Shown: positions 1 to 40,738 of the stretch, piece by piece
Position numbering within the stretch: position 1 is the first letter of the stretch
How the letters are laid out: every line of letters begins with the position of its first letter
Virus record (IMG/VR): IMGVR_UViG_640753023_000013
Length of the DNA stretch: 40,738 nucleotides
Reading direction: 5' to 3' (one strand)
Source: a virus
Lineage: Duplodnaviria; Heunggongvirae; Uroviricota; Caudoviricetes
Notes under the pieces: generated by a model
Database searches by the model: none
What the model was told of the DNA's origin: nothing
The model's input: the letters and a program-made list of their open reading frames with translations, nothing else
Made by a program: the position numbers and the translations under genes

Positions 1-516
1 ATGAAATTTAAAAAATGTCTTCTGCCTGTGGCAATGTTAGCGTCATTCACTCTGGCAGGATGCCAGTCAAATGCTGATGATCATGCCGCCGATGTTTATC
101 AAACCGATCAACTGAATACCAAACAAGAAACTAAAACCGTTAATATTATTTCCATTCTTCCCGCAAAAGTTGCCGTAGACAACGCCCAAAATAAACGGAA
201 CGCACAAGCCTTCGGCGCGCTTATTGGCGCTGTCGCTGGCGGTGTTATCGGCCACAACGTCGGGTCTGGCAGCAATTCCGGAACGACGGCAGGTGCAGTT
301 GGCGGCGGAGCTGTAGGCGCGGCAGCGGGTTCTATGGTGAATGATAAAACCTTAGTGGAAGGTGTTTCTTTAACATATAAGGAAGGCACCAAAGTGTATA
401 CCTCCACCCAGGTGGGTAAAGAGTGCCAGTTTACGACAGGTTTAGCCGTTGTTATTACCACGACGTATAACGAAACGCGTATTCAGCCAAATACCAAATG
501 TCCTGAAAAGAGCTAA
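1..516 (+). CDS. Outer-membrane lipoprotein with glycine-zipper segment (SlyB/YcfJ-like); host flank or terminal cargo
   Basis: Signal peptide with lipobox LAGC; Gly/Ala-rich segment GALIGAVAGGVIGHNVG resembling E. coli YcfJ/SlyB glycine zipper. Confidence 0.6.
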   Translation: MKFKKCLLPVAMLASFTLAGCQSNADDHAADVYQTDQLNTKQETKTVNIISILPAKVAVDNAQNKRNAQAFGALIGAVAGGVIGHNVGSGSNSGTTAGAVGGGAVGAAAGSMVNDKTLVEGVSLTYKEGTKVYTSTQVGKECQFTTGLAVVITTTYNETRIQPNTKCPEKS

Positions 517-531
517 TAATCAGGAGGAGTC

Positions 532-1071
532 ATGAAGAAAGTTTTTCTTTGCGCCATCTTAGCCTCCTTAAGCTATCCGGCTATCGCCTCATCATTGCAG
601 GATCAACTCTCGGCTGTCGCAGAAGCGGAACAGCAAGGTAAAAATGAAGAGCAAAGGCAGCATGACGAATGGGTCGCGGAGCGCAACAGGGAAATCCAGC
701 AAGAGAAGCAACGTCGCGCAAACGCCCAGGCCGCGGCTAATAAAAGAGCGGCAACGGCAGCAGCGAATAAGAAAGCTCGTCAGGATAAACTGGACGCCGA
801 AGCCACTGCGGACAAAAAACGCGATCAAAGTTATGAAGATGAGCTACGTAGCTTAGAGATTCAGAAACAAAAACTGGCGCTGGCGAAAGAAGAAGCCCGC
901 GTCAAGCGCGAAAACGAATTTATCGATCAGGAACTGAAGCACAAAGCTGCGCAAACCGATGTGGTGCAATCTGAAGCTGACGCAAACAGAAATATGACTG
1001 AAGGCGGTCGCGATCTGATGAAAAGCGTGGGTAAAGCAGAAGAGAATAAATCAGATAGCTGGTTTAACTAA
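532..1071 (+). CDS. Secreted, highly charged coiled-coil protein of unknown function
   Basis: N-terminal signal peptide, Lys/Glu/Ala-rich body, RBS AGGAGG upstream; no family recognised. Confidence 0.5.
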   Translation: MKKVFLCAILASLSYPAIASSLQDQLSAVAEAEQQGKNEEQRQHDEWVAERNREIQQEKQRRANAQAAANKRAATAAANKKARQDKLDAEATADKKRDQSYEDELRSLEIQKQKLALAKEEARVKRENEFIDQELKHKAAQTDVVQSEADANRNMTEGGRDLMKSVGKAEENKSDSWFN

Positions 1072-1109
1072 ACGATGTTAGTAACTTCAAACCTATAATT
1101 CTTTAGGAT

Positions 1110-1141
1110 AAAAAAACCCTCTGTAGTAACAGAGGGTTTTG
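1110..1141. terminator. Rho-independent terminator, bidirectional (A-run, hairpin, T-run)
   Basis: aaaaaa-CCCTCTG-tagtaa-CAGAGGG-tttt between the convergent + gene and the minus-strand lysis genes. Confidence 0.6.
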
Positions 1142-1266
1142 TTCATTCATAGTGCAGGGTCAAATCATTCCCACTCAATTATTTACGGATACCATAAACA
1201 ATTGATTGATAACAACTTTCTGCAACATGATTTTCACCGTACCGTTTTATATACCGTCGCCGGAAA

Positions 1267-1764
1267 TCAGTGCCACGATTTTTGCTTCTTCAGTGAATCG
1301 TATTGCTGTTCGCAGGATTCTCCTGCAATCCGATACTTTTCAGCCTCAGCTGCTGTTGCGTTGTAAACTCGATTGCTTTCTTCAAGCATGTCGGCGAGCA
1401 CACCGATGACCTTGCTGGCTGGCGTGCCAGTGGGGAAAGATCCGGTATAGTGTTCGGCGAGTCGCTTGGTTTTGTCAAGCTCGGCGCGCAGGCTGTCAGC
1501 AGCGGCATTAGCATGCTCAGCATCAACACGCGCCACATCGATACGGGATTGTGCTTCACGTTCAATTTGTGTTTTCTCCTGATCACGTTGTGACCTGGCC
1601 TTATCATCAGCCTGTTTCTGATCTTCCTGTGCCTGCGCATACCCGGCATCGTACTGGCGGCTGCCGTGTATATTCCAGGCAACCACTCCGACGATGAACA
1701 GAGCAGCAAGCATCAACACGATAAGCAGCTGTTTCCAATATGCTTTTACGAATGTCAGGATCAT
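1267..1764 (-). CDS. Rz-like i-spanin (lysis)
   Basis: N-terminal TM helix then charged coiled coil; immediately downstream of endolysin with 4-nt overlap. Confidence 0.7.
1290..1538 (-). CDS. Rz1-like o-spanin lipoprotein embedded in the +1 frame of Rz
   Basis: Signal peptide with lipobox LLTAC followed by proline-rich short mature part, entirely inside Rz; exact start uncertain. Confidence 0.5.
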   Translation of the reverse strand: MWRVLMLSMLMPLLTACAPSLTKPSDSPNTIPDLSPLARQPARSSVCSPTCLKKAIEFTTQQQLRLKSIGLQENPANSNTIH

Positions 1765-2390
1765 ACCGCCAGCACCTTACTGGCATTGATGTATCGCGCG
1801 CGCCGGTCGTCGATGCCGTTCCGGCCACCATTGATAATCAGAGTTACACGTGCAATATCGCCGGTATACTTCATGCATCCTTTGCTGGCAAAGAACCACG
1901 CCGCGCTACGAGCCGCATATTCGTCCTGCGCCAGCAGTTCAGGGCTCTCCAGCAGGTCAACCTTCAGACCGTTTCCGCAATCACGATAGTTATTCAAACC
2001 GGTAATCTGGATAAGTCCGCGCCCTCGGTAATTCCAGCCATCACCAGGGGCATTGTTCCCCATGCGTTTGCTGTATACCAGATTTGCGATCGCGCGCTGG
2101 CGCTCAAGTGGCAATGGTGGTTCACCAGCACGGCGCCCCAGTGCATTAGCCTGCCCCTGAGTGAGACGCCCAGCCCGAACGAAGTTAGCCAGTCCGCTGA
2201 CACTGTAGTTGAAATTCTCTTGCAACCTGGTGAAGCCCCCAGACTCATGCCCGACTTGAGCAATAAACATTGCCTGATCTTCTGCTTTGCTGATACCAAA
2301 CTCTTTCATCGCAGAAGTTATATGCGAGAACCAGCGTGCGGCCAGTGCCTCGCTGATACCAGCAGCTCGCTGGAATTGTTTAATCTCCAT
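1761..2390 (-). CDS. Endolysin, glycoside hydrolase family 19 (chitinase-like)
   Basis: Motif [12 protein letters not shown] typical of GH19 phage endolysins; ATG at 2390 with GAGG RBS (ORF track extends upstream to 2555). Confidence 0.85.
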
Positions 2391-2688
2391 GTTTAGACCT
2401 CGATACTTTAAAAATTTGAACGACGTTACCGCGCGTTTTAATAACCGCAGCCAGCATGACAGCGTTGATAATGACCTCAGATAAATCCACAGCCATTGGC
2501 GTACGTAACCAGATTGCATAGGCGACTCGAACAGGAATACTGGCCGCAGCAACAATCAGGAAATAAGCAAGCCATCCTCCCCACCTTCGATGTTGAGAGC
2601 CGTTACGCCGGAATGTGACAACGCGAATTGCTATGCCAGTGCAAATAACTGCATTGGTGATAAGCAAAAAAAACTCATGCGTTACCAT
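2380..2688 (-). CDS. Holin-family membrane protein (holin or antiholin)
   Basis: 102 aa, two or three predicted TM helices, GGAGA RBS, overlaps endolysin start. Confidence 0.6.
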
Positions 2689-3079
2689 CGTCTTTTCTCC
2701 CCGGAATTAACTCGCGTGGATTATCGGAACGGTGATAGAGCCATATACCAATACGCACAGCGACAATTGCTGACACGAATGCGCCTGCAGAGAAAACAAT
2801 CCCTTTTTCAAAAGAGTCCTGCGTGATGGTAGGGATCAGGCTGGCTATGCCGATAAGAATTGATGCTGCTGGTTTGTAAAAGAGAAGGCCGCAAAGAAAG
2901 CTGAGCATCGACAGGAGCACCCGGCGACGGATGGGGTACTCTACTGCAGAGGTAACAAAAATTACCGCCCCAGCCAAAGCCCCTAAAGCAACCTCCGGAG
3001 GGACACCTGCAATAACCGCAGCAAGAGAACCAAAACTAAGCAACTGATTTAATTGCTCACTTGTTACTTGAGCAGACAT
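2675..3079 (-). CDS. Holin-family membrane protein
   Basis: 134 aa, three or four hydrophobic helices, AGGAG RBS, first gene of the lysis cassette. Confidence 0.6.
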   Translation of the reverse strand: MSAQVTSEQLNQLLSFGSLAAVIAGVPPEVALGALAGAVIFVTSAVEYPIRRRVLLSMLSFLCGLLFYKPAASILIGIASLIPTITQDSFEKGIVFSAGAFVSAIVAVRIGIWLYHRSDNPRELIPGRKDDGNA

Positions 3080-3360
3080 ACTTTCTCCTGTTTACTATCT
3101 ATAAGCCAGTCAATTATTGATGACTAAACCCGCATAGTAAACCATATATGAATCATTATTGTTCCGTATCATATATCTCAATAAAAGTACTAATGATTTT
3201 ACAGAACGAGCCAGCAGAGTGGGGGCAGTTGTACAGGAACCATAGACTTAATTTTGTATTTAATAATGCTATGGTGTAATAAACCTGAACATGTATTTAA
3301 AATACGTACTGATTCATGATAGAATTCAAAGATAACTTTTCACAAACTCCGTTTTTGATA

Positions 3361-3388
3361 CCCGCAAAATATTGCGGGCTTTTTTTTA
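3361..3388 (+). terminator. Hairpin plus T-run oriented for + strand transcription, between tailspike and lysis cassette
   Basis: CCCGCAAAATATTGCGGG followed by tttttttt; orientation is opposite to the flanking genes. Confidence 0.4.
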
Positions 3389-6300
3389 ACGTTCTTCCAG
3401 AGACTGAATCCGCTCTTTTATCTTATCCATTTCTCTGCGCTGCCATGCTGCCTCGATATAGAATAAGAGATCAGGTCTGACCCCCCATCTAGATCCTGCT
3501 GGCGTTATTTCAACGCGCTCAATGATGTCTTCCATTACCATCACTGGATTATCATCCTCATCAACAATGATGCTCCCGTCATTATCAGTCAGCGGCATTT
3601 CCCTTTGGCCAGTAATGACGTCATCATATACTGCGGGATAATCGTCATAGCAAAGAAAGGCATAGCGGCATGTTGTGCTTTCTTCTTCCATGAGTCCGTG
3701 AGAAATAAGAACATCACGAAGTTGCTGCGCGATTACACCATGATGTATCCTCGCCCCTTCTTCCCCCTTTATAGCGACAGCGTTCAGCCATTTATAAGCG
3801 ATATACCTGACGTCACCCCAGGCATCCAGCAATGCTTCGTCAGGAGAGACCGGCTCTGTCTTTAATGTTCCGTCACTGGTAACCACAGGATTGGAGCCAA
3901 GATAAACTGTCGAGAACCTGTTTCCCGGACCACCAAGAGCATTTACATTATCAAGATAAGGTTTAACATCTCCGTTCTCAAAAAGATGTTCGAGTGCGTT
4001 ATATACCGCGCGACGTGGAGTACTGCTTCCGGAACCATGCAACGTTATCATTGCACCATCTGCTGAAGACGTTGTTTCACCTCCGCTAACGATTAATCTC
4101 TGAGCGGTAACATCATCAGACGGTACTTTCTTCGCAATAATGGCGTAATTACCCTCAAGTTTGACTTCCGCGCGAACTTGTCCTGATGTACCTGCATGGA
4201 CAGTCAGTGACTGGACGGCAACATCATCTGTGAAATCAACGGGTACAGGAACCGTCCTCACGCCTGACGTCGACATAAAAGTAGGAAGCGTTCTGTTAGG
4301 AGTGGCTCCGTAGACAAAATCCCTTGAAACAAATTCTTCCTGTTTAATTTTCACCCTGAAACAATACAAATCAGCCGGGTGACCATCGTGAACATAAGGA
4401 TATTTTCTGTTGTTATCCCCTATGCTCCATGGGTTTAGAAAGTCTTCCCCACCGAAAATGTAGTACAGCCAGTTGTCTTTGATACAAACTGAACCAACAC
4501 CAACCGCAGAGTTAACTATTCCGCCCTGATAAATCTGATCAGTAACATTAACCCACTCTACATTATCCAGACTCCACTCATTGACGTTAACTCTGGTCAT
4601 AAATGTTCTTGGATAATTTCCTGCATAACGGTTATCAGGTTCTCCTCCTTCCCACTCACCAAATGCGCGCTCACTGCCAAAAATAATCAGCTCATCGCCA
4701 ACTTTGGCAAAAGGAAGGTTTGAGTGATGAACATTATTTGGGAAGCGAAGAGAATTCCATGATGTACCTAAATCAGAGCTTCTGTGCAATGAACTACCGG
4801 GTTGAGTACTTAATGTCCCCCTGGTCGTCAGATACAGAATGCCATCATAATATTTTACACATGGCTCAGATGCATTCGCCTCATATTCTGCAGGTATGCG
4901 TCTGCGAACAAAGCTACCAGGAGAACCGAAAGCATCAGAGAAATAGAGTATCCCAAGCTCGCGTGGACCAATATCACCATTATGGTAGCCAACAGCAAAA
5001 CTGTTATCGCTAATCGTCGCAAAACTGTGAATCTCAGTAACAGGAGTGCTTCCGTCAACAAAAGAAGGAATAGTTCCAAGACTGGTTTTTCTCCATGGTG
5101 ACGAGTGAAATGATGTACCAAAACTCCAGTATCTACCCTCGTTATTCTGATCCACATCCTGGGTATTTTGCGTCGTAACTGTAAAAGTATTTTTATCAAT
5201 AACAGTAGTCACCGTCATATTCCCGGTAACACCTGTAACACCAGAGTTTGAGAAGTTGACAAAATCACCAGCAAATAATCCGTGATCAGTAATGCGAATA
5301 TAAGCGACTTGCTGATTTGCTGCTTTCGTTATACCACCATAAACGCGAAGGCTGCGACTCATTGGGCGATCCCACAACTCTGCAACCTGCAGTTTATTTC
5401 CGCTCACGGTCCGCGTCTCAATTACAGCAAAAAGGCGATTTCTGACAACCCCCATACTCATGCAGTGATAGTTAACTGTGGGATAGTTTTCATGTAAATC
5501 TGTAAGCCATTCCGGCGTTGTCCAGGTCTTCCCGTCATCTCCTGAGCGAACCCATGCAACATGGAGGTTATTTACACCATGGCGGTCTCCAGCCATAAAA
5601 GGCGCATAGATGACATTGTCATATACAAACGTTTTATCCTGCGTCCAGGCGTTGTACCACGGTGTATCTGTAATTTTAAATAACTCTCCCTGGATAAAAT
5701 CTTCAGAAGCATAAAAAAGAGGCTGGCCCGGTATTCTCTCAAATAAAAAACGAGCATTTTTAAATCGACTGACATCCGGAAGAGTTGATACTTTAAAAGT
5801 AAGCCCTAATCCGTCAATTTTATAACCTGGAGATGAGGCTTCAAGGCACGCGCTTATTGCAGTGGAATCGTCATTTATACCATCACCAACAGCTCCAAAA
5901 TCTTTGGGGCTAATAGCATCACGCATTTTATCCTGGAACGTTCGGTACACAGCCCCAGAACCATACTGAATAAACCAACCAAAACCACCAACAACCCCGG
6001 CGATTGCAGCATCGACATAATTACGCATTGAGCGATTATTTACAGCGTCCTGCTCAAATGATGGATCTGCAAGGTTAGAAATTTTGTTTTGCTTTGCATC
6101 GTAATATTTTGCAAGCAAAGATGGTTTCATCAATGCACGTCTGAACCACCCAAAACATTGCTGGATCAGCATCGTCAGGTAGTCAAAGGCATCTTCATGC
6201 ACTTCGGGGAAAAATTTTCCCTGATTGCGAAGGTCTGTCTCCTGCACTACATCAAGCACACGATCTATCGTAATTCGCCATCCAGTAGCAAGCGGAGACG

Positions 6301-6505
6301 GAAGAACCACAGAACCGCCACTATAAGTGCCCGCCCCAGTTACCGTATAACCGGTATCCAGAACCAATTCTGTTACGTTCCCGTTCAGGTCAGACACCTG
6401 AACAACCAGGTCTGATTTTCTGAAAATTCGAAAAGTATACGGAAACGATGTCGTAACGCCGTTACCGGTGTATTCGTTGTGGTCAACTTCGGTTGAGACC
6501 GTCAT
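3386..6505 (-). CDS. Tailspike: N-terminal particle-binding domain, sialidase-like beta-propeller with two Asp-boxes, C-terminal intramolecular chaperone (peptidase S74-like); probable capsule depolymerase
   Basis: Asp-boxes SGDDGKTW and SSDLGTSW; C-terminus resembles the T5 L-shaped-fibre/endosialidase chaperone domain (SDGTLKTEP, FLCYDDY). Confidence 0.8.
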   Translation of the reverse strand: MTVSTEVDHNEYTGNGVTTSFPYTFRIFRKSDLVVQVSDLNGNVTELVLDTGYTVTGAGTYSGGSVVLPSPLATGWRITIDRVLDVVQETDLRNQGKFFPEVHEDAFDYLTMLIQQCFGWFRRALMKPSLLAKYYDAKQNKISNLADPSFEQDAVNNRSMRNYVDAAIAGVVGGFGWFIQYGSGAVYRTFQDKMRDAISPKDFGAVGDGINDDSTAISACLEASSPGYKIDGLGLTFKVSTLPDVSRFKNARFLFERIPGQPLFYASEDFIQGELFKITDTPWYNAWTQDKTFVYDNVIYAPFMAGDRHGVNNLHVAWVRSGDDGKTWTTPEWLTDLHENYPTVNYHCMSMGVVRNRLFAVIETRTVSGNKLQVAELWDRPMSRSLRVYGGITKAANQQVAYIRITDHGLFAGDFVNFSNSGVTGVTGNMTVTTVIDKNTFTVTTQNTQDVDQNNEGRYWSFGTSFHSSPWRKTSLGTIPSFVDGSTPVTEIHSFATISDNSFAVGYHNGDIGPRELGILYFSDAFGSPGSFVRRRIPAEYEANASEPCVKYYDGILYLTTRGTLSTQPGSSLHRSSDLGTSWNSLRFPNNVHHSNLPFAKVGDELIIFGSERAFGEWEGGEPDNRYAGNYPRTFMTRVNVNEWSLDNVEWVNVTDQIYQGGIVNSAVGVGSVCIKDNWLYYIFGGEDFLNPWSIGDNNRKYPYVHDGHPADLYCFRVKIKQEEFVSRDFVYGATPNRTLPTFMSTSGVRTVPVPVDFTDDVAVQSLTVHAGTSGQVRAEVKLEGNYAIIAKKVPSDDVTAQRLIVSGGETTSSADGAMITLHGSGSSTPRRAVYNALEHLFENGDVKPYLDNVNALGGPGNRFSTVYLGSNPVVTSDGTLKTEPVSPDEALLDAWGDVRYIAYKWLNAVAIKGEEGARIHHGVIAQQLRDVLISHGLMEEESTTCRYAFLCYDDYPAVYDDVITGQREMPLTDNDGSIIVDEDDNPVMVMEDIIERVEITPAGSRWGVRPDLLFYIEAAWQRREMDKIKERIQSLEER

Positions 6506-6609
6506 GTTAAATCTCCAGATAGTCGCAGCACCCGTTGCGCCGCATATCTGGTTATTCTATTACCTGGAAAACCACATATGGATAGAAAGGCTGTAAATAC
6601 GAATAGATA

Positions 6610-6624
6610 TTACCTTTCAGGTAA
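6610..6624. promoter_or_regulatory. Operator palindrome TTACC-TTTCA-GGTAA (site 1, perfect)
   Basis: Between tailspike start and the LexA-box gene. Confidence 0.6.
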
Positions 6625-6661
6625 TTTGCAAAACGTGCTGGATAGCAAACAAATTATTTGC

Positions 6662-6681
6662 TACTGTATAAATATACAGTT
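6662..6681. promoter_or_regulatory. LexA (SOS) box
   Basis: TACTGTATAAATATACAGTT, 18/20 match to consensus TACTGTATATATATACAGTA, 20 bp upstream of the ATG at 6701. Confidence 0.8.
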
Positions 6682-6700
6682 ATTGCATGGAGAAGATAAG

Positions 6701-6958
6701 ATGCAGCAGTATCACTATCCACTGGAAGACGGATTTACCGAAAGGATTCACACGCCGGGAGGCGTCAGGTCACTGGTGGAGGGATCGCACTTGATGAAAT
6801 TACTCCGGGATCTCGATAAGGATGGATTTAATGTCGATGGCCCACTTGCCGAACTGACTGCACTGATTAACTACGTCACCAGCTCACAGATGTCTATGCG
6901 GGATCTGCAAACACATCTCGACTATTGTGCCGAACAATTACGAAAACAAACCAGATAA
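6701..6958 (+). CDS. Small antirepressor-related protein (homolog of the C-terminal domain of the downstream BRO-N protein)
   Basis: ATG with GGAGAAG RBS; residues 20-85 align with the C-terminus of the 7274-7969 product (LMxLL, DG, RDxQTH); ORF track start 6578 rejected. Confidence 0.6.
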   Translation: MQQYHYPLEDGFTERIHTPGGVRSLVEGSHLMKLLRDLDKDGFNVDGPLAELTALINYVTSSQMSMRDLQTHLDYCAEQLRKQTR

Positions 6959-7092
6959 GGTTTGCAATTACCAAGTGGAGTGCTTATATTTACCTTTGAG
7001 ATAAATTTACATCGCACTCCTCTTGTGCCATAGTAATCGGGCACTGGCAAAATCCAGTGCCGGGATTGGCGTCCCGGATTACTAAAAGGCGC

Positions 7093-7118
7093 ATTCACCG
7101 CGCAAGCGGTTTTTTTAT
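7093..7118 (+). terminator. Short hairpin plus T-run in the leader of the BRO-N gene
   Basis: CCGCgcaaGCGG followed by ttttttt. Confidence 0.4.
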
Positions 7119-7273
7119 GCGTATAGCACGGCCACATTCGTATTATGGTGGGCTGTGTGGGGGCACCGAAAGGTGCGCCGGGTCCTTTTAGCCGGTTACG
7201 CCAACCCTGCACAGTTCACCACCAACCGATTGGCGTCGGTAGTGGTGATTAACCAGACTAAAAGGTAACCACT

Positions 7274-7969
7274 ATGACAGCTACAAAAAGCACGTCCATT
7301 TTTTCTTTCGAATCCCAAGCCGATATACGGGTAATCGTCATTAATGGTGAGCCATGGTTTATCGCTTCAGATGTTTGTCGGGCTATAGGCATAGCAAACC
7401 ATCGAGATGCTGTTCGAAAACTTGATGATGATGAGAAGGGCGTCGCTTCAACCGACACCCCTGGCGGTGAGCAAGAATCGATCATCATCTCCGAGTCAGG
7501 CCTCTACACACTGATCCTCCGCTGCCGCGACGCAGTGACACCAGGCACTATCCCCTACCGCTTTCGTAAATGGGTTACAGGTGAGGTTCTTCCTCAGATC
7601 CGCCGCACCGGAAGCTACATTAAAAACTCGCTCCCGCAGGAAGAACGCATAAAGATGGTTGCCGACCAGGTAGCCAACGCCACGGCGTCAGCAGTAATGC
7701 AGGCGATGAAGATAGAGAACAAAACCTACAGCGCCCCGCTGAAGCCCGGCTACCGCAGCCTGATTCACTCGCCGTCTGGTGTTCTCGGCCTGACGGAAAA
7801 CTCACTGCTGATGAATCTGCTGAACCAGTTACAGGAAGACGGGCACGACGTATCGGGCGCGGCGGCGGAGGTGACCACCATGTTCTGCTACATCGTCGGT
7901 GTGAGTAAATGCCTGCGTGATATCCAGACCCACGCGGAATACATCAACGACAAGGCAGGGTTCTTCTGA
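7274..7969 (+). CDS. BRO-N domain antirepressor-type protein
   Basis: N-terminal Bro-N signature (IRVIVINGEPWFIASDVCRAIG, DDDEKG); C-terminal domain shared with the 6701 gene. Confidence 0.8.
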   Translation: MTATKSTSIFSFESQADIRVIVINGEPWFIASDVCRAIGIANHRDAVRKLDDDEKGVASTDTPGGEQESIIISESGLYTLILRCRDAVTPGTIPYRFRKWVTGEVLPQIRRTGSYIKNSLPQEERIKMVADQVANATASAVMQAMKIENKTYSAPLKPGYRSLIHSPSGVLGLTENSLLMNLLNQLQEDGHDVSGAAAEVTTMFCYIVGVSKCLRDIQTHAEYINDKAGFF

Positions 7970-8041
7970 CGGGCGGCGGCACAGGGATGAGCCTTTAAAT
8001 AATTCTGTACAGATTGCAGACTGGGGGTGAATAGCGTACTA

Positions 8042-8056
8042 TTACCTCAAGGGTAA
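8042..8056. promoter_or_regulatory. Operator palindrome TTACC-TCAAG-GGTAA (site 2, perfect), overlapping a candidate promoter (TTGCAG-N17-TACTAT)
   Basis: 60 bp upstream of the moron gene at 8116. Confidence 0.55.
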
Positions 8057-8115
8057 GAAAGCATTTTTAATCTTCCCTTCAAAACGCGTCCTGTAGCCAA
8101 ACATGGGAGGACGAA

Positions 8116-8748
8116 ATGAGAACAAATACAACAAGAAAAGCGATGCCATACATTATCCCAGAAGCAGATTTCGATAGAAAACTGAACATGTCTGAGAAGA
8201 ACACTAGTCACACCGAAAGCTACTTAGCGAAAGGTGTGGTTGATTTCGTTCTTCCGGGATTCACAACACCTTATGGTTATCGCCTTGTAAAATCTTGTAA
8301 TGGCGATCATTACAGAATGATTACTACCAGCGATACTCCAGAAACGGTGTATGCGGTTAAGTTAATCTTTCGGGAAGATATCGTCGAAGCCAAAAGAACA
8401 TGTACGCAGATCATGGTATGGCGTACGCCTAATGTTATTCATGACCGTGCTGTTCATGGTTTGCCTCAGATTTTTTTTCAGTTCTTCCTAGAGCAATATG
8501 CGATCGTTGTATCTGATGAGCAACAAACAATCGATGGGAGAAGATTCTGGGAAAGAATGATTTCTTGGGCTATAAACACCCCAGGATATAATGTATACGT
8601 TTCAGATGGCTCTGAAGAAGATAGACCTCTTAGCTTCATGACATCATGGGATGATTTCTATAGCCAGTGGGCTGATTTCTGTTGGGGCAGTGATAAAGAT
8701 GTGCATACCCACAGACTACTGGTTATAAGCAAAGATAAACTGCATTAA
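8116..8748 (+). CDS. Hypothetical protein, AT-rich moron with own terminator; no recognisable domain
   Basis: 210 aa, GGGAGG RBS, AT-rich composition unlike neighbours. Confidence 0.65.
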   Translation: MRTNTTRKAMPYIIPEADFDRKLNMSEKNTSHTESYLAKGVVDFVLPGFTTPYGYRLVKSCNGDHYRMITTSDTPETVYAVKLIFREDIVEAKRTCTQIMVWRTPNVIHDRAVHGLPQIFFQFFLEQYAIVVSDEQQTIDGRRFWERMISWAINTPGYNVYVSDGSEEDRPLSFMTSWDDFYSQWADFCWGSDKDVHTHRLLVISKDKLH

Positions 8749-8752
8749 TAGA

Positions 8753-8774
8753 AGCCCGCAGCGCGGGCTTTTTT
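8753..8774 (+). terminator. Rho-independent terminator
   Basis: AGCCCGC-agc-GCGGGCT followed by tttttt. Confidence 0.7.
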
Positions 8775-8846
8775 GTGGACGAAACAAAAGTCAGTGCTAC
8801 ACTCATTGTCGCCACATTGAGGTGGCTTATAGATGGAAATTTCACA

Positions 8847-9008
8847 ATGAAAAAAGCATTTGCTGCACTGTTCGTTTTGTTGTCTCTGGTAGCTTCAACT
8901 CAGGCCTTTGCCGGTCGTTGTCAGCACGACAGCGACACTGCTGCTGACGGCTCCCGCTGCGGTGGGCGTTCTGCGGATTCCCGCCCGGGTGGCGGTGGCA
9001 TTCGTTAA
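8847..9008 (+). CDS. Small secreted peptide (signal peptide plus about 30-aa mature part with two Cys)
   Basis: MKKAFAALFVLLSLVASTQAFA signal peptide; 53 codons. Confidence 0.4.
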   Translation: MKKAFAALFVLLSLVASTQAFAGRCQHDSDTAADGSRCGGRSADSRPGGGGIR

Positions 9009-9030
9009 AAACAAGGCCGCGAAAGCGGCC
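9003..9030 (-). terminator. Rho-independent terminator for the minus-strand lipoprotein gene
   Basis: Hairpin GGCCGC-gaaa-GCGGCC at 9015-9030 with a U-run on the minus strand. Confidence 0.55.
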
Positions 9031-9039
9031 TGTGACATG

Positions 9040-9420
9040 TCACGCAACGCAATTATTACCGCGCCATGTAACATTTTTAATAATCTTATCAGCACCAAAC
9101 TCAACGTAAACAGAGCAACTGAAATGGAGTGTATAACCGCCATCAGTTGTTGCGTATGTGTTTGAATATATAGTATTACCAATTAGATTAGACGTAGTAT
9201 TATACGTTGTGGTTTGTGGTACGTTATAACTACCAGAGCTTGAGTAAACATACACTCTGTTTCCATCTGGAGATGTAAGCTCTCCCTGAGGATACCCCCA
9301 CTGCTGAACCATTGCGTCTATACTCTGCCCGCGCCACGTAAGCATATTTCTTTCAAACTGTGCAGCTGACTGGCATCCAACGAGAAGCATAAATCCAAAA
9401 ATCAAAAATACTTTTCTCAT
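9040..9420 (-). CDS. Prophage lipoprotein (candidate superinfection-exclusion or conversion protein)
   Basis: Signal peptide with lipobox LLVGC, Thr/Ser/Tyr-rich mature part; ATG at 9420 (track start 9456 rejected). Confidence 0.6.
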   Translation of the reverse strand: MRKVFLIFGFMLLVGCQSAAQFERNMLTWRGQSIDAMVQQWGYPQGELTSPDGNRVYVYSSSGSYNVPQTTTYNTTSNLIGNTIYSNTYATTDGGYTLHFSCSVYVEFGADKIIKNVTWRGNNCVA

Positions 9421-9639
9421 AATTACCCCTATCATGGAAAAACAGCACCAATCCACAAATTAACTAGTTATTTTATTATTCTTCCGAACAATACAATTCC
9501 GAATACTACAAAGCCGAACCATGCCGCTGCACGCAACAGAGATTCCAATTGAAACCCATTTTTATCAAAATGTATGAATAGCATAAAAACGCTGCACATA
9601 TTAGTACAATAAAAGTTATTTGAACCATCATATCTCCTT

Positions 9640-12114
9640 TTATTGCGGAGTGACATCCTGTGGTCGCCACCAGTATGTCTGGTTAAACTCTTTCTTCGAA
9701 CGTTGCTCCATTTTACGCAAATAGCCTGGTGAAAAATACTCCTGCATCTGGTTAAAGATCATGTGATCGAGAGCCGCCTTCAAGTACCAGAGATTCGCAC
9801 CAGGCATCAAACCTTTCCCCAGCTTCACCAGATCACCACCAGTCTGCTCACTCTTCCCTTCCACAGCATTTAACGGTATGCCCTGAGCAATCTTCACTAC
9901 GTCATCAACCAGACCAGCTACCGGGCCAAGCATCGACGCCAGCGCGCCGCTTCCGTACCTAGTGTGATCTGACAATAAAAAGTCACCGTAAAGGCCAAGA
10001 CCACCACCTTTCAGTAGAGCACCAAGCCAGAATTTTGCGGCATCTTCTCCTGTCATCTCTCGAGGATTACGACCAGACGCAAGGTCGTTAAGTTGCTGCG
10101 ACAAAGCGCCAAGAATGGTCGTACTGGCAATAAACGTCGCAATATATGCCGCACGCCCACCAGCAGACGGCATACCCATAGCGCGTGACCAGTGACGCAT
10201 AACAACCGAGATAGGGAACGATTTAAACAGGAAAACACTTCTCGTTAATTCACCTTTCCATGTTCCACGCTGAATACCAGAACCGGTTATCAGTTGCTCA
10301 CGTGCTCCCGGTGTAATAACAGCCATATCAACTTCTTCAGTTACGGCACCGAGCAGTTTACGCATTGCCTCAAATTTCACGCGTTCAGGCTCACCAAGAT
10401 GTTTAACTGCTGAATCAGGGATACGCATAATGCTTTCCGGTGTCAGCATCGTATTATTACCGTTCCCCCAGTCCTCCTGTTTCGCCAGCTTCCATACGCT
10501 CCAGTCTGTGTCAGTAATCCCTTTGCTTTTCAGGATACGAAAATCAGAGTCATCGAGGCTACGAAGGTCTGGTGTCCGTGACACTACTTCTCCCAGGCTT
10601 CCCATCATGGTTACGCCATAGGCGCGCTTGTGCGCATCTGACCATGCTGTAAGCCCACTGGCACGCATTACCGCCGTTGCCGCCCAACGAGACACTGACG
10701 GCCCCATATTATCCATCGCCCAGCGGTTAACGCTGCCAAGTAGAGATTCCATCGCCAGACCAGCGCGGCGCGCCCGCGCAAGTTCTGTACGGTTCGTTGG
10801 GTCCATAGCTTCAAGCTGGTTGCGGAATAACTGGTTCATTGGAAGGTTGGTAACCTTCGCAGACAGATACATGGTTCCAAGATCAGAGAACGATGACAGC
10901 AACGCGGATCCGAGTCTGCTGGCAACCAGCCAGTTGCGGATATTGTCAGACCATCGCGCGATGTGCGGATTCGCTACAGGCTGTGTCTTTCCGGAAATAA
11001 AGTTGTACAGATTCTCTGTGTTGTTCGCCAGCCGCTCGACTTTACCGGTTTTACTCGGGTTAGCTGTTGCCGTTTCTGCCTTCACCTGATCAAGAAGAGA
11101 GCGGAAAACATGATCGGGGTTTGGGCCATATGTTTCCACCAGTGCAATATCTTTACTGATACCTTCCAGGTGACCGACCATGATTTCCCATAGAGAGCGA
11201 TCGCCATAAAGTTGCTGATATTGCAGATAGGAATCTGCATCTTTGAAATGTATCTGTCGTGATGCATTACCACGGTTAGCACGTGCGCCGGAAATTCGCA
11301 TTCCGGTATCAGTAAGCTTATTCAGCCCACCAGTAGCGATCGTGTTATAAGCCTCTCCAAGAAATGAAGACAACTCGGCATCGTTCATCAGTTGTCCATC
11401 GGCTCGGATATAATATTTGCGATCCAGCTTACCTATAACATCGCTAACCCACTTATCCTTTGATACTGCCCCAACCTTTTCCATAGAATGATGTTGAGGG
11501 ATCCCCCAGTTTTCGAGATAGCCAATGTCCCCACCAGCATCATTAAACCGGCGGCGCAGCAGCTCTGTAACTTCTCTCCACGCCTTAGCACCGTTTCTTG
11601 CTTTAGCATTGCCAGTATTTTGCCCCCGCATTTCATATACCAGGTCACGTACGCCCGCTTCATCTTCAAACAGACCAAAAAAGCGAGGATCAACTGCTTC
11701 GAATGCCTCCTGCAATTGACTCAATGCATAATCACGGGTGGCTTTTGTTCTGGATTCAACAGAGAGGAAATTAGATTTACCGTCTGCATTAAAAGCTATA
11801 GTACGGTTAAGAGCGCCAAGTTTCCCATCAGCCCCTTGATAGCTATTGATAAATTTATCCAATCTCTGACGCGCGGCTATAGTGAGAGCCACACGACGTT
11901 TCTTTAATGCCGCTTCTCGCTGTAATTCTTCAGATGCCAATTGTGCTGCTCGATATAGCCGCTCTGATTCGGAAAGTTGTCGCCACGACATAGGGTCATC
12001 ACGAGCAATGGAGCGCATATTTCGATAAATGCGGTCTTCAATGTTCTGTATTTCTCGCGCCGTTAACATGCGCTGCGCCGCCTGCTGAACCGCTTGTATA
12101 CATTCCTGTCTCAT
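9640..12114 (-). CDS. Large internal virion (ejection) protein, 824 aa
   Basis: Size and position in the tail/ejection block; no motif recognised. Confidence 0.55.
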   Translation of the reverse strand: MRQECIQAVQQAAQRMLTAREIQNIEDRIYRNMRSIARDDPMSWRQLSESERLYRAAQLASEELQREAALKKRRVALTIAARQRLDKFINSYQGADGKLGALNRTIAFNADGKSNFLSVESRTKATRDYALSQLQEAFEAVDPRFFGLFEDEAGVRDLVYEMRGQNTGNAKARNGAKAWREVTELLRRRFNDAGGDIGYLENWGIPQHHSMEKVGAVSKDKWVSDVIGKLDRKYYIRADGQLMNDAELSSFLGEAYNTIATGGLNKLTDTGMRISGARANRGNASRQIHFKDADSYLQYQQLYGDRSLWEIMVGHLEGISKDIALVETYGPNPDHVFRSLLDQVKAETATANPSKTGKVERLANNTENLYNFISGKTQPVANPHIARWSDNIRNWLVASRLGSALLSSFSDLGTMYLSAKVTNLPMNQLFRNQLEAMDPTNRTELARARRAGLAMESLLGSVNRWAMDNMGPSVSRWAATAVMRASGLTAWSDAHKRAYGVTMMGSLGEVVSRTPDLRSLDDSDFRILKSKGITDTDWSVWKLAKQEDWGNGNNTMLTPESIMRIPDSAVKHLGEPERVKFEAMRKLLGAVTEEVDMAVITPGAREQLITGSGIQRGTWKGELTRSVFLFKSFPISVVMRHWSRAMGMPSAGGRAAYIATFIASTTILGALSQQLNDLASGRNPREMTGEDAAKFWLGALLKGGGLGLYGDFLLSDHTRYGSGALASMLGPVAGLVDDVVKIAQGIPLNAVEGKSEQTGGDLVKLGKGLMPGANLWYLKAALDHMIFNQMQEYFSPGYLRKMEQRSKKEFNQTYWWRPQDVTPQ

Positions 12115-12119
12115 TTAAT

Positions 12120-13922
12120 TTAACCTCTCAAGAAACACGCCACAGCGACATCAAACAGGCTGGAATCCTGTATTGCCTGCTCACTTTCCCTGTTCGCTTC
12201 ATCCAGTGCTTCACGCGCACTGCGCGATTGTGGATTACCATCATCATCCAGCACGGTGATTATCATGTCAGGTGATTCAAGCAGCGAGTCTTCAGCTATG
12301 CGCAAATCAATATCTCCTGCCTGATCTGACATCATTTTTTGTTCTGCCTGTTGCAATATTTTATCAGGCTCAAAAGGAGCTACTTCGTCTGGCGTCCTGA
12401 CCTCTGCTGTTTTATAGAATGAAACAGCCTGAGCATTAAGTTCACTTTCTGCCTGCTGTCTCCGAGCCAGTTCTGCTCGAGCTTCAAAAAACCGACCGCC
12501 AGGCTCATGCGGTGCCAACGCGTTACGAGAAAATTCCAGGCGTTCTTGTGCCTGCCGGATTCGTTGGTCAATATCGCGAAGTCTGGCCTGTTTATCTGAT
12601 CGAGCACGAGATAAAGCCTTACCGCTACCGGCTGGATCTTCTGCAAGAATTTGTGCGCGCTGTTCAGTGAGATTTTCAATAATTCGTTGGCTATTAGCGA
12701 TTTCAGACTGGTAAACCTGTCTATCGCCACGCGGCAAAAGCTGCGCGGCCTGTTCTTCAAGCAACCGATTTTCTATAGCGCGCGCCGTTACTCCATCATC
12801 TACAGATGACAGAGCCTCATTAACTGCCTGAGACAGCAGACTCTTGCGTCCAGGAATTTCACTGAAAGATGCAGACTCAACAATGCTGGCAACGTCTACA
12901 GGTCTCCCCTGGCTAACATCAGACATGGCTTTTCGCAGAGCCTGAATGTGCGAATTACGCGAAAGCACGTTGATCGGCACGCCGGGAGCAATATCAATTT
13001 CAGCATGATGAGCGGCATTCGCCGCCAGTGCAGCATCGATATCAACTGGTGAAAAATTTGGTGCGCTTGTAGACTCGCCGCGAGAGTTAATAAATCTGCC
13101 GACACCACCAAACGCCACCCCAAGAACAGCATCAATAGCAATTGCCTGTCGATCCAACACATCATACTGGTTAGCCATTTCGCTATAGCCACCATCACGA
13201 AGCGTTTTTGCAGTAAGCCCACGCTGTGCCATACCGAACGCAATATTTGTACCTGCGGCATAGGCAATATCTGGCGTTGCACGTACTGCTGTTGCTGCGG
13301 CGCGTCGCACTGAACTTTCACCCGTCCGCGCAAGCTGAGCCGCCACACCTTCCGCCAGCGCACCACCAGCACGTAACCAGAGGCTCATAGGGATCAGTGC
13401 TCCGGCACCAGCAGTAATACCCTGCACTAATCCCGCTTCCTGCGCCGTCCTGAAATCAACACCCTGTGCTGTAAGCCGTTCAAACTCAGAAAAACCCTGT
13501 AGAGAAGTTACCGCCGCAGCACCTCCGACCGGACCACCGAGCGTTGTACCGACAACAGCCTGCCCGCCCATATCGAACACCCCATAAAGGACCTGCCCGG
13601 CGGTTCCGGTTGTCGCGGCATCAGGCGTCAGCCGCTTAACCTGCTGCTCTGCTAGTTTTCTCTGCTCAGCAATGTATGAAACTGAAGTGTCATTGATCGA
13701 GGTGTTTTCGTTAACAAACTGAGCAATCGGGGATACGATTTTATCCATCCCTGCCCATAGCAACTGATCTGGCTTTGCCACCAGCCCGGAGTACAAACCA
13801 GACAATGCCGCTCCTACAGCATTGTCGAAAAAACCAACATCGCTGTTAAAGCCAGCTGGATTTGATGCTGCTTCGTCAAGCTGCTGATTCTGGTTTACTG
13901 GATTAAGGCCAAAGTAACTCAT
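12120..13922 (-). CDS. Internal virion (ejection) protein, 600 aa
   Basis: Synteny; Ala/Gly-rich central region. Confidence 0.55.
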   Translation of the reverse strand: MSYFGLNPVNQNQQLDEAASNPAGFNSDVGFFDNAVGAALSGLYSGLVAKPDQLLWAGMDKIVSPIAQFVNENTSINDTSVSYIAEQRKLAEQQVKRLTPDAATTGTAGQVLYGVFDMGGQAVVGTTLGGPVGGAAAVTSLQGFSEFERLTAQGVDFRTAQEAGLVQGITAGAGALIPMSLWLRAGGALAEGVAAQLARTGESSVRRAAATAVRATPDIAYAAGTNIAFGMAQRGLTAKTLRDGGYSEMANQYDVLDRQAIAIDAVLGVAFGGVGRFINSRGESTSAPNFSPVDIDAALAANAAHHAEIDIAPGVPINVLSRNSHIQALRKAMSDVSQGRPVDVASIVESASFSEIPGRKSLLSQAVNEALSSVDDGVTARAIENRLLEEQAAQLLPRGDRQVYQSEIANSQRIIENLTEQRAQILAEDPAGSGKALSRARSDKQARLRDIDQRIRQAQERLEFSRNALAPHEPGGRFFEARAELARRQQAESELNAQAVSFYKTAEVRTPDEVAPFEPDKILQQAEQKMMSDQAGDIDLRIAEDSLLESPDMIITVLDDDGNPQSRSAREALDEANRESEQAIQDSSLFDVAVACFLRG

Positions 13923-16432
13923 TGCGGAATATCTCCGGAGAATCTCTGACGCTTCTGTGTCAGATTAAGAACAACGGGAGAACCATCATCTTTCAGCAGA
14001 TAACCAGTACCAAGTTTCACCAGGTACTGACTATCGCCGTAACTTTGCAAACCATACTGACCAGGCGGTGTTTTTATCCCGGAGCCGACAACTTGTTCAT
14101 TCCAAGCCTGATTAACCTGCTTATCGAATTGCTCTGCAGACATTCCCCACGGCAAAAGGACATTCCCCATTCCGTTATAGTCATGCACACCACCTGTAGC
14201 TACGTTAACAGCCTGTTTCCAGACATCATTGTCAATTTCGCCTGATACCACGCCTTTTTTCGCCATCACACCAGCGTAATAATCCTTTGCGATCTCGTAT
14301 GCCATTGATGCGCCCTGAGCGTCACCAGCAAATGCATCCTTCACCATGTCAGAAAACTCAAGGCGAAGATCAGCATCTTTAGGCATCGGAATACCTTTCG
14401 CATCATCAGTACCTTTACGAGCCGCCGCGCCAGCAAGAATTGTCTGCGCAGCGGTTTCAGGAGACACGGAAACATCCGGATTAAACCAGTTTTTTTCTGC
14501 CAAAATACCACCAGGCTTATCCATCAGTATCCCAGCAACGGCAGCAGATGGAGCGTTGGCACTGATCTGCTGTAGTGCTGACATATACACCTGCCCACCA
14601 CCAGTGCTCTGCCTGATGGTATCGAGATATGCTGCCTGTTGGGAAACTGGAGCATCACGAAAGAAAACACCGATCTGATTGGCCTCGTCTTTGGAAAAGA
14701 ACGTCAGTGGAGTGCCATATGACTTAGCAAGGTCACTGACCTGAGCGGCACGCAAGGCAACGCTCTGTCCAAAGTTATCCTTATTGCTCATGTCGATAGG
14801 CTTTGCCTGTCCGGAGGCAAGAGAGAACTGCACAGGATCCGACTGCCGCTGCTTTATCACCTGATTTGCAGCCGAAACAACGTTGTCATAAAGAGTTGCG
14901 CGTGCCGCATACCCCTCCCCTGTATCACCAGTATCCGGGCGTAATTGCTCAACATATGCTGTAATGCTGCTTGTCGGCATGTTGCGGAAAGAGCCTATAT
15001 ACTGTCCGGCGATCTGCGTATTCTTAAACTCGGTATATCGCAGGTTTCCTTCTCTGACTCCATAAGCTGCAATAAAATCATCCTCACCAGGTGGGTTAGG
15101 AAATTCAATGCCACGCATATACGCAGCCGTCGCATCGCGAACCCGGCTGTCGAGCATCGTTTTATATTCAGCCTGCTGTTGTCTGGCTAGTGCATCAGTC
15201 TGTCGCAACACGCTGGCCTGATCTGATTCACTTAAAGCATCGAACCAGGCTACACCGGTATAACGTTTATTTTTTGTCGGTAGCTGAGAAAGCCCCAGCG
15301 CAGCACTAACACCTGCAGTTAACTGCTGATCACTGTATGGCTGGCTACCGTTTTCATGATGGATAATGGCTGCACAAAGCGCCTTCAGGGTATCAGGATT
15401 TGATGCATCGAGAGGCTCATCAGCAGAAACGCCAAGTTGTTCGCACACTGCTTTGATATACGACATAGTGTCATTTTTATCAGTAGGCGGTGCCCAGCGA
15501 TTAATTATCTCGCTGACGGTATCAATACCCTGCCGCTGATACGACATCAGGTTCCGCCCTAATGCACGAATACCGTGTTCAGGGGTTTCGAATTTGGCAA
15601 AGCGACCATCATCACCAGTCTGCCCAACCCACGGATTAGTTTTGCTGTATTCAAGATTGCCGGGGTTATTGTTGCGTATACCGCGGGTACGATCGGAAGA
15701 GCCACTATCTGCTACAGCACGGCGAGAACCAGCAGCAGTATCGCTTAACTCGCCGTTTTGCTGTCTTACCTGAAGATAGTTTGCTCCAATAGCATTTTGA
15801 GCAGTTGCTTTTGCTGTTGCTTCTTTAAACTCGATTTTCTTGGCCTGGATTTGCTCGTCACTCCAGCCATGTGCAATGCCGTAATCCTCAATTTGCTGGA
15901 AAGTTTGCTTATTAGCCAATACGTATGCGGCGTTGTCGCCATACAATGCTGCGGCATTTTTACCATTGTTCAGCAGCGTAGCCTGAAACTGGCCTTCTTC
16001 GTAGGCATTTATTTGCCCTATCTCGTGCCGCCCGGCCTGCGTAGTGAACTGAATGCGCTGCTGCTGCGCCTGCTGCATGAAAGCATTACGAGCCTGTTCA
16101 TCCGGCAGCGACATAGCCAGTTGTTCGACCTGAGCATCAAACTTCTGCGTATACTCCTGACCTTTTCCAATAGCATTTTTCCCTTTCAGGTTAAGCAAAC
16201 CTGTTTCAGGGTTATTCAGCAGATCGCTGCTTATCTGGCTTAAGCTAAGAGAAGCATCCTGAGCCATAGCAACATTCGCACGCTGTTTTGCCTGCGCAAT
16301 AATACCTGCATATTGCTCTGCAACATCGCCAAGTACATCACCGACATTTGGTGTCTGAAACGATGAGAATCCCTGCGTCGAAATCCCTCTGCTCTGAACC
16401 TGACGGCCCGATGTTGTTGGTACAACTGGCAT
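13919..16432 (-). CDS. Large internal virion protein, 837 aa, with conserved RGIRNNNPGNL motif segment
   Basis: Synteny; overlaps neighbours by 4 nt. Confidence 0.55.
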   Translation of the reverse strand: MPVVPTTSGRQVQSRGISTQGFSSFQTPNVGDVLGDVAEQYAGIIAQAKQRANVAMAQDASLSLSQISSDLLNNPETGLLNLKGKNAIGKGQEYTQKFDAQVEQLAMSLPDEQARNAFMQQAQQQRIQFTTQAGRHEIGQINAYEEGQFQATLLNNGKNAAALYGDNAAYVLANKQTFQQIEDYGIAHGWSDEQIQAKKIEFKEATAKATAQNAIGANYLQVRQQNGELSDTAAGSRRAVADSGSSDRTRGIRNNNPGNLEYSKTNPWVGQTGDDGRFAKFETPEHGIRALGRNLMSYQRQGIDTVSEIINRWAPPTDKNDTMSYIKAVCEQLGVSADEPLDASNPDTLKALCAAIIHHENGSQPYSDQQLTAGVSAALGLSQLPTKNKRYTGVAWFDALSESDQASVLRQTDALARQQQAEYKTMLDSRVRDATAAYMRGIEFPNPPGEDDFIAAYGVREGNLRYTEFKNTQIAGQYIGSFRNMPTSSITAYVEQLRPDTGDTGEGYAARATLYDNVVSAANQVIKQRQSDPVQFSLASGQAKPIDMSNKDNFGQSVALRAAQVSDLAKSYGTPLTFFSKDEANQIGVFFRDAPVSQQAAYLDTIRQSTGGGQVYMSALQQISANAPSAAVAGILMDKPGGILAEKNWFNPDVSVSPETAAQTILAGAAARKGTDDAKGIPMPKDADLRLEFSDMVKDAFAGDAQGASMAYEIAKDYYAGVMAKKGVVSGEIDNDVWKQAVNVATGGVHDYNGMGNVLLPWGMSAEQFDKQVNQAWNEQVVGSGIKTPPGQYGLQSYGDSQYLVKLGTGYLLKDDGSPVVLNLTQKRQRFSGDIPQ

Positions 16433-16444
16433 CTTATTATCCCC

Positions 16445-16984
16445 TTATCGACCGGTTGGAGTGCCAACAGCAGCAGAAATCGGCGCAGCCTTCTGAGAGA
16501 ACGGGCTCCACGTTCCGCCGCCCATCTGGTATGCACCGTATGCTTTTAGTGGTGCCGTTAACAAAGTGCTGGTCATCGATGATTTAGCAGCCGACTGAGC
16601 AGCAGCCCCCTGTGCCTGAGCATTCATTCCCTGAACCTGATACCCATATGCCTCACGCTGAGCATTATTCACTGTCGTTAACGCATCAAGAGTGCCGAAC
16701 TGAGCATTATCCGCAAAAACGTCAAGAGCTGTTCCGCTACTTAATTCCGCACCGGTAGCCCCCATAGTGGCCGCCGCAGTGCCTGAGCGTTGACGCATTT
16801 CACGACGACGCTGATCCGCTTCAATATTCCCACGATTGATTGAATCCTGTGCCTGAGCTTCAGCAATTTCAGCATTCCGATCAGCTATGGCTGACTGGTA
16901 TTTTGCCTGCTTGCTCTGGCTGTACATTGACGCGGCTGTGGATGCCACTGTGACGGCAACCAAAGCGATGGCTGGGTTACACAT
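16445..16984 (-). CDS. Virion internal protein (T7 gp14-like by position)
   Basis: 179 aa with N-terminal hydrophobic segment. Confidence 0.5.
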   Translation of the reverse strand: MCNPAIALVAVTVASTAASMYSQSKQAKYQSAIADRNAEIAEAQAQDSINRGNIEADQRRREMRQRSGTAAATMGATGAELSSGTALDVFADNAQFGTLDALTTVNNAQREAYGYQVQGMNAQAQGAAAQSAAKSSMTSTLLTAPLKAYGAYQMGGGTWSPFSQKAAPISAAVGTPTGR

Positions 16985-17448
16985 TATTTTCTCTCCATGT
17001 GAAATCTGTGGAAATTAAGACCAAGAGCACCATAAGGCGCGGCTTCTTCAAGCCTGAATCCAAGCCAGTGCAGCCATGCTTTGGCAACATGGTTTCGCTC
17101 GTCGACGTAGTTTTCCAGGCGCGGATAAACTGCCAGCATCTGCTGCAATACAGGGCGGCAGTGGCGAAGAAATGTCTTCTGATATTTTTCAATACGGCTG
17201 GTTCCTACCAGCCAGGGCGTACCATTGCCACCGATCATTGACGCCGGAGATACGCCAAACATGGTTACCAGTTCTCCGTTCGCGAACCCTGACCAGGCCA
17301 TAGTCGCAGTGCGAAGACCAACACGCAGCGCATCTTCGGTAGTCATCAGCGATACCGCATACAGTTCGTCAATATCAGCCTGACGAACATCCGGCAAAAT
17401 CATCTGAAGATGCTCTTCGGTAGCGGGAATAATTCGAACATCGATCAT
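16984..17448 (-). CDS. Virion-associated protein (T7 gp13-like by position)
   Basis: 154 aa, overlapping start/stop with both neighbours. Confidence 0.5.
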   Translation of the reverse strand: MIDVRIIPATEEHLQMILPDVRQADIDELYAVSLMTTEDALRVGLRTATMAWSGFANGELVTMFGVSPASMIGGNGTPWLVGTSRIEKYQKTFLRHCRPVLQQMLAVYPRLENYVDERNHVAKAWLHWLGFRLEEAAPYGALGLNFHRFHMERK

Positions 17449-19919
17449 CAGAATCCCCCAACAGTAAGGCGAGGAATAACGGCAAGAACAGACAGTGGCA
17501 ACGGGTCAAGCTGACGGATTCTTACACGTCCGTTTTTGCCCCAGTTACTGTCCAGTTTCACTTCTACTTTTCCGGTAGCATCATCAACAGGATCATCGTA
17601 GAACTCGAATTCACGCTGTGGATATTCGTACCATTTACCGCCGGGCGTAGTCGCCCAGATGCCGCGACTGGCATTCACAACCAGAGTAACGGACGGGATC
17701 ACCTGTTTTTTGTCCAGCAGCGTTTCCTGTCCGTTAATGTTGATATCCAGTGTTTCGAATTCAGCAGTTATTGGCAGGCCGATATGCACTACAGCCCCCG
17801 GTGATTCCAGCGTGACGGCACCTCCGGAAACAACTTTCTGTGGCTCCACGTTCGCATCAGAAAGAATGTTTACGGTCTGTCCTTCAAGATGAGACAGGCC
17901 TCCAAATGTCCGGCGCGCCATCTGCCAGTTCGTGGTGGTCACATTCCTGAGGGATGGCGGGACGTTCCTGTTAGCACGAACCACTACAGCGGTATTGCTG
18001 GTTAAAGAAATAATGTCGCAACGTAATTCTTTTGACACTTCATCGCCAGTATCAGGATCAGTTCCGGTATAAGGGAACTGTAGTTGCGCACCGACATCAC
18101 TACTGGTGAAGTACGCACCACCAGAAACACTGATTGTATATTCCGCGCGGTAATCCCATTCACCAGAACCACCAGTGATGGTCATCGTTCTGTCAGACGT
18201 ATTTCTTCCATCATAGCTAAGGCCAGAATCAACAAAGAAAGCATCTTCATCGCTGGTAAATAAACGGCTGGACAGTCTCTCGATGTATCTCACTGTTTGC
18301 CCGTTAACGGTTCTGTTAACGACGAAATACACCGCATCTTCATTGCCTTCGCTGATACTGCATGTGCTTTCATATTTTCCGGTACTGGACTGTGGTGCCC
18401 ATGCAAAAACCTGTTGATCACGCAAATAGGTCATCACCAGTAATTTACCGTCATCACGAATACAGAAGGCGCTGGAGTAAGGGACAATCGAGAAGCACCA
18501 GTCAACAATGCTGTGCTTCTGAAAAAGATGATTGGCAAGGATGGTCAGGTCATTCCCCTGATAGCCGTCAACATCGAATGAGTAGGCCAGATCACGGACA
18601 ACACTGCCTTTCTCCTGGACGAACAGAGCAATATTCGCCACGGCAATTGGTGGGACATTGCTCGAGCCATTTGATCCCTGAGAGCTGAATGCAAATGATG
18701 ATGGGGTTAACACTTTGTTCTGGTCGCCGGTGATGACGTACTCACCTCCGGAAGTCAGCGCCACCAGCGAACCAACATCAATCAGGTGGCGGATCTCATT
18801 AACCTGACGTCCGGCATAGGTGTAGATAATTCTGTCGTCATCCTGCGTAGGATTGCTTTTGCCAAAATCCTTATAATCACCGGTACGGCTGGCCCAGATA
18901 GTCTGAGGGAACGCAGTCGATGCGGCGAAGTAAAGACGTTGTTGATAATAAACAACAGTGCCAGGATAACCATTAACACTGTTCCAGGCATATTTAGCCC
19001 ATTTATAGCTGGCATTATCCTCGCCAACTACCTGCGAAGGGATATAGGAAATCACCTCGGCAGTTGCAGTAGTTCCATTTGCAGCAGTGATACGGGCAAT
19101 GCCAAAACCACTGTGCAGATATTCCCACTCAATGCCAATATCATCATCACCGGATCCGCCCCAGCCATCCCATGATGTGCCTTCTGTATGCGAAGGGCGC
19201 AAAGTACCTGTTTTGCCTGCTGTAACGGCGCGATAGTAGTTACTGTCTGCACGGCGAATATCGCCAATCGACGTACTCTTACTGGTTTCCCATACCGGCA
19301 CTGAATCCACTGCAGGCTGTTCCAGATAGAACAATTTGCCTACCTGCTCCGCGCCAAAAATAGAGGCGCTTGCCGTTAACGTAATTGTCCCGGTGCTGGC
19401 GCTGGCATAAACCGTCACTGACTCGTCAATATTGATATCTTCAAATGGCCCGTTCTTCGTTACCACATCAACCAGTTGCCAGTTGTCATGCGCATAGCGA
19501 CGCAACTCTTTCGGCGGGTATGCCGGATGAACCAGCGTAAGCACGTCGGCGCTTTGCGTGAATTTAATTCGGAACAGATCGGCTTCAGTATATGGCGTGG
19601 CAATTTCATAAATAACATTGCTGCTGTTCAGCACCAACGCACCATCTTTGATAACGCGCATGTACTGGTGTCCGAACTCCAGAGCATAGGTCTGAACCGT
19701 CGAGAACTGGAACGGGATCAGGCGGCATTTCCGATTTGGGTATTTGGCGGCACCGACAAAACGCGTACCAGGTCGATTCTCAACGCCGCCATACTGCCGC
19801 ACGATAAAGTTATCGCACTTGCGCAAAGCTACCTGGTACTTCGCCATGTCGATACGACCGTACAACGACGGTCCAATCTCACCACCGGCAAAGCTGGGCT
19901 GGATCCAACTGATAGCCAT
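17448..19919 (-). CDS. Tail tube/nozzle protein (tail tubular B-like), 823 aa
   Basis: Position after the gp11-like gene; size typical of podovirus tail tube B. Confidence 0.6.
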   Translation of the reverse strand: MAISWIQPSFAGGEIGPSLYGRIDMAKYQVALRKCDNFIVRQYGGVENRPGTRFVGAAKYPNRKCRLIPFQFSTVQTYALEFGHQYMRVIKDGALVLNSSNVIYEIATPYTEADLFRIKFTQSADVLTLVHPAYPPKELRRYAHDNWQLVDVVTKNGPFEDINIDESVTVYASASTGTITLTASASIFGAEQVGKLFYLEQPAVDSVPVWETSKSTSIGDIRRADSNYYRAVTAGKTGTLRPSHTEGTSWDGWGGSGDDDIGIEWEYLHSGFGIARITAANGTTATAEVISYIPSQVVGEDNASYKWAKYAWNSVNGYPGTVVYYQQRLYFAASTAFPQTIWASRTGDYKDFGKSNPTQDDDRIIYTYAGRQVNEIRHLIDVGSLVALTSGGEYVITGDQNKVLTPSSFAFSSQGSNGSSNVPPIAVANIALFVQEKGSVVRDLAYSFDVDGYQGNDLTILANHLFQKHSIVDWCFSIVPYSSAFCIRDDGKLLVMTYLRDQQVFAWAPQSSTGKYESTCSISEGNEDAVYFVVNRTVNGQTVRYIERLSSRLFTSDEDAFFVDSGLSYDGRNTSDRTMTITGGSGEWDYRAEYTISVSGGAYFTSSDVGAQLQFPYTGTDPDTGDEVSKELRCDIISLTSNTAVVVRANRNVPPSLRNVTTTNWQMARRTFGGLSHLEGQTVNILSDANVEPQKVVSGGAVTLESPGAVVHIGLPITAEFETLDININGQETLLDKKQVIPSVTLVVNASRGIWATTPGGKWYEYPQREFEFYDDPVDDATGKVEVKLDSNWGKNGRVRIRQLDPLPLSVLAVIPRLTVGGF

Positions 19920-20524
19920 CAGGACAACCTCGCAATGGTAAACTCGTCAACCGGTGGCTGTGGTTCCTGTGATTCATTCTGGCTATGCGAGCCAGCACTA
20001 AGAATCACGCGATTGTACATATTGAGGGCAAACGTACCGAGGTCTGCATTCCCAGTCAGCGCCATGTTAATAGCTGCCGCAAGACGCCAGGCCAACGCCT
20101 CCATAAAAATGGCATCAAACATGTTCACATCTGAAACGCGAGAGACATACTTGAGCCATGCCTGAGGCTGGTCTGTGTAGATCAACTTTCCTGTTCCGTT
20201 GGTGTCTGCACCAACTTCGTACTGAACGCGCATTGCTGCTGTTGGATTGCGTACACCAGGAAGCATAATTTCAGTAATGCGCAGACAATCTGACGGGTAC
20301 TGATACGCATATTCCCAGTCAGGCGGTGGATTGCTCGTATCTGCAAGCGCCACGCGTTTGGTAGCAAAGTTCCAGTCAAAATCAGAAAGCACAGCATCAC
20401 GGCAGGCCTCAAAGTGCAGCGAACATTCCCCCGCTTCCTTGCTGGCTTCCGTCAGGCTGTTAATGCTGCGGCTATTGCCAATATTGGACAGCGCACGATT
20501 GCAGATCTCTACTACAGAGGCCAT
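19919..20524 (-). CDS. Tail adaptor (tail tubular A / gp11-like)
   Basis: 201 aa, N-terminal pattern resembling T7 gp11-type proteins; synteny. Confidence 0.5.
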   Translation of the reverse strand: MASVVEICNRALSNIGNSRSINSLTEASKEAGECSLHFEACRDAVLSDFDWNFATKRVALADTSNPPPDWEYAYQYPSDCLRITEIMLPGVRNPTAAMRVQYEVGADTNGTGKLIYTDQPQAWLKYVSRVSDVNMFDAIFMEALAWRLAAAINMALTGNADLGTFALNMYNRVILSAGSHSQNESQEPQPPVDEFTIARLS

Positions 20525-20847
20525 TACTCACCCCCATTGCCGTACAGGGTTTCAGCCGCTGATTTTTCTACATCCCCGGAAACAGGAGCGATCGCCATAT
20601 CAGTGATCTGCAGATCGGCGCTGCGATTAACACCATCGTCAGTTTCTCTGGCAGACAGGCCTCGAATAACAGCCTTTGCAGTTATCATCACTTCTGTTCC
20701 GACGCCCTGAGGTTGCGCCTTCAGCTTATTCAATGTGTCGTTATTAAGAGTGATGCACAGCCCCCACGGGTATTCATCGCGAGTTCTGGTTTCTCCGCTC
20801 TCATCCTGGTAGCTGTCAGTGCCGGTTTTGAGGTTTACGAGTTCCAT
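20524..20847 (-). CDS. Hypothetical head-tail protein
   Basis: ATG at 20847 with AGGAG RBS. Confidence 0.5.
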   Translation of the reverse strand: MELVNLKTGTDSYQDESGETRTRDEYPWGLCITLNNDTLNKLKAQPQGVGTEVMITAKAVIRGLSARETDDGVNRSADLQITDMAIAPVSGDVEKSAAETLYGNGGE

Positions 20848-20897
20848 ATACACTCCTGCAATAAAGGGGCCGAAGCCCCTTGTCTGATTCGCGAGGC

Positions 20898-21233
20898 TTA
20901 CACGCCCAGTTCTTTACGCTTATCTGCGATCTTCTCGCGGAGCGTTTCTGCTTTGGCGTTATGGTGTGGCTTCTCGTTAAAGAGCAATTCGTACTCTTCA
21001 CGGAGCTTATCCAGTTCACCATCATCTGACACATCGTTGATGATTTTGGTGCTGGTTGCTGCCATTGACACCTTTCCTGCAACTTTTGCTTTTGCCTGTC
21101 TGGCTGCATCGTTAACAGGTTCCAGTGCGCTACCAGGCTCACCTTCGTATTCGATTTCTGCCCCCTCCGGCCACAGAGTGTTATGGATATGAGAGAGGCG
21201 CAGAACGCGGTATCTTGGTTTCTCACCTGACAT
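20898..21233 (-). CDS. Hypothetical head protein
   Basis: ATG at 21233 with AAGGTG RBS. Confidence 0.5.
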   Translation of the reverse strand: MSGEKPRYRVLRLSHIHNTLWPEGAEIEYEGEPGSALEPVNDAARQAKAKVAGKVSMAATSTKIINDVSDDGELDKLREEYELLFNEKPHHNAKAETLREKIADKRKELGV

Positions 21234-21243
21234 CGATATCACC

Positions 21244-21681
21244 TTAACCAGTTACTTTTGAGCGGATCGGATACGGCGTATTGGCATCAACATCAAGACT
21301 GATACCAGCAGTGAATTCGCCAGCCGTTAGTGGGCCGGTTGCGACGGAGTAGTTAACACGCAGATATCGCTGAACACCGGCAGGCACCTTTGCAGAAACA
21401 ACTCGCTTACCTGCTGTCAGGGTGGTCTTTGCCAGTGCACCACTATCATAAATAGTGGTCCATGAGCTGTTATCCTCACTCGTCTGCAACTGGATGTTTA
21501 CAGTTGCATCACCGCTTGCTGCGGCGGCTGTGTTAACCAGCGCCCAAAATTCAAGCGGGTAACCCACGCCGATATCACGACGTTTTCCGTCAATTGGACC
21601 GAGATCGATTACGTCAGTAGAAGCCGCGGTATTCGTAACCGCCTGAGCTTCGGAGAACATCAACAGTTTGTCGGTGATCAT
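21244..21681 (-). CDS. Capsid accessory/decoration-like protein
   Basis: 145 aa directly after the capsid gene, GGAGA RBS. Confidence 0.5.
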   Translation of the reverse strand: MITDKLLMFSEAQAVTNTAASTDVIDLGPIDGKRRDIGVGYPLEFWALVNTAAAASGDATVNIQLQTSEDNSSWTTIYDSGALAKTTLTAGKRVVSAKVPAGVQRYLRVNYSVATGPLTAGEFTAGISLDVDANTPYPIRSKVTG

Positions 21682-21732
21682 CTTCTTTCTCCATTAGTGG
21701 GTCTGTTACGACCCACAGGTTAATAACAGGCG

Positions 21733-22725
21733 TTACACCACGCGGGCTTCTGTTTCCAGAAGCGCATCAGTTTCACGGATTGGTACACCACGGAATGACG
21801 TCCACCACTCGCCTTCAGTCTCTTTTACGCTAATCGCCAGAGATGTTTTCTCCAGAGACTGCAGATCAAGAGCCTGGCCTACAGTGCGGTTCATGTAGAA
21901 CACCGGGCGGCCCATGCCACGGTTTGGAATGCGATGCAGTGCTTTAACCATCAACTTCGCAATATTTGCGGCAGAGGAAGGTTCTGAAAGATTGCTGACA
22001 TCGATGTTTGCAATGCGAACAACATAACGCCAGTCACGCAGAGCAAGTCCGTTATCCCATTTGTAATGGGTACGGTAGCCTTCGTACTTGCCGCCATCAG
22101 CATCTTCCAGTGTCACCTGGCCTTTATCTTCCATCTGAATGCCAGCCTTCTGCCCTTTCGGGAAGATGCCATGCACGGTGTTTTCGCCCCACACCACTAA
22201 CCAGATTGAGGTGTTATCTGTACCCGTGCCACCAGCATCAATGATGTTCTGAGCATTACCTGCAGACAGGCTGGAATAGCGGGAGGACAGTCCCATAAAT
22301 TGCTGAGGGTTAACGCTGGAATCACCATAAAACAGCGTCTGCGCCATCTGCTGATTCATCGCTTCAATAAATGCTCGGTCTTCAGACAGGCGGAATTCGG
22401 CAGTATTACCGTTCAGATCAGCCAGAGACTTATCGACTTCAGCATAGGTTTCCAGCATGCCAATGGAATCAGTGACCTGCACCGTTGTTGATTTGCTCGG
22501 TTGTACGCCATAGTTCAGCAAACGCCAGGTAGCTGAAGGCAAACCAGAACGAATGGTGGTTCGGTGTCCGGTAGGAAGGTTTCCTTCAACAAAAGGCATA
22601 TCCTGAAGGATTGGGTTGGTTTGACTGAGAAGCTCGATAATCTTATCGACTTTCCCATCTTTATCTACGCGCTTCCCCCAGTCAGCCAGTGTCAGCGCAG
22701 TTAAGCCTTTAACAGCCATTGTCAT
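21733..22725 (-). CDS. Major capsid protein (by size and synteny)
   Basis: About 330 aa following scaffold; alternative ATG at 22719 has better RBS spacing. Confidence 0.65.
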   Translation of the reverse strand: MTMAVKGLTALTLADWGKRVDKDGKVDKIIELLSQTNPILQDMPFVEGNLPTGHRTTIRSGLPSATWRLLNYGVQPSKSTTVQVTDSIGMLETYAEVDKSLADLNGNTAEFRLSEDRAFIEAMNQQMAQTLFYGDSSVNPQQFMGLSSRYSSLSAGNAQNIIDAGGTGTDNTSIWLVVWGENTVHGIFPKGQKAGIQMEDKGQVTLEDADGGKYEGYRTHYKWDNGLALRDWRYVVRIANIDVSNLSEPSSAANIAKLMVKALHRIPNRGMGRPVFYMNRTVGQALDLQSLEKTSLAISVKETEGEWWTSFRGVPIRETDALLETEARVV

Positions 22726-22733
22726 TTCCTCTC

Positions 22734-23435
22734 TTATTTGCCATAAAGCACTTCGGCCGCACTACGCTGGCCTTCATTACTACCGGAGACCATGCCATCT
22801 TCAGACATCGCCTTTCCGATTTTCACGAACGTTTTGACCAGATCAGGGTGATTACCCAGTCCGGTGGTGTTCAGATATTCTTTGAGTTCAGGTGTCCCGA
22901 ACTGGTCAAGCGCACGCTGTGCGGCGCTAAGGTTAGAAATCAACTTGTCGCCACCGATTTCTTTGTCAGCTTTTACATCCGCAGCCCACTGCTCGGTTGT
23001 TTTCTGCCAGGCTTCTGCCTGGCGCTGCTGAACACCTGCCAGAATCTTCGGATAAGCATCAACCAACTTTTGCGCTTGCTCGTTGGTCAGGTTAAGTTCT
23101 CGCGCCACCGGCTCGAATTCCTTCAACGCTTCTGTATCCAGCTCTACGCCTTCGGCAGCCTGAAACTCGTACTTCTCAGGCGCACCCTCTGGTTTATCGC
23201 CGTCCTTTTTTTCATCCTGCTTATCGTTTTCAGGCTTTTTGTCATCAGCAGGTTTATCGCCATCAGCAACAGGTTGTGGCTTATCACCTTCCTGTTGTGA
23301 TGGATCACCAACTGGAGCAGGGTTATCACCTGCAGGCGCTGACGGTTCTGACGCAGCCGGAGCTGTTCCACCATCGACTGGTTGCTCATTGCAAAGACGG
23401 CGATACAGCAAACGCTCAAATAAATTCATGATCAC
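22734..23435 (-). CDS. Scaffolding protein
   Basis: Acidic/Lys-rich, Pro/Ala-rich low-complexity N-terminal half, between portal and capsid genes. Confidence 0.6.
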   Translation of the reverse strand: MIMNLFERLLYRRLCNEQPVDGGTAPAASEPSAPAGDNPAPVGDPSQQEGDKPQPVADGDKPADDKKPENDKQDEKKDGDKPEGAPEKYEFQAAEGVELDTEALKEFEPVARELNLTNEQAQKLVDAYPKILAGVQQRQAEAWQKTTEQWAADVKADKEIGGDKLISNLSAAQRALDQFGTPELKEYLNTTGLGNHPDLVKTFVKIGKAMSEDGMVSGSNEGQRSAAEVLYGK

Positions 23436-23728
23436 TCCTGTTCACTGGCCTCTTTGGCCATCTTCAAATACTGTTCAGGGCAATGCGCCATAACGCGCTG
23501 AAACAGCTCCAGCGCCAGATTGCGTTGCCCCTCATTAAATGCCATTGCCATAGCGTCCATCGGAGAGATAGCGGAAAACACCCGGCCTTTCTCCAGCACA
23601 GACCAGACAACGCGACGCCCCTGTTCACTGCTCATGACAAAGCGAATGTCATCAATTTCACGCTGCGCCATGTCACGTTGCTTACGGGCGTTTTCTTCTT
23701 TCAGTTGATCGTCTTCGTAATCTGTCAT
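23432..23728 (-). CDS. Hypothetical head morphogenesis protein
   Basis: 98 aa, overlaps portal stop and scaffold start. Confidence 0.5.
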   Translation of the reverse strand: MTDYEDDQLKEENARKQRDMAQREIDDIRFVMSSEQGRRVVWSVLEKGRVFSAISPMDAMAMAFNEGQRNLALELFQRVMAHCPEQYLKMAKEASEQE

Positions 23729-25404
23729 TGTGATTGCCCACCCTGACCACTAACTGCATTCGCCATAGCTGACAAAACACTCGGATCCGAAGTTTTAGCT
23801 TCGCTTAGCGTCTTGGCACCCTGTGCCGCCGCCATCCCCATCGCCATCATTTGTTGCTGCTGTTGCTGCTGTGCCCGTTGCTGGCGAGCCTGCTCAACCT
23901 GTTCCTGCGGAACAATGACGGTTGGAGACACTCCGGACATATCAGCGAATGCATCGATCGCCTGATCAACGTTGAGTTTGTCGAGAGCTTCTGGTTTCCC
24001 TTGCGCAAGTTGACCAATGAAGTTAACCGTGGACGCCAGACTGGACAGGCCGATAGACTTCTGCGCCTGAGCCATGACGGAAATGTATTCGACCTTCAGG
24101 GGCATGCCTTCCATCGCGTCAGGCGGTGGCGGCAGCATGTTTTTACGCACCATCATCGAGAAAGCGCGGTCAATGAGAGGATTAAGACATTCGTCGTTCA
24201 GACGCTCCAGAACCGGCCCCAACATCAGAAGTTTTTCTTCTTTCATTTCGATCACCGCTTCAACAGGCATCGAGCGGGTATTGATGTTCTGCAACATCAT
24301 GAACAGATCGACGAAGTAGGCGCTGTTGATGGTCTGCCGCGTATCTTGGATGTCGCTGATTAAATCCGCAGTGTTAGGGTTAACCTGATAAACAGGCCTT
24401 AATCCTTCCTGTCCAGTCAGTTGATCTACGTATGTGACGCCACCAGGAAGTAACGAAACACTCTGTGTTCTGAGGGTGGTAGGGGCAACCATCGGAGGGT
24501 TTGTCACTTTGTCGATGATCTGCGACTTGCGCTTCTGAAGAAGCTGCAATGCCTTAACAGGTCCAAGCGCCAGCATACCCGGGCATGATGATCCATAAAC
24601 ATCCTCGCCGTTAACTTCCCAGCGCGGAGCCATAATTGGAAACTCATCGAATCCGGACTCACGCAACAACTTGTCGTTATCGCCGCCAACCTCGTAATAA
24701 ACCGATTTGAATGGCTTGTTCTTGCTATCCAGCTTCGATGTATCGCGGTCAATGTTCGGGTAAACCGAATGCATCACTTCGATCCACTTCTCGTAGGTGC
24801 CGCTTTCCCACATGCTTTTTACGGATTCGCTGACGTTATTTAGCCCGAACTCCTGAACAAGCTGACGAACAGTCATAGAGAACTTGCGAAAACAGGTGTC
24901 AACACTGCCACGAGGTGAGTTAGCCAGGTAGTAACTGCCTATCGGGAATGGCATTGTGCGAATGATGTCCTCGTCATCCTCCAGCACTGCCATTGCACCA
25001 GTGCTGTATGTGCCGAGGCTTCCGTATAACTGCGGCAGCGACTGATAGAGATTCGACTTATTGAACATATCGTTCATGCGGTTCTGCACCGCCTCAAGCC
25101 ACAACTTAACAGGGCCATAATCCATCATTTCAGGATCTGGCGTAGCCAGGCGAAACCACGGACGCGCGGGGCTTGTGATGCCTGACATCATGCCGCTGGC
25201 GAGAGTGCGCGCCGCCATAGTCCCGGTCGAATCAATAATACGTGTATTGCGTCGATCGTTACGGTTGACCTCAGAAGTCAGAAAGCGGGAACCACGCGGG
25301 TTGATATAATCACTCAACTCGCGCCAGTGCGGCTCGAACGACTGACGCTCGCTTTCAAGTTGTGCGAACTGTTTGTTCAATCGCTCTTTAGTTGTTTCCG
25401 CCAT
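23725..25404 (-). CDS. Portal protein
   Basis: 559 aa, GGAG RBS, position and size. Confidence 0.7.
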   Translation of the reverse strand: MAETTKERLNKQFAQLESERQSFEPHWRELSDYINPRGSRFLTSEVNRNDRRNTRIIDSTGTMAARTLASGMMSGITSPARPWFRLATPDPEMMDYGPVKLWLEAVQNRMNDMFNKSNLYQSLPQLYGSLGTYSTGAMAVLEDDEDIIRTMPFPIGSYYLANSPRGSVDTCFRKFSMTVRQLVQEFGLNNVSESVKSMWESGTYEKWIEVMHSVYPNIDRDTSKLDSKNKPFKSVYYEVGGDNDKLLRESGFDEFPIMAPRWEVNGEDVYGSSCPGMLALGPVKALQLLQKRKSQIIDKVTNPPMVAPTTLRTQSVSLLPGGVTYVDQLTGQEGLRPVYQVNPNTADLISDIQDTRQTINSAYFVDLFMMLQNINTRSMPVEAVIEMKEEKLLMLGPVLERLNDECLNPLIDRAFSMMVRKNMLPPPPDAMEGMPLKVEYISVMAQAQKSIGLSSLASTVNFIGQLAQGKPEALDKLNVDQAIDAFADMSGVSPTVIVPQEQVEQARQQRAQQQQQQQMMAMGMAAAQGAKTLSEAKTSDPSVLSAMANAVSGQGGQSQ

Positions 25405-25418
25405 TTCAATGACTCCGG

Positions 25419-25625
25419 TTACTGACCAAGTAGCGTTTTACCGCTGGTATTAGCGGTTGATGTGTCGCCCTGAGAACCGGTAAGCAGCGTAGAACTACGA
25501 CCAGCAGCAGCGCGACGGCGACGTGTTTCTTCGTCGCGGGCATCAACAACGGCGGCATCCTGCTCCTGTGGTGCTGCCTGAACTTCTGGTGTTGCAGGCA
25601 CTGATGGTGAGCTACCCATGCACAT
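25419..25625 (-). CDS. Small hypothetical protein upstream of portal
   Basis: 68 aa, GGAG RBS; the overlapping 25406-25645 frame looks spurious. Confidence 0.35.
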   Translation of the reverse strand: MCMGSSPSVPATPEVQAAPQEQDAAVVDARDEETRRRRAAAGRSSTLLTGSQGDTSTANTSGKTLLGQ

Positions 25626-25715
25626 ATCAATGACTCCGTACGCAATTAAATTATTACCAATTTAACCACATATGATTTATTTATCGTAGATAGTTGACAT
25701 TTAACGCACAAATTA

Positions 25716-25730
25716 TTACCTTTCAGGTAG
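25716..25730. promoter_or_regulatory. Operator palindrome TTACC-TTTCA-GGTAg (site 3, one mismatch), next to a TTGACA -35-like hexamer at 25694-25699
   Basis: Same core and flank as site 1. Confidence 0.5.
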
Positions 25731-26052
25731 CTAAAGAGTTCATTCCGGTTACTAACCTGACTGGCTTGTCGTTAAATTGAACAGGTGGAGTGAGCTTTTG
25801 TTTTGAGCAGTACGGCGTATGGCACATGCGCCGATAGCGGTCTGGATACGTTTAAGGGGCACCCTCCCTTGCTCGGGCAAACGAACCAGGTAGCCGGAAT
25901 GTGCAAGTCGAGCGGTTTTATTCCGCGCACGGGGATTCACCATCCCGGCGATTCGGTGTGACGCCTCGGAAGAGACGAGGGTACAACGATGAGAGCATTT
26001 ATGGAGCCGCGACAAAGTGTGGCGCCTTAACAGGCTAAGTGCTCTCAGCGTT

Positions 26053-26129
26053 GTGGCATTAGCTCAGTTGGACAGAGCAACCGCCTTCTAAGCGGTTGGT
26101 CGCGGGTTCGAATCCTGCATGCCACGCCA
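26053..26129 (+). tRNA. tRNA-Arg (anticodon TCT, reads AGA), phage-encoded
   Basis: Cloverleaf: acceptor GTGGCAT/ATGCCAC, anticodon stem ACCGC/GCGGT with loop CTTCTAA, T-loop GGTTCGAATCC, genomic CCA; differs from E. coli argU in acceptor and anticodon stems. Confidence 0.9.
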
Positions 26130-26292
26130 GAATCACGCCTAAGGACCGTGATGCCAGAAGTTCCAGGTACTTGGCGGTGATGGTTTCCCTTGAAGGACTA
26201 TCACCGCTCTTTTTACAGCAGGACGCCATTGCGATGACTTCATGCTGTAAACCCGTACAGCCACGGAAGGCATAACTCATTGCTTCCAGTTC

Positions 26293-26316
26293 GCCCGGTT
26301 CGCCGGGCATTTTTTT
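26293..26316 (+). terminator. Rho-independent terminator after the tRNA
   Basis: GCCCGG-ttcg-CCGGGC followed by atttttt. Confidence 0.65.
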
Positions 26317-26327
26317 AAGGTGAGATT

Positions 26328-26708
26328 ATGAACGACCAGCAAATCGAAAAAGAAATTGTTGAGAAAGGCAAAACGGCACCGCGAATCACTCCTCAGCACA
26401 TCGAAGACGTGATTAAAAGCGAGCATTACTTTACTGCTTATGATGGACGTAATGGTGCAATTTCCAGCAACGAATATTGTGGCAGAGAAAAACCAGAAGA
26501 AGGTGATCGTGATTTATCACCATTGAAGTTGCTCACTTTCTGCGTACTGGTGCTGAAGAATGGCTTCACCGTCACCGGAGAGAGCGCCTGTGCAAGCCCG
26601 GAAAATTTTGATGCAGAAATTGGTCGGAAGATTGCCCGGCAGAATGCTGTAAACAAAATCTGGATGCTTGAAGGTTACTTGCTGAAGCAGAAGTTAAGCG
26701 AGCAATAA
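26328..26708 (+). CDS. Phage protein of the gp49/gene-66 type (unknown function)
   Basis: 126 aa on the opposite strand to its neighbours; family assignment from recalled similarity only. Confidence 0.55.
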   Translation: MNDQQIEKEIVEKGKTAPRITPQHIEDVIKSEHYFTAYDGRNGAISSNEYCGREKPEEGDRDLSPLKLLTFCVLVLKNGFTVTGESACASPENFDAEIGRKIARQNAVNKIWMLEGYLLKQKLSEQ

Positions 26709-26712
26709 CACC

Positions 26713-26724
26713 GTGACATGTCAC
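26713..26724. repeat. Palindrome GTGACATGTCAC (copy 2 of 3)
   Basis: Perfect 12-bp palindrome 5 nt after the stop of the 26328 gene. Confidence 0.7.
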
Positions 26725-26728
26725 AAAC

Positions 26729-26755
26729 AGCCAGCCTATGAGCTGGCTTTGTTTT
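26729..26755 (+). terminator. Rho-independent terminator
   Basis: AGCCAGC-ctatga-GCTGGCT followed by ttgtttt. Confidence 0.65.
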
Positions 26756-26798
26756 ATCCTCACCAGAGGATATCAACGACATTATCCCCACCAGCGGA

Positions 26799-28274
26799 TT
26801 AAGCATAGGGATCGTAATCTGTGATGGCCTTGCCTTGCTGGTTCTGCTGCCCGGGAATTCGCAGACGCTTCGACACAGGGAACGCAAACGTCAGCAGTAG
26901 CGCATCGCCTTTACCCGGCGAACGCCCAAGTCGCTCTTTGATATCTTCCTTCGGTTCGATAACGATTTTACCGTCCACGCGAACTTTGTACTCTGCCGCC
27001 GACAGGTCGTCCGCTGTTTCCTGGTCATCCAGCATGCCGCCCAGCCTCAGCCATGTCTTGCATGAGTTGAACATCTCCCCACGCTTGTTAAGCATCTGCG
27101 GGTCAGTAGACGCGCCACCGAACGGAACAAGTTGCCATGTACGCCCCCAACCGTCACCGATTGACTTCAGACCGGTACCGTAACCGAAGTCGATGAACAC
27201 CGCGTCAGCCTGGTACTGGTCTTCAAAGTCAGCGATACGCTTCGCCATAATCAGATCGTCGGTGGTCTTGTTGCCAGTCCACAGCACCTTACTGTGTAGC
27301 CCCTGCCGCAGGTATATCACAGCGTCATCAACGCCGGAGTATGCCGGGTCAACGCCGATTATCACCGGAGAATGTGCAACCTGCGCAGCGGTTACCACCC
27401 GTTTCATTGCCTCGTCAGTAAGACCGGTAGGGATAAACTGCAATTCAGATGCATCAGGGAATATGCCACGCACACGGATTTTAACGAAGTCGCTGTCTTC
27501 CCCGTAGTCATCAACCCATTTCTGCAACTGCTGTTTGTTGGTACCTTCCACCGTCCGACTGTCAATCTGCGCAGTTTTCCAGCGGTGTTTATACTTGCGG
27601 AAACATTCACGGAAACGTCCGGTATTACGCGTCGGGTTTCCGAACGCCACCCAGATAATCTCAGTGTCTTCGTCCGTTAGCGCACCCTCGGCAACTTCCC
27701 ACACCAGATCCGCAATGTTCGACGCTTCATCGAATACCACGATGATGCGTTTGCGCTCGTTGTGTAGTCCGGCGAATGCCTCAGTGTTGTGCTCAGACCA
27801 GGGTATTGCGTCAGCCCGCCACCGCTTGTCGTGCCCTGGGTCATTGCTGTACATCGCGGTAGCAGTACAGGTAAACCAGTCTTTCGTGATAGCAAGGTTC
27901 GACCACTTGATAATTTCCGGCCAGGTCTTCGTTCGTAGCTGGTTGTCGGTGTTGGCGGTCACCACGACCTTACAATCCTCGCAAGTGGACATGCCCCAGT
28001 TGATCAGCATTGAGATGAATGCGGATTTACCAATACCGTGACCAGAAGCGCGTGCCAGCATAAGCGGCTGATAGCGCGTCTCTGGATTCTGCAGGTGATC
28101 ACGTATCTCTCGGAACGCATCAGCCTGCCATTGACGTGGGCCGGTAGCATGTGCCAGTTCAGTCCCCTCTTCCCCCCACGGGAACGCATAGAGGGCATAG
28201 CCAAGCGGATCGTGAGTGAACCCTGCAATATCCTCGATCAACTGCTCTTCAGGAGATAACGCTGTATCTGTCAC
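26799..28274 (-). CDS. Terminase large subunit
   Basis: Walker A-like GHGIGKS, 491 aa, GTG start overlapping terminase small stop. Confidence 0.85.
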   Translation of the reverse strand: MTDTALSPEEQLIEDIAGFTHDPLGYALYAFPWGEEGTELAHATGPRQWQADAFREIRDHLQNPETRYQPLMLARASGHGIGKSAFISMLINWGMSTCEDCKVVVTANTDNQLRTKTWPEIIKWSNLAITKDWFTCTATAMYSNDPGHDKRWRADAIPWSEHNTEAFAGLHNERKRIIVVFDEASNIADLVWEVAEGALTDEDTEIIWVAFGNPTRNTGRFRECFRKYKHRWKTAQIDSRTVEGTNKQQLQKWVDDYGEDSDFVKIRVRGIFPDASELQFIPTGLTDEAMKRVVTAAQVAHSPVIIGVDPAYSGVDDAVIYLRQGLHSKVLWTGNKTTDDLIMAKRIADFEDQYQADAVFIDFGYGTGLKSIGDGWGRTWQLVPFGGASTDPQMLNKRGEMFNSCKTWLRLGGMLDDQETADDLSAAEYKVRVDGKIVIEPKEDIKERLGRSPGKGDALLLTFAFPVSKRLRIPGQQNQQGKAITDYDPYA

Positions 28275-28867
28275 TGATTACCATCCTGACGTTCTTTGAG
28301 TCGCTTCCTGGCTGCTGCTATGCGATCAGCAATTGTCACTTTCACATTAACATCCAGGCGTTCTTTGAATGCGTTGACGTCGACGTGCTTACCAATCAGT
28401 TCGAGGTTCTTCACCTTGTCAGGCCATTTAATTTTTTTGAGGATTGTCTCTATCGAATCCTCGTTCATGTTCATGATGGTCGATGACAGATCAAAGCCAC
28501 TAAGCGTAGTGCGCCAGATTTTCGGCCACTCGCGGATTGGCTTAAGGCTCCCATCGTCGTTGAGGATGTCGATCACGTCCATCTGGTCGATCTCCACCAG
28601 GCGCATGAGAACGTAATCAGCACTGACGCGCATTCGTTTGTTGCGCTCCTCCATCAACTCGGCAATCCGTTTTTGAATGCGTTCATCGCGCATCATGACA
28701 CTGGCTTTAACTGCCGCTGTATTTGGGGAGAATCCTGCGTTAATCGCTGCCTGAGTCTGGTTTTCAGGCGTTTTGATGTATGACTGGCAATAAGCCTCCT
28801 GCATTGCTGTGAGCGGCTTAAATTGCGTTGATTTGCGTTTATAGGTTTTAGGTTCAGCAGGCATCAT
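28271..28867 (-). CDS. Terminase small subunit (start revised from the TTG at 28945)
   Basis: ATG at 28867/28864 with GGTGG RBS; region 28868-28945 holds an operator palindrome and a terminator. Confidence 0.55.
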   Translation of the reverse strand: MMPAEPKTYKRKSTQFKPLTAMQEAYCQSYIKTPENQTQAAINAGFSPNTAAVKASVMMRDERIQKRIAELMEERNKRMRVSADYVLMRLVEIDQMDVIDILNDDGSLKPIREWPKIWRTTLSGFDLSSTIMNMNEDSIETILKKIKWPDKVKNLELIGKHVDVNAFKERLDVNVKVTIADRIAAARKRLKERQDGNQ

Positions 28868-28884
28868 AACCACCATGGTAATAG

Positions 28885-28899
28885 TTACCGTTGTGGTAA
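28885..28899. promoter_or_regulatory. Operator palindrome TTACC-GTTGT-GGTAA (site 4, perfect), 18 nt upstream of the terminase small start
   Basis: Perfect half-sites. Confidence 0.55.
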
Positions 28900-28910
28900 T
28901 AGTACCATGC

Positions 28911-28936
28911 AAAATAAAGCCGCCATAGTTGGCGGC
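28911..28936 (-). terminator. Rho-independent terminator on the minus strand just upstream of the terminase genes
   Basis: GCCGCC-aactat-GGCGGC followed by tttatttt on the minus strand. Confidence 0.55.
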
Positions 28937-28941
28937 AGTAT

Positions 28942-29154
28942 TCAAAGTCCATCAAATTCATCGTAAAAACTCTCGTCAAGATACCCTTCCCATTTACCGC
29001 GAATGAAAATTACATCCTCGCCGCAAGGGTGCTGACTGTCGATAACTATATCCCTCCTGGCGCAACCATACTTATGCATGAGAAATTTAACCTCTTTCGG
29101 AAAATTTGCTGAGTTATCTCTCATATCTTCAAGGTCGTAGCGTATTTTTGGCAT
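28942..29154 (-). CDS. Hypothetical protein
   Basis: ATG at 29154 with GAAGG RBS (track starts at a GTG at 29175). Confidence 0.45.
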   Translation of the reverse strand: MPKIRYDLEDMRDNSANFPKEVKFLMHKYGCARRDIVIDSQHPCGEDVIFIRGKWEGYLDESFYDEFDGL

Positions 29155-29163
29155 AACACCTTC

Positions 29164-29175
29164 GTGACATGTCAC
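29164..29175. repeat. Palindrome GTGACATGTCAC (copy 3 of 3)
   Basis: Perfect 12-bp palindrome at the junction of the 29172-29519 and 28942-29154 genes. Confidence 0.7.
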
Positions 29176-29519
29176 ACTATTAATTTCGTTTCATGCCAGC
29201 CTTTAGTCACCCAGCATTGTGAGTCACCATTACACGGGCATGAATTAACGGGAACTCTCTCGCCGCACTTACCGCAAAGTTTTCTGCTGATCGATTTTAT
29301 ACGCCCGCGCACACGTGCATCATCCTGGCGGATCAGCAGCGCGATGTACTCGGCCATTTCATAGGGATCGCGACCAGGGCGCCGGGCGGCGCAGTTCCGC
29401 GCCAGCATTTCCTGCTCCTGCTTATCCAGCACCAGTTCAATTTTGCGCTCACCGGCGGCGGACTGCCGAGCGCGCTGCGCGGCTTTGCGTTCTGCGGGGG
29501 ATTTAGCCACGAATCGCAC
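29172..29519 (-). CDS. Cys-rich hypothetical protein (CxxC...CPC), candidate late-gene regulator
   Basis: 115 aa, basic N-terminal half, C-terminal CGKCGERVPVNSCPCNGDSQC; GTG start, weak RBS. Confidence 0.45.
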   Translation of the reverse strand: MRFVAKSPAERKAAQRARQSAAGERKIELVLDKQEQEMLARNCAARRPGRDPYEMAEYIALLIRQDDARVRGRIKSISRKLCGKCGERVPVNSCPCNGDSQCWVTKGWHETKLIV

Positions 29520-29625
29520 TCCACGCCAGATTGATTAATGACTCCCAGGCAATATAAACCAGGATACCAGCAGCCAGGCCGAAACCAATCACCATGGCAT
29601 AAAGCAGAGCGTTGCACTTGTTCAT
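29503..29625 (-). CDS. 40-aa single-TM membrane peptide
   Basis: ATG overlapping the upstream stop (TAATG) with strong RBS GGAGGTGA; hydrophobic core. Confidence 0.5.
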   Translation of the reverse strand: MNKCNALLYAMVIGFGLAAGILVYIAWESLINLAWSAIRG

Positions 29626-30155
29626 TACTTCACCTCCTGCGGCGGTTCCGGTAGAGGCATCCAGTACAAGGCGTTCCCTAACCACGATAAAGTGCCGTCG
29701 CTCAACTCCACGTATTCCCCTTGTACCTGTCCTGCCATATACTCGCCGTGCTTTGAATAAATTAAAATCCAATCATCTTGAGCGGGCATTCGCTCACTAC
29801 AGCTTATCCAACCATCCGGAGTTACCGGATAGTTGCCCGACAGCTCGTTCAACTTGTAAGTTTGGCTTACAGGTTCGGCTTCCAGTTCTGCAATGCGCTT
29901 CTCTGCAGCTTCCAGCTCAACACGCAGCTTCCCTACCGTTAGCGCAATATCCTCGTTCTCCTGGTCACGGCGTTTGATGTATTGCTGGTTTCTTTCCCGT
30001 TCATCCAACAATGCCAGCGCGATATCTGGCGAAAAGTGCTTCATAAAATCGTTAAGCGCATTAATTCGCTGATCGAAAGGCATTACAGGTGCTTCACCAG
30101 CAATTTTTGTTTTTTCAGCGATTTCACGAAGCTTTTGATAATCAATCTTGCTCAC
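29625..30155 (-). CDS. Ead/Ea22-like protein with C-terminal DUF551
   Basis: C-terminal W...YWMPLPEPP signature of DUF551; GTG start with GGAGG RBS. Confidence 0.65.
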   Translation of the reverse strand: MSKIDYQKLREIAEKTKIAGEAPVMPFDQRINALNDFMKHFSPDIALALLDERERNQQYIKRRDQENEDIALTVGKLRVELEAAEKRIAELEAEPVSQTYKLNELSGNYPVTPDGWISCSERMPAQDDWILIYSKHGEYMAGQVQGEYVELSDGTLSWLGNALYWMPLPEPPQEVK

Positions 30156-30565
30156 TGGTTGCCTCCTTCGCGAAGCTGTTCAGCAATACTTACGCATATC
30201 TCTGCGCCTCTAATCAGCCCCGGAACGTTCTTGTTTGGCCCAACTTCACCATCAACAAAATCAATCATCGCGTTACGAGCCATATCCACCCCCTGCGCAC
30301 GTACTTCAGCCAGGAGAGCGTCGGTAGCTGGGGTTTCCGTGAAGTTGTCCTCCCAACCGTAGTACTCCTGACGACAGAAGTTATTAAATTCCTTCTCCGA
30401 CTGTTTAAGCGCCGCATTCTCCGCTGCCAGCGCCGCGCACCTGGCCTCAAGAGCGGCAACCACTTCCTGATGGTCTTTGTACTTAACGTATGAGCCGGAG
30501 ATGTCATCACCTTCGGTGTTTAGCCATGCGTCATTGCAATTCACTGCGTAGGTTCTGATGCTCAT
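30152..30565 (-). CDS. Ead/Ea22-like protein
   Basis: Shares AAENAALK and TPATDALLAEV segments with the 31045-31524 product. Confidence 0.6.
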   Translation of the reverse strand: MSIRTYAVNCNDAWLNTEGDDISGSYVKYKDHQEVVAALEARCAALAAENAALKQSEKEFNNFCRQEYYGWEDNFTETPATDALLAEVRAQGVDMARNAMIDFVDGEVGPNKNVPGLIRGAEICVSIAEQLREGGNQ

Positions 30566-30744
30566 GCTGATGCTCTCCCGCCCCTGACAGACGCCAGGCC
30601 AGTCAATAAACTATCCGCAATGCCTACCCTCAGACGTGCGCGCAGGATAAATGCCGTTATAACCGGCAAAATATATGCTACCCATTCATCTTGCGTTGCC
30701 TGTTCCGCCGCCTCACGCAGTGCCTGATAGTCAATCTTGCTCAC
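30562..30744 (-). pseudogene. Possible remnant of an Ea22-like gene (N-terminal 15 codons conserved, then divergent)
   Basis: GTG start with GGAGG RBS inside a 33-nt near-repeat of the start region of the 29625-30155 gene. Confidence 0.3.
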
Positions 30745-31048
30745 TGGCTGCCTCCTTTGCTGGGCTTTCGAACTTCTGAGTGGTTGTATCAAACTCAAAC
30801 AACTTAACCACGTCATCAAACAGGACATAATCGCCATCAGAATCTTCAGTCATGTCAGCGCCACAATCCTGACCGAACGAGTCACAACCATCCATATCAA
30901 GCTCGTATCGCTTGAGGTTTGCGATATTTGATAAATTCAGCGCCAGTACAGCTAGGTCATAAACCTCGTCAGCGGTATACCCTGCACCATGCCCATACAT
31001 TTCAATGCGGGATATGATTTCTTCTACACGTTGTTTTGTGATCGTCAT
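30731..31048 (-). CDS. Hypothetical acidic protein
   Basis: 105 aa, AGGGAGG RBS, ATGA overlap with the upstream gene. Confidence 0.5.
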   Translation of the reverse strand: MTITKQRVEEIISRIEMYGHGAGYTADEVYDLAVLALNLSNIANLKRYELDMDGCDSFGQDCGADMTEDSDGDYVLFDDVVKLFEFDTTTQKFESPAKEAASEQD

Positions 31049-31524
31049 TTTTGCTCGCCTCCCTGTTCTTCCAGAAAAATACGCATAGCCTCAAGCATCT
31101 CTTCGGTGTCATACGGAGACAGCTTGTCACGCAGGATGTGTTCAATGCTGTTAATGAACTTTCGGATTGCTTTGCGTTCAATTTCAGCCAGGAATGCGTC
31201 GGTGGCTGGGGTGTCTGATTGCAGAGACTTTGCGCGATAGTCATTCCACCCTCTTGCATACATGGGATTAACTTGCACTCCATCTTTTACGCAATATGCC
31301 TGCCCTCCACGGTTGATAACCTTGATTTCGTCCATAGCGCCAGACTTCAGACCCGCATTCTCCGCCGCCAGCGCATTAGCACGCACCAGTTGCACTTCCA
31401 GTTGCGTTGCCAAATCGCTGAGCAGCTTTGCCACACTGCGCATATCAACGGCACCACATTCTGCTTTCAGTTCCGAAGCCATCTCATGCCCGGCGGCAAC
31501 TAACCCTTTGATATTACTTTCCAT
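31045..31524 (-). CDS. Ead/Ea22-like protein
   Basis: Paralog of the 30152-30565 product. Confidence 0.6.
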   Translation of the reverse strand: MESNIKGLVAAGHEMASELKAECGAVDMRSVAKLLSDLATQLEVQLVRANALAAENAGLKSGAMDEIKVINRGGQAYCVKDGVQVNPMYARGWNDYRAKSLQSDTPATDAFLAEIERKAIRKFINSIEHILRDKLSPYDTEEMLEAMRIFLEEQGGEQK

Positions 31525-31585
31525 CTTTACCCTCGCTTATCCACATAACTTATTGATTACATTGATAACTAAAAAGATCGTCGAT

Positions 31586-31930
31586 TCAGAACTCTTCGAT
31601 GTTCCAGCCACCACCTGCTTTCTTTGGTTTAACCGTTACCCCGATGATTCGGAACGGATACTGATCTGCGGCGACTTTGGTTTTCACCCTGGCGTCGTCG
31701 GTCCAGAAACCTTTCACTTCGTGCAGTTCCATCTCTCCGGTGGCGAGCATCACAGCGAAATCTGGCGTATAGAACGTGTTGTCAGCTAACCGCAGCTTGA
31801 TACCCTCGAATCGATACCAGGCGATTTCCCCTGCACGTTTACGCATCTCAAGGTGCTGGCAATACGCAGATTCTGTTTTGTTCATCTGGCCTGTTTTGAG
31901 TCGACCAAGAGCCTGTATCTGTTTTCTCAT
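31586..31930 (-). CDS. DUF1064-type phage protein
   Basis: 114 aa with the conserved YTPDF...ELHEVKG pattern as I recall it for this family. Confidence 0.55.
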   Translation of the reverse strand: MRKQIQALGRLKTGQMNKTESAYCQHLEMRKRAGEIAWYRFEGIKLRLADNTFYTPDFAVMLATGEMELHEVKGFWTDDARVKTKVAADQYPFRIIGVTVKPKKAGGGWNIEEF

Positions 31931-31933
31931 GAT

Positions 31934-31948
31934 TTACCTCTGAGGTAA
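31934..31948. promoter_or_regulatory. Operator palindrome TTACC-TCTGA-GGTAA (site 5, perfect), 4 nt from the DUF1064 start codon
   Basis: Perfect half-sites; overlaps the RBS. Confidence 0.55.
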
Positions 31949-31995
31949 TTAAAAACCACATAAGACACGAAATCAATAGAGTTTAGAATATTTTG

Positions 31996-32010
31996 TTACC
32001 CAACAGGTAA
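31996..32010. promoter_or_regulatory. Operator palindrome TTACC-CAACA-GGTAA (site 6, perfect)
   Basis: Perfect half-sites, 48 bp from site 5. Confidence 0.55.
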
Positions 32011-32020
32011 CTATCAAGAC

Positions 32021-32046
32021 ATAAAAAAATGCGCTATCGCGCTGGT
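32021..32046 (-). terminator. Weak Rho-independent terminator after the P-like gene
   Basis: GCGC-tat-CGCGC hairpin with a 7-U run on the minus strand. Confidence 0.35.
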
Positions 32047-32047
32047 A

Positions 32048-32824
32048 TTACTTGATAAATCCTGCCGCCTTTCCCCGCCTGTATTCCTCCATCAGCCACT
32101 GCGCCGGTGTTATTCCCCCCAGGGTGGCGGCGTTAGGCATGCACCCGAAACTTCGCCCTGGCGGGTGGTAAACGTCTCTCCCTGTGTCCGGAGGCGTACT
32201 CATGGGTTCTGGCTTTGCCTGTATGCTGATCACCGGATCGGGTATCTGCTGTCCGGAAGCCACCTTTTTCGCCCAATCATCGAGCAGCCTGCGCGCGTGT
32301 TTCTCAACCTCAATCTCGCTAAGCTGGCGCTGATACATTGCACGGCGGGTATCACATACGACCCAGTACATAACCGGATGCCGCCACGGGAATCTTTCGG
32401 GACCACCAGGATATAAACTTTTTTCCTTGCTGTACCGGTGAAACTCCGCCATCACATCGTCAATGGTGACGCCAAGAACCATCTTGCTGTCTTTACACCA
32501 CTTGATGAATTGCCCTGGCGACGGCCAGAACGGAGACTCACTGGCGCGGGCGTGGCGCATACCAGCGTTAACCTGTTCCATTGTAGTGATCCCATTCTCC
32601 AGAAACGCAAGCATCCATTGCTTACGGAATTCATTAAGTTTGTTCTGCTCCCTTATGGTCGAAACGCTTGCAGGAAATGCAGCCTGTAACTGGACAAATA
32701 GTTCATTGAAAATTCTAGCAACCTGCTCCTTTTTGCCATTGCTGTCACGCCGCTCTTCATGCACAGCAACACCATGCTCACGTAAGCGATCGTACTCATT
32801 GAGAAGTTCTGGAGTTGATTTCAT
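32048..32824 (-). CDS. Replication protein P-like (DnaB helicase loader)
   Basis: Close resemblance to lambda P (WMLAFLENGITTMEQVNAGMRHAR, PSPGQFIKWC). Confidence 0.8.
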   Translation of the reverse strand: MKSTPELLNEYDRLREHGVAVHEERRDSNGKKEQVARIFNELFVQLQAAFPASVSTIREQNKLNEFRKQWMLAFLENGITTMEQVNAGMRHARASESPFWPSPGQFIKWCKDSKMVLGVTIDDVMAEFHRYSKEKSLYPGGPERFPWRHPVMYWVVCDTRRAMYQRQLSEIEVEKHARRLLDDWAKKVASGQQIPDPVISIQAKPEPMSTPPDTGRDVYHPPGRSFGCMPNAATLGGITPAQWLMEEYRRGKAAGFIK

Positions 32825-33626
32825 CCCACACCCCTTCTATCCAGTCAGTGTTATTCCAGTCAAGCTCATCGCTTTTCCCGGCATTTTTTGATTTTCCCCT
32901 GATATGATTTACGTGCCTGGCGAATTTTTGTTCCCACTGAACCTGCGTGAACACTTTGCCCTCAGCCATCCAGTAATCCCGGAATGCAGCAAGTTCAGCA
33001 GGTGTAAATTCCGGTTCCGGCAGGGCCGTTCCCCACAGCGCAGCACGCCGCCGAAAATCTGGCGACGGTAGCCAGCCATCTGTCATCGGAAATTTCCCGA
33101 TGGGTTCACTCAGGCCATCCAGAAATTCAGGTTCTGCCACCTGCAACGGCGTACTGTTCGCTTCACTGGTCGGAGCACCCTCGCGCACGTGCGCTATGTG
33201 TGGGGTTTTATATATATCTTCCTCTTCCTCTTCCTCTGGTAACTCCTTTTGTAACGCTGTTGGCGTTACTTTTTGCGTTACTCGTTTTCGATGCTCTGCC
33301 ACTCTTCTATTCGTAAGTGCACGTTTTTTCGATGATTCTCCATTATGTCGCTCAAAGTTTGGAAGAATTAGTTTGCCGTCATGATAAGCAAGCCATCCGA
33401 CGCTAATGAGGGCGTCAGCAAATCCTGTAATAAAAGCGAGTCTATCAAGTACTCCTTTTGTAACGCTGCCAGCGTTACCGTCTATTGTTTGCTGGTCAGC
33501 CCATGCCCATATACGAACCAGCTTTCCAAGAACAGCATCTGGATCAATACCCAGAATTTCTGCTATCTGAAAAATTTCAGGTTTATCAGGAGTGATAACT
33601 TCAACCTTAATCCAGCTGCTTGCCAT
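32796..33626 (-). CDS. Replication initiator (O-like) with DnaT-like C-terminal domain
   Basis: C-terminal segment resembling the DnaT-type domain found in phage initiators; acidic EEEEEED linker; internal iteron-like repeats; ATG at 33626. Confidence 0.6.
   Translation of the reverse strand: MASSWIKVEVITPDKPEIFQIAEILGIDPDAVLGKLVRIWAWADQQTIDGNAGSVTKGVLDRLAFITGFADALISVGWLAYHDGKLILPNFERHNGESSKKRALTNRRVAEHRKRVTQKVTPTALQKELPEEEEEEDIYKTPHIAHVREGAPTSEANSTPLQVAEPEFLDGLSEPIGKFPMTDGWLPSPDFRRRAALWGTALPEPEFTPAELAAFRDYWMAEGKVFTQVQWEQKFARHVNHIRGKSKNAGKSDELDWNNTDWIEGVWDEINSRTSQ
33251..33281. repeat. Iteron-like cluster GTAACGC-N5-GCGTTAC plus extra GCGTTAC (candidate ori), copy 1
   Basis: Inverted repeat; an 18-nt segment is repeated at 33451-33468 in a different reading frame. 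Confidence 0.45.
33460..33478. repeat. Iteron-like inverted repeat GTAACGC-N5-GCGTTAC, copy 2
   Basis: 209 bp from copy 1. Confidence 0.45.
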
Positions 33627-33801
33627 AGGTTTCCCCTCTTGCACTCTTTAGTGCACAAGCAAATTCATTACGATGGCGGTTGGCGCTATTCATTGCACAT
33701 TCAACACATGTTCCGTTCAGAACATACCTTTCAGAGAGATGGCCGTGACGGCACCGCTTTCCTGTGAAATAGCGATTTAACCCGGCTTTTGCGGCCTCCA
33801 T
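33607..33801 (-). CDS. Small zinc-ribbon-like protein (CxH...CxxC)
   Basis: 64 aa from the ATG at 33801; weak RBS. Confidence 0.35.
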   Translation of the reverse strand: MEAAKAGLNRYFTGKRCRHGHLSERYVLNGTCVECAMNSANRHRNEFACALKSARGETYGKQLD

Positions 33802-33897
33802 TCTGGTTACTATCTTCAATTTTTCCGCCCCTTTTTGTTATTGATATTGGCTATTTTGCACAATTGGAAAATTTGATCAACCAGATTTGGTTTTTTA

Positions 33898-33912
33898 TTA
33901 CCTTTGAGGTAC
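33898..33912. promoter_or_regulatory. Operator palindrome TTACC-TTTGA-GGTAc (site 7, one mismatch)
   Basis: Between the cro-like terminator and the zinc-ribbon/O genes. Confidence 0.5.
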
Positions 33913-33920
33913 GAATAGAT

Positions 33921-33945
33921 ATGAAAAGACCGCCGGGTGGCGGTC
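33921..33945 (-). terminator. Rho-independent terminator after the cro-like gene
   Basis: GACCGCC-gggt-GGCGGTC with a U-run on the minus strand. Confidence 0.5.
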
Positions 33946-33967
33946 TACAGAGGGTTGTAGCTGGATA

Positions 33968-34198
33968 TCATGAGTAGAAGAAGTATGCCAGTTCTGCTTT
34001 TGAGCGCAGCCATTGTCTTGTTTTACAGGCTTTAAAAAGCCCATTCATCAATACCTTACCTGGCATTTTGCGCTTGCCTGTTAAGTGAGTCTGGATATAG
34101 TGACTCGTCGTTCCGGCTTCCTGTGCGAAGGCTTCACGCTCATCCGGAGTAAGTGCAAGCCAGTGCTTTTTGAAATCGAAATGTCCGTTATCGCTCAT
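33968..34198 (-). CDS. Cro-like small DNA-binding protein
   Basis: 76 aa, divergent from the repressor gene. Confidence 0.55.
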   Translation of the reverse strand: MSDNGHFDFKKHWLALTPDEREAFAQEAGTTSHYIQTHLTGKRKMPGKVLMNGLFKACKTRQWLRSKAELAYFFYS

Positions 34199-34234
34199 AG
34201 CTATTGCCTGATATTTATTTCAGATAATAAATAT

Positions 34235-34297
34235 TCACCCATAAGGTAACAAAAATCAAGGATAGTTACCTATGAGGTGCATTTACCTGTTGGGTAA
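34235..34297. promoter_or_regulatory. Immunity operator cluster: three palindrome sites (34235-34249, one mismatch; 34266-34280, two mismatches; 34283-34297, perfect)
   Basis: Three copies of TTACC-N5-GGTAA in the 154-bp repressor/cro intergenic region. Confidence 0.65.
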
Positions 34298-34352
34298 TAT
34301 TGCTTTAAATTGAATCATCTACTGATTCATATATGAGGCGATTTTCCAGAAA

Positions 34353-34937
34353 ATGAAAAGTATCCAGGACGTCCGCAGGCAAAATCTCAACGACTTGATC
34401 GACCGTGAATTCAATGGTGTTCAGACGCGGATGGCAGAAAAACTTGGAACTCAGGCAAATCTGGTAAACCGCTGGGCTCTTGGCAAGAAGGTTATCGGCG
34501 ACCAGGTTGCGCGAAAAATTGAAGCTGCCGCCAATAAACCACGTAACTGGCTTGATATCGATCGCTCGCTTTCTCAGGAAGGTTTTCAGCCTGTCGGCCC
34601 GAGCGATATAGGTCAGCTGGCGGCTCACAACCTGGAACGCTGGATGAGCGAAAGCCGCGACCTTTCAACACAGGGAAAACTTCACCGCGCATCCGGCGTC
34701 GCCCAGGTGACAATCAGCCGCCTGTTAAACAATGAGGTCAGCGTTTCCATTTCCACCCTGGAGAATGTTGCATCCGCATTCGGGCGTCACGGATATGAAC
34801 TACTGATTCACCCGCACGACCCTGCGACTATCAACTATGACCGCTCACGCTACGCATTGTTACCCGAAACCGAGAAAGCAAAGATCGAAAGTTACATTGA
34901 ATTTGTCATCAACCAGAACGAAAAAAGCAAACAATAA
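34353..34937 (+). CDS. Prophage repressor with two HTH (XRE-type) domains and no S24 peptidase domain
   Basis: Two HTH-like segments (QTRMAEKLGTQANLVNRW and LHRASGVAQVTISRLL); no Ala-Gly/Ser-Lys self-cleavage module. Confidence 0.7.
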   Translation: MKSIQDVRRQNLNDLIDREFNGVQTRMAEKLGTQANLVNRWALGKKVIGDQVARKIEAAANKPRNWLDIDRSLSQEGFQPVGPSDIGQLAAHNLERWMSESRDLSTQGKLHRASGVAQVTISRLLNNEVSVSISTLENVASAFGRHGYELLIHPHDPATINYDRSRYALLPETEKAKIESYIEFVINQNEKSKQ

Positions 34938-34957
34938 AACTATATTTTTCAGTAAGT

Positions 34958-34982
34958 AAGCCGCCTCATGGCGGCTTTTTTA
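34958..34982 (+). terminator. Rho-independent terminator after the repressor gene
   Basis: AAGCCGCC-tcat-GGCGGCTT followed by ttttt. Confidence 0.75.
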
Positions 34983-34994
34983 TTGCCAGATAGA

Positions 34995-35009
34995 TTACCT
35001 TACGGGTAA
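34995..35009. promoter_or_regulatory. Operator palindrome TTACC-TTACG-GGTAA (site 11, perfect)
   Basis: 20 bp upstream of a TTGACA -35 hexamer. Confidence 0.6.
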
Positions 35010-35028
35010 TTTTTTTAACTCATATCTA

Positions 35029-35057
35029 TTGACACCAAACCAAATAAGCATAATTAT
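35029..35057 (+). promoter_or_regulatory. Candidate sigma70 early-left promoter (TTGACA, 16-17 bp spacer, TAATTA/AATTAT)
   Basis: Consensus -35; -10 candidates directly followed by operator site 12. Confidence 0.4.
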
Positions 35058-35071
35058 TACCTCAACGGTAA
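35057..35071. promoter_or_regulatory. Operator palindrome TTACC-TCAAC-GGTAA (site 12, perfect)
   Basis: Overlaps the -10/+1 region of the early-left promoter. Confidence 0.6.
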
Positions 35072-35090
35072 CAGACCGAGGTAACAAGTT

Positions 35091-35243
35091 ATGCAGTGGA
35101 AAATCATCAACGGTTGGTACTGCGTTACTGCATGCGGATTCATGAGCTGGAAGTTCCGCACCTTACAGGAAGGCATTAAGTGGGCTTTCGTCAGCAAAGA
35201 AGCTCGCGATGTAGCCAACGATAACGAGATATGGGAGGGCTGA
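35091..35243 (+). CDS. Small protein (50 aa), first gene of the early-left operon; not in the ORF track
   Basis: ATG with GAGG RBS; Trp/Cys-rich; stop overlaps the next start. Confidence 0.4.
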   Translation: MQWKIINGWYCVTACGFMSWKFRTLQEGIKWAFVSKEARDVANDNEIWEG

Positions 35244-35245
35244 TA

Positions 35246-35545
35246 ATGAACGTTAATCAGCAGAAAAATCTTCAAAAAATCATGCTGGCATTCGACAAGG
35301 ACTACCGCCTGTCAGAACAGCTATATGACCGACAAGTTGAACTGATTGAGAGCATCCGACTTCATCAACTGTCCTCAACTTTCGACGTTGTAACAGGCAA
35401 AGGCGTTCGTCAGGAAGTGCTGGAGGCTGCTAAAGACAGCCCTGAGTTCGAAGAACTGATAGATTCCTACCGGCGCGAGGCAATGGCAATTATCGCCCGC
35501 TGGGATCTGGCGGATCGGATTGATGGGCAGAGGGAAGCGGCATGA
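35246..35545 (+). CDS. Hypothetical early protein
   Basis: ATG at 35246 with GGGAGGG RBS. Confidence 0.5.
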   Translation: MNVNQQKNLQKIMLAFDKDYRLSEQLYDRQVELIESIRLHQLSSTFDVVTGKGVRQEVLEAAKDSPEFEELIDSYRREAMAIIARWDLADRIDGQREAA

Positions 35546-36441
35546 TGCAGAACGCTGGAATCATGGATAGAACAAAATACATCGGAGGAAGCGATGTTGC
35601 AGGGATTCTTGGAATTAGCCCATGGCGCACCCCGCTTGAGGTTTATCTGGATAAGGTCCAGCCACGTGTCAAACCAGTAGACCCAAGCAAGCAGAAAGTT
35701 TTCACGCGTGGCCAGCGTATGGAGCCATACGTAATAGACCTGCTTTCTGAGGAAACAGGGATGGAAATCGTTCATCGCGGAAACCGCTATATCCACCGTG
35801 ATTACGATTTTATTGCAGCTGAGATCGATGCAGAAGCAGCGTCAGGCGAGAACATTGAGATCAAAACAGTTAGTCCGTTCAAAGCCAAAGAATGGGGAGA
35901 AATCCAGACAGATGCAATTCCTGTGCATTACACGGCCCAGGCCATGCACGGGTTGATGGTTACAAACAAACAGGTATGCGTTTTCGGTGTGCTTATCGGT
36001 GGCGACGACTTCCGAATCTATCGGGTTGAGCGTGATGAAGAAACTATCCAGGCGATCTTAGAAAAAGAAATCGCTTTCTGGGACCGAGTGAAAAATCTTA
36101 ACCCGCCGGAAGCTACCAGCGTAAGCGATGTATCGCTGATGTTTGAGAAAGATGCCGGGACAAGTATCGAGGCTGACGGAAAGGCACTCGCACTATTCAA
36201 CGATCTACGAGACATGAAGTCACGCAGAAAATCACTGGAAGAAGAAATAGCTATATCAGAAGAGAAGCTGAAGATGTACATGCAAGAGCACTCAGTCCTG
36301 ACCCTGGACGGAAAGCCGCTCTGCACATGGAAATCTCAGATCAGCAACAGATTCGACCAGAAGCTATTCCAGTCAGTACACCCTGAGTTATTCGAAAAAT
36401 TCAAAACAACAACGACACAACGCGTCTTCAGAATGAAGTAA
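35542..36441 (+). CDS. YqaJ-type exonuclease (recombination)
   Basis: N-terminal segment recalled as YqaJ-like (GGSDVAGILGISPWRTPLEVY); directly upstream of recT. Confidence 0.8.
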   Translation: MMQNAGIMDRTKYIGGSDVAGILGISPWRTPLEVYLDKVQPRVKPVDPSKQKVFTRGQRMEPYVIDLLSEETGMEIVHRGNRYIHRDYDFIAAEIDAEAASGENIEIKTVSPFKAKEWGEIQTDAIPVHYTAQAMHGLMVTNKQVCVFGVLIGGDDFRIYRVERDEETIQAILEKEIAFWDRVKNLNPPEATSVSDVSLMFEKDAGTSIEADGKALALFNDLRDMKSRRKSLEEEIAISEEKLKMYMQEHSVLTLDGKPLCTWKSQISNRFDQKLFQSVHPELFEKFKTTTTQRVFRMK

Positions 36442-36450
36442 GGAGAAAAA

Positions 36451-40738: not shown

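What the first reader, a model, noticed from the sequence alone, without database searches (positions are those of the whole stretch)
9032..29175. Perfect 12-bp palindrome GTGACATGTCAC present three times at module junctions
Copies lie at 9032-9043, 26713-26724 and 29164-29175; the chance expectation for any given 12-mer here is about 0.005. Two copies directly follow the stop codons of + strand accessory genes, and two bracket the block holding the terminase genes and the 26328 gene. The site looks like a CRP/FNR-type half-site pair with 4-bp spacing (TGTGA-N4-TCACA). It may bind a host or phage regulator, or mark recombination boundaries between modules.
Basis: seen in the sequence. Interest (0 to 1): 0.6.

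Follow-up and report, generated by a model that had tools for sequence, protein, structure and literature searches.

The report
Phage regulator's conserved 12-bp binding site
The thrice-repeated palindrome GTGACATGTCAC is a real, strictly conserved signal of epsilon15/phiV10-like prophages that travels together with one small phage gene for a DNA-binding protein and is most likely that protein's docking site at the ends of three transcription units; nobody appears to have described this pair.

Summary
In detail: three perfect copies against about 0.01 expected. The window is a phiV10/epsilon15-like (Uetakevirus) prophage. The same 12-mer sits at the same three places in all five reference genomes checked. 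In 77 of 80 related viral contigs it is present at the site A position, while the flanking DNA varies.

In late-strand terms the copies mark the 3' ends of three transcription units. Site A overlaps the TGA stop of the gp49/p55-like gene. Site B lies after the large terminase gene. Site C overlaps the stop of the last virion gene. Each lies near an intrinsic terminator, adjacent at B and C.

The motif GTGAC-N2-GTCAC co-occurs with homologues of that gene in unrelated phage types: P2-like, N15-like, and Vibrio, Serratia, Salinivibrio, Enterovibrio and Pseudomonas elements. The site usually overlaps the homologue's own stop codon. In the reverse direction, 46% of viral contig stretches holding a 14-mer version of the motif encode a family member.

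The protein models confidently as a ribbon-helix-helix fold plus a Cys-rich zinc ribbon. The best reading is a cognate operator of this phage protein acting at operon boundaries. Whether it blocks or promotes read-through is undecided.

It is not a CRP/FNR site. It shares matS half-sites but not matS spacing. I found no prior description.

The parts
29164..29175 (.). Site A: palindrome GTGACATGTCAC overlapping the TGA stop (29172-29174, - strand) of the gp49/p55-like gene
   Evidence: The same arrangement is found in eps15, Tyrion, SPN1S and PAT1, in phiV10 with 1 mismatch, and in 77 of 80 IMG/VR relatives.
26713..26724 (.). Site B: palindrome between the terL stop/bidirectional terminator and the 3' end of a convergent accessory gene
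9032..9043 (.). Site C: palindrome overlapping the TGA stop (9040-9042, - strand) of the last gene of the virion operon, 0-1 nt upstream of its terminator
29172..29510 (-). gp49/phiV10p55-family gene (112 aa, phrog_536): N-terminal basic helix, ribbon-helix-helix-like core and C-terminal Cys-rich zinc ribbon; the proposed binder
28942..29154 (-). Small gene (phrog_1541) inserted between site A and the terminator. Its RBS (GAAGGTG) directly follows the palindrome, and phiV10 keeps only a remnant of it.
28919..28936 (-). Intrinsic terminator (GCCGCCaactatGGCGGC + TTTATTTT) closing the early-right unit, upstream of the TTACC-N5-GGTAA operators and terS
26729..26748 (+). Bidirectional terminator hairpin abutting site B
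   Evidence: The stems show compensatory changes between phages while the palindrome stays invariant.
9014..9031 (-). Terminator hairpin AGGCCGCTTTCGCGGCCT + TGTTTTT directly after site C on the late strand
   Evidence: Conserved in phiV10, eps15, Tyrion, SPN1S and PAT1.
9040..9456 (-). Last late-strand gene before site C (phrog_3716); its stop codon lies inside the palindrome
26799..28274 (-). Large terminase gene, the last gene of the unit that ends at site B
26328..26708 (+). Convergent accessory gene (Phage_gp49_66 / Sf6 gene 66 family) whose TAA stop lies 4 nt from site B

Best explanation
GTGACATGTCAC is the Uetakevirus version of a wider motif, GTGAC-N2-GTCAC. This motif is most likely the cognate DNA-binding site (operator) of the phage's own gp49/p55-family protein (window 29172-29510, - strand). 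The protein is small and presumably dimeric, with a ribbon-helix-helix-type fold, a conserved N-terminal basic helix and a C-terminal zinc ribbon.

Gene and site form a cassette: one copy of the site overlaps the gene's own TGA stop codon. In this prophage the three copies sit at the 3' boundaries of three head-to-tail, late-strand transcription units: the early-right operon ending in gp49, terS-terL, and the virion operon. Each lies near an intrinsic terminator (adjacent at B and C, about 215 bp away at A in this window) and faces convergent accessory genes.

Inferred mechanism: once gp49 is made from the early-right operon, its dimers occupy these boundary sites and control whether RNA polymerase crosses them. 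My preferred version is a roadblock or insulator that reinforces the operon ends against read-through and against convergent transcription from accessory genes. A site-specific antitermination role that couples the units is nearly as likely.

Shown: the conservation, the positions and the gene-site co-occurrence. Inferred: binding itself, and the direction of the effect on transcription.
For: (1) Significance and conservation. There are 3 copies against 0.01 expected. The identical 12-mer sits at the three homologous places in eps15, Tyrion and SPN1S, and in phiV10 and PAT1 with one copy each carrying 1 mismatch, although structural genes are only about 77-82% identical. In 80 IMG/VR relatives, 77 have it starting at the last base of the gp49 coding sequence, and most have a second copy 2.2-2.9 kb downstream after terL.

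(2) Sequence is conserved, not pairing. The adjacent terminator stems change with compensatory substitutions, while the palindrome never changes. As RNA the 12-mer folds at only -1.2 kcal/mol.

(3) Gene-to-site association in unrelated phages with 32-44% identical homologues.
- Yersinia P2-like phage: GTGACGCGTCAC overlapping the homologue's stop.
- Vibrio K308: 3 copies.
- phiKO2 and PhiR46_1 (N15-like): 3 copies each, one on the stop.
- Vibrio cyclitrophicus phage: on the stop.
- Salinivibrio: 3 copies. Serratia: 2 tandem copies.
- Pseudomonas fluorescens-group: on the stop plus 1 more. Enterovibrio: on the stop.
Chance expectation is about 0.01 per 10 kb.

(4) Site-to-gene association. Of 114 IMG/VR stretches holding TGTGACGCGTCACA, 52 (46%) encode a family member (HMM E down to 1e-41). 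In 28 of 36 checked, the stop codon lies inside the motif. Lambda has neither the gene nor the motif.

(6) Boundary position. Terminators lie at 9014-9031, 26729-26748 and 28919-28936. The eps15 and phiV10 annotations place terminators at the same spots. In P2-like loci the site at the stop is followed by a terminator 60-90 nt downstream. In contig L179 the motif sits at about +1..+12 of two TATAAT promoters, an operator-like position.
Against: No binding experiment exists, and I could not model a dimer-DNA complex.

About half of the motif-bearing viral stretches show no family ORF within the fetched DNA. Eight of those still carry several motifs, so another binder, or a gene outside the stretch, is possible.

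The known hosts of the family almost all belong to the clade that has MatP, whose matS half-site is identical. Pseudomonas is the single exception.

The geometry relative to terminators is not uniform. On the late strand the site is upstream of the hairpin at A and C but downstream of it at B. The direction of the effect on transcription therefore cannot be read from the sequence.

An operator at the 3' end of its own gene is unusual for ribbon-helix-helix repressors.
Confidence: 0.7

Rival explanations
1. The site binds a host nucleoid protein of the MatP or SlmA type. The phage would use it to position or organise its DNA, or to titrate the host factor.
For: The half-sites equal those of matS (GTGACRNYGTCAC). 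The length and outer GTGA...TCAC equal the SlmA site GTGAGTACTCAC. The hosts of phages carrying the motif are almost all Enterobacterales, Vibrionales, Aeromonadales or Alteromonadales. Vibrio phage K308 also carries one true 13-bp matS-consensus site.
Against: The spacer is 2 bp, not 3. No GTGAC-N3-GTCAC occurs in the window or in five Uetakevirus genomes. Positions 5-8 differ from the SlmA site. The motif tracks a phage gene so tightly that it overlaps the gene's stop codon, which a host-factor site has no reason to do. One carrier is assigned to Pseudomonas, which lacks MatP to my knowledge. Uetakeviruses integrate at guaA, outside the Ter region.
Confidence: 0.08
2. The palindromes are recombination joints: short conserved 'boundary sequences' at which modules are exchanged.
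For: They lie exactly at mosaic breakpoints. At least 10 different accessory-gene classes abut site B, most with their TAA stop exactly 4 nt away (GTGACATGTCAC-GGYG-TTA). Six downstream classes abut site A and 4 upstream classes abut site C. The phage encodes RecT/exonuclease-type recombination functions.
Against: Twelve bp is very short for homologous exchange. The same motif, with a different central dinucleotide, recurs in unrelated phage types together with one protein family. Perfect conservation of a dyad-symmetric sequence fits protein recognition better. Breakpoints are expected to pile up at the edges of any indispensable element.
Confidence: 0.07
3. The signal acts at the RNA or translation level, as a hairpin or stop-start element at gene ends (RNase III or other processing, translational coupling).
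For: The site overlaps stop codons. It is often 1-20 nt upstream of the RBS or start of the next gene: window site A, N15-like phages, K308, and Salinivibrio L092 (23 nt upstream of terS). The eps15 annotators predicted RNase III sites elsewhere in the genome.
Against: The RNA hairpin is only 4 bp with a 4-nt loop, at -1.2 kcal/mol. The half-site sequence is invariant rather than co-varying across lineages. Site B lies after a terminator and between convergent genes. The symmetry is read equally on both strands.
Confidence: 0.04
4. The sites are packaging or terminase recognition sites (pac-like) flanking the terminase genes.
For: Sites A and B bracket terS-terL. In Vibrio K308 and Salinivibrio L092 a copy lies between an HNH gene and terS, 19-23 nt before the terS start, where cos/pac regions are often found.
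Against: Tyrion is circularly permuted with terminal redundancy, so record ends at the palindrome are arbitrary. Site C and the sites in P2-like and N15-like phages lie far from terminase genes. The linkage is to gp49, not to a terminase type.
Confidence: 0.04
5. The site is a CRP/FNR-family site.
For: The GTGA/TCAC cores resemble CRP half-sites.
Against: The core spacing is 2 bp too short for both CRP and FNR (own knowledge of the consensus sites). The flanking T/A is not conserved. The positions are at 3' ends of operons, not upstream of promoters.
Confidence: 0.01

Closest known systems
Ribbon-helix-helix regulator/operator pairs of phages and plasmids (P22 Arc and Mnt, CopG, MetJ, antitoxins such as TacA and ParD)
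   Different: The protein has an extra conserved N-terminal basic helix and a C-terminal zinc ribbon. The sites lie at 3' ends of operons and on the gene's own stop codon rather than at its promoter. The family is not captured by any Pfam RHH model.
MatP/matS (E. coli Ter macrodomain organiser)
   Different: The spacer is 2 bp, not 3. There is no sequence or profile similarity, no four-helix bundle and no coiled coil. The sites are phage-borne at about one per 13 kb, against one per 35 kb in the Ter region.
SlmA binding site (GTGAGTACTCAC)
   Same: A 12-bp palindrome with the same outer GTGA...TCAC.
   Different: The inner four bases differ, and in the phage motif the central two are free. SlmA is a TetR-type host protein.
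Lambda Q / qut / tR' late-gene antitermination module
   Same: The regulator gene is the last gene of the early-right operon, at the early-late boundary, directly followed by its presumed DNA site and then a terminator.
   Different: There is no homology to Q families. No conserved promoter or sigma-dependent pause element surrounds the site. Further copies sit at later operon ends. Antitermination activity is untested.
DksA/TraR C4 zinc-finger proteins (RNA polymerase secondary-channel binders)
   Same: The family profile gives its best PDB sequence matches to TraR and YbiI over the long helix plus the Cys-rich region (E about 0.07).
   Different: The match is below significance. The last CxxC is not conserved. 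The aligned helix is part of the RHH core here. There is no Pfam zf-dskA_traR hit.

Membership tests
CRP/FNR-type binding site | Inverted GTGA/TCAC (CRP) or TTGA/TCAA (FNR) cores separated by 6 bp | tested here: not met
   The cores are separated by 4 bp in all copies. The consensus spacing comes from my own knowledge.
CRP/FNR-type binding site | Position upstream of or overlapping a regulated promoter (about -41.5, -61.5 and so on) | tested here: not met
   The sites lie at 3' ends of genes next to terminators, and no promoter-like site is adjacent.
matS (MatP site) | Half-sites GTGAC and GTCAC | tested here: met
matS (MatP site) | 13-bp site with 3-bp spacer RNY | tested here: not met
   The spacer is 2 bp. 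There are zero GTGAC-N3-GTCAC in the window and in 5 Uetakevirus genomes.
matS (MatP site) | Bound by MatP | not testable with these tools
   This needs EMSA or ChIP.
MatP protein family (for gp49-like protein) | Sequence membership (Pfam PF06303 / PF17414) or profile similarity | tested here: not met
   BLASTP gives E=13. hhalign probability is 0.2%. MatP is not among the PDB profile hits. No MatP Pfam hit appears among 53 members.
SlmA binding site | Consensus GTGAGTACTCAC | tested here: not met
   8 of 12 positions match. Positions 5-8 differ, and positions 6-7 vary freely between lineages.
Ribbon-helix-helix regulator with cognate operator | Protein has the RHH fold (N-terminal strand, two helices, dimer) | tested here: inconclusive
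Ribbon-helix-helix regulator with cognate operator | Short dyad-symmetric site that co-occurs with the gene | tested here: met
   Reverse tests are.
Ribbon-helix-helix regulator with cognate operator | Physical, sequence-specific binding | not testable with these tools
   This needs EMSA, footprinting or ChIP.
Q-type late antitermination module | Regulator gene at the early-late junction followed by its site and a terminator | tested here: met
Q-type late antitermination module | Site embedded in a promoter with a promoter-proximal pause; homology to a Q family | tested here: not met
   No conserved promoter surrounds the site in the window/phiV10 type. There is no Pfam or PDB match to Q proteins.
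DksA/TraR zinc-finger family | C4 zinc finger (CxxC-N17-CxxC) matching PF01258 | tested here: inconclusive
   The PDB profile hits to TraR and YbiI have E of 0.065-0.07. There is no Pfam hit. The cysteine pattern is only partly conserved.
Intrinsic terminator | Stable G+C-rich RNA hairpin followed by a U-run | tested here: not met
   The palindrome alone folds at -1.2 kcal/mol and has no U-run. The true terminators are the neighbouring hairpins.

The most novel reading that the evidence does not exclude
The gp49 family is a new class of DNA-tethered, site-specific modulator of transcription termination. The dimer sits on GTGAC-N2-GTCAC at operon ends and uses its TraR-like zinc ribbon to act on the arriving RNA polymerase. 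It either lets the polymerase read through the adjacent terminator (a Q-like late switch without a Q protein) or forces release.

A second, less likely novel reading is that it is a phage analogue or competitor of MatP, which organises or bridges phage DNA through matS-like sites.
Probability: 0.17. Interest if true: 0.8.

Novelty: new variant of a known kind. Interest (0 to 1): 0.58.

Why it matters
The result pairs an uncharacterised but widespread phage protein family (phrog_536, with no Pfam model) with a precise DNA motif. The family occurs in epsilon15-like, P2-like and N15-like phages and in many Vibrio and related prophages. This makes its function directly testable by gel shifts, ChIP and read-through assays at three defined terminators.

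It could explain how epsilon15-type phages, which have no recognisable Q-like factor, separate or couple their early and late transcription units.

It also gives annotators a simple landmark for operon ends and for the edges of accessory-gene insertions in these prophages. The identity of the half-site with host matS raises a testable question of cross-talk with chromosome-organising proteins.

Tried and rejected
CRP/FNR was rejected on core spacing and on position.

An RNA hairpin or RNase III element was rejected on stability (-1.2 kcal/mol) and on the lack of covariation.

Longer duplicated DNA was rejected, because the flanks are unrelated.

A cos or genome terminus was considered because the phiV10 and Tyrion records are opened inside site A. 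It was rejected because Tyrion is circularly permuted.

A late-promoter activator site was rejected because sites B and C lie 0.4-2.4 kb from the next late-strand gene starts. The possible promoter GTGACA-17-TAAATT exists only in the eps15-type context.

Homology of gp49 to MatP was tested by BLASTP, hhalign and Pfam and not found.

Several steps led nowhere.
- The search for related loci with alignments A1 and A2 failed because no stretch was conserved enough.
- The genome-contig scan with the Pseudomonas homologue found nothing.
- The MatP homologue search returned only near-identical sequences, so the MatP profile stayed shallow.
- The MatP-matS structure paper is not in the held library.
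- Foldseek against the PDB gave nothing significant.
- Literature searches for the 12-mer and its variants found no phage paper.
Full report
**Observation.** GTGACATGTCAC occurs exactly three times in the window, at 9032, 26713 and 29164. Dinucleotide-preserving shuffles expect 0.01 copies, and none of 100 shuffles reaches three. Allowing two mismatches adds only one match, which is at chance level. The three copies share at most one flanking base on each side and are not part of a longer repeat. It is the only perfect 10- or 12-bp palindrome present more than once in the window.

**Context.** The window is a phiV10/epsilon15-like (Uetakevirus) prophage. Its - strand corresponds to the + (late) strand of phiV10 and epsilon15. 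Read on that late strand, the three copies are as follows.
- Site A (29164) overlaps the TGA stop of the last gene of the early-right operon. This gene is the homologue of epsilon15 gp49 / phiV10 p55 (phrog_536, annotated 'transcriptional regulator').
- Site B (26713) follows the large-terminase gene and a bidirectional terminator. It lies 4 nt from the TAA stop of a convergent accessory gene.
- Site C (9032) overlaps the TGA stop of the last gene of the long virion operon and is followed at once by the terminator AGGCCGCTTTCGCGGCCT-TGTTTTT.

Downstream of site A lie a small extra gene and then another terminator (28919-28936). The TTACC-N5-GGTAA repressor-type operators and terS follow. All three copies therefore mark 3' boundaries of head-to-tail transcription units.

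**Conservation.** The identical 12-mer is at the same three places in epsilon15, Tyrion and SPN1S. In phiV10 and PAT1 one copy each carries a single mismatch. Structural genes are only about 77-82% identical across these phages. Epsilon15 and SPN1S carry a fourth, degenerate copy on the Rz stop codon; the window does not.

Among 80 IMG/VR contigs with a close gp49 homologue, 77 have the palindrome starting at the last base of the coding sequence. Most that extend far enough have the second copy after terL. These 1.3 Mb hold 134 GTGAC-N2-GTCAC motifs, and all but one have the AT centre.

The DNA around the copies is highly mosaic. At least 10 different accessory-gene classes abut site B, most ending TAA exactly 4 nt away. 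Six downstream classes abut site A and four upstream classes abut site C. The neighbouring terminator stems change by compensatory substitutions, while the palindrome never changes. That pattern points to a sequence read by a protein, not to an RNA structure. As RNA the 12-mer folds at only -1.2 kcal/mol.

**The key lead.** Distant homologues of the gp49-like protein (32-44% identity) occur in unrelated phages, and they carry the same motif with other central dinucleotides.
- A Yersinia P2-like phage has GTGACGCGTCAC on the homologue's TGA stop.
- Vibrio phage K308 has three copies.
- The N15-like phages phiKO2 and PhiR46_1 have three copies each of GTGAC(TG/CA)GTCAC, one on the stop.
- A Vibrio cyclitrophicus phage has one copy on the stop.
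- Representatives at 50% clustering add Salinivibrio (3 copies), Serratia (2 tandem copies 23 bp apart), a Pseudomonas fluorescens-group contig (on the stop plus one more) and Enterovibrio (GTGACATGTCAC on the stop). Only a 3.9-kb metagenomic contig and an Aeromonas phage lack a perfect copy.

Chance expects about 0.01 copies per 10 kb.

**The reverse test.** The exact 14-mer TGTGACGCGTCACA occurs in 114 IMG/VR stretches. Of these, 52 (46%) encode a family member detected with an HMM of alignment A1 (E down to 1e-41). In 28 of 36 checked, the stop codon lies inside the motif. Lambda has neither the motif nor the gene. Gene and site are therefore a linked cassette.

**The protein.** It has 112 residues and no Pfam, NCBIfam or PDB sequence match. 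An alignment of 53 diverse members shows three regions: a conserved N-terminal basic helix (A-RK--QR-R), a strand-helix-helix core (-VEL-L---E---L ... PY---EY---LIR-D) and a Cys-rich C-terminus (C-KCG--LP-GC-G---GD--C).

The family profile's best PDB sequence hits are TraR and YbiI of the DksA/TraR zinc-finger family, at E about 0.07. I treat that as a lead only. The invariant half-site with a free centre fits recognition by a conserved element such as the basic helix, although that link is my inference.

**Comparison with host sites.** matS is GTGACRNYGTCAC and the SlmA site is GTGAGTACTCAC. The phage motif has matS half-sites at SlmA length. It is neither site: the spacer is 2 bp rather than 3, no N3 versions exist in the Uetakeviruses, and the inner bases differ from the SlmA site. 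The protein shows no sequence or profile similarity to MatP.

Known hosts of the family are almost all from the clade that has MatP, with one Pseudomonas exception. Cross-talk with MatP therefore cannot be excluded. Still, a host-factor site has no reason to be welded to the stop codon of one phage gene. Uetakeviruses integrate at guaA, not in the Ter region.

**Mechanism.** Shown: conservation, placement at operon 3' ends near terminators, and the gene-site linkage. Inferred: gp49 dimers bind the sites and control whether RNA polymerase crosses the boundaries.

A tightly bound protein there is by default a roadblock in both directions. That would insulate the late units from each other and from convergent accessory-gene transcription. 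The operator-like position at about +1 of two TATAAT promoters in contig L179 and the repressor habit of ribbon-helix-helix proteins favour this version.

Other features keep a Q-like, site-specific antitermination role nearly as likely. The gene lies at the early-late junction in most lineages. Site-then-terminator geometry is seen at A, at C and in P2-like loci. No other late-regulator candidate is evident. No canonical promoter-like sites were found by the consensus scan upstream of terS or the tailspike gene. The zinc ribbon is faintly TraR-like. The geometry is not uniform, since at B the hairpin precedes the site on the late strand, so sequence alone cannot decide between the two.

**Other rivals.** The recombination-joint, RNA-level, packaging-site and CRP/FNR readings are weaker, for the reasons given under the rival explanations. 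Tyrion is circularly permuted, so the fact that the phiV10 and Tyrion records are opened inside site A is arbitrary.

**Novelty.** The richly annotated epsilon15 record lists repressor, IHF, RNase III and integrase sites but not this palindrome. Full-text searches for the 12-mer and its variants found no phage paper, and searches on epsilon15 gp49 found no functional study. Within the limits of the held library, the motif-protein pair appears undescribed.

It belongs to a known kind, a small phage DNA-binding regulator with a dyad-symmetric operator. It is an unusual variant because the operator lies on the gene's own stop codon and at operon ends, because the domain combination is new, and because the half-site equals matS.

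Noticed in passing
window 6608-6623, 8040-8056, 25714-25729, 28871-28900, 33896-33911, 34993-35009, 35055-35071: A second repeat family, TTACC-N5-GGTAA. It corresponds to the 'repressor' binding sites annotated in epsilon15 upstream of terS, gp3 and the tailspike gene and in the immunity region. This suggests direct repressor control of the late operons.
   Followed up: partly
L001 (phiV10) 41-715; window 28864-28945: The annotated phiV10 terS start (a TTG) reads through the terminator hairpin and the operators. The real start is probably the ATG at window 28867 or 28864, which gives the 198-aa length of epsilon15 TerS.
   Followed up: partly
window 28942-29154 (-): A 70-aa gene (phrog_1541) lies between site A and the terminator. 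It is present in about 30 of 80 relatives. phiV10-type genomes keep only an 8-codon remnant that shares the 3' end (gatgaatttgatgg...tga).
   Followed up: partly
L002 (epsilon15) 39612-39650 and the same place in L003-L005: In the epsilon15-type context, GTGACA (the left half of site A) followed by 17 nt and then TAAATT forms a possible sigma-70 promoter that would start just before the terminator. TAAATT is conserved while the spacer varies. The arrangement is absent from the window/phiV10 type.
   Followed up: partly
L179 3341-3352 and 3707-3718: Two copies of the motif are each preceded by the identical ggCTATAATcaattt, which places the motif at about +1..+12 of a strong -10 element upstream of two genes. 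No gp49-family ORF lies in the 7.4-kb stretch.
   Followed up: no
L007 (Vibrio phage K308) 19491-19503: GTGACACCGTCAC fits the 13-bp host matS consensus and overlaps the TGA stop of a small gene. The same genome has three 12-bp sites.
   Followed up: no
L176 4739-4900, L104 3347-3380, L207 7475-7499: High-GC viral contigs hold dense arrays of GTGACGCGTCAC mixed with GTGACGTCAC, with no gp49-family ORF in the fetched DNA. This may be an unrelated iteron system or a more divergent binder.
   Followed up: no
L002 26618-26629, L004 26722-26733: A degenerate fourth copy (GTGACATGGCAT / GTGACATGTCAT) overlaps the Rz stop at the end of the lysis operon in epsilon15 and SPN1S. It is absent from the window (1267 region).
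   Followed up: yes
window 30107-30171 and 30696-30760: A 65-nt direct repeat (75% identity) covers the starts and RBS regions of two neighbouring - strand Ead/Ea22-like genes. It looks like a local gene duplication.
   Followed up: no

Follow-up and report, generated by a model that had tools for sequence, protein, structure and literature searches.

A tRNA-Arg gene between phage portal and terminase genes follows a conserved, structured leader RNA

Introduction

Why should a prophage carry a tRNA gene between its portal and terminase genes, on the strand opposite to both and behind a promoter of its own? The question is raised by a 40,738-nucleotide stretch of Caudoviricetes DNA (the window), in which a sequence-only reading had picked out a + strand module holding a tRNA-Arg gene with the anticodon TCT. 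A phage tRNA alone is routine, and the supply of tRNAs for rare codons is a common role of such genes. The leader that precedes this one is not routine, being strongly constrained, outside every Rfam family, and free of RefSeq annotation. It appears to open early transcription, where host takeover is decided, and terminators then follow. On balance, we favour the reading that the unit is an immediate-early, repressor-controlled noncoding-RNA cassette in a phiV10/epsilon15-like (Uetakevirus) prophage integrated at guaA.

Layout of the locus

The tRNA-Arg module was confirmed, with all of its elements found at or close to the positions first given for them. It lies, as had been proposed, between the portal gene (23725-25404, - strand), identified by a Head-tail_con match (E 3e-186), and the gene for the large terminase (26799-28274, - strand), identified by a phrog_2 match and by the phiV10 annotation. 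Next comes the gene for the small terminase at 28271-28945, also on the - strand. On the + strand, the tRNA is followed by a pair of terminators and then by a Gp49-family gene, behind which is the third terminator. An AT-rich block (25644..25683) separates the divergent gp3/portal genes from the RNA unit and is identical in the four sequences aligned, which are the window, phiV10, SPN9TCW, and Klebsiella phage ST512-KPC3phi13.3. Within the block is one copy of the 10-mer AATTATTACC (25649-25658), and this 10-mer recurs at 25711 and, in the immunity region, at 35052.

The Gp49-family gene is an accessory gene (moron) of 126 aa at 26328-26708 on the + strand, and its product belongs to the Gp49/Sf6 gp66 family (Pfam PF13876, Phage_gp49_66; E 3e-35, 120.8 bits against a gathering threshold of 27). 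Both the gene and the terminator behind it were thus rightly predicted. Close relatives carry differing genes at this position, and among 73 phiV10-like contigs the minor-allele fraction is 42% in the accessory-gene segment versus 1-3% in the RNA unit. The RNA unit is therefore constant among close relatives and the gene behind the second terminator is exchanged. A portal-based search for remoter Uetakevirus loci returned only relatives that are 96-99% identical, which showed the constancy of the unit and added no further divergence.

The tRNA-Arg gene

The tRNA-Arg gene is genuine and belongs to the phage. The only tRNA that ARAGORN calls anywhere in the window is tRNA-Arg(TCT), at 26053-26129 (+ strand) with an encoded CCA, and its score of 70.1 bits with the Rfam tRNA model (RF00005) is well above the gathering score of 29, so the original call held under both programs. 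Of 80 phiV10-like contigs, 78 have the gene, free phage genomes carry it at the same position, and several phiV10-like genomes already have it annotated.

The stems had been said to differ from those of host argU, and they do: the gene is 84.5% identical to K-12 argU, from which it departs in both the acceptor stem and the anticodon stem. Apart from position 20a, its D loop and anticodon loop are those of argU. A20 and C35 are the identity elements for ArgRS. With its UCU anticodon, these identity elements, and a 3' CCA, the product can be classed, judging by sequence, as a tRNA-Arg(UCU) isoacceptor. Like argU and other phage tRNA-Arg(UCU) genes, it has the common anticodon loop, nearly identical D and T arms, and the encoded CCA; unlike argU, it shows no use as an att site and is embedded in a structured early RNA.

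The tRNA was also rejected as an attachment site, which agrees with the sequence-only reading. There is no att-type repeat, the 3' half of the tRNA is not repeated anywhere in the window even when 3 mismatches are allowed, and the integrase gene (39482-40738) is about 13 kb away, as noted at the outset. The phiV10/epsilon15 att core, ATTGAGTGGGAATGATT, is located at 1163-1179, some 25 kb from the tRNA, and is known to target the 3' end of guaA (PMC9782041).

The proposal that the tRNA serves translation of phage genes survives in part. AGA occurs 8.17 times per 1000 codons in the ORFs of the window versus 1.49 per 1000 in a 50-kb K-12 sample scored in the same way, an enrichment of about 5-5.5-fold that makes codon supplementation plausible. 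It is likely that the tRNA is released by RNase P and 3' trimming and then supplements AGA decoding. AGA is nearly missing from the flanking head genes, which speaks against a codon role, and is concentrated in the tailspike, tail, and accessory genes. The tailspike gene has 16 AGA codons.

Promoter and operator

The candidate promoter with an operator was upheld, at 25694..25730 on the + strand. It is made up of a -35 element, TTGACA (25694-25699), a 17-bp spacer, and a -10 element, TACCTT (25717-25722). A generic promoter scan did not list it, as its -10 fits the consensus at only 3 of 6 positions. The operator half-palindrome TTACCTTTCAGGTAG (25716-25730) overlaps both the -10 element and the start site. 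Its motif, TTACC-N5-GGTAA, occurs at 13 sites in the window against 0.65 expected, and two of these (34995 and 35057) are beside an HTH repressor gene in the immunity region, all of which indicates that the motif is real. Alignment shows the promoter to be kept in E. coli, Salmonella, and Klebsiella phages, and the annotators of epsilon15 labelled the equivalent operator site as a repressor binding site.

The operator, a predicted binding site, overlaps the -10 element, and the promoter can thus be assigned to the class of repressor-controlled early promoters. In this respect the first interpretation was incomplete or off, as the transcript would be early and repressor-controlled and no part of the late programme.

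The leader RNA

Between promoter and tRNA are about 330 bp that had been left unassigned. It is true that this stretch holds no convincing ORF and has no Rfam match at E <= 10; across 25600-26800, the tRNA aside, no Rfam family reaches even E = 0.01, and nothing in Rfam matches the units of six other loci. The stretch is not spacer, though, but a conserved structured RNA that is present in lambdoid and P1 phages too. Its structure can be divided into a 5' hairpin, a core, and a stem domain, all on the + strand.

The 5' leader hairpin (25729..25807) folds at -23 kcal/mol and is optional, as some relatives, SPN9TCW among them, do without it; in epsilon15, the equivalent stretch is annotated as an RNase III site. 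The conserved core (25808..25983) is described by covariance model R1, which scores the window copy at 144 bits (E 9e-47). The only further match in the window is a 15-bit antisense hit inside the ORF at 36563-36699, which we judged spurious. Across the family the core is 161-176 nt long (about 170), with four helices (A, P2, C, and D) and two predicted pseudoknots. Hairpin A (25813-25817 with 25829-25833) presents the loop GCACAU (25822-25827), which would pair with AUGUGC (25899-25904) as pseudoknot 1. Helix P2a/P2 (25838-25845 with 25886-25889 and 25893-25896) closes a variable arm, and the 19-nt invariant stretch GGUAGCCGGAAUGUGCAAG spans 25889-25907. After a variable hairpin B comes hairpin C (25932-25935 with 25943-25946), whose loop CACC (25938-25941) is predicted to pair with GGUG (25955-25958) as pseudoknot 2, and the core ends with hairpin D (25964-25968 with 25976-25980), which has the loop GAAGAGA.

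The stem domain (25984..26052) folds at -31.6 kcal/mol and is closed by a helix in which CAACG..GAGAGCA pairs with UGCUCUC..CGUU around a variable inner hairpin region (26001-26033). This closing helix is kept in all 28 distinct variants through 17 different helix sequences, and the inner part can be replaced wholesale between otherwise near-identical units (e.g., locus L036). Certain stem domains contain UGCUCUUU, weighed as a candidate nut-site element; there it forms the 3' side of a helix.

Covariation strongly supports the core fold. Among 35 representatives, 98% of cells are paired and 11 pairs are changed on both sides, values that none of 500 shuffles reached, and slid controls pair only 28-40% of cells. 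The G-U pairs place the RNA on the + strand, and the data show the leader to be a covariation-supported + strand RNA. The pseudoknots are less uniform in this regard. Pseudoknot 2 shows one compensatory change, from C-G to A-U, in 3 of the 35 sequences. Both strands of pseudoknot 1 are almost invariant, and six targeted IMG/VR scans yielded 15 real variants, of which 6 pair through G-U, 9 mismatch, and none is a double change.

Distribution of the leader family

The core is present in 1835 of 5426 complete E. coli genomes, about a third, with nothing annotated over it in RefSeq. Lambdoid prophages have it behind their PL-like promoters and P1 has it ahead of ban, in addition to the copy in the present window. 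The family occurs in Enterobacterales phages, and a 19-nt and an 11-nt stretch are invariant in members ranging from phages of E. coli to those of Erwinia. At 70-80% identity, the core is shared by unrelated phage types whose flanks differ, and alignments show blocks of identity split by variable inserts. The leader belongs to a widespread, unannotated RNA family.

Its setting is also consistent. The elements downstream of the core are diverse, yet it invariably precedes them on the same strand, and in 53 of 116 unique loci it lies 7-120 nt past a strong promoter; the pattern TTGACA-17-TACCTT recurs 5' of the core in many loci. In lambdoid phages, the core follows an operator-bearing promoter just after cI, and in P1 it is part of the C1-controlled ban operon. 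An S24/LexA-type repressor gene is just upstream on the same strand in about 50 of 114 loci. No conserved partner protein was found near the core: the genes upstream encode more than one type of repressor, and those downstream are varied, most of them without an assigned function. In epsilon15, a deletion removed most of the core and the cargo and left the 3' half of the first terminator, the second terminator, and the downstream gene, and this phage is viable.

Searchable papers on put and prophages, on tRNA-like RNAs and prophages, on phiV10/epsilon15, on the P1 ban operon, and on the invariant strings did not describe the leader, and P1 CRISPRi and transcriptome papers name just trnI and ban. 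A preprint on the Pas sRNA deals with other loci.

Cargo slot and terminators

The tRNA is one interchangeable occupant of a slot behind the stem domain. tRNA-Arg fills this slot in 27 of 123 core-bearing loci, and in other phages it is taken by CCA-ending, tRNA-like RNAs. In E2348/69, the slot holds a 113-nt RNA with canonical D and T arms that RefSeq PGAP lists as a 'pseudogenic tRNA-Gly'. Further cargos end in N-CCA and show a 7-bp stem resembling an acceptor stem, with hairpins where a tRNA would have them. Neither ARAGORN nor the Rfam tRNA model calls any of these as a tRNA, and we describe the cargos as tRNA-like from their geometry, their N-CCA ends, and the one PGAP call.

A hairpin of the form AUCACG-CCUAAGGAC-CGUGAU (26132..26152, + strand) follows the cargo and is conserved behind both true tRNAs and tRNA-like cargos. 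The terminators that had been predicted after the tRNA and after the 126-aa gene were both recovered, the former as a pair. T1 (26173-26208, with the element extending to 26214) has 14 base pairs followed by CUUUUUA, and its ends, UUGGCGG...ACCGCCCUUUUUACA, are conserved in many loci. Between T1 and T2 is the hairpin ACAGCAGG...CAUGCUGU (26212..26251, inverted repeat I1), which is conserved in the aligned phages. T2 (26293-26308, to 26316), a predicted strong terminator, is the hairpin GCCCGG-UUCG-CCGGGC with a run of U7; it is kept in phiV10, the Klebsiella phage, epsilon15, and E2348/69, and ends 12 nt before the ATG of the accessory gene. As T2 abuts the ribosome-binding site, there is no room for a separate promoter. 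T3 (26729-26748, to 26757) is shared with the convergent large terminase gene and carries a terminator annotation in phiV10. All three, read on the + strand, pair a GC-rich hairpin with a U run and can be classed as putative intrinsic terminators. In all, 5 terminator-like hairpins are found in 25400-27000 against 1.7 expected. Such a hairpin is also found between the core and the first ORF in 97 of 115 loci. In P1-type copies, the core is joined to ban with no terminator in between.

How the unit may work

In the cassette that we favour, transcription would begin when the repressor leaves the operator over the -10 element, allowing sigma-70 RNA polymerase to start near 25729. The first ~325 nt would form the structured leader, consisting of the optional 5' hairpin, the 170-nt core, and the long closing stem, and tRNA-Arg(UCU) would be transcribed next from the cargo slot. 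Transcription would then continue through the conserved hairpin to T1 and T2 and on to the interchangeable accessory gene. The start site, RNase P cleavage, and read-through in this scheme are predicted from the sequence.

As to the core itself, we lean slightly towards an action in cis on its own transcript. More tentatively, and with real doubt, the core may be put-like, producing a termination-resistant RNA polymerase that gets past T1 and T2 and, in the case of lambdoid phages, on to the early-left genes. Consistent with cis action and read-through are the promoter-proximal position of the core, the terminators before ORFs, the swapped downstream gene, and the lack of a conserved partner. 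Against read-through are the dissimilarity of the core to put, its single occurrence per phage, the missing terminator in P1, the epsilon15 deletion, the nut-like site in locus L090, and the behaviour of pseudoknot 1. A boxA is present in only 1 of 116 loci, and N/Nus-type nut sites are thus generally absent. Locus L090 has an rrn-like boxB-boxA site directly 3' of the core. In its fullest form, which we regard as unlikely, the core would be a novel type of RNA-only, promoter-proximal antiterminator, distinct from put in sequence and fold, that serves no fewer than three lineages of temperate enterobacterial phages (lambdoid, P1-like, and Uetakevirus) by driving a slot of tRNAs or CCA-ending mimics as immediate-early host-takeover or counter-defence RNAs. 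If the leader does modify RNA polymerase, it would be only the second type of RNA-only antiterminator known from phages.

Alternatively, though this seems to us rather unlikely, the leader may be a scaffold for processing and stability with no effect on RNA polymerase. By folding on its own, it would allow clean cuts by RNase P and RNase E on either side of the cargo and would protect the 5' end of the RNA behind it from decay. The cargo begins exactly where the long helix ends, and a conserved hairpin follows its CCA end, both of which fit such a role. So does P1, in which the core is directly 3' of trnI and processing would give the ban mRNA a new 5' end, as well as other core copies placed directly before an ORF (e.g., L071). 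However, the known leader and stabiliser hairpins are much simpler than a 170-nt core with invariant stretches of 19 nt and 11 nt, and a scaffold leaves the terminators before promoterless genes unexplained.

It is also conceivable, and quite unlikely in our estimate, that the leader with or without its cargo acts in trans, as an immediate-early RNA with a host factor as its target. A tRNA-directed nuclease, another defence system, or an RNA-processing enzyme might be inhibited or lured away by it, in which case the tRNA and its mimics would be replacements or decoys. Repressor-controlled early promoters give the leader as their first RNA, T1 would yield a discrete RNA of ~490 nt, and the invariant loops may be what a conserved host machine recognises in a family that has no conserved phage protein partner. 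The cargos, as CCA-ending tRNA look-alikes with variable bodies, would also suit this purpose. Nevertheless, the core occurs free of cargo and terminator as the 5' UTR of ban and other ORFs, and it is never a stand-alone gene with its own terminator. If the leader does act in trans, then leader and tRNA-like cargos would form a new set of early phage RNAs. A role as a CsrA sponge was considered and rejected; GGA is not enriched, with 11 observed and 10.5 expected.

The look of the core is that of an aptamer, with invariant junction nucleotides, pseudoknots, and variable peripheral stems, and it is 5' of terminators, so that a riboswitch-like sensor tuning early terminator passage to a host metabolite or signal can be imagined. 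We consider this improbable, as nothing points to a ligand, and the sequence that follows the core varies (stem domain, ORF, or nut-like site), leaving no shared expression platform that overlaps it. Hardly credible is an ordinary tRNA gene explained by recent common ancestry, an old attachment site, or small proteins, for although close relatives are 96-99% identical and the phiV10 and mEp460 records list hypothetical proteins on the opposite strand over the core, unrelated phages share the core with compensatory changes and G-U pairs, no att-type repeat accompanies the tRNA and the true att core is far away, and indels of many lengths in the core rule out a reading frame. The antisense ORFs over the leader in phiV10 and mEp460 can thus be corrected as spurious annotations.

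Comparison with known RNAs

The closest parallel in position is HK022 put. The put RNAs are ~70 nt long, form two stem-loops, and act without phage proteins (PMC9378689). Like putL and putR, the core is an RNA just past a repressor-controlled early promoter with terminators beyond it and with no N or boxA, and the position expected of a put site is thus the one that the core occupies, although its cis action is inferred. The two differ in build, as compared by description, in that put has two stem-loops in ~70 nt and the core has four helices in 161-176 nt. They also differ in placement, put being on both early operons and the core occurring once per phage and, in P1, mid-operon. The core was rejected as a member of the put family on size and fold.

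GOLLD and ROOL, as reportedly described by Weinberg et al. in 2009 and 2017, are large, elaborately folded RNAs that are often near phage tRNA genes. They are found mainly in Firmicutes and in other phyla. The present unit resembles them in being large (~490-590 nt), phage-borne, and tRNA-containing. However, neither Rfam model matches it, and the present family is an Enterobacterales leader behind an early promoter with an exchangeable slot.

The tRNA cluster of T4 offers a different likeness. Its tRNAs are co-transcribed with the tRNA-sized stable RNAs C and D (species 1 and 2), which undergo tRNA-like processing; the present slot likewise holds a true tRNA in some loci and a CCA-ending, tRNA-like RNA in others. 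Unlike the phages considered here, T4 is a lytic phage without a conserved pseudoknotted leader, and no sequence relation was seen. Finally, C4 of P1/P7 and CI of P4 are small RNAs with a tRNA-like acceptor end that are cut by RNase P from an early leader. The present unit differs in that the C4 model matches nothing in it and the conserved part is the leader rather than the processed RNA. A search for complementary target sites gave none for the present unit. The window does have a C4 gene elsewhere, at 7141-7226, by its Rfam match.

Structured RNA in the leader

The tRNA-Arg(TCT) module described in the sequence-only reading is genuine and was interpreted correctly in its essentials, but taken alone it is nothing unusual and has been annotated before in related phages. 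What stands out is the leader in front of it, a structured RNA that is widespread, under strong constraint and apparently not described before, and that would head early transcripts in several temperate enterobacterial phage families, with an exchangeable slot for a tRNA or putative tRNA mimic behind it. The roughly 330 bp before the tRNA had been considered unassigned; the stretch is present, but covariation and a covariance model place a structured RNA within it.

Aligned with phiV10, SPN9TCW and the Klebsiella phage, the window shows fully identical blocks separated by inserts differing greatly in length. When the 353-nt leader was used as a query in sensitive blastn, its 3' two-thirds was matched in quite different phages, including lambdoid phages (mEp460, cdtI, Stx2c and Stx2a phages, and mEp390), the P1 group (P1, P7, D6, SJ46, and RCS47), other Uetakeviruses (Tyrion and PAT1), Klebsiella phage SopranoGao, and one phage recorded as infecting Stenotrophomonas. 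All of these phages share one identical 19-mer, GGTAGCCGGAATGTGCAAG, which occurs in at least 120 IMG/VR stretches. In a one-genome-per-species collection the exact 19-mer was found in 24 stretches, all from Enterobacteriaceae or Erwinia except two doubtful metagenome-assembled genomes. The conserved core is present in 1835 of 5426 complete E. coli genomes, with no annotated feature over it among the matches listed. No Rfam family matches the core, and its invariant strings are absent from searchable papers.

The structure of the core (25808-25983, + strand) was derived from 35 non-redundant representatives. It is made up of hairpin A, CGGCG[UAUGGCACAUG]CGCCG; a helix, P2a/P2, that closes a variable arm; a variable hairpin B; hairpin C with the loop YUCACCA; and hairpin D, CCUCG[GAAGAGA]CGAGG. 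By pair counting across the 35 sequences, 98% of cells are paired and both-sided changes occur at 11 pairs. Doubly changed cells number 76 versus 19.8 in shuffles, none of 500 shuffles reached the observed values by any measure, and slid controls paired at 28-40%. The structure is assigned to the + strand because G-U pairs are frequent. Two pseudoknots are also predicted. The second, between CACC of loop C and GGUG further downstream, is supported by a single compensatory change, with A-U replacing C-G in 3 of the 35 sequences. The first would pair GCACAU of loop A with AUGUGC inside the 19-mer, and is invariant across the same set. Six targeted scans returned 15 genuine single-base variants of its 3' strand, none of them compensated, with 6 pairing through G-U and 9 breaking a pair; pseudoknot 1 is presented as a prediction.

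Searched with a covariance model built for the core, the window yields this copy at 144 bits (E 9e-47) and no second real one. A 15-bit match at 36563-36699 (-), considered as a second core, lies antisense within an ORF, keeps the helices poorly, and was judged to be chance. Hypothetical proteins are annotated antisense to the tRNA and RNA core in two of the compared loci, PhiV10p04 (locus L001, 3420-3671) and mEp460_037 (locus L005, 2443-2811), and antisense ORFs can be called in the window at 25752-26015 (-) and 26059-26310 (-). All are most likely spurious.

Genomic context and probable repressor control

In lambdoid phages the core sits 7-70 nt 3' of a strong promoter with operator-like repeats, after a cI-type repressor gene, which is the PL position (e.g., mEp460, mEp390, and the compared locus L118). 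An S24/LexA-type repressor gene is found just upstream on the same strand at about 50 of 114 loci, and P1 has the core between trnI and ban, within the C1-controlled ban operon. The genes downstream are diverse (Ban, excisionase, Gp49, and many of unknown function), and no conserved neighbouring protein was found around the loci. At least one terminator-like hairpin separates the core from the first ORF at 97 of 115 unique loci, the exceptions being mostly P1-type. A boxA is present at only 1 of 116 unique loci, the lambdoid-type L090, where the core is directly followed by a hairpin and a perfect rrn-type boxA, UGCUCUUUAACAA (about 3330-3400). In Tyrion, an int-alpA RNA (Rfam RF02996, 44 bits) lies 3' of the RNA unit (locus L007, 3708-3772).

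The candidate promoter with operator proposed earlier is indeed present in the window. It consists of TTGACA (25694-25699), a 17-bp spacer, and TACCTT (25717-25722) on the + strand, and is missed by a generic scan because its -10 element fits just 3 of 6 positions. This promoter is invariant in E. coli, Salmonella, and Klebsiella phages and also stands 5' of the same RNA at many loci. The sequence TTACCTTTCAGGTAG overlaps its -10 element and start site. Allowing one mismatch, the palindromic operator motif TTACC-N5-GGTAA occurs at 13 sites in the window versus 0.65 expected (6610, 6990, 8042, 25716, 28867, 28885, 31934, 31996, 33898, 34235, 34283, 34995, and 35057). The immunity-region operators at 34995 and 35057 adjoin an HTH repressor-like gene (34353-34937), the latter lying directly downstream of a further TTGACA promoter, and the epsilon15 site equivalent to the operator at the promoter of the RNA unit is annotated as a repressor binding site. 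Judged from these motif positions, the operator copies would mark out a repressor regulon that takes in the immunity region, the RNA unit, the beginning of the terminase operon, and the region around the antirepressor, and we conclude that the RNA unit is probably an early, repressor-controlled transcript.

Tandem isrK (77.9 bits) and C4 antisense (77.7 bits) RNAs are found at 7041-7226 (+), just 5' of a Bro-N antirepressor-like gene (ORF 7274-7969, +). The two RNAs and this gene make up an antirepressor control module of the P1 immI type within a Uetakevirus-like prophage, and mEp460 carries the same isrK/C4 pair.

Stem domain and cargo slot

Directly 3' of the core is a long stem domain (25984-26052). 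Its closing helix is kept in 28 of 28 distinct variants, with 17 different helix sequences, and its inner part can be replaced wholesale among otherwise near-identical units. The helix ends GUUG|UGG, exactly at the tRNA start. The cargo slot behind it holds tRNA-Arg at only 27 of 123 loci and different RNAs at the remainder. These other cargos share a 6-7-bp closing stem, two unpaired bases followed by a hairpin, and a final 5-bp hairpin abutting the 3' strand; many have an N-CCA end, and both hairpins show compensatory changes. In the 113-nt cargo of EPEC E2348/69 (locus L157, 2735-2847) the D and T arms are canonical, the middle is oversized and aberrant, and the end is C-CCA; RefSeq labels this cargo a pseudogenic tRNA-Gly. 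The others are called by neither ARAGORN nor the Rfam tRNA model, so "tRNA-like" is our own reading of their geometry.

Beyond the slot lie two conserved hairpins, the first (26132-26152) before terminator T1 and the second between T1 and the strong terminator T2, whose U-run stops 12 nt short of the ATG of the next gene. Across 73 phiV10-like contigs, the stretch from promoter to T2 is constant (1-3% minor alleles) and the gene after T2 is freely swapped (42% minor alleles). The tRNA is carried by 78 of 80 phiV10-like contigs.

Possible function of the leader

The core is somewhat more likely than not to act in cis on the transcript that carries it, as it is always 5' of and co-oriented with very different downstream elements, has no conserved protein partner, and is never a stand-alone gene. 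Among cis roles the preferred, though tentative, one is read-through of terminators by an action on RNA polymerase like that of put, the HK022 antiterminator RNA. The core is promoter-proximal, terminators separate it from genes lacking their own promoter, in lambdoid phages these terminators are followed by the early-left genes, with xis among them in one locus, and nut sites are generally absent. However, the fold of the core is unlike that described for put (PMC9378689), no terminator intervenes in the P1-type copies, and each phage has a single core copy. Epsilon15 is also viable despite deletion of the core: at its locus (L006, 2545-2625) a deletion joining two UUCCCUUGAUGCU copies, one in the P2 arm and one in the T1 loop, has removed most of the core together with the stem domain and the cargo, so this phage can grow without the unit. 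Alternatively, the core may be a scaffold for processing and stability, which we consider rather doubtful. An early RNA acting in trans with tRNA-mimic cargos is unlikely, and a riboswitch-like sensor is very improbable.

The tRNA-Arg gene and its likely role

The remaining elements of the module were all found where the sequence-only reading had placed them. ARAGORN calls one tRNA in the 40.7-kb window, a tRNA-Arg with anticodon TCT (26053-26129, +) and an encoded CCA, and the fold scores 70.1 bits with the Rfam tRNA model versus a gathering score of 29. Three terminator-like hairpins lie 3' of it (26173-26208, 26293-26308, and 26729-26748, +), along with a 126-aa ORF (26328-26708, +) matching Pfam Phage_gp49_66. 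On the minus strand, the module is flanked by the portal (23725-25404; Head-tail_con, E 3e-186), a 68-aa gp3-like gene (25419-25625), the large terminase (26799-28274; phrog_2, annotated the same in phiV10), and the small terminase (28271-28945). Across this region, identity to phiV10-like phages (genus Uetakevirus) is 96-98%. The free phages phiV10, O157 typing phages 9 and 10, SPN9TCW, and Klebsiella ST512-KPC3phi13.3 have the same layout as the window: the terminase, then a variable gene, tRNA-Arg, a noncoding stretch of about 330-400 nt, gp3, and the portal.

That the tRNA is not the integration target is borne out. The att core of phiV10, epsilon15, and ZX5 targets the guaA 3' end (PMC9782041), and this sequence, ATTGAGTGGGAATGATT, has one exact copy in the window (1163-1179, -), which places one end of the prophage at the 3' end of guaA; almost the whole prophage is therefore inside the window. 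The integrase (39482-40738) lies at the opposite end of the window. No second copy of the tRNA 3' half was found in the window with up to 3 mismatches allowed. The tRNA is 84.5% identical to K-12 argU, differing in the acceptor and anticodon stems, as had been claimed of its stems, and also in the variable loop. An att site at the tRNA is ruled out by these results.

The suggestion that the tRNA supports translation of phage genes is upheld in part by codon counts, made with one simple ORF heuristic for the window and a 50-kb K-12 sample alike. AGA occurs at 8.17 per 1000 codons in the window versus 1.49 in the sample, and AGG at 4.40 versus 0.88, but AGA is nearly absent from the terminase, portal, protease, and capsid genes. 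It is concentrated in the K1 endosialidase tailspike (16), the tail and injection genes, and ORF 8116-8748 (+), making an early supply of tRNA-Arg(UCU) for the later AGA-rich genes plausible and fairly likely. In ORF 8116-8748, which encodes 210 aa without a Pfam match, AGA makes up 10 of 14 Arg codons. Probably an accessory gene acquired recently, this ORF is a strong candidate for a client of the phage tRNA. The tailspike (3386-6505, -) is a complete K1-capsule endosialidase with its intramolecular chaperone domain, which makes this phiV10-like prophage specific for K1.

What the first reader, a model, noticed from the sequence alone, without database searches (positions are those of the whole stretch)
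25626..26052. GC-rich 430-bp non-coding stretch upstream of the tRNA
The only ORFs here (25752-26015 and the minus-strand frame over the tRNA) are His/Arg/Cys-rich and look spurious. The region has several local hairpins (for example GGGGATTCACCATCCCGG) and lies downstream of a TTGACA promoter-like element, so it may be a structured non-coding RNA co-transcribed with the tRNA.
Basis: inference. Interest (0 to 1): 0.4.

Follow-up and report, generated by a model that had tools for sequence, protein, structure and literature searches.

The report
Unlisted structured phage leader RNA
The stretch upstream of the phage tRNA-Arg is not a gene but a highly folded RNA, absent from the RNA family catalogue and the papers I could search, that sits at the head of early operons in many temperate phages of enteric bacteria (about a third of complete E. 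coli genomes) and whose job is still unknown.

Summary
The window is a phiV10/epsilon15-like prophage. The 427-bp stretch has two parts. The AT-rich 5' part (34.8% GC) holds a conserved promoter, TTGACA-17-TACCTT, overlapped by an operator-like palindrome. The 3' part (57.6% GC) holds a structured RNA. 'Domain A' (25810-25983) has six helices and two candidate pseudoknots. In 40 diverse homologues 95% of pair cells are paired, against 30-40% when the partners are slid, and 17 pairs carry compensatory changes. A 14-16 bp 'module B' stem (25983-26054) abuts tRNA-Arg. None of the local ORFs is conserved. No Rfam 15 family matches, and HK022/HK639 put RNAs are not related. The same domain follows the cI repressor at the pL position in lambdoid phages (70 of 118 distinct loci). 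It also lies upstream of ban in P1/P7, and 1839 of 5426 complete E. coli genomes carry it without annotation. Function is inferred only. My best guess (about 0.35-0.4) is a co-transcriptional early-leader element that helps RNA polymerase pass the two downstream terminators and is then cut off by RNase P. The main rival (about 0.3) is a released, trans-acting RNA.

The parts
25694..25722 (+). Early promoter: -35 TTGACA (25694-25699), 17-nt spacer, -10 TACCTT (25717-25722). The start site is inferred near 25729.
   Evidence: Conserved as TTGACA-17-TACCTT/TACCCT in 20 distinct Uetakevirus-type leaders. Not called by the generic scan. The start site is an inference.
25715..25731 (.). Operator-like palindrome ATTACCTTTCAGGTAGC overlapping the -10.
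   Evidence: ATTACC-N5-GGTAAT occurs 12 times in the window against 1.2 expected, and 0 of 100 shuffles reach 12. The homologous site in epsilon15 is annotated as repressor and IHF binding.
25734..25799 (+). Variable 5' leader module ('module X'): a long stem AAAGAGUUCA.../...UGAGCUUUU enclosing GUCGUUAAAU.
   Evidence: Paired in the MFE fold. Present or absent among relatives, whose leaders run 87-283 nt. Compensatory differences against epsilon15 and Tyrion (AAAGCGCGCU/AGCGCGCUUU) were seen by eye.
25810..25983 (+). Domain A, the conserved pseudoknotted core. H1 25813-25833 (loop UGGCACA). P2 25838-25844 with 25887-25896. Invariant GGAAUGUGCAAG 25896-25907. P4 25907-25909 with 25947-25949. 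P5 25932-25946 (loop UUCACCA). PK1 25938-25941 with 25955-25958. PK2 25822-25826 with 25900-25904. P6 25964-25980 (loop GAAGAGA).
   Evidence: The covariance model R1 hits here only: 133.8 bits, E 5e-45. RNAalifold gives 30 pairs, 16 of them compensatory. Coordinates were mapped.
25983..26054 (+). Module B: a long closing stem, ACAACGAUGAGAGCA (25983-25997) with UGCUCUCAGCGUUGU (26040-26054), and a variable interior. It contains the ATG at 25989.
   Evidence: The two arms form 14-16 pairs in all 28 distinct variants, with GC/AU/CG swaps at five positions. Recovered in single-sequence folds.
26053..26129 (+). tRNA-Arg (anticodon UCU) with encoded CCA. It marks the presumed RNase P cut that would free the upstream RNA.
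   Evidence: ARAGORN. Rfam tRNA 70.1 bits. RNase P processing is inferred from established tRNA biology.
26132..26152 (+). Conserved hairpin AUCACG-CCUAAGGAC-CGUGAU after the tRNA.
   Evidence: Read from the sequence. The same hairpin follows the tRNA or the tRNA-like module in many related loci.
26173..26214 (+). Intrinsic terminator-like T1: a 14-bp stem followed by CUUUUU.
   Evidence: Terminator scan. Hairpin energy -20.3 kcal/mol. Conserved as GGCGG...CCGC-U-run in relatives.
26293..26316 (+). Intrinsic terminator-like T2, GCCCGGUUCGCCGGGC followed by AUUUUUUU, 11 nt before the start codon of the next ORF.
   Evidence: Terminator scan. Conserved in epsilon15 and Tyrion.
26328..26708 (+). 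Downstream ORF of the same unit, 126 aa, Phage_gp49_66 family.
   Evidence: ORF list. Pfam PF13876, E 3.4e-35. phrog_322, function unknown.

Best explanation
Shown. Window 25810-26054 (+) encodes a non-coding RNA with a conserved, pseudoknotted fold: Domain A plus the module B stem. It lies between a conserved promoter with an operator-like palindrome and tRNA-Arg. It belongs to a large RNA family, not listed in Rfam 15, found in temperate phages of Enterobacteriaceae.

Inferred. The RNA is the structured head of an early transcription unit. That unit is off in the lysogen and on after infection or induction. It runs promoter, leader, Domain A, module B, tRNA-Arg, terminator T1, terminator T2, gp49-family ORF.

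Proposed mechanism. Domain A folds as it leaves RNA polymerase. It then acts on the elongation complex, either directly or through host factors, so that polymerase reads through T1, T2 and Rho-dependent stops in the long untranslated leader. This would play the role that putL or nutL plays at the same map position in other lambdoid phages. RNase P cleavage at the 5' end of tRNA-Arg, or of the tRNA-like modules that replace it elsewhere, would then detach the RNA. Its 3' end would stay protected inside the module B stem.

The confidence given (0.38) is for the proposed mechanism. That the element is a genuine structured non-coding RNA of a family not listed in Rfam I hold at about 0.95.
For: - Structure: 95.3% of pair cells are paired against 30-40% in the slid controls. 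17 pairs have double changes. The covariation score is 0.283 against 0.139 in shuffles, beaten by 0 of 500. The module B stem is kept in 28 variants.
- Non-coding.
- Not in Rfam.
- Position: 70 of 118 distinct loci have a cI-like repressor gene on the same strand ending a median 162 nt upstream, which is the pL-leader position (annotated examples).
- Early, repressor-linked units in other phage types too: the conserved promoter and operator in Uetakevirus relatives and the C1-controlled ban operon of P1/P7.
- Terminators: terminator-like hairpins with U tracts lie downstream in 80 of 111 non-P1 loci, 0.77 per locus on the sense strand against 0.35 antisense. In the window T2 ends 11 nt before the ORF start codon, so I see no room for a separate promoter after T2 (inference).
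- No N gene is annotated at the canonical place in mEp460, mEp390, ST101-KPC2phi6.3 or BUCT709.
- Downstream genes are diverse (ban, gp49-like, Tad2-like, unknown families). That fits a general transcription device rather than a gene-specific sensor.
- The put paper states that put RNA stays active when it is no longer tethered to the transcript. Release by RNase P is therefore compatible with this role (PMC9378689).
Against: - No transcription or antitermination data exist for this element.
- There is no sequence or model similarity to HK022 or HK639 put RNAs.
- In P1/P7 the domain lies about 2.4 kb from the ban operator/promoter, and only 1 of 8 P1-type loci has a terminator-like site within 1 kb downstream.
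- epsilon15 has lost most of the domain yet keeps T2 and the ORF.
- A tRNA or tRNA-like module follows the domain in at least 79 of 127 distinct loci. This fits a released, trans-acting RNA just as well.
- At 175 nt with two pseudoknots, the domain is far larger than the roughly 70-nt put RNA.
Confidence: 0.38

Rival explanations
1. A discrete, stable, trans-acting RNA. The leader is cut out by RNase P at the downstream tRNA or tRNA-like module. It then acts elsewhere in the cell, for example as a decoy or sponge for a host protein or defence factor during early infection.
For: - A tRNA-Arg or a GUGG-initiated tRNA-like module follows in at least 79 of 127 distinct loci.
- In P1/P7 a tRNA-Ile sits 17 nt upstream.
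- The module B stem would bury the 3' end.
- A 12-nt invariant strand and two pseudoknots suggest recognition by a conserved partner.
- Neighbouring genes include Tad2-like anti-defence domains and other accessory genes.
- The P1 context has no terminators to overcome.
Against: - There is no dedicated terminator directly after the RNA.
- No partner has been identified.
- The strict pL-leader position in lambdoid phages is not required for a trans-acting RNA.
- RNase P cleavage is itself untested.
Confidence: 0.3
2. A riboswitch-like sensor. Domain A would be an aptamer for a metabolite, ion or tRNA, and would control downstream termination or translation.
For: - Highly conserved unpaired nucleotides sit in a pseudoknotted multi-helix core with variable peripheral loops.
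- In P1/P7 the ban ribosome-binding site can pair with an upstream strand about 60 nt after the domain (read by eye).
Against: - Downstream genes have no common function.
- In most loci the next elements are module B and a tRNA or tRNA-like module, not an expression platform. Terminators begin a median 194 nt further on.
- No Rfam riboswitch matches, even at E up to 10.
Confidence: 0.08
3. A processing or stability scaffold only. The structure would merely protect the early transcript and the tRNA precursor from Rho and RNases, with no specific partner.
For: - The whole leader is strongly folded, z = -4.3.
- Modules are gained and lost freely among relatives.
Against: Generic protection does not explain a 12-nt invariant strand, conserved loop sequences and pseudoknots kept across three unrelated phage types at 70-80% overall identity.
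Confidence: 0.1
4. In Uetakevirus only, an antisense regulator. The plus-strand early RNA lies inside the minus-strand terminase-to-portal late gene block and could pair with the late transcript.
For: Terminase (26799-28274) and gp3/portal (25625-23725) are on the minus strand on either side of the plus-strand unit.
Against: The same domain is found in lambdoid phages and P1, where there is no convergent late operon. This could therefore be at most a secondary effect.
Confidence: 0.04
5. A protein-coding gene, a decayed gene or a DNA-level site (for example a single-strand initiation signal), and not a functional RNA.
For: - Open frames of 45-87 aa exist in the window.
- Some deposited genomes annotate CDS over the element.
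Against: - No ORF is conserved, and indels are mostly not multiples of three.
- Compensatory changes include strand-specific G-U pairs.
- The element always has the orientation of the surrounding transcription unit.
Confidence: 0.02

Closest known systems
HK022 putL/putR and the HK639 putL-like antiterminator RNAs
   Same: A structured RNA encoded just downstream of the early promoter pL of a lambdoid phage, in an operon with downstream terminators and no N gene at the usual place. HK639 likewise has one such element, in the left operon (PMC9378689).
   Different: No detectable similarity by blastn, covariance model or nhmmer. The domain is about 175 nt with two candidate pseudoknots, against about 70 nt with two stems. 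It also occurs in podophages and in P1. Activity on RNA polymerase is untested.
Lambda-type nut sites (boxA, boxB, N protein)
   Same: The same map position as nutL. P6 is a 5-bp hairpin with an A/G-rich loop (GAAGAGA). It recurs as UGAC-stem-GAAAGA-stem in related leaders. The 3' strand of module B resembles boxA (UGCUCUUU / CGCUCUUU).
   Different: The loop is 6-7 nt rather than a 5-nt GNRA-like loop. The boxA-like string lies 3' of the hairpin and is base-paired, with covariation. No N gene is annotated, and no second site follows cro.
T4 species 1 and 2 RNAs (rnaC, rnaD), stable RNAs co-transcribed with phage tRNAs (from my own knowledge)
   Same: Phage non-coding RNAs of unknown function made in the same transcript as tRNAs and released by tRNA-processing enzymes.
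   Different: These come from a virulent phage and are much smaller. No relationship was tested or expected. Here the RNA also occurs without a tRNA.
GOLLD and ROOL, large structured RNAs of prophages next to tRNA genes (from my own knowledge; their Rfam models were searched)
   Same: Ornate phage-borne RNAs that often neighbour tRNA genes and whose function is unknown.
   Different: No Rfam hit. Those RNAs are much larger (about 600-800 nt) and occur in other bacterial groups. This RNA is tied to early promoters.
MALAT1-mascRNA type 3'-end formation by RNase P at a tRNA-like structure (from my own knowledge)
   Same: A long structured RNA followed directly by a tRNA or tRNA-like element that would define its 3' end through RNase P.
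   Different: That system is eukaryotic. Here the cleavage is only inferred.

Membership tests
put antiterminator RNA (HK022, HK639) | Sequence/structure homology to putL/putR | tested here: not met
   blastn against the HK022 immunity region gave chance matches only. The covariance model R1 gave no hit at E up to 10 in HK022 (L012) or HK639 (L133), which carries an annotated putL-like RNA. nhmmer with filters off gave no hit in the put regions.
put antiterminator RNA (HK022, HK639) | Encoded just downstream of the early promoter pL of a lambdoid phage | tested here: met
   70 of 118 distinct loci have a cI-like gene on the same strand ending a median 162 nt upstream.
put antiterminator RNA (HK022, HK639) | Suppresses terminators by binding the RNA polymerase beta' zinc-binding domain without a phage protein | not testable with these tools
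   This needs read-through assays and rpoC mutants. Only the presence of downstream terminator-like sites could be counted.
Lambda-type nut site | boxB hairpin with a 5-nt GNRA-like loop | tested here: inconclusive
   P6 has a covarying 5-bp stem and a 7-nt GAAGAGA/GAAGAGU loop. It is similar in flavour but not in length.
Lambda-type nut site | Single-stranded boxA 5' of boxB | tested here: not met
   The boxA-like string is 3' of P6 and forms the 3' strand of the module B helix, with compensatory changes.
Lambda-type nut site | An N gene next to the site, and a second site (nutR) after cro | tested here: not met
   No N is annotated or recognised in the first ORFs. The window has one copy. 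No similar hairpin lies on the cro side of the lambdoid loci scanned (L002, L006, L009, L011).
Any Rfam 15 family | Covariance-model match at the gathering score, or at E up to 10 | tested here: not met
   Window and 15 related loci at the gathering score, and 25550-26350 and L002 2880-3600 at E up to 10: only the tRNA and unrelated weak hits were found.
Riboswitch | Association with a functionally coherent set of downstream genes | tested here: not met
   Downstream ORFs are Ban helicase, Phage_gp49_66, Tad2-like, phrog_204, phrog_14171 and others.
Riboswitch | Ligand binding by the conserved core | not testable with these tools
   This needs biochemical probing.
Protein-coding gene | A conserved open reading frame with frame-preserving indels | tested here: not met
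   0, 1, 7 and 1 of 39 representatives keep the four window ORFs intact. Indel runs by length mod 3 are 49/179/118.
Structured non-coding RNA (generic) | Base pairs maintained by compensatory substitutions beyond the controls | tested here: met
   17 pairs and 128 cells have double changes, against 10.5 and 44.9 in shuffles. 95.3% of cells are paired, against 30-40% in the slid controls. Caveat: most sequences were collected with a pattern that fixes two conserved strings, so conservation of those strings is partly by construction.

The most novel reading that the evidence does not exclude
Domain A is the core of a new class of phage RNA. It would be a protein-independent, pseudoknotted device that reprograms a conserved host machine, either RNA polymerase processivity or a tRNA-directed or defence factor. 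It is carried on modular leader RNAs that are punctuated by tRNAs and tRNA mimics and cut apart by RNase P. It is present, unannotated, in about a third of complete E. coli genomes and in phage P1.
Probability: 0.3. Interest if true: 0.85.

Novelty: new variant of a known kind. Interest (0 to 1): 0.68.

Why it matters
If the family is real and active, a very common and so far unannotated RNA heads the early operons of many temperate coliphages, including phiV10-type phages, Stx2c-converting phages, mEp460, cdtI and P1/P7.

It would offer a second, structurally unrelated example beside put of an RNA that controls early phage transcription. Alternatively it would be a new released phage RNA that acts on the host.

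It also corrects deposited annotations that place CDS over it. And it points to a modular organisation of early leaders, in which structured modules are separated by tRNAs or tRNA mimics. That organisation can be tested directly in standard E. coli genetics.

Tried and rejected
- Rfam at gathering and permissive thresholds found nothing but the tRNA.
- Homology to HK022 or HK639 put RNAs was rejected. A 14-nt match in HK022 lies inside a coding region.
- The conserved 13-aa sORF (ATG at 25989) that I first considered was rejected. The ATG and its apparent Shine-Dalgarno lie in covarying helices.
- The boxA/boxC reading of the module B 3' strand was set aside because that strand is paired.
- A specific link between the P3 loop and the T1 loop proved weak. 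The longest shared string averages 5.8 nt within a locus, 5.2 nt between lineages and 4.7 nt for random stretches. One lineage, however, shares 13 nt.
- My first strict terminator finder missed the long-looped T1 type. I replaced it with a fold-based count.
- The genome contigs pattern was too loose. Only 12 of the first 100 loci were true hits by the covariance model, all in Enterobacteriaceae.
- Literature searches found no description of the element. The Pas sRNAs and the 'tug-of-war' riboswitches are unrelated. The P1 genome paper was not available.

Full report
**What the window is.** The region matches phiV10, TL-2011b and other Uetakevirus (epsilon15-like) phages at 98-99% identity. On the minus strand lie the large terminase (26799-28274), a small gp3-like ORF (25419-25625) and the portal gene (23725-25404). 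Between them sits a plus-strand insert: the finding, then tRNA-Arg(tct) at 26053-26129, two terminator-like hairpins and a 126-aa ORF. That ORF belongs to Pfam Phage_gp49_66.

**Check of the observation.** The stretch is non-coding, but it is not uniformly GC-rich.
- 25626-25809 is 34.8% GC and 25810-26052 is 57.6% GC. The whole stretch is 47.8% against 48.9% for the window.
- The four local ORFs are not conserved in 39 representative homologues. They are intact in 0, 1, 7 and 1 of them.
- Indel runs are mostly not multiples of three: 49/179/118 by length mod 3.
- The TTGACA at 25694 is followed after 17 nt by TACCTT.
- This arrangement, together with an overlapping palindrome ATTACC-N5-GGTAAT, is conserved in 20 distinct relatives. 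Their leaders between promoter and first conserved hairpin vary from 87 to 283 nt.
- The palindrome occurs 12 times in the window against 1.2 expected. In epsilon15 the homologous site is annotated as a repressor and IHF site.
- I therefore read the AT-rich part as an early promoter that is probably under repressor control. This is an inference.

**The conserved RNA.** Similarity searches showed that the GC-rich part is not confined to this phage group.
- At about 82% identity it occurs in lambdoid phages (cdtI, mEp460, Stx2c-converting phages, Ayreon, 2H10).
- At about 80% identity its first 165 nt occur in P1, P7, D6, SJ46 and RCS47.
- At 70-77% identity it occurs in Klebsiella and Enterobacter phages and in a phage recorded on Stenotrophomonas.
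- 1839 of 5426 complete E. coli genomes carry it. RefSeq annotates nothing at it apart from the adjoining tRNA-Arg.
- True hits in species-representative genomes were all Enterobacteriaceae.

**The structure.** I aligned 40 representatives that are less than 93% identical (alignment A1).
- RNAalifold predicts 30 pairs, 16 of them with compensatory double changes.
- I then counted a structure that adds two candidate pseudoknots. 95.3% of pair cells are paired, against 30-40% when the partners are slid by 1-3 columns.
- 17 pairs and 128 cells carry double changes, against 10.5 and 44.9 in shuffles.
- The covariation score is 0.283 against 0.139, reached by 0 of 500 shuffles.
- In window coordinates:
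  - H1 is 25813-25833.
  - P2 is 25838-25844 with 25887-25896.
  - P4 is 25907-25909 with 25947-25949.
- P5 is 25932-25946.
  - P6 is 25964-25980.
- PK1 pairs the P5 loop CACC with GGUG at 25955-25958. It covaries to AACC/GGUU in the two mEp460-type representatives, L002 and L102.
- PK2 pairs the H1 loop GCACA with the invariant UGUGC. Both sides never vary, so it cannot be tested.
- Caveat: most sequences were collected with a pattern that fixes GGAATGTGCAAG, ACCA and GGCG. The invariance of those strings is therefore partly by construction. The helices were not part of the pattern.

**Module B and the rest of the transcript.** After P6 comes a long stem, 25983-25997 with 26040-26054, with a variable interior.
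- All 28 distinct variants form 14-16 pairs, with GC/AU/CG exchanges at five positions.
- The ATG at 25989 and its apparent Shine-Dalgarno are therefore helix strands. The CDS annotated over them in Tyrion, mEp460 and mEp390 are probably spurious.
- The last two pairs of this stem use the first two nucleotides of the tRNA.
- The predicted transcript from about 25729 to the U tract of T1 folds at -194 kcal/mol, against -166.6 +/- 6.4 for shuffles, z = -4.3.

**Not a known family.** Rfam 15 finds only the tRNA here and in 15 related loci, even at E up to 10. A covariance model built from A1 finds exactly one copy in the window, at 133.8 bits. It finds nothing in HK022 or in HK639, whose record carries an annotated putL-like RNA. 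nhmmer agrees. Full-text searches found no description of the element.

**Context.**
- In 70 of 118 distinct loci with enough upstream sequence, a cI-like repressor gene lies on the same strand and ends a median 162 nt upstream. A terminator and a promoter lie in between. This is the place of pL and nutL or putL in lambdoid phages.
- In P1/P7 the domain, without module B, lies between tRNA-Ile and ban in the C1-controlled ban operon.
- What follows module B:
  - the same tRNA-Arg in 21 of 127 distinct loci;
  - a GUGG-initiated module in 58;
  - ban, with no module B, in 8 (P1-type);
  - other arrangements in 40.
- By eye the GUGG-initiated module has an acceptor stem, a D-arm and a T-arm-like hairpin, with a covarying loop-loop pairing. 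ARAGORN and Rfam do not call it a tRNA.
- Terminator-like hairpins with U tracts lie within 1 kb downstream in 80 of 111 non-P1 loci, 0.77 per locus on the sense strand against 0.35 antisense. Only 1 of 8 P1-type loci has one.
- Downstream ORFs are diverse. They include Ban, Phage_gp49_66, Tad2-like domains and several families of unknown function.

**How it most likely works.** Nothing here shows function. What follows is inference.
- The constant features are three. The element lies in early phage units: repressor control is annotated for the P1/P7 ban operon and inferred elsewhere from position and operator-like sites. It always has the orientation of that unit. It lies upstream of terminators and accessory genes.
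- In the window T2 ends 11 nt before the ORF start codon. I see no room for a separate promoter after T2, so the ORF should be reached only by read-through.
- My leading model (about 0.35-0.4) is therefore a co-transcriptional processivity element with the role of putL or nutL, later detached by RNase P at the tRNA.
- The put paper notes that put RNA stays active when it is no longer tethered to the transcript, so detachment is compatible (PMC9378689).
- Four things count against this model. There is no similarity to put. The P1 context has no nearby terminators. epsilon15 lost 343 bp of the element by recombination between identical 13-nt loop sequences, yet it keeps T2 and the ORF. And the regular pairing with a tRNA or tRNA-like module suits a released, trans-acting RNA equally well (about 0.3).
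- A riboswitch is unlikely because the downstream genes share no function. A mere stability scaffold does not explain the invariant strands. Coding and DNA-site readings are effectively excluded.

**Verdict.** The element is a real structured RNA. It is the window's copy of a large family that is absent from Rfam 15 and from the literature I could search. It resembles put and nut in position but is not a member of either family.

Noticed in passing
window 7041-7116 and 7141-7226 (+): Rfam gathering-score hits to isrK (77.9 bits) and C4 antisense RNA (77.7 bits), side by side. The same pair lies beside the immunity region of mEp460 and an Stx2c phage (L002 706-894, L003 776-964).
   Followed up: no
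window 2720, 6609, 8041, 25715, 28866, 28884, 31933, 31995, 33897, 34282, 34994, 35056: Operator-like palindrome ATTACC-N5-GGTAAT at 12 sites, against 1.2 expected by chance. Several sites cluster around the putative repressor region at 34-35 kb, and one overlaps the -10 of the promoter studied here.
   Followed up: partly
L002 3236-3370; L008 about 2192-2290; L113, L095, L067; HK639 L133 33830-33700 (-): tRNA-like modules (GUGGUGA, a D-arm-like hairpin, a variable insert, a T-arm-like hairpin, UCACCAC) sit where the window has tRNA-Arg. Their two loops can pair (GCUGAU/AUCAGC), and this pairing covaries (GCUAAU/AUUAGC in L095). ARAGORN and the Rfam tRNA model do not call them.
   Followed up: partly
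L001 (epsilon15) 2839-2851, compared with L050: epsilon15 lacks 343 bp: most of Domain A, module B and the following module. The deletion lies between two identical 13-nt copies of TTCCCTTGATGCT, one in the P3 loop and one in the T1 terminator loop of a 95%-identical relative. A short YCCUUR motif is common to both loops in other lineages, but the excess over controls is small.
   Followed up: partly
L007 2101-2262 (Tyrion BI095_gp54); L002 2943-3311 (mEp460_037); L009 2011-2253 (mEp390_036): Deposited CDS overlap the structured RNA. Their start codons or frames fall in covarying helices and are not conserved, so they are probably mis-annotations.
   Followed up: partly
L093, L049 and related loci, downstream of Domain A; window 26328-26708: Accessory ORFs behind the RNA include two clusters with a Tad2-like (Thoeris anti-defence 2) domain. 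In the window the ORF is a Phage_gp49_66 protein of unknown function.
   Followed up: partly
L006 2376-2391, 2426-2441, 2931-2946; L009 2288-2303; window 25964-25980: A hairpin of the form UGAC(N), 5-bp stem, GAAAGA or GAAGAGA loop recurs up to four times per leader, in every case on the sense strand of the leader. This suggests a repeated binding site for an unknown factor.
   Followed up: no
window 25694-26760 (+) within 23725-28274 (-): The early plus-strand unit is embedded antisense in the terminase-to-portal late gene block. Late transcription must therefore cross the complement of the RNA, the tRNA and the ORF.
   Followed up: no
L007 3098-3162 (+): Rfam int-alpA RNA hit (44 bits; gathering score 35.8) in phage Tyrion, between two small ORFs of the same plus-strand insert.
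   Followed up: no

What the first reader, a model, noticed from the sequence alone, without database searches (positions are those of the whole stretch)
28868..29519. Entry to the late operon: terminator and operator inside the annotated terminase N-terminus
The ORF-track start of terminase small (TTG at 28945) would translate through a minus-strand terminator (28911-28936) and an operator palindrome (28885-28899). The real start is more likely the ATG at 28867/28864. A terminator placed directly before the first late gene recalls lambda tR-prime and Q-type antitermination, and the Cys-rich 115-aa protein upstream is a candidate late regulator.
Basis: partly seen in the sequence, partly recalled or inferred. 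Interest (0 to 1): 0.45.

Follow-up and report, generated by a model that had tools for sequence, protein, structure and literature searches.

The report
Repressor-controlled entry to phage packaging genes
The DNA just before the small terminase gene of this epsilon15/phiV10-type E. coli phage holds a transcription terminator and two binding sites for the phage's own repressor, so the annotated gene start is about 27 codons too early; the type phage is already annotated this way, so the finding is correct but ordinary.

Summary
The window is an epsilon15/phiV10/SPC32H-type temperate podophage, and the genes here lie on the minus strand.

The 224-aa TTG start (28945) of terS is spurious. The true start is ATG 28864. 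It is invariant in all relatives, whereas ATG 28867 and ATG 28876 are not conserved. Relatives also carry 1-2 nt indels and in-frame stops inside the "extension".

The 81 nt contain three elements:
- a strong intrinsic terminator (28936-28911) that ends the early-right operon;
- a conserved extended -10-like motif, TGnTAsTAT (28907-28899);
- two tandem TTACC-N5-GGTAA palindromes, O1 (28885-28899) and O2 (28867-28881).

This palindrome occurs 13 times in the window (0.65 expected), always between genes, including both sides of a repressor gene homologous to SPC32H Rep (PDB 5D50). The epsilon15 GenBank record already annotates the same site as a repressor-binding site and the same hairpin as a terminator.

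The lambda Q/tR'-type reading is not supported:
- no Q-like protein is encoded;
- the terminator lies upstream of the promoter-like element;
- the terminator is lost with its upstream gene module in two relatives, while the operators stay with terS.

One side observation stands out. The upstream Cys-rich protein family (phrog_536) is tightly linked to a 12-bp palindrome, GTGAC-NN-GTCAC. Its function is unknown.

The parts
28271..28864 (-). terS (small terminase), true CDS of 197 aa starting at ATG 28864
   Evidence: Pfam Terminase_2, E=1.4e-29, and phrog_51; coverage begins at residue 29 of the 224-aa ORF. ATG 28864 is invariant in 14 aligned relatives. TL-2011b, EC.W1-9 and SPC32H annotate 197 aa and epsilon15 annotates 198 aa.
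28865..28945 (-). Spurious N-terminal extension of the ORF-track terS; really a non-coding regulatory leader
   Evidence: Relatives carry 1-2 nt indels here. In-frame stops lie 1-13 codons upstream of the ATG in 5 of 11 relatives, and the TTG at -81 is found only in the E. coli/Klebsiella type. ATG 28867 is ACG or ATT, and ATG 28876 is ACG, AAG or AGG, in close relatives.
28867..28881 (.). Operator O2 (TAACCACCATGGTAA on +; TTACCATGGTGGTTA on -), 1 mismatch; overlaps the Shine-Dalgarno region and abuts the start codon
   Evidence: The arms are kept and the spacer varies in relatives. It is weaker in SPC32H, with 2 mismatches.
28885..28899 (.). Operator O1, a perfect TTACC-N5-GGTAA Rep-binding palindrome
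   Evidence: It corresponds to epsilon15 'protein_bind repressor' 12-27. The arms are invariant across genera except one base in Buttiauxella (TTACT), while the spacer varies.
28899..28907 (-). Candidate extended -10 promoter element TGgTACTAT (inferred)
   Evidence: TG-n-TA-s-TAT is kept in all 14 aligned relatives, including the two that lack the terminator; only n and position 3 of the hexamer vary. Its geometry relative to the operator matches the PL-type promoter at 35057. The two-hexamer scan did not detect it.
28911..28936 (-). Intrinsic terminator at the end of the early-right operon (stem 28936-28919, T-tract 28918-28911)
   Evidence: Annotated as a terminator in epsilon15 (39646-39672) and flagged in phiV10.
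28942..29154 (-). 70-aa accessory gene (77 aa from GTG 29175), phrog_1541, inserted between the gp49-like gene and the terminator
   Evidence: Absent from many close relatives, which keep an 8-codon remnant. About 50% identical to a small ORF next to uvsY in T4-like phages.
29164..29175 (.). Palindrome A, GTGACATGTCAC, overlapping the stop codon of the gp49-like gene
29172..29519 (-). Cys-rich gp49-like protein (phrog_536; 115 aa from GTG 29519, probably 112 aa from GTG 29510)
34353..34937 (+). Rep repressor gene
   Evidence: phmmer hit to PDB 5D50 (SPC32H Rep), E=3.5e-42. 43% identical to the epsilon15 repressor.
34235..34297 (.). Operator pair between rep and the cro-like gene (34235-34249 and 34283-34297)
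34995..35071 (.). Operator pair downstream of rep (34995-35009 and 35057-35071), in the PL-type region
31934..32010 (.). Operator pair upstream of the Holliday-junction resolvase gene (31934-31948 abuts its ATG; 31996-32010)
33898..33912 (.). Operator (1 mismatch) directly after a terminator, upstream of the gp40-like gene
25716..25730 (.). Operator (1 mismatch) upstream of the gp3/portal operon
   Evidence: The equivalent epsilon15 site is 2931-2947.
6610..6624 (.). Operator in the divergent region between the tailspike and SPC32H-type ant genes
   Evidence: The equivalent epsilon15 site is 19895-19911.
6990..7004 (.). Operator (1 mismatch) upstream of isrK/C4 and the Bro-N antirepressor-like gene
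8042..8056 (.). Operator upstream of the 210-aa phrog_1349 gene
26713..26724 (.). Palindrome B, GTGACATGTCAC, between the p03-like gene end and its terminator, convergent with the end of terL
   Evidence: Same position in epsilon15 and SPC32H.
9032..9043 (.). Palindrome C, GTGACATGTCAC, overlapping the stop of the last gene of the late operon, 1 nt before a terminator
   Evidence: Same position in epsilon15 and SPC32H.

Best explanation
The 81 bp that the ORF track reads as the N-terminus of small terminase is the regulatory junction between two transcription units of an epsilon15/SPC32H-type temperate phage.

Read on the minus strand, the order is:
1. The early-right operon: cro-like gene, replication genes, Ead/Ea22-like genes, the gp49-like gene and a 70-aa accessory gene. 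It ends at a strong intrinsic terminator (28936-28911).
2. Two bases after the T-tract comes an extended -10-type promoter element, TGgTACTAT. Its -35 region is occupied by the terminator, so it has no -35.
3. The last T of that -10 is the first base of operator O1 (28899-28885). Operator O2 (28881-28867) follows 18 bp later and covers the ribosome-binding site.
4. terS translation starts at ATG 28864.

In the lysogen, the Rep repressor (34353-34937) binds O1 and O2, as it does the other 11 dispersed operators. This shuts off the packaging operon directly at its own promoter. The terminator insulates the packaging operon from transcription coming down the early operon. After SOS induction, a LexA-controlled antirepressor inactivates Rep, and all Rep-controlled units are released together, including terS-terL.

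Shown here: the terminator, the operator family and its cognate repressor, the true start codon, and the conservation pattern. Inferred: the promoter, direct repression of it, and the induction pathway. The induction pathway rests on homology to SPC32H and on the LexA box at about 6662-6681.
For: **Phage type and gene order.**
- The window is a Uetakevirus-type phage, syntenic with epsilon15.

**Operator.**
- There are 13 copies against 0.65 expected, all intergenic, and they flank the rep gene on both sides.
- Rep is homologous to SPC32H Rep, PDB 5D50, E=3.5e-42.
- The epsilon15 GenBank record annotates the orthologous site as a repressor-binding site at 12-27 and gives six more with the same ATTACC-N5-GGTAAT sequence.
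- SPC32H has the same O1.
- The arms stay constant and the spacers vary among 80 close and 11 distant relatives.

**Terminator.**
- Supported, and annotated in epsilon15 and phiV10.
- Buttiauxella keeps the stem through two G-U wobble changes.

**Promoter-like element.**
- TGnTAsTAT is invariant except at n and position 3, even where the upstream module and the terminator are replaced.
- The same -10/operator overlap occurs at the PL-type promoter, TTGACA-17-AATTAT|TACC, near 35057.
- Terminator-then-operator packing recurs at 33898 and 34995.

**Start codon.**
- Supported.

**Induction circuit.**
- A LexA box lies in front of the SPC32H-type ant homologue.
- Secondary literature reports that SPC32H Rep binds DNA as a tetramer that the antirepressor Ant breaks apart (PMC9638917).
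Against: - No transcript or binding data exist for this phage, and the primary epsilon15 and SPC32H papers could not be read.
- The promoter call rests on a 9-nt motif with no -35. The standard two-hexamer scan found no promoter in 28000-30500.
- The last 2-3 bases of the motif overlap the extended operator consensus, so part of its conservation could come from the operator.
- O2 is imperfect everywhere and has 2 mismatches in SPC32H. Its right arm doubles as the Shine-Dalgarno-like GGTGG, which could explain why it is conserved.
- A promoter that is only repressed gives no obvious early/late timing.
Confidence: 0.7

Rival explanations
1. Read-through or roadblock model. There is no promoter at terS. 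The packaging genes are transcribed from the early-right promoter through a leaky or regulated terminator. Rep bound at O1/O2 acts as an elongation roadblock, like the mycobacteriophage L5 'stoperators', that keeps stray transcription out of terS in the lysogen.
For: - The sigma-70 scan found no promoter here.
- The early and packaging operons point the same way and are only about 80 bp apart.
- Operators that abut start codons, as at terS and at 31934, suit a block on elongation or translation as well as on initiation.
Against: - The terminator is a strong canonical one, and no antiterminator was found.
- The TGnTAsTAT motif is conserved independently of what lies upstream.
- Other operators in the genome sit in ordinary promoter positions, between -35 and -10 or just after -10.
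Confidence: 0.15
2. The terminator is a tR'-like barrier in front of the late genes, and the upstream Cys-rich 115-aa protein is a Q-like late regulator that lets RNA polymerase read through it.
For: - The gene lies at the end of the early operon just before the terminator, as Q lies before tR'.
- PHROGs and RefSeq label the family 'transcriptional regulator'.
- The protein has a basic N-terminal helix, a predicted beta-alpha-alpha core and conserved cysteines.
- A palindrome linked to the gene lies a short distance 5' of this terminator and of two others. In Vibrio phage K308 a copy lies 19 nt before terS.
Against: - The protein shows no similarity to any Q family or to any solved structure.
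- No promoter with a Q-binding element lies upstream of the terminator.
- The terminator lies upstream of the conserved promoter-like element.
- The terminator is absent in two relatives whose terS region is otherwise intact.
- Homologues coexist with bona fide Q proteins in N15 and ZF40, and occur in a P2-like phage, all away from the late operon.
- The distance from palindrome to terminator varies from 23 to about 230 nt, and other genes can be inserted between them.
- The 'regulator' label has no experimental basis that I could find.
Confidence: 0.08
3. The tandem 18-bp repeats in front of terS are the packaging recognition (pac) site bound by small terminase, not operators.
For: - They lie immediately upstream of terS.
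- Several database records of this phage group start here.
Against: - The same palindrome occurs at 11 other intergenic sites, including both sides of the repressor gene, whereas a pac site should be unique.
- The record starts follow the convention of starting at terS or after the last stop codon.
Confidence: 0.03
4. The 224-aa TTG-initiated TerS is real, as annotated for phiV10.
For: - An open frame of 27 extra codons exists in the window, in phiV10 and in Klebsiella relatives.
Against: - Relatives have indels and in-frame stops in this stretch.
- The extension is not covered by any terminase profile.
- It would be translated through a terminator hairpin and two operators.
- Four other records annotate the short form.
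Confidence: 0.02

Closest known systems
Salmonella phage epsilon15 (GenBank AY150271.2): annotated repressor-binding site 12-27 before terS and terminator 39646-39672 after gp49
   Same: Same gene order: gp49-like gene, terminator, operator, terS. Same operator sequence class, ATTACC-N5-GGTAAT. The hairpin is the same apart from one loop base. The dispersed operator positions also match: before terS, before gp3/portal, before the tailspike, next to rep, and before the resolvase.
   Different: - The window carries an extra 70-aa gene between the gp49-like gene and the terminator.
- Its Rep is only 43% identical to the epsilon15 repressor.
- Operators are also detectable between rep and the cro-like gene.
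- O2 and the TGnTAsTAT motif are not annotated in epsilon15.
Salmonella phage SPC32H Rep-Ant-LexA switch (PDB 5D50/5D4Z)
   Same: Homologous Rep (E=3.5e-42). A homologous small Ant gene next to the tailspike gene, with a LexA box in front of it. The same O1 in front of terS.
   Different: Binding of Rep to the terS operator was not verified from the literature here. The window also carries a second, Bro-N-type antirepressor-like gene preceded by isrK/C4 RNAs.
Phage P1 C1 repressor regulon (many dispersed operators; C4 antisense RNA controlling ant)
   Same: One repressor acts on more than ten operators scattered over the genome, in front of individual operons rather than at one master switch. 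There is a C4-type RNA upstream of an antirepressor-like gene. The P1 side of this comparison rests on my own knowledge.
   Different: C1 operators are asymmetric 17-mers and C1 is unrelated to Rep. P1 late genes additionally need the activator Lpa; no such activator is identified here.
Lambda PR'-qut-tR' / Q late antitermination
   Same: A terminator stands between a regulator-like gene at the end of the early operon and the first virion-assembly gene.
   Different: No Q homologue is present. The order of elements is terminator then promoter/operator, rather than promoter then terminator. The terminator is dispensable in relatives. The late entry carries repressor operators, which lambda PR' does not.
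Mycobacteriophage L5 gp71 'stoperators'
   Same: Many repressor sites lie in short intergenic spaces throughout the genome, including within or ahead of structural gene operons.
   Different: Stoperators are asymmetric, orientation-dependent and act on elongation. The sites here are palindromic and mostly sit at promoter-like positions.

Membership tests
epsilon15/SPC32H-type Rep operator | 15-17 bp palindrome (A)TTACC-N5-GGTAA(T) | tested here: met
   O1 is perfect and O2 has 1 mismatch. The sequence class is identical to the seven sites annotated in epsilon15.
epsilon15/SPC32H-type Rep operator | The cognate Rep-family repressor is encoded in the same genome | tested here: met
   ORF 34353-34937 against PDB 5D50, E=3.5e-42 over residues 1-190.
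epsilon15/SPC32H-type Rep operator | Multiple copies confined to intergenic or promoter regions, including those flanking rep | tested here: met
   13 sites against 0.65 expected. All lie between genes as delimited by homology.
epsilon15/SPC32H-type Rep operator | Rep physically binds the site and represses transcription | not testable with these tools
   Needs EMSA or footprinting and reporter assays.
Rho-independent terminator | GC-rich hairpin immediately followed by a U-tract on the transcribed strand | tested here: met
   7-bp stem (6 GC pairs), 4-nt loop, followed by TTTATTTT. Folding energy -17.3 kcal/mol, z-score -3.76.
Rho-independent terminator | Stem pairing maintained in evolution | tested here: inconclusive
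   The stem is almost invariant. Only Buttiauxella varies, with two changes that both keep pairing as G-U. This is too little variation for a covariation test.
Lambda Q / tR'-type late antitermination | A Q-family antiterminator is encoded upstream | tested here: not met
   No Q or antiterminator family hit for the 115-aa protein or for the other early-right ORFs that were scanned, in Pfam and PHROGs; NCBIfam was run on five of them. No structural match either.
Lambda Q / tR'-type late antitermination | The terminator lies downstream of a constitutive late promoter carrying the Q-loading site | tested here: not met
   No promoter-like site lies between the gp49-like stop and the terminator. 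The only conserved promoter-like motif is 3' of the terminator.
Lambda Q / tR'-type late antitermination | The terminator is an obligatory part of the late-operon entry | tested here: not met
   It is absent in the Pseudocitrobacter and Erwinia dacicola prophages, which keep the operators and terS.
Terminase small subunit, Terminase_2 (PF03592) | Profile match above the curated cut-off | tested here: met
   104 bits against a cut-off of 26.1, over residues 45-200 of the 224-aa ORF.
Ribbon-helix-helix DNA-binding proteins (for the 115-aa protein) | N-terminal beta-strand followed by two helices, and a profile or fold match to RHH proteins | tested here: inconclusive
   AlphaFold2 predicts a strand at residues 27-28 and helices at 33-46 and 55-70, with pLDDT about 81. 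The whole model has pLDDT 64.6 and no Foldseek or HMM hit.

The most novel reading that the evidence does not exclude
The Cys-rich 112/115-aa protein (phrog_536) may be a sequence-specific nucleic-acid-binding factor whose target is the palindrome (Y)GTGAC-NN-GTCAC(R). That palindrome is almost always found at the 3' end of the protein's own gene.

In epsilon15-type phages the three copies each sit just 5' of an intrinsic terminator at an operon end. One of these is the terminator in front of terS. The protein could therefore tune termination or read-through there. That would make it a non-Q switch, or an insulator, governing passage from the early operon into the packaging genes.

The gene-site linkage itself is solid. 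The function is speculation.
Probability: 0.12. Interest if true: 0.6.

Novelty: already known. Interest (0 to 1): 0.2.

Why it matters
- **Annotation.** terS of phiV10-type records should start at the ATG equivalent to 28864, giving 197 aa. The 224-aa form propagates an error.
- **Biology.** This phage group does not use a lambda-style cascade at the entry to its packaging genes. Instead it places operators for the prophage repressor directly on each operon. This is relevant to people who engineer phiV10 or epsilon15 reporter phages and to models of induction. It is already implicit in the epsilon15 annotation and in the SPC32H work.
- **New lead.** The phrog_536 gene-palindrome module is the one item that could open a new question. 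It is widespread, found in N15-like, P2-like, ZF40-like, Vibrio and epsilon15-like phages, and it has no assigned function.

Tried and rejected
1. **Q/N-type antiterminator search.** Pfam and PHROGs over the scanned ORFs of the early-right operon, and NCBIfam on five of them, found nothing.
2. **Structure route for the 115-aa protein.** AlphaFold2 on 43 homologues gave pLDDT 64.6. Foldseek against PDB gave no hit with E below 5. A profile search against PDB sequences gave none.
3. **PADLOC for the small accessory genes.** No hits.
4. **Primary literature.** The epsilon15 genome paper and the two SPC32H Rep/Ant papers are not held under either PMC id or DOI. Full-text searches for the palindrome sequence returned only unrelated papers.
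5. **A third operator, 'O0', overlapping GGTAC at 28901-28905.** Rejected, because relatives have GTTAC, GATAC or GATAG there. That variation breaks a GGTAA arm but preserves TGn.
6. **A promoter upstream of the terminator using the GTGACA of the palindrome as its -35.** A plausible -10 (TAAATT) exists only in epsilon15 and C. braakii and not in the other relatives, so this was rejected (read by eye).
7. **The 10-nt inverted repeat CATGGTAATA / TAGTACCATG.** It is specific to this window's ATG variant and not conserved, so it was treated as chance.
8. **The palindrome as a class-I activator site for the terS promoter.** Rejected, because its distance to the -10 varies: about -73 in epsilon15, about -91 in E. 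coli relatives that lack the insert, and about -330 in the window.
Full report
**What the window is.**
The region around the finding is 92-98% identical to E. coli phages of the phiV10/TL-2011b/EC.W1-9 group and about 80-86% identical to Salmonella phages epsilon15, SPN1S and SPC32H. Mapping epsilon15 proteins onto the window by tblastn shows full synteny in reverse orientation:
- lysis genes at the left end;
- the late structural operon on the minus strand, from 25625 down to about 9640;
- terL at 26799-28274 and terS at 28271-28864;
- the early-right operon from 34198 down to 28942;
- the repressor at 34353-34937;
- the early-left recombination genes and the integrase at the right end.

All genes relevant to the finding are on the minus strand.

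**Check of the observation.**
The mechanical ORF list gives terS as 28271..28945 from a TTG start, 224 aa, with in-frame ATGs at 28876, 28867 and 28864.

On the minus strand the extension contains GCCGCCAACTATGGCGGC followed by TTTATTTT (28936-28911). The terminator scan picks this up. In a 51-nt context it folds at -17.3 kcal/mol with a z-score of -3.76.

TTACCGTTGTGGTAA sits at 28885-28899.

**The true start of terS.**
Four lines of evidence agree on ATG 28864:
1. Pfam Terminase_2 and phrog_51 cover the protein only from residues 45 and 29 of the 224-aa ORF.
2. Among 80 close relatives from IMG/VR, ATG 28864 never varies. ATG 28867 is ACG or ATT in some. The ATG at 28876 is ACG, AAG or AGG in most. 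These are second-codon-position changes that would be radical in a protein.
3. In 11 more distant prophages (TerS 42-89% identical) and in epsilon15, the only conserved start is the 28864 equivalent. The proteins begin MPAEPK, MAATPK or MVANPK. The upstream stretch carries 1-2 nt indels, and in 5 of 11 sequences the frame is closed by a stop within 1-13 codons of the ATG.
4. The TL-2011b, EC.W1-9, SPC32H and epsilon15 records annotate the short form. Only phiV10 uses the TTG.

**The palindrome is a Rep operator.**
TTACC-N5-GGTAA with at most one mismatch occurs 13 times in the window, against 0.65 expected and a maximum of 3 in 100 shuffles. With the gene map, every copy is intergenic:

| Position(s) | Location |
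|---|---|
| 34235, 34283 | between rep and the cro-like gene |
| 34995, 35057 | downstream of rep, before the early-left operon |
| 33898 | before the gp40-like gene |
| 31934, 31996 | before the resolvase gene |
| 28867, 28885 | before terS |
| 25716 | before gp3/portal |
| 6610 | in the divergent tailspike/ant region |
| 6990 | before isrK/C4 and a Bro-N antirepressor-like gene |
| 8042 | before a 210-aa gene |

The repressor is homologous to SPC32H Rep, whose structure is PDB 5D50, with E=3.5e-42.

The epsilon15 GenBank record already carries 'protein_bind: repressor' features with the sequence ATTACC-N5-GGTAAT. One lies at 12-27, directly before terS, and six more lie at positions that correspond to those in the window. 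SPC32H has the same site before its terS.

In relatives the arms of O1 are constant, apart from a single base in Buttiauxella (TTACT), while the five spacer bases vary freely.

A second copy, O2, lies 18 bp downstream and abuts the start codon. It is always imperfect. The E. coli type has TTACC...GGTTA, most others have TTACT...GGTAA, and SPC32H has two mismatches. It also overlaps the GGTGG ribosome-binding sequence, so its status as an operator is less certain.

**The terminator belongs to the upstream module; the operators belong to terS.**
In 12 of 14 aligned sequences the hairpin and T-tract are present and nearly invariant. Buttiauxella keeps pairing through two G-U changes.

In the Pseudocitrobacter and Erwinia dacicola prophages a different gene abuts terS. 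There the terminator is missing, yet TGnTAsTAT, O1, O2 and the ATG are intact.

Epsilon15 and phiV10 annotate this hairpin as the terminator after the last early gene. It is therefore the end of the early-right operon, not a barrier placed downstream of a late promoter.

**A promoter-like element (inference).**
The motif TG-n-TA-s-TAT lies between the T-tract and O1. Only n (G, T or A) and the third hexamer base (C, G or T) vary among all relatives. This is the pattern expected of an extended -10 promoter, which needs no -35. Here the -35 position falls inside the terminator stem.

The last T of the hexamer is the first base of O1. The same geometry is seen at the PL-type promoter TTGACA-17-AATTAT|TACC near 35057, and at 6990 and 8042. 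Terminator-then-operator packing recurs at 33898 and 34995.

The two-hexamer scan finds no promoter in the region. The promoter therefore remains an inference. Part of the motif's conservation could also reflect the extended operator.

**The Q/tR' interpretation.**
The evidence against it is as follows:
- None of the scanned ORFs of the early-right operon hits a Q or N family (NCBIfam on five of them).
- The 115-aa protein has no Pfam or NCBIfam match. Its only label is the PHROG/RefSeq name 'transcriptional regulator'.
- Its AlphaFold2 model is of low confidence (pLDDT 64.6). It shows a basic N-terminal helix, a beta-alpha-alpha core at residues 27-70 (pLDDT about 81) and an unmodelled Cys-rich tail. 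Foldseek and a PDB profile search return nothing.
- Homologues occur in N15, which has its own Q (gp40). They also occur in Pectobacterium phage ZF40, which has a Q-like gp25; in a P2-like Yersinia phage, just after replication gene A; and in Vibrio siphophages. They usually sit at the end of the early or replication block and not next to the late genes.

Together with the order of elements and the dispensability of the terminator, this leaves the lambda analogy unsupported.

**A side observation that bears on the 'candidate regulator' idea.**
The stop codon of the 115-aa gene lies inside a perfect 12-bp palindrome, GTGACATGTCAC (29164-29175). The exact 12-mer occurs twice more in the window, at 26713 and 9032. 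By my own estimate, about 0.002 copies of a given 12-mer are expected in 40.7 kb.

Each copy sits at the end of a transcription unit. Often the TGA stop lies within its left arm, and an intrinsic terminator follows in the direction of transcription. The same three positions hold in epsilon15 and SPC32H.

The palindrome GTGAC-NN-GTCAC also accompanies the homologous gene in distant phages:
- N15: the stop of gene 46, plus copies at 28550 and 33237.
- ZF40 and the Yersinia P2-like phage.
- Vibrio K308: three copies, one of them 19 nt before the terS ATG.

In 80 IMG/VR loci encoding 57 distinct family members, every locus has at least one copy. Sixty-eight have it within -15 to +60 nt of the stop. 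In total there are 85 copies in 399 kb against 0.38 expected.

Conversely, 26 of 120 viral stretches that contain CGTGACATGTCACG encode the protein within the fetched stretch.

The arms are invariant while the central two bases vary. This points to sequence-specific recognition rather than mere hairpin formation. That the protein binds this site is a reasonable hypothesis. What it does there is unknown. Its positions in N15, including one inside repA, do not point specifically to late-gene control.

**Verdict.**

The architecture is that of the epsilon15/SPC32H group and is already annotated in the type phage. A terminator closes the early-right operon. It is followed immediately by a Rep-controlled entry into the packaging operon, probably with its own promoter.

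The Q-type antitermination reading fails its defining tests. Interest is low for the finding as posed. The phrog_536-palindrome linkage is the only element that may be new.

Noticed in passing
window 29164-29175, 26713-26724, 9032-9043; L007 2142, 19517, 39612; L185 28550, 33237, 39269; L183 21342, 33227, 35942: The palindrome GTGAC-NN-GTCAC is tightly linked to the phrog_536 gene. All 80 IMG/VR loci examined carry it, with 85 copies against 0.38 expected. In epsilon15-type phages it sits just 5' of three operon-end terminators. No literature on it was found.
   Followed up: partly
L147, L155, L158-L166, L170-L182 (about 10 nt 3' of the palindrome): In another clade of phrog_536 loci, a short GC-stem hairpin follows the palindrome. 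The stem shows compensatory changes (CCTG..CAGG, CCCG..CGGG, GCCCG..CGGGC) and has no T-tract. The ribosome-binding site of the next gene comes after it. The layout is nut-site-like, and its meaning is unknown.
   Followed up: no
window 7041-7116 and 7141-7226 (+), upstream of 7274-7969: Rfam matches to isrK (77.9 bits) and C4 antisense RNA (77.7 bits) lie directly upstream of a Bro-N antirepressor-like gene, with a Rep operator at 6990. This is a P1 immI-like module, and it is additional to the SPC32H-type ant gene.
   Followed up: no
window about 6662-6681, upstream of the gp19-like gene (about 6701-6958, +): A near-consensus LexA box, TACTGTATAAATATACAGTT, lies in front of the homologue of SPC32H Ant. 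This matches an SOS-controlled antirepressor circuit.
   Followed up: partly
window 26053-26129 (+): A tRNA-Arg (anticodon TCT) lies in the long non-coding gap between the p03-like gene and gp3, antisense to the late genes. SPC32H has a tRNA-Arg at the equivalent place.
   Followed up: no
window 28942-29154 (-): The 70-aa gene between the gp49-like gene and the terminator is an insertion. Many close relatives lack it and retain only an 8-codon remnant, MHDEFDGF*. Its product is about 50% identical to a small ORF next to uvsY in T4-like phages.
   Followed up: partly
window 33898-33960 and 34940-35010: Two further places where an intrinsic terminator is followed within about 10-15 nt by a Rep operator. 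This is the same compact terminator-then-operator packing as in front of terS.
   Followed up: no
window 31934-31948: A perfect Rep operator ends 3 nt before the ATG of the Holliday-junction resolvase gene, with a second operator 62 bp upstream. This parallels O2 abutting the terS start codon.
   Followed up: no
L092, L093, L094 (about 20-60 nt 3' of the palindrome): In the Pseudocitrobacter, C. werkmanii and Erwinia dacicola prophages, the palindrome after the gp49-like gene is followed by TTGACT-N17-TATACT with a LexA-box-like TACTGTTTAAATGTAC. This suggests an SOS-controlled module inserted between the gp49-like gene and terS.
   Followed up: no
window 29510-29519: The 115-aa ORF probably starts at the second GTG, at 29510, giving 112 aa beginning MAKSPAERK. 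This matches nearly all homologues and the tblastn match to epsilon15 gp49.
   Followed up: partly

What the first reader, a model, noticed from the sequence alone, without database searches (positions are those of the whole stretch)
33211..33478. Candidate replication origin inside the O-like gene
Inverted repeats GTAACGC-N5-GCGTTAC occur at 33251 and 33460, with extra half-sites. The 18-nt repeat ACTCCTTTTGTAACGCTG is read in two different frames at the two positions, which argues that the DNA sequence, not the protein, is under selection. An AT-rich stretch and a GAA/CTT-rich acidic-linker region adjoin it, like ori-lambda within gene O.
Basis: seen in the sequence. Interest (0 to 1): 0.45.

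Follow-up and report, generated by a model that had tools for sequence, protein, structure and literature searches.

The report
Phage replication origin inside initiator gene
A short DNA word (GTAACGC) repeated inside this phage's replication-initiator gene has stayed fixed at the same two places in relatives from several bacterial phyla, even where the protein reads it in a different frame, so it is very probably the origin of replication, built like phage lambda's but around an unrelated initiator.

Summary
GTAACGC-N5-GCGTTAC palindromes lie at 33251-33269 and 33460-33478. A further exact half-site lies at 33275 and a one-mismatch one at 33239. The 18-nt repeat is read in two frames.

The host gene (32796-33626, minus strand) encodes a 276-aa initiator. 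Its N-terminal domain looks like a winged helix and matches no Pfam family. A disordered acidic linker follows, then a DnaT-type ssDNA-binding domain. The next gene is a lambda-P homologue.

In 87 non-redundant homologous loci from at least five phyla:
- Exact half-sites are 82-fold enriched at the same two gene positions (+148..196 and +337..426).
- Synonymous positions are frozen (GGT 73/74, GTT 72/74).
- Three lineages carry a variant half-site at both positions together.
- A GA-repeat polypurine tract starts 1-2 nt after the last half-site.

This matches ori-lambda (repeated binding sites, then a purine-rich AT tract) at the same position in the gene. The initiator is not a lambda O homologue, there is an extra distal site 209 bp away, and the sites form arrays on a lattice of about 12 bp.

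Origin function is inferred, not shown.

The parts
33460..33478 (.). Distal initiator-binding palindrome (cluster A): GTAACGC-TGCCA-GCGTTAC, at +148..+166 of the gene. It doubles as the codons for the near-invariant loop G-N-A-G-S-V-T.
   Evidence: The same position holds half-sites in homologues. Codon freezing: GGT 73/74, AAC 74/74, GTT 72/74. Synonymous identity is 0.8 against a baseline of about 0.4.
33239..33281 (.). Proximal array of four half-sites on a 12-bp lattice (cluster B): GTAACTC (33239, 1 mismatch), GTAACGC (33251), GCGTTAC (33263), GCGTTAC (33275). In the gene's orientation this is F-F-R-r at +345..+387. It lies in the linker-coding region and reads V-T-Q-K-V-T-P-T-A-L-Q-K-E-L.
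   Evidence: Homologues have 2-6 half-sites here, in frames 0 and 1. Synonymous identity is 0.86-0.97.
33217..33237 (-). Polypurine tract AGAGGAAGAGGAAGAGGAAGA on the coding strand, starting 1 nt after the last half-site. It encodes EEEEEE and is the proposed unwinding or ssDNA-binding element.
   Evidence: It is invariant in the DNA of diverged homologues. In other lineages it has period 5 and reads EKRREEK.
33206..33217 (.). Short AT run (TTTTATATATAT on +; ATATATATAAAA on the coding strand) next to the polypurine tract.
   Evidence: Most homologues have AT-rich GATATAAA / AATAAAGA at this position.
33183..33194 (.). Perfect 12-bp GC-rich palindrome GCGCACGTGCGC beyond the AT run. Whether it belongs to the origin is uncertain.
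   Evidence: A GCGCG-rich block recurs here in many homologues, in different frames. It is shared with the pPE4 C-module.
32796..33626 (-). Initiator gene (276 aa from ATG 33626). The N-terminal domain (aa 10-90) looks like a winged helix. A basic helix follows (91-118), then a disordered acidic linker (119-178) and a DnaT-type ssDNA-binding domain (179-250).
32048..32824 (-). Lambda-P-family helicase-loader gene, overlapping the end of the initiator gene by 29 nt.
   Evidence: PF06992, E 1.7e-55.
34224..34252 (-). pR-like promoter candidate upstream of the cro-like gene. It would drive leftward transcription through the origin. This is a consensus match only.
   Evidence: 9 of 12 matches. Gene order.

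Best explanation
Window 33183-33478 is the phage's origin of bidirectional (theta) replication, embedded in its own initiator gene.

Proposed mechanism:
1. The initiator's N-terminal winged-helix-like domain recognises the 7-bp half-site GTAACGC. Dimers or oligomers occupy the proximal array (33239-33281) and the distal palindrome (33460-33478). The sites lie on a common lattice of about 12 bp, so the intervening ~190 bp of lower-GC DNA is looped or wrapped, as in an O-some.
2. Binding, together with supercoiling and rightward-operon transcription, destabilises the adjoining polypurine/AT element (33206-33237).
3. The C-terminal DnaT-type ssDNA-binding domain and the lambda-P-type loader encoded next then deliver host DnaB.

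Shown here:
- the elements exist;
- they are under strong DNA-level selection;
- they travel with this N-domain and with nothing else;
- they change in concert at the two positions;
- the layout matches ori-lambda.

Inferred, not shown:
- which protein binds the sites;
- looping of the DNA between the clusters;
- unwinding at the GA/AT tract;
- initiation of replication at this place.
For: Enrichment and position:
- Half-sites are enriched in the window.
- In 87 non-redundant homologous loci the density is 12.6 per kb inside +120..+440 against 0.15 per kb in about 460 kb of flanks.
- 77 of the 87 loci have exact half-sites in both clusters.
- Hosts include Enterobacterales, Pseudomonas, Burkholderiales, Xanthomonadales, Alphaproteobacteria, Verrucomicrobiota, Planctomycetota and an Ignavibacteriae MAG.

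DNA-level selection:
- Gly50 is GGT in 73 of 74 loci (background 20%). Val55 is GTT in 72 of 74 (background 26%). Asn51 is AAC in 74 of 74. Codon 54 ends in GC in 70 of 74, across Ser, Gly and Arg.
- Cluster B is read as NAxSVT in many lineages but as VTPTALQ here.
- Synonymous-codon identity is 0.8-1.0 at the elements against about 0.4 elsewhere.

One shared specificity:
- L059 has GTTGCGC/GCGCAAC eight times, in both clusters and nowhere else on its contig.
- L081 (CTAACGC) and L057 (GTCACGC) also carry their variant in both clusters.

The cassette follows the N-domain:
- The C-domain and the downstream gene vary: lambda-P, DnaC/IstB-like, or DnaB.
- Phage pPE4 has the same DnaT C-module but a different N-domain. 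It has no GTAACGC and carries other repeats instead.

The polypurine tract starts 1-2 nt after the last half-site. It is the most purine-rich 30-mer of the whole locus in 69 of 87 loci.

Comparison with lambda:
- Lambda's iterons lie at +348..+432 of gene O and are followed by a purine-rich AT tract (PMC7466680).
- Here the sites lie at +345..+387 and the purine tract at +389..+409.

Protein:
- The N-domain model is confident, and its weak fold matches are mostly winged-helix domains.
Against: - There is no experimental evidence for binding or for initiation in any member of this family in the literature searched.
- The AT-rich element is short (12 nt), and the GA tract is only 38% GC-poor, so it is not a classic DUE.
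- There are no DnaA boxes or IHF sites.
- The half-site lattice of about 11.5-12 bp does not match the 10.5-bp helical repeat.
- The 87 loci are related to each other, so the counts are not independent events.
Confidence: 0.75

Rival explanations
1. The sites are operators. The initiator, or another regulator, binds inside and near its own gene to autoregulate or to block transcription. Replication starts elsewhere.
For: - Inverted repeats are the usual operator form for plasmid Rep dimers (general knowledge).
- Rac-type, Serratia and Erwinia homologues carry a third palindrome at -43/-31, just upstream of the start codon. That position suits autoregulation.
Against: - The window has no upstream palindrome.
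- The arrays mix direct and inverted half-sites, up to 6 per cluster.
- A conserved polypurine/AT element abuts them. An operator needs no such element.
- The position equals that of lambda's iterons.
- No other repeat cluster in the window offers an alternative origin.
Confidence: 0.1
2. The half-sites are bound by some other factor, a host protein or another phage protein, for recombination, packaging or partition.
For: No binding data exist, so the identity of the binder is inferred only.
Against: - Hosts span several phyla, so a shared host factor with an identical 7-bp specificity is unlikely.
- Neighbouring genes differ among loci: a 70-aa ORF here, ydaT in Rac-type loci, Rha in Pusillimonas. 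The C-domains and loaders also differ. Only the N-domain is constant.
- A phage with the same C-module but another N-domain lacks the sites.
Confidence: 0.06
3. The palindromes act as nucleic-acid hairpins, either as mRNA structure or as an antisense terminator, since 33251-33269 is followed by TTTTT on the + strand.
For: - Each palindrome folds at -7.4 to -7.6 kcal/mol, with z-scores of -3.9 to -5.
- The terminator scan flagged both.
Against: - Many half-sites are direct repeats (F-F-F) or are 23-45 nt apart, so they do not pair.
- All stems keep one identical sequence. When the sequence changes, it changes to the same new word in both clusters. That is the signature of recognition by a protein, not of base pairing alone.
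- The A5 spacer is specific to one lineage.
- There is no Rfam match.
Confidence: 0.03
4. It is chance, or a by-product of a repeated peptide motif (NAxSVT).
For: The distal palindrome overlaps a highly conserved peptide.
Against: - Shuffles do not reproduce the count.
- Synonymous positions are frozen.
- The proximal copy is read in another frame in this phage, as VTPTALQ.
Confidence: 0.01

Closest known systems
ori-lambda within gene O of lambdoid phages (lambda, Stx phages P27 and 933W)
   Same: - The origin lies inside the initiator gene, at the boundary between the DNA-binding N-domain and the linker. Lambda's iterons lie at +348..+432; the sites here lie at +345..+387.
- The binding sites are 19-bp inverted repeats.
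- A purine-rich, AT-containing tract follows immediately on the coding strand.
- A P-family loader gene comes next.
- The gene sits in the rightward early operon, after cro- and cII-position genes.

   Different: - The initiator N-domain matches no Pfam family and has no detectable homology to Phage_rep_O.
- The recognition word is different.
- The sites are arrays of 7-bp half-sites on a ~12-bp lattice, not four tandem 19-mers.
- An extra distal palindrome lies 209 bp upstream, inside the DNA-binding-domain coding region.
- The purine tract is a GA repeat rather than A-rich.
- The C-domain is DnaT-type.
E. coli/Salmonella primosomal protein DnaT (PDB 4ou6, 6aep)
   Different: - Only that domain is shared. 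The NCBIfam DnaT equivalog scores 92 bits against a cut-off of 201.
- The N-terminal two-thirds are unrelated.
- The database name 'primosomal protein I' over-annotates the protein.
Rac prophage replication module (ydaU-ydaV, oriJ)
   Same: - The genomic position and operon layout are the same.
- A Rac-like element of E. coli 442/2 carries a YdaU with this N-domain and these half-sites.
- K-12 ydaU has its own internal repeats in a similar layout, one distal copy plus a proximal cluster.
   Different: - K-12 YdaU is a DUF1376 protein with no similarity to this one.
- oriJ has not been mapped at sequence level in any paper I could read. It is therefore not a direct precedent.
Iteron-type plasmid replicons (winged-helix Rep proteins, iterons plus a DUE)
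   Same: - Repeated initiator sites lie next to an unwinding element.
- Inverted-repeat sites may double as operators.
- Initiators of this kind contact ssDNA in the DUE (PMC4081077, listed; abstract only).
   Different: - Here the sites are inside the coding sequence.
- The half-sites are 7 bp long.

Membership tests
Lambda-type phage origin (ori inside the initiator gene) | Repeated initiator-binding sites located within the initiator's own coding sequence, at the junction of N-domain and linker | tested here: met
   Half-sites lie at +148..+166 and +345..+387 of a 276-codon gene. The domain boundary comes from the AF2 model. Lambda's iterons lie at +348..+432.
Lambda-type phage origin (ori inside the initiator gene) | Binding sites are ~19-bp imperfect inverted repeats, in several copies | tested here: met
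   There are two 19-bp palindromes plus two extra half-sites. The arrangement is bipartite, not four tandem copies.
Lambda-type phage origin (ori inside the initiator gene) | Adjacent AT-rich unwinding region with purine/pyrimidine strand asymmetry | tested here: inconclusive
   A 21-nt all-purine GA tract plus a 12-nt AT run directly abut the last half-site, and this is conserved in homologues. The tract is less AT-rich than lambda's. Unwinding was not tested.
Lambda-type phage origin (ori inside the initiator gene) | Initiator is a lambda O homologue (Pfam PF04492, Phage_rep_O) | tested here: not met
   There is no PF04492 hit even at E <= 10. hhalign against lambda O gives a probability of 0.1%. 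Lambda O itself hits PF04492 at 5.7e-36.
Lambda-type phage origin (ori inside the initiator gene) | Helicase-loader gene of the lambda P family immediately downstream | tested here: met
   PF06992, E 1.7e-55.
Lambda-type phage origin (ori inside the initiator gene) | The initiator binds the repeats, and the segment supports initiator- and loader-dependent replication | not testable with these tools
   This needs footprinting and origin cloning. Indirect support comes from the concerted half-site changes and the linkage to the N-domain.
DnaT (primosomal protein I) | Full-length match to the DnaT equivalog model | tested here: not met
   NCBIfam NF002770 scores 92.3 bits against a cut-off of 201, over aa 177-258 only.
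DnaT (primosomal protein I) | DnaT C-terminal ssDNA-binding three-helix domain | tested here: met
YdaU / DUF1376 (Rac K-12 replication protein) | DUF1376 N-terminal domain | tested here: not met
   There is no Pfam hit. BLASTP and hhalign against K-12 YdaU find nothing. K-12 YdaU hits PF07120.
PHROG 2509 'replication initiation protein' | Full-length profile match | tested here: met
   E 9.8e-130 over aa 7-274. The N-domain alone gives 1.4e-71. The family name is an annotation, not a tested function.

The most novel reading that the evidence does not exclude
This may be an ancient origin/initiator cassette that moves between phyla, with two unusual properties.

- The initiator's binding word is also the codons of its own near-invariant G-N-A-x-S-V-T loop. 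The DNA site and the protein that reads it would then constrain each other. The same word is re-used in another frame in the linker.
- The conserved GA-repeat tract abutting the last site is not a passive AT-rich DUE. It would be a periodic ssDNA-binding platform for the initiator, analogous to DnaA-trios. The bipartite sites on a ~12-bp lattice would wrap about 200 bp of DNA.
Probability: 0.2. Interest if true: 0.65.

Novelty: new variant of a known kind. Interest (0 to 1): 0.5.

Why it matters
It gives a concrete, testable origin for the Uetakevirus (epsilon15-like) phages of E. coli. The same holds for a large initiator family that databases label only 'primosomal protein I' or 'hypothetical'. 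More than 600 viral contigs matched the family's conserved peptide patterns in IMG/VR, and prophages occur in several phyla.

The 7-bp word, its frozen codons and its concerted variants make a clean natural example of DNA-binding sites and protein code overlapping. They also provide ready-made specificity variants (GTTGCGC, GTCACGC, CTAACGC) for studying how initiator and origin co-evolve.

In practice, the cassette predicts replication incompatibility groups among these prophages. It also offers a compact origin-plus-initiator module for vectors in poorly tractable hosts such as Akkermansia and Planctomycetes.

Tried and rejected
- oriJ of Rac as a direct precedent. K-12 YdaU proved unrelated (DUF1376). 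The literature I could reach gives no sequence-level map of oriJ. A whole-word search for 'oriJ' returned mostly an author's name.
- Literature on this family's origin. Searches by sequence word, by DnaT plus prophage, and by Uetakevirus, epsilon15, phiV10 and TL-2011b found nothing on an origin. The vB_EcoP_ZX5 paper does not discuss one.
- DnaA boxes, IHF sites and GATC clusters in 32950-33700: none of note.
- Known RNA families: none.
- H-DNA as a universal role for the purine tract. The (AGAAG)n form is a mirror repeat, but the enterobacterial (GAGGAA)n form is not (my inspection). The idea was dropped.
- Specificity-determining residues in lineages with variant half-sites. The alignment is too sparse to name any.
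- Plasmid evidence for autonomous replication. Only two PLSDB records carry the domain, and the one inspected is a circular phage genome, so this is weak.

Full report
**1. What is in the window.**

The finding lies inside a minus-strand gene. The ORF listing starts it at GTG 33644. Homologues and the annotation of the 99.9%-identical phage vB_EcoP_ZX5 start it at ATG 33626, which gives 276 aa (32796-33626).

The window is essentially a Uetakevirus (epsilon15-like) temperate podophage genome. It is 99.9% identical to ZX5, 99.8% to HEMP4 and 98% to TL-2011b.

Read leftward, the gene order is:
- a repressor (divergent);
- a cro-position gene;
- a 70-aa ORF;
- this gene;
- a lambda-P-family gene (PF06992, E 1.7e-55);
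- a DUF1064 gene.

**2. Check of the observation.**

- The palindromes GTAACGC-N5-GCGTTAC lie at 33251-33269 and 33460-33478.
- A third exact half-site lies at 33275-33281, and a one-mismatch half-site (GTAACTC) at 33239-33245. The proximal cluster is therefore four half-sites spaced exactly 12 bp apart.
- The 7-mer occurs 11 times in the window against 3.8 +/- 2.0 expected, and 0 of 100 shuffles reach 11. Five of the 11 fall within 228 bp.
- The two copies of the 18-nt repeat are 209 nt apart, so they are read in different frames: SVTKGV and TALQKEL.
- The (TCTTCC)3.5 tract is at 33217-33237.
- The AT-rich element is only a 12-nt run, inside a broader zone of 38-43% GC.

**3. The protein.**

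Pfam and NCBIfam recognise only a C-terminal DnaT ssDNA-binding domain (aa 185-255). The DnaT equivalog model is far below its cut-off, so the database name 'primosomal protein I' is an over-annotation. PHROG 2509, 'replication initiation protein', matches over the full length.

The AlphaFold2 model has these parts:
- a confident helical domain with a beta-hairpin (aa 10-90, pLDDT 80-95);
- a basic helix (91-118);
- a disordered acidic linker (119-178);
- the DnaT-like domain.

I found no homology to lambda O or to K-12 YdaU.

**4. Comparative evidence.**

*Sampling.* Homologues of the N-domain were collected from genomes and viral contigs and reduced to 87 non-redundant loci. Hosts include Enterobacterales, Pseudomonas, Burkholderiales, Xanthomonadales, an alphaproteobacterial MAG, Verrucomicrobiota (Akkermansia), Planctomycetota (Stieleria, Novipirellula) and an Ignavibacteriae MAG.

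*(a) Position.* Exact half-sites cluster at +148..+196 and +337..+426 from the start codon in nearly all loci.
- Density is 12.6 per kb there against 0.15 per kb in about 460 kb of flanking DNA.
- 77 of the 87 loci have exact sites in both clusters, and the mean is 4 per locus.

*(b) Synonymous freezing at the distal site.*
- Gly50 is GGT in 73 of 74 loci (background 20%).
- Asn51 is AAC in 74 of 74.
- Val55 is GTT in 72 of 74 (background 26%).
- Codon 54 ends in GC in 70 of 74, across Ser, Gly and Arg.
- This holds in genomes of 56-67% GC.

*(c) Frame switching.* In many lineages the proximal cluster is read as ...N-A-x-S-V-T..., the same frame as the distal site. In this phage it reads V-T-P-T-A-L-Q. 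Half-sites occur in frames 0 and 1.

*(d) Concerted change.*
- A Planctomycetales contig (L059) has GTTGCGC/GCGCAAC eight times. Four copies are in each cluster and none elsewhere on the contig.
- L081 has CTAACGC/GCGTTAG in both clusters.
- L057 has GTCACGC in both.

This is what a single protein with altered specificity would produce. Independent hairpins would not.

*(e) Linkage.* Only the N-domain is constant.
- C-domains and downstream genes vary: lambda-P, DnaC/IstB-like, or DnaB helicase.
- Upstream genes differ.
- Actinobacillus phage pPE4 shares the DnaT C-module at about 84% DNA identity but has another N-domain. It has no GTAACGC in 3.3 kb and carries different repeats at the equivalent place.

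*(f) Synonymous-codon identity.* Among ten colinear enterobacterial homologues the baseline is about 0.35-0.47. It rises to 0.8 over the distal palindrome and to 0.86-1.0 from the proximal array through the purine tract.

*(g) The purine tract.*
- It starts 1-2 nt after the last half-site in most loci.
- It is the most purine-rich 30-mer of the whole ~5.5-kb locus in 69 of 87 loci.
- It has period 5 (AGAGA/AGAAG, read as EKRREEK) in most phyla and period 6 (GAGGAA, read as EEEEEE) in Enterobacterales.
- An AT-rich stretch of 8-15 nt follows it, and often a C-rich and then a GCGCG-rich block.

*(h) Spacing.* Neighbouring half-sites are 12, 11, 23, 33-35 or 45 bp apart. Distances between clusters fall on the same lattice of about 11.5-12 bp. 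These counts are not phylogenetically independent.

**5. Comparison with lambda, on actual sequence.**

In lambda the four iterons are annotated at +348..+432 of gene O. They are followed within a few bases by acaaaagaaaaaagaaaagatta, and gene P comes next. The literature describes the lambda origin as follows (PMC7466680):
- the iterons are 19-bp imperfect inverted repeats;
- the AT-rich tract next to them is needed for unwinding;
- O also binds that tract as ssDNA;
- two iterons plus the AT tract are the minimal unit for unwinding.

Here the proximal array is at +345..+387, the purine tract at +389..+409 and the AT run at +409..+420. The order, the position in the gene, the site length and the neighbouring loader gene all agree with lambda.

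The differences are:
- an unrelated DNA-binding domain;
- half-site arrays rather than tandem 19-mers;
- a GA tract rather than an A tract;
- the distal palindrome inside the N-domain coding region;
- a DnaT-type C-domain.

**6. Mechanism proposed.**

See the best explanation. The steps are binding of the N-domain to GTAACGC, bridging or wrapping between the two clusters, opening at the GA/AT element, stabilisation by the DnaT-type ssDNA-binding domain, and loading of DnaB through the P-type protein. All of these are inferences from anatomy and analogy.

The pairing of C-domain type with loader type fits the lambda rule that the initiator's C-domain contacts the loader. The DnaT-like C-domain goes with a P-family loader in the window, L133 and L011. 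Other C-domains go with DnaC-like proteins or DnaB.

**7. Rivals.**

- Autoregulatory operator (0.10). This is plausible for the extra upstream palindrome of Rac-type loci. It does not explain the abutting purine/AT element.
- Another binding factor (0.06). The phylum-wide host range and the exclusive linkage to the N-domain argue against it.
- Hairpins (0.03). The folds are real. Direct-repeat arrays and concerted word changes argue against a role for them, and there is no Rfam match.
- Chance or a peptide motif (0.01). This is excluded.

**8. Novelty and score.**

An origin inside the initiator gene is textbook for lambdoid phages, so the kind is known. I found no description of this family's origin, including in the paper on the near-identical phage ZX5. 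The library lacks most subscription journals, so an earlier description cannot be excluded.

Several features make it a new variant rather than another copy of ori-lambda:
- the unrelated initiator domain;
- the bipartite half-site architecture;
- the GA-repeat element;
- the cross-phylum invariance of a 7-bp word that is also the code for an invariant protein loop.

Interest is 0.5. The comparative signal is unusually clean and it yields directly testable constructs. The central idea will not surprise a specialist in phage replication.

Noticed in passing
L165 2761-3063 (E. coli K-12 ydaU, NC_000913.3 about 1421260-1421562): K-12 Rac ydaU has an unrelated, DUF1376-type N-domain. It carries its own five-copy repeat AGATGTTCAA inside the gene, at +141 and at +352..+430. 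That is the same 'one distal plus a proximal cluster' layout as here, so it is a candidate sequence-level location for oriJ.
   Followed up: partly
L004 1256-2380 (Actinobacillus phage vB_Apl-pPE4 'primosomal protein'): It has the same DnaT C-module and the same junction, TATATAAACCCCACACATAACGCGCG, as the window. Its N-domain and its repeats (GATAAGGC/CCTAAGG at +477..+520) are different. The module exchange point therefore appears to lie at the AT run of the origin.
   Followed up: partly
L003, L006, L012, L013, L015, L016, L133 and others, -43/-31 (L012/L013: -32/-20) relative to the initiator start codon: Rac-type, Serratia, Erwinia and Shigella homologues have a third GTAACGC-N5-GCGTTAC palindrome just upstream of the start codon. 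It may be an autoregulatory operator. The window has none.
   Followed up: no
window 33309-33338 (codons 97-106, ESSKKRALTN): Synonymous-site conservation peaks here (0.73 against a baseline of about 0.4) with no exact half-site. Rac-type loci have a GCGTTAC nearby, at +334. It may be a degenerate site or a further element.
   Followed up: no
window 33927-33946 (- strand): A terminator-like hairpin (8-bp stem with 6 GC pairs, then a T-run) lies between the cro-position gene (33968-34198) and the 70-aa Cys/His-rich ORF (33607-33819). This is a tR1-like position upstream of the replication genes.
   Followed up: no
window 33183-33194: A perfect 12-bp palindrome, GCGCACGTGCGC, lies just beyond the AT run. 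A GCGCG-rich block recurs at this place in many homologues, in different reading frames.
   Followed up: partly
window 33626 vs 33644: The mechanical ORF call starts at GTG 33644. Homologues and the ZX5 annotation support ATG 33626 (MASSWIK...).
   Followed up: yes
L168 (NC_015459.1, Pusillimonas sp. T7-7 41-kb 'plasmid'): This record, filed as a plasmid, is a circular HK97-like siphophage genome. It carries this initiator family together with a DnaC-like ATPase, and MOB-suite assigns it rep_cluster_1580.
   Followed up: partly
L061 (Streptomyces hayashii contig JAHHIU010000566.1, 1551 bp): This short contig is attributed to Streptomyces, but its initiator and half-site pattern are identical in type to those of the Pseudomonas loci. 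It is probably assembly contamination.
   Followed up: no

What the first reader, a model, noticed from the sequence alone, without database searches (positions are those of the whole stretch)
34199..34937. Immunity switch with three spaced operators and a repressor that lacks a self-cleavage domain
The repressor/cro intergenic region carries three palindrome copies spaced 31 and 17 bp apart, like OR1-OR3. The 194-aa repressor has two HTH domains but no LexA-like S24 peptidase module, so RecA-stimulated autocleavage is not expected. Induction must therefore go through another route, which fits the LexA-controlled antirepressor locus.
Basis: partly seen in the sequence, partly recalled or inferred. 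Interest (0 to 1): 0.5.

Follow-up and report, generated by a model that had tools for sequence, protein, structure and literature searches.

The report
Known SPC32H-type repressor–antirepressor phage switch
This is the immunity switch of a common phiV10/epsilon15-like E. coli prophage, whose uncleavable repressor is most likely switched off by a small LexA-controlled antirepressor, a mechanism already solved in the related Salmonella phage SPC32H, so the finding is correct but ordinary.

Summary
The 154-bp gap between the divergent cro-like gene (33968-34198, -) and the 194-aa repressor gene (34353-34937, +) has three copies of the palindrome TTACC-N5-GGTAA at 34235, 34266 and 34283, which is 31 and 17 bp apart. 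The protein has an N-terminal HTH, a second HTH-like domain and a short C-terminal tail, with no S24 peptidase. None of its 86 homologues has one either.

The protein aligns end to end with the Rep repressor of Salmonella phage SPC32H (PDB 5D50_A, E 3.5e-42). An 85-aa gene at 6701-6958 is about 86% identical to SPC32H Ant (5D50_E). It sits behind a near-consensus LexA box at 6664-6679.

The window is a phiV10-type Uetakevirus prophage. Phage vB_EcoP_ZX5 has 99% identical proteins, and its repressor was shown to shut off lytic transcription.

Three nuances apply:
- In SPC32H the second "HTH" is a dimerisation domain, not a DNA binder.
- The three operators belong to a set of at least 13 sites at about nine loci.
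- A second antirepressor (Bro-N with an Ant-like domain), preceded by isrK and C4 RNAs, follows ant.

Cleavage resistance and Ant-Rep binding are inferred, not tested, for this phage type.

The parts
34353..34937 (+). rep: 194-aa lysogeny repressor. By alignment to SPC32H Rep: DNA-binding HTH about 1-72, linker 73-88, HTH-like dimerisation domain about 89-152, C-terminal tetramerisation/Ant-binding tail about 153-190.
   Evidence: 5D50_A E 3.5e-42 over residues 1-190. Pfam shows HTH only. The domain scheme comes from PMC9986798. Identity to SPC32H Rep per domain is 53/34/47%. The AlphaFold model has two helical domains, a disordered linker and a C-terminal helix. The protein is 99.5% identical to the vB_EcoP_ZX5 repressor, whose overexpression cut holin and endolysin mRNA by more than 99.9%.
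34235..34249 (.). Operator nearest cro (OR1-like), TCACCCATAAGGTAA. It lies in the spacer of the candidate rightward promoter.
34266..34280 (.). Middle operator (OR2-like), TTACCTATGAGGTGC. It is the weakest copy.
   Evidence: Its position is conserved in six phages.
34283..34297 (.). Operator nearest rep (OR3-like), the perfect palindrome TTACCTGTTGGGTAA. It overlaps the candidate rep promoter.
34224..34259 (-). Candidate early-right promoter toward cro. Either TTGATT (34259-34254)-18-AATATT (34235-34230), or TTGTTA-17-TATTAT (34252-34224).
   Evidence: Consensus scan. TTGATTTTT is invariant in six phages. No transcript data, so this is inferred.
34282..34310 (+). Candidate rep maintenance promoter, TTTACC-17-TTAAAT.
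   Evidence: Read from the sequence. The same hexamers and spacing are present in SPC32H. Inferred only.
33968..34198 (-). 76-aa Cro-like regulator, first gene of the rightward operon.
   Evidence: phrog_35 'transcriptional repressor', E 5.6e-13. Divergent from rep.
33927..33946 (-). Terminator-like hairpin just after cro.
33898..33912 (.). Operator-like site (1 mismatch) just downstream of the cro terminator.
   Evidence: The equivalent site is in phiV10 at 33112.
34958..34977 (+). Terminator after rep.
34995..35009 (.). Upstream operator of the leftward early promoter (perfect).
   Evidence: It lies 62 bp from the next operator. The spacing is also 62 bp in phiV10, SPC32H, epsilon15 and Tyrion, and 63 bp in BUCT711.
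35029..35057 (+). Candidate PL-like promoter, TTGACA-17-AATTAT, driving the small ORFs, exonuclease, RecT and excisionase.
   Evidence: Best consensus match in the region, 10 of 12.
35057..35071 (.). Operator abutting the -10 of the PL-like promoter (perfect).
6701..6958 (+). ant: 85-aa antirepressor.
   Evidence: 5D50_E E 1.4e-46. It is 86% identical to SPC32H Ant.
6664..6679 (.). LexA box CTGTATAAATATACAG, 22 bp upstream of the ant start codon.
   Evidence: Conserved in five phages. The SPC32N mutation maps to the same box.
6610..6624 (.). Perfect Rep operator between the divergent tailspike and ant genes, 54 bp upstream of the LexA box.
   Evidence: The equivalent epsilon15 site is annotated as repressor-binding.
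6962..7004 (+). Promoter TTGCAA-17-TATATT with an abutting operator-like site, TTACCTTTGAGATAA (6990-7004).
   Evidence: The operator is perfect at this position in phiV10 and Tyrion.
7041..7116 (+). isrK-like small RNA.
   Evidence: Rfam RF01394, 77.9 bits against a cut-off of 50.
7141..7226 (+). C4-type antisense RNA.
   Evidence: Rfam RF01695, 77.7 bits against a cut-off of 45.
7274..7969 (+). Second antirepressor, 231 aa: a Bro-N domain plus a C-terminal Ant-like domain.
   Evidence: Pfam Bro-N E 2.2e-21. The C-terminus is 42% identical to Ant. phrog_130 'anti-repressor Ant'. It is 99% identical to ZX5 ORF4, whose overexpression lowered prophage titre from 1e9 to 1e6.
8042..8056 (.). Perfect operator abutting the candidate promoter TTGCAG-17-TACTAT, upstream of a 210-aa ORF of unknown function.
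25716..25730 (.). Operator-like site (1 mismatch) inside the late region.
   Evidence: Equivalent sites are in phiV10 at 3252, SPC32H at 3175 and epsilon15 at 2932, the last annotated as repressor-binding.
28867..28899 (.). Two operators 18 bp apart, immediately upstream of the small-terminase start codon.
   Evidence: Equivalent sites are in phiV10, SPC32H, epsilon15 and Tyrion.
31934..32010 (.). Two perfect operators 62 bp apart, flanking the candidate promoter TTGATT-17-TTTAAT, upstream of the DUF1064-family gene (31586-31930, -).
   Evidence: The same 62-bp pair is present in all five relatives.

Best explanation
The region is the lysis/lysogeny switch of a phiV10-type (Uetakevirus) prophage integrated next to guaA in E. 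coli.

Rep (194 aa) binds the 15-bp palindrome TTACC-N5-GGTAA through its N-terminal HTH. The three copies between rep and cro cover the rightward early promoter and the rep promoter. Further copies flank or abut the leftward early promoter, a promoter after the replication genes, the start of the packaging operon, and the promoters of the antirepressor locus.

Rep has no peptidase domain, so DNA damage does not cleave it. Instead, RecA-activated self-cleavage of host LexA frees the LexA box in front of ant. The 85-aa Ant is then made and binds the C-terminal part of Rep, taking the Rep tetramer apart and off the DNA. The early promoters fire as a result.

What is shown here: the sites, their statistics and conservation, the domain content, the homologies and the LexA box.

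What is shown elsewhere for close relatives: Ant-Rep binding and tetramer disassembly in SPC32H, and repression of lytic genes by the 99.5% identical ZX5 repressor.

What is inferred for this phage: that Ant binds this Rep, which is only 42% identical to SPC32H Rep; which promoter each operator controls; and that Rep is not cleaved.
For: **Repressor and antirepressor homology**
- Rep matches 5D50_A over its full length, E 3.5e-42.
- Ant matches 5D50_E, E 1.4e-46.
- Foldseek finds only 5D50 and 5D4Z at E<=0.001.

**No S24 domain**
- None in Pfam, PDB, the 86 homologues or the model.

**Operators**
- The palindrome is strongly enriched.
- It sits at the same loci with the same 62-bp and 17/30-31-bp spacings in phiV10, SPC32H, epsilon15, Tyrion and BUCT711.
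- The epsilon15 record annotates several of these sites as repressor-binding.
- The recognition-helix segment NLVNRW is invariant in the five Rep types.

**LexA control**
- The LexA box is perfect and positionally conserved.
- The SPC32N lytic variant carries ACAG->AAAG in that box.

**Literature**
- PMC7380047 describes antirepression after LexA cleavage.
- PMC9638917 reports that Rep binds DNA as a tetramer and that tetrameric Ant breaks it.
- PMC9986798 gives the DBD-MDD-CAD architecture, with CAD binding Ant.
- PMC9782041 reports the ZX5 overexpression data.
Against: - Rep here is only 42% identical to SPC32H Rep (47% in the Ant-binding tail) while Ant is 86% identical. Ant-Rep binding in this pairing is therefore an extrapolation.
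- I could not identify a convincing sigma-70 promoter for ant by eye.
- The only functional antirepressor test in this phage type used the Bro-N protein, not the small Ant.
- ZX5 lysogens release about 1e7 PFU/ml spontaneously, so non-SOS routes may matter.
- The primary SPC32H papers could not be read here.
Confidence: 0.85

Rival explanations
1. The main inducer is the second antirepressor (231 aa, Bro-N plus an Ant-like domain), controlled by the isrK/C4 RNAs and by Rep itself. The small LexA-controlled Ant is accessory or redundant.
For: The 231-aa protein is 99% identical to ZX5 ORF4. Overexpressing ORF4 lowered prophage counts 1000-fold and repressor mRNA by 75%. Its C-terminus is homologous to Ant. 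C4 and isrK are strong Rfam matches directly upstream.
Against: SPC32H and epsilon15 lack this module and still have the same ant/LexA-box arrangement. A single base change in the LexA box accompanies the lytic phenotype of SPC32N. Its promoter carries a Rep operator, so in a lysogen it should be silent until Rep is already inactivated.
Confidence: 0.1
2. Rep is inactivated as lambda CI is, by RecA-stimulated self-cleavage, through a cryptic cleavage site or module.
For: None found here. The only support is that this is the commonest route among lambdoid phages.
Against: There is no S24 domain by Pfam at E<=1, PDB sequence search at E<=10, the family-wide domain list or the structure model and fold search. 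The whole length is accounted for by the three SPC32H Rep domains.
Confidence: 0.02
3. The palindromes are mainly the targets of the 76-aa Cro-like protein or another regulator, not of the 194-aa protein.
For: The Cro-like protein falls in a repressor family (phrog_35). In lambda-type switches, Cro and the repressor share operators (my own knowledge).
Against: The sites occur at about nine loci including late and antirepressor promoters, which suits a global lysogeny repressor. The epsilon15 record labels them repressor/lysogeny. The Rep recognition helix is invariant wherever the palindrome core is invariant. Shared use by Cro is not excluded.
Confidence: 0.03

Closest known systems
Rep/Ant antirepression switch of Salmonella phage SPC32H (Kim & Ryu 2013; Kim et al. 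2016; PDB 5D4Z, 5D50)
   Same: Same genus and same gene order. Rep has the same length and three-domain layout. Ant is 86% identical. The LexA box is at the same place. The operator core TTACC-N5-GGTAA is the same, as are the three-site arrangement between rep and cro (17-18 plus 30-31 bp) and the 62-bp operator pairs.
   Different: Rep is only 42% identical. Operator spacers are less A/T-rich. This phage type has an extra isrK-C4-Bro-N antirepressor module that SPC32H lacks. Function is not tested for this Rep/Ant pair.
Escherichia phages phiV10 and vB_EcoP_ZX5
   Same: Essentially the same phage type. The immunity region is 97-98% identical in DNA and Rep is 99.5% identical. Ant and the Bro-N protein are 99% identical. 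ZX5 integrates at the guaA 3' end with the same att core that is found at 1163-1179.
   Different: Those papers annotate the small Ant as hypothetical. They tested only the repressor and the Bro-N protein, by overexpression. They do not describe the operators or the LexA box.
Lambda CI/Cro OR1-OR3 switch
   Same: Divergent repressor and cro genes with three operators between them. There is a second operator set at the leftward promoter.
   Different: The repressor has no S24 autocleavage domain. By homology it acts as a tetramer with a distinct dimerisation domain. Operator spacing is 31/17 bp. Induction is by sequestration, not cleavage.
LexA-controlled antirepressors of coliphage 186 (Tum) and Salmonella Gifsy/Fels-2 prophages
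   Same: The logic is the same: an uncleavable repressor and a small antirepressor gene under a LexA box (PMC7380047).
   Different: From my memory of the Kim & Ryu 2013 abstract, SPC32H Ant was described as structurally distinct from those antirepressors. No sequence similarity was tested here.
Phage P1 immI region (c4 antisense RNA - icd - ant)
   Same: A C4-family antisense RNA lies directly upstream of an antirepressor gene.
   Different: Only 47 nt separate C4 from the Bro-N gene, so there is no room for an icd-like ORF (coordinates). An isrK-like RNA precedes C4. The antirepressor carries an SPC32H-Ant-like domain. The promoter carries a Rep operator.

Membership tests
SPC32H-type Rep/Ant antirepression system | Repressor with an N-terminal HTH DNA-binding domain, a middle dimerisation domain and a C-terminal tetramerisation/Ant-binding domain | tested here: met
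   Full-length alignment to 5D50_A residues 2-197, E 3.5e-42. 5D4Z (residues 92-198) matches residues 89-190. The model and fold search agree. Domain definitions are from PMC9986798.
SPC32H-type Rep/Ant antirepression system | Repressor has no RecA-dependent autocleavage (S24) module | tested here: met
SPC32H-type Rep/Ant antirepression system | Small (about 86 aa) Ant protein homologous to 5D50 chain E | tested here: met
   E 1.4e-46. 86% identity.
SPC32H-type Rep/Ant antirepression system | ant preceded by a LexA-binding site | tested here: met
   CTGTATAAATATACAG at 6664-6679. It aligns with the SPC32H box, which is mutated in SPC32N. LexA binding itself was not tested.
SPC32H-type Rep/Ant antirepression system | Ant physically binds Rep and releases it from DNA; Rep stays intact during the SOS response | not testable with these tools
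   Needs protein biochemistry or in vivo blots. Known only for SPC32H.
Lambda-type CI repressor (HTH + S24) | C-terminal S24 peptidase domain with self-cleavage | tested here: not met
Lambda-type CI repressor (HTH + S24) | Three operators between divergent repressor and cro promoters | tested here: met
P1-type immI module (C4 RNA + antirepressor) | C4-family antisense RNA immediately upstream of an antirepressor gene | tested here: met
   RF01695, 77.7 bits. Bro-N/Ant-like gene at 7274-7969.
P1-type immI module (C4 RNA + antirepressor) | C4 pairs with the leader and blocks translation of the downstream gene | tested here: inconclusive
   The minimum-energy fold of 7141-7290 pairs the 5' end of C4 with the start-codon region of the Bro-N gene. 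This is one prediction without covariation support.

The most novel reading that the evidence does not exclude
The switch may be a two-stage, self-reinforcing antirepression circuit with three elements.

1. LexA-gated Ant first removes Rep.
2. Rep operators abut the -10 of the isrK-C4-Bro-N promoter and lie next to the ant promoter. Loss of Rep would therefore unlock a second antirepressor carrying an Ant-like domain, and this would commit the cell to lysis.
3. Ant is 82-86% conserved between the phiV10- and epsilon15-type phages, whose Reps are only 42-43% identical (65% Ant against 44% Rep for Klebsiella phage BUCT711), and all these Reps read the same TTACC/GGTAA core. Ant and Rep could therefore cross-act between Uetakevirus prophages of nominally different immunity types.
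Probability: 0.3. Interest if true: 0.45.

Novelty: already known. Interest (0 to 1): 0.2.

Why it matters
It matters little as a discovery. The mechanism was established genetically and structurally for SPC32H. The repressor sites are annotated in the epsilon15 record, and the same E. coli phage type has been partly characterised.

It is useful as annotation. This immunity region occurs in 539 of 5426 complete E. coli genomes, where the genes are labelled only 'helix-turn-helix domain-containing protein' and 'hypothetical protein'.

The operator map and the second RNA-guarded antirepressor give concrete, testable additions to the SPC32H model.

Tried and rejected
- **Papers not held.** The primary papers could not be read: Kim et al. 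2016, Kim & Ryu 2013 and Kropinski et al. 2007. I relied on papers that cite them and on the deposited sequences and structures.
- **Loci missing from the script machine.** L002, L004 and L005 never appeared there. I scanned them with the DNA search instead.
- **ant promoter.** I looked by eye for a sigma-70 promoter around the LexA box. No hexamer pair with sensible spacing is conserved in all five phages, so it is left open. The consensus scan listed none there either.
- **Other LexA-box matches.** Two other perfect CTGT-N8-ACAG matches (21703, 26245) have G+C-rich centres. With 16 matches against 14.3 expected overall, I treat them as chance.
- **S24 hypothesis.** Rejected.
- **Is the Ant-binding tail of Rep unusually conserved?** This would have explained why Ant is conserved. 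It is not: 47% identity, similar to the other domains.
- **Other libraries.** NCBIfam and Pfam gave nothing informative for Ant or for the 210-aa ORF, and NCBIfam gave nothing for the Bro-N protein.
Full report
**What the window is**

The immunity region (33900-35100) is 97-98% identical to Escherichia phages phiV10, HEMP4 and vB_EcoP_ZX5, and 77% identical to Enterobacter phage Tyrion. All belong to the genus Uetakevirus (epsilon15-like podoviruses).

The att core reported for ZX5 (ATTGAGTGGGAATGATT) occurs once, at 1163-1179. Bases 1-1162 are therefore host DNA, and the rest is a prophage that runs to the integrase gene at the window's end. The same immunity region is present in 539 of 5426 complete E. 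coli genomes.

**Checking the observation**

The 154-bp gap lies between a 76-aa gene on the minus strand (33968-34198) and a 194-aa gene on the plus strand (34353-34937). It holds three copies of TTACC-N5-GGTAA at 34235, 34266 and 34283, with 1, 2 and 0 mismatches. That is 31 and 17 bp apart, exactly as described.

This is far beyond chance:
- The window has 8 perfect copies against 0.04 expected, and 13 with at most one mismatch against about 1.2 expected.
- No shuffle reached the observed count of sites with at most 2 mismatches.
- By my placement against the ORF lists, all 13 sites lie between genes.
- The three sites align column for column in six phages, including ones whose repressor is only 42-44% identical.

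**The protein**

Pfam finds HTH_3 twice plus N-terminal Cro/YdaS-type hits, and nothing resembling Peptidase_S24 at E<=1. A PDB sequence search at E<=10 returns no LexA or CI peptidase. All 86 homologues found in a 5.8-billion-protein collection (52-98% identity among the near-full-length ones) carry HTH families only, and the 76 near-full-length ones are 190-235 aa, mostly 193-198 aa.

An AlphaFold model built on 24 of them (mean pLDDT 69) shows:
- two helical domains (residues 4-61 and 86-151);
- a low-confidence linker (62-83);
- a C-terminal helix (172-193);
- no beta-rich peptidase fold.

Its only significant structural matches are PDB 5D50 and 5D4Z.

**What it is**

The protein aligns from residue 1 to 190 with chain A of 5D50, the repressor (Rep) of Salmonella phage SPC32H, at E 3.5e-42.

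According to a paper that re-analysed that structure, Rep consists of three parts: an N-terminal DNA-binding domain, a middle dimerisation domain, and a C-terminal domain. The C-terminal domain makes tetramers and binds the antirepressor Ant (PMC9986798).

Another paper summarises the mechanism. Rep binds DNA as a tetramer, the dimer binds only weakly, and tetrameric Ant binds two Rep dimers and breaks the tetramer (PMC9638917).

Identity of this Rep to SPC32H Rep is 53% in the DNA-binding domain, 34% in the dimerisation domain and 47% in the tail. The segment NLVNRW, which lies in the HTH, is invariant in all five Rep types compared. This fits the finding that all of them use the same palindrome core.

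**The antirepressor locus**

An 85-aa ORF at 6701-6958 matches chain E of 5D50 (Ant) at E 1.4e-46 and is 86% identical to it. Twenty-two bases upstream of its start codon lies CTGTATAAATATACAG (6664-6679), a perfect CTGT-N8-ACAG LexA box with an A/T-rich centre. By my count it matches 18 of 20 positions of the E. coli consensus TACTGTATATATATACAGTA.

The box is at the same position in phiV10, SPC32H, epsilon15 and Tyrion. A near-consensus variant (ATGT-N8-ACAG) occupies that position in Klebsiella phage BUCT711.

I compared SPC32H with its constitutively lytic sibling SPC32N directly. In the aligned 161-bp ant-upstream stretch, the only difference is ACAG->AAAG in this box. That agrees with what I recall of the published account (Kim & Ryu 2013, not readable here). 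A review also states that in these phages LexA self-cleavage leads to an Ant that inhibits the repressor by protein contact (PMC7380047).

It is also already the textbook case for this phage group.

**Direct evidence for this phage type**

Phage vB_EcoP_ZX5 has a repressor 99.5% identical to this one. Overexpressing it reduced endolysin and holin transcripts by 99.99% and 99.97%, and abolished free phage (PMC9782041).

That study did not test the small Ant, which is annotated there as hypothetical. It tested 'ORF4', a Bro-N protein 99% identical to the 231-aa ORF at 7274-7969 here. Overexpressing ORF4 lowered prophage counts from 1e9 to 1e6.

**Anatomy beyond the given coordinates**

The three operators are part of a larger set. 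The palindrome also occurs at these loci:
- two sites 62 bp apart around the best promoter match in the region (TTGACA-17-AATTAT, 35029-35057), which heads the exonuclease/RecT/excisionase operon (34995 and 35057);
- two sites 62 bp apart after the replication genes (31934 and 31996);
- two sites 18 bp apart immediately before the small-terminase start codon (28867 and 28885);
- single sites at 25716 and 33898, and at 6610 between tailspike and ant;
- a site at 6990, at a promoter-like TTGCAA-17-TATATT;
- a site at 8042, after a candidate TTGCAG-17-TACTAT.

At five of these promoters the last T of the -10 hexamer is the first T of TTACC. Rep would therefore sit on the start site. This is my reading of the sequence, not a measurement.

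The same loci and the same 62-bp spacing recur in phiV10, SPC32H, epsilon15, Tyrion and BUCT711 (63 bp at the leftward promoter of BUCT711). The epsilon15 GenBank record already labels several of them 'repressor / lysogeny'.

Within the rep-cro gap:
- The cro-proximal operator lies in the spacer of the candidate rightward promoter. This is either TTGATT-18-AATATT, whose -35 is invariant in six phages, or TTGTTA-17-TATTAT.
- The perfect rep-proximal operator overlaps a candidate rep promoter, TTTACC-17-TTAAAT, which is also present in SPC32H.

Distances of 31 and 62 bp are close to whole numbers of helical turns, which would suit a tetramer holding two sites. That is inference.

**How it most likely works**

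In the lysogen, Rep tetramers occupy the palindromes and silence the early, packaging and antirepressor-locus promoters. LexA independently holds ant off.

DNA damage activates RecA and LexA cleaves itself. Ant is then made, binds the Rep tail and strips Rep from the DNA, and the early promoters fire.

Shown here are the sites, the domains, the homologies and the LexA box. Shown in relatives are Ant-Rep binding (SPC32H) and repression by Rep (ZX5). Inferred are Ant binding to this divergent Rep, absence of cleavage in vivo, and the assignment of promoters. I put 0.85 on this explanation.

**Rival explanations**

- Self-cleavage of Rep has no support.
- A leading role for the Bro-N antirepressor is possible, because it is the only one tested in this phage type. 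However, its promoter carries a Rep operator, and SPC32H and epsilon15 manage without it.
- The palindromes might be bound only by the Cro-like protein (phrog_35). This is unlikely given their genome-wide distribution, though shared use is probable.

**A second layer**

Between ant and the Bro-N gene, Rfam finds an isrK-like small RNA (7041-7116, 77.9 bits) and a C4 antisense RNA (7141-7226, 77.7 bits). The last 80 residues of the Bro-N protein are 42% identical to Ant.

This resembles the P1 immI arrangement (C4 RNA guarding an antirepressor), joined to an SPC32H-type Ant domain. It is placed behind a promoter with a Rep operator that is perfect in phiV10 and Tyrion and has one mismatch here. 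The module is present in phiV10, ZX5 and Tyrion but absent from SPC32H and epsilon15.

A plausible but untested reading is positive feedback: once Ant removes Rep, a second antirepressor is unlocked.

**Comparison and novelty**

The system passes every membership feature of the SPC32H Rep/Ant family that sequence can test. It fails the defining S24 feature of lambda-type repressors while sharing their three-operator layout. It works like the Tum (186) and Gifsy antirepression systems but uses a different antirepressor family.

Several things already exist in the literature or databases:
- the mechanism and the structures;
- the operator annotation in epsilon15;
- partial experiments on a 99% identical phage.

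I therefore rate it already known, with interest 0.2.

The residual novelty lies in three places: the operator map at the antirepressor promoters, the RNA-guarded second antirepressor, and the contrast between a conserved Ant (86%) and divergent Reps (42%) that read the same DNA core. Together these raise the possibility of cross-talk between immunity types. I give that reading a probability of 0.3.

Noticed in passing
window 6962-7969: A second antirepressor module follows ant. It consists of a promoter-like TTGCAA-17-TATATT with an abutting operator-like site, an isrK-like sRNA (7041-7116), a C4 antisense RNA (7141-7226) and a 231-aa Bro-N protein whose C-terminus is 42% identical to Ant. 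The protein is 99% identical to ZX5 ORF4, which reduced lysogeny when overexpressed.
   Followed up: partly
window 28867-28899, 31934-32010, 25716-25730, 8042-8056, 33898-33912: Repressor palindromes lie outside the immunity region: at the start of the packaging operon, after the replication genes (a pair 62 bp apart, the same spacing as at the leftward promoter), in the late region, before a 210-aa ORF, and after the cro terminator. All but the 8042 site (and, in SPC32H and epsilon15, the site after the cro terminator) have counterparts at the same loci in related phages.
   Followed up: partly
window 6598-6609 and 33910-33921: The 12-mer TACGAATAGATA occurs exactly twice in the window (0.12 expected). 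Each copy touches a repressor palindrome. Its meaning is unknown.
   Followed up: no
window 6701-6958 versus 34353-34937: Ant is 82-86% identical between the phiV10-type and epsilon15/SPC32H-type phages, while their repressors are only 42-43% identical. All use the same TTACC/GGTAA operator core and an invariant NLVNRW segment. Cross-reactivity between immunity types is possible.
   Followed up: partly
window 1-1179: This is host DNA (two ORFs of 171 and 179 aa, the first with a lipoprotein-like signal), followed by the att core ATTGAGTGGGAATGATT at 1163-1179. The same core is reported for ZX5 integration at the 3' end of guaA.
   Followed up: partly
window 26053-26129: A tRNA-Arg (anticodon TCT) gene lies inside the prophage. 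SPC32H has a tRNA-Arg, and ZX5 an unnamed tRNA.
   Followed up: no
window 8116-8748: A 210-aa ORF of unknown function (phrog_1349, no Pfam or NCBIfam hit) lies between the Bro-N gene and the structural genes. It sits behind a candidate promoter that abuts a perfect repressor palindrome.
   Followed up: no
window 33607-33819: A 70-aa cysteine-rich ORF (phrog_1081, unknown function) is the next gene after cro and its terminator. It occupies the position where lambda has cII.
   Followed up: no
L003 versus L007 (SPC32H and SPC32N, ant upstream): Direct comparison shows a single C->A change turning the LexA box ACAG into AAAG in the constitutively lytic SPC32N.
   Followed up: yes
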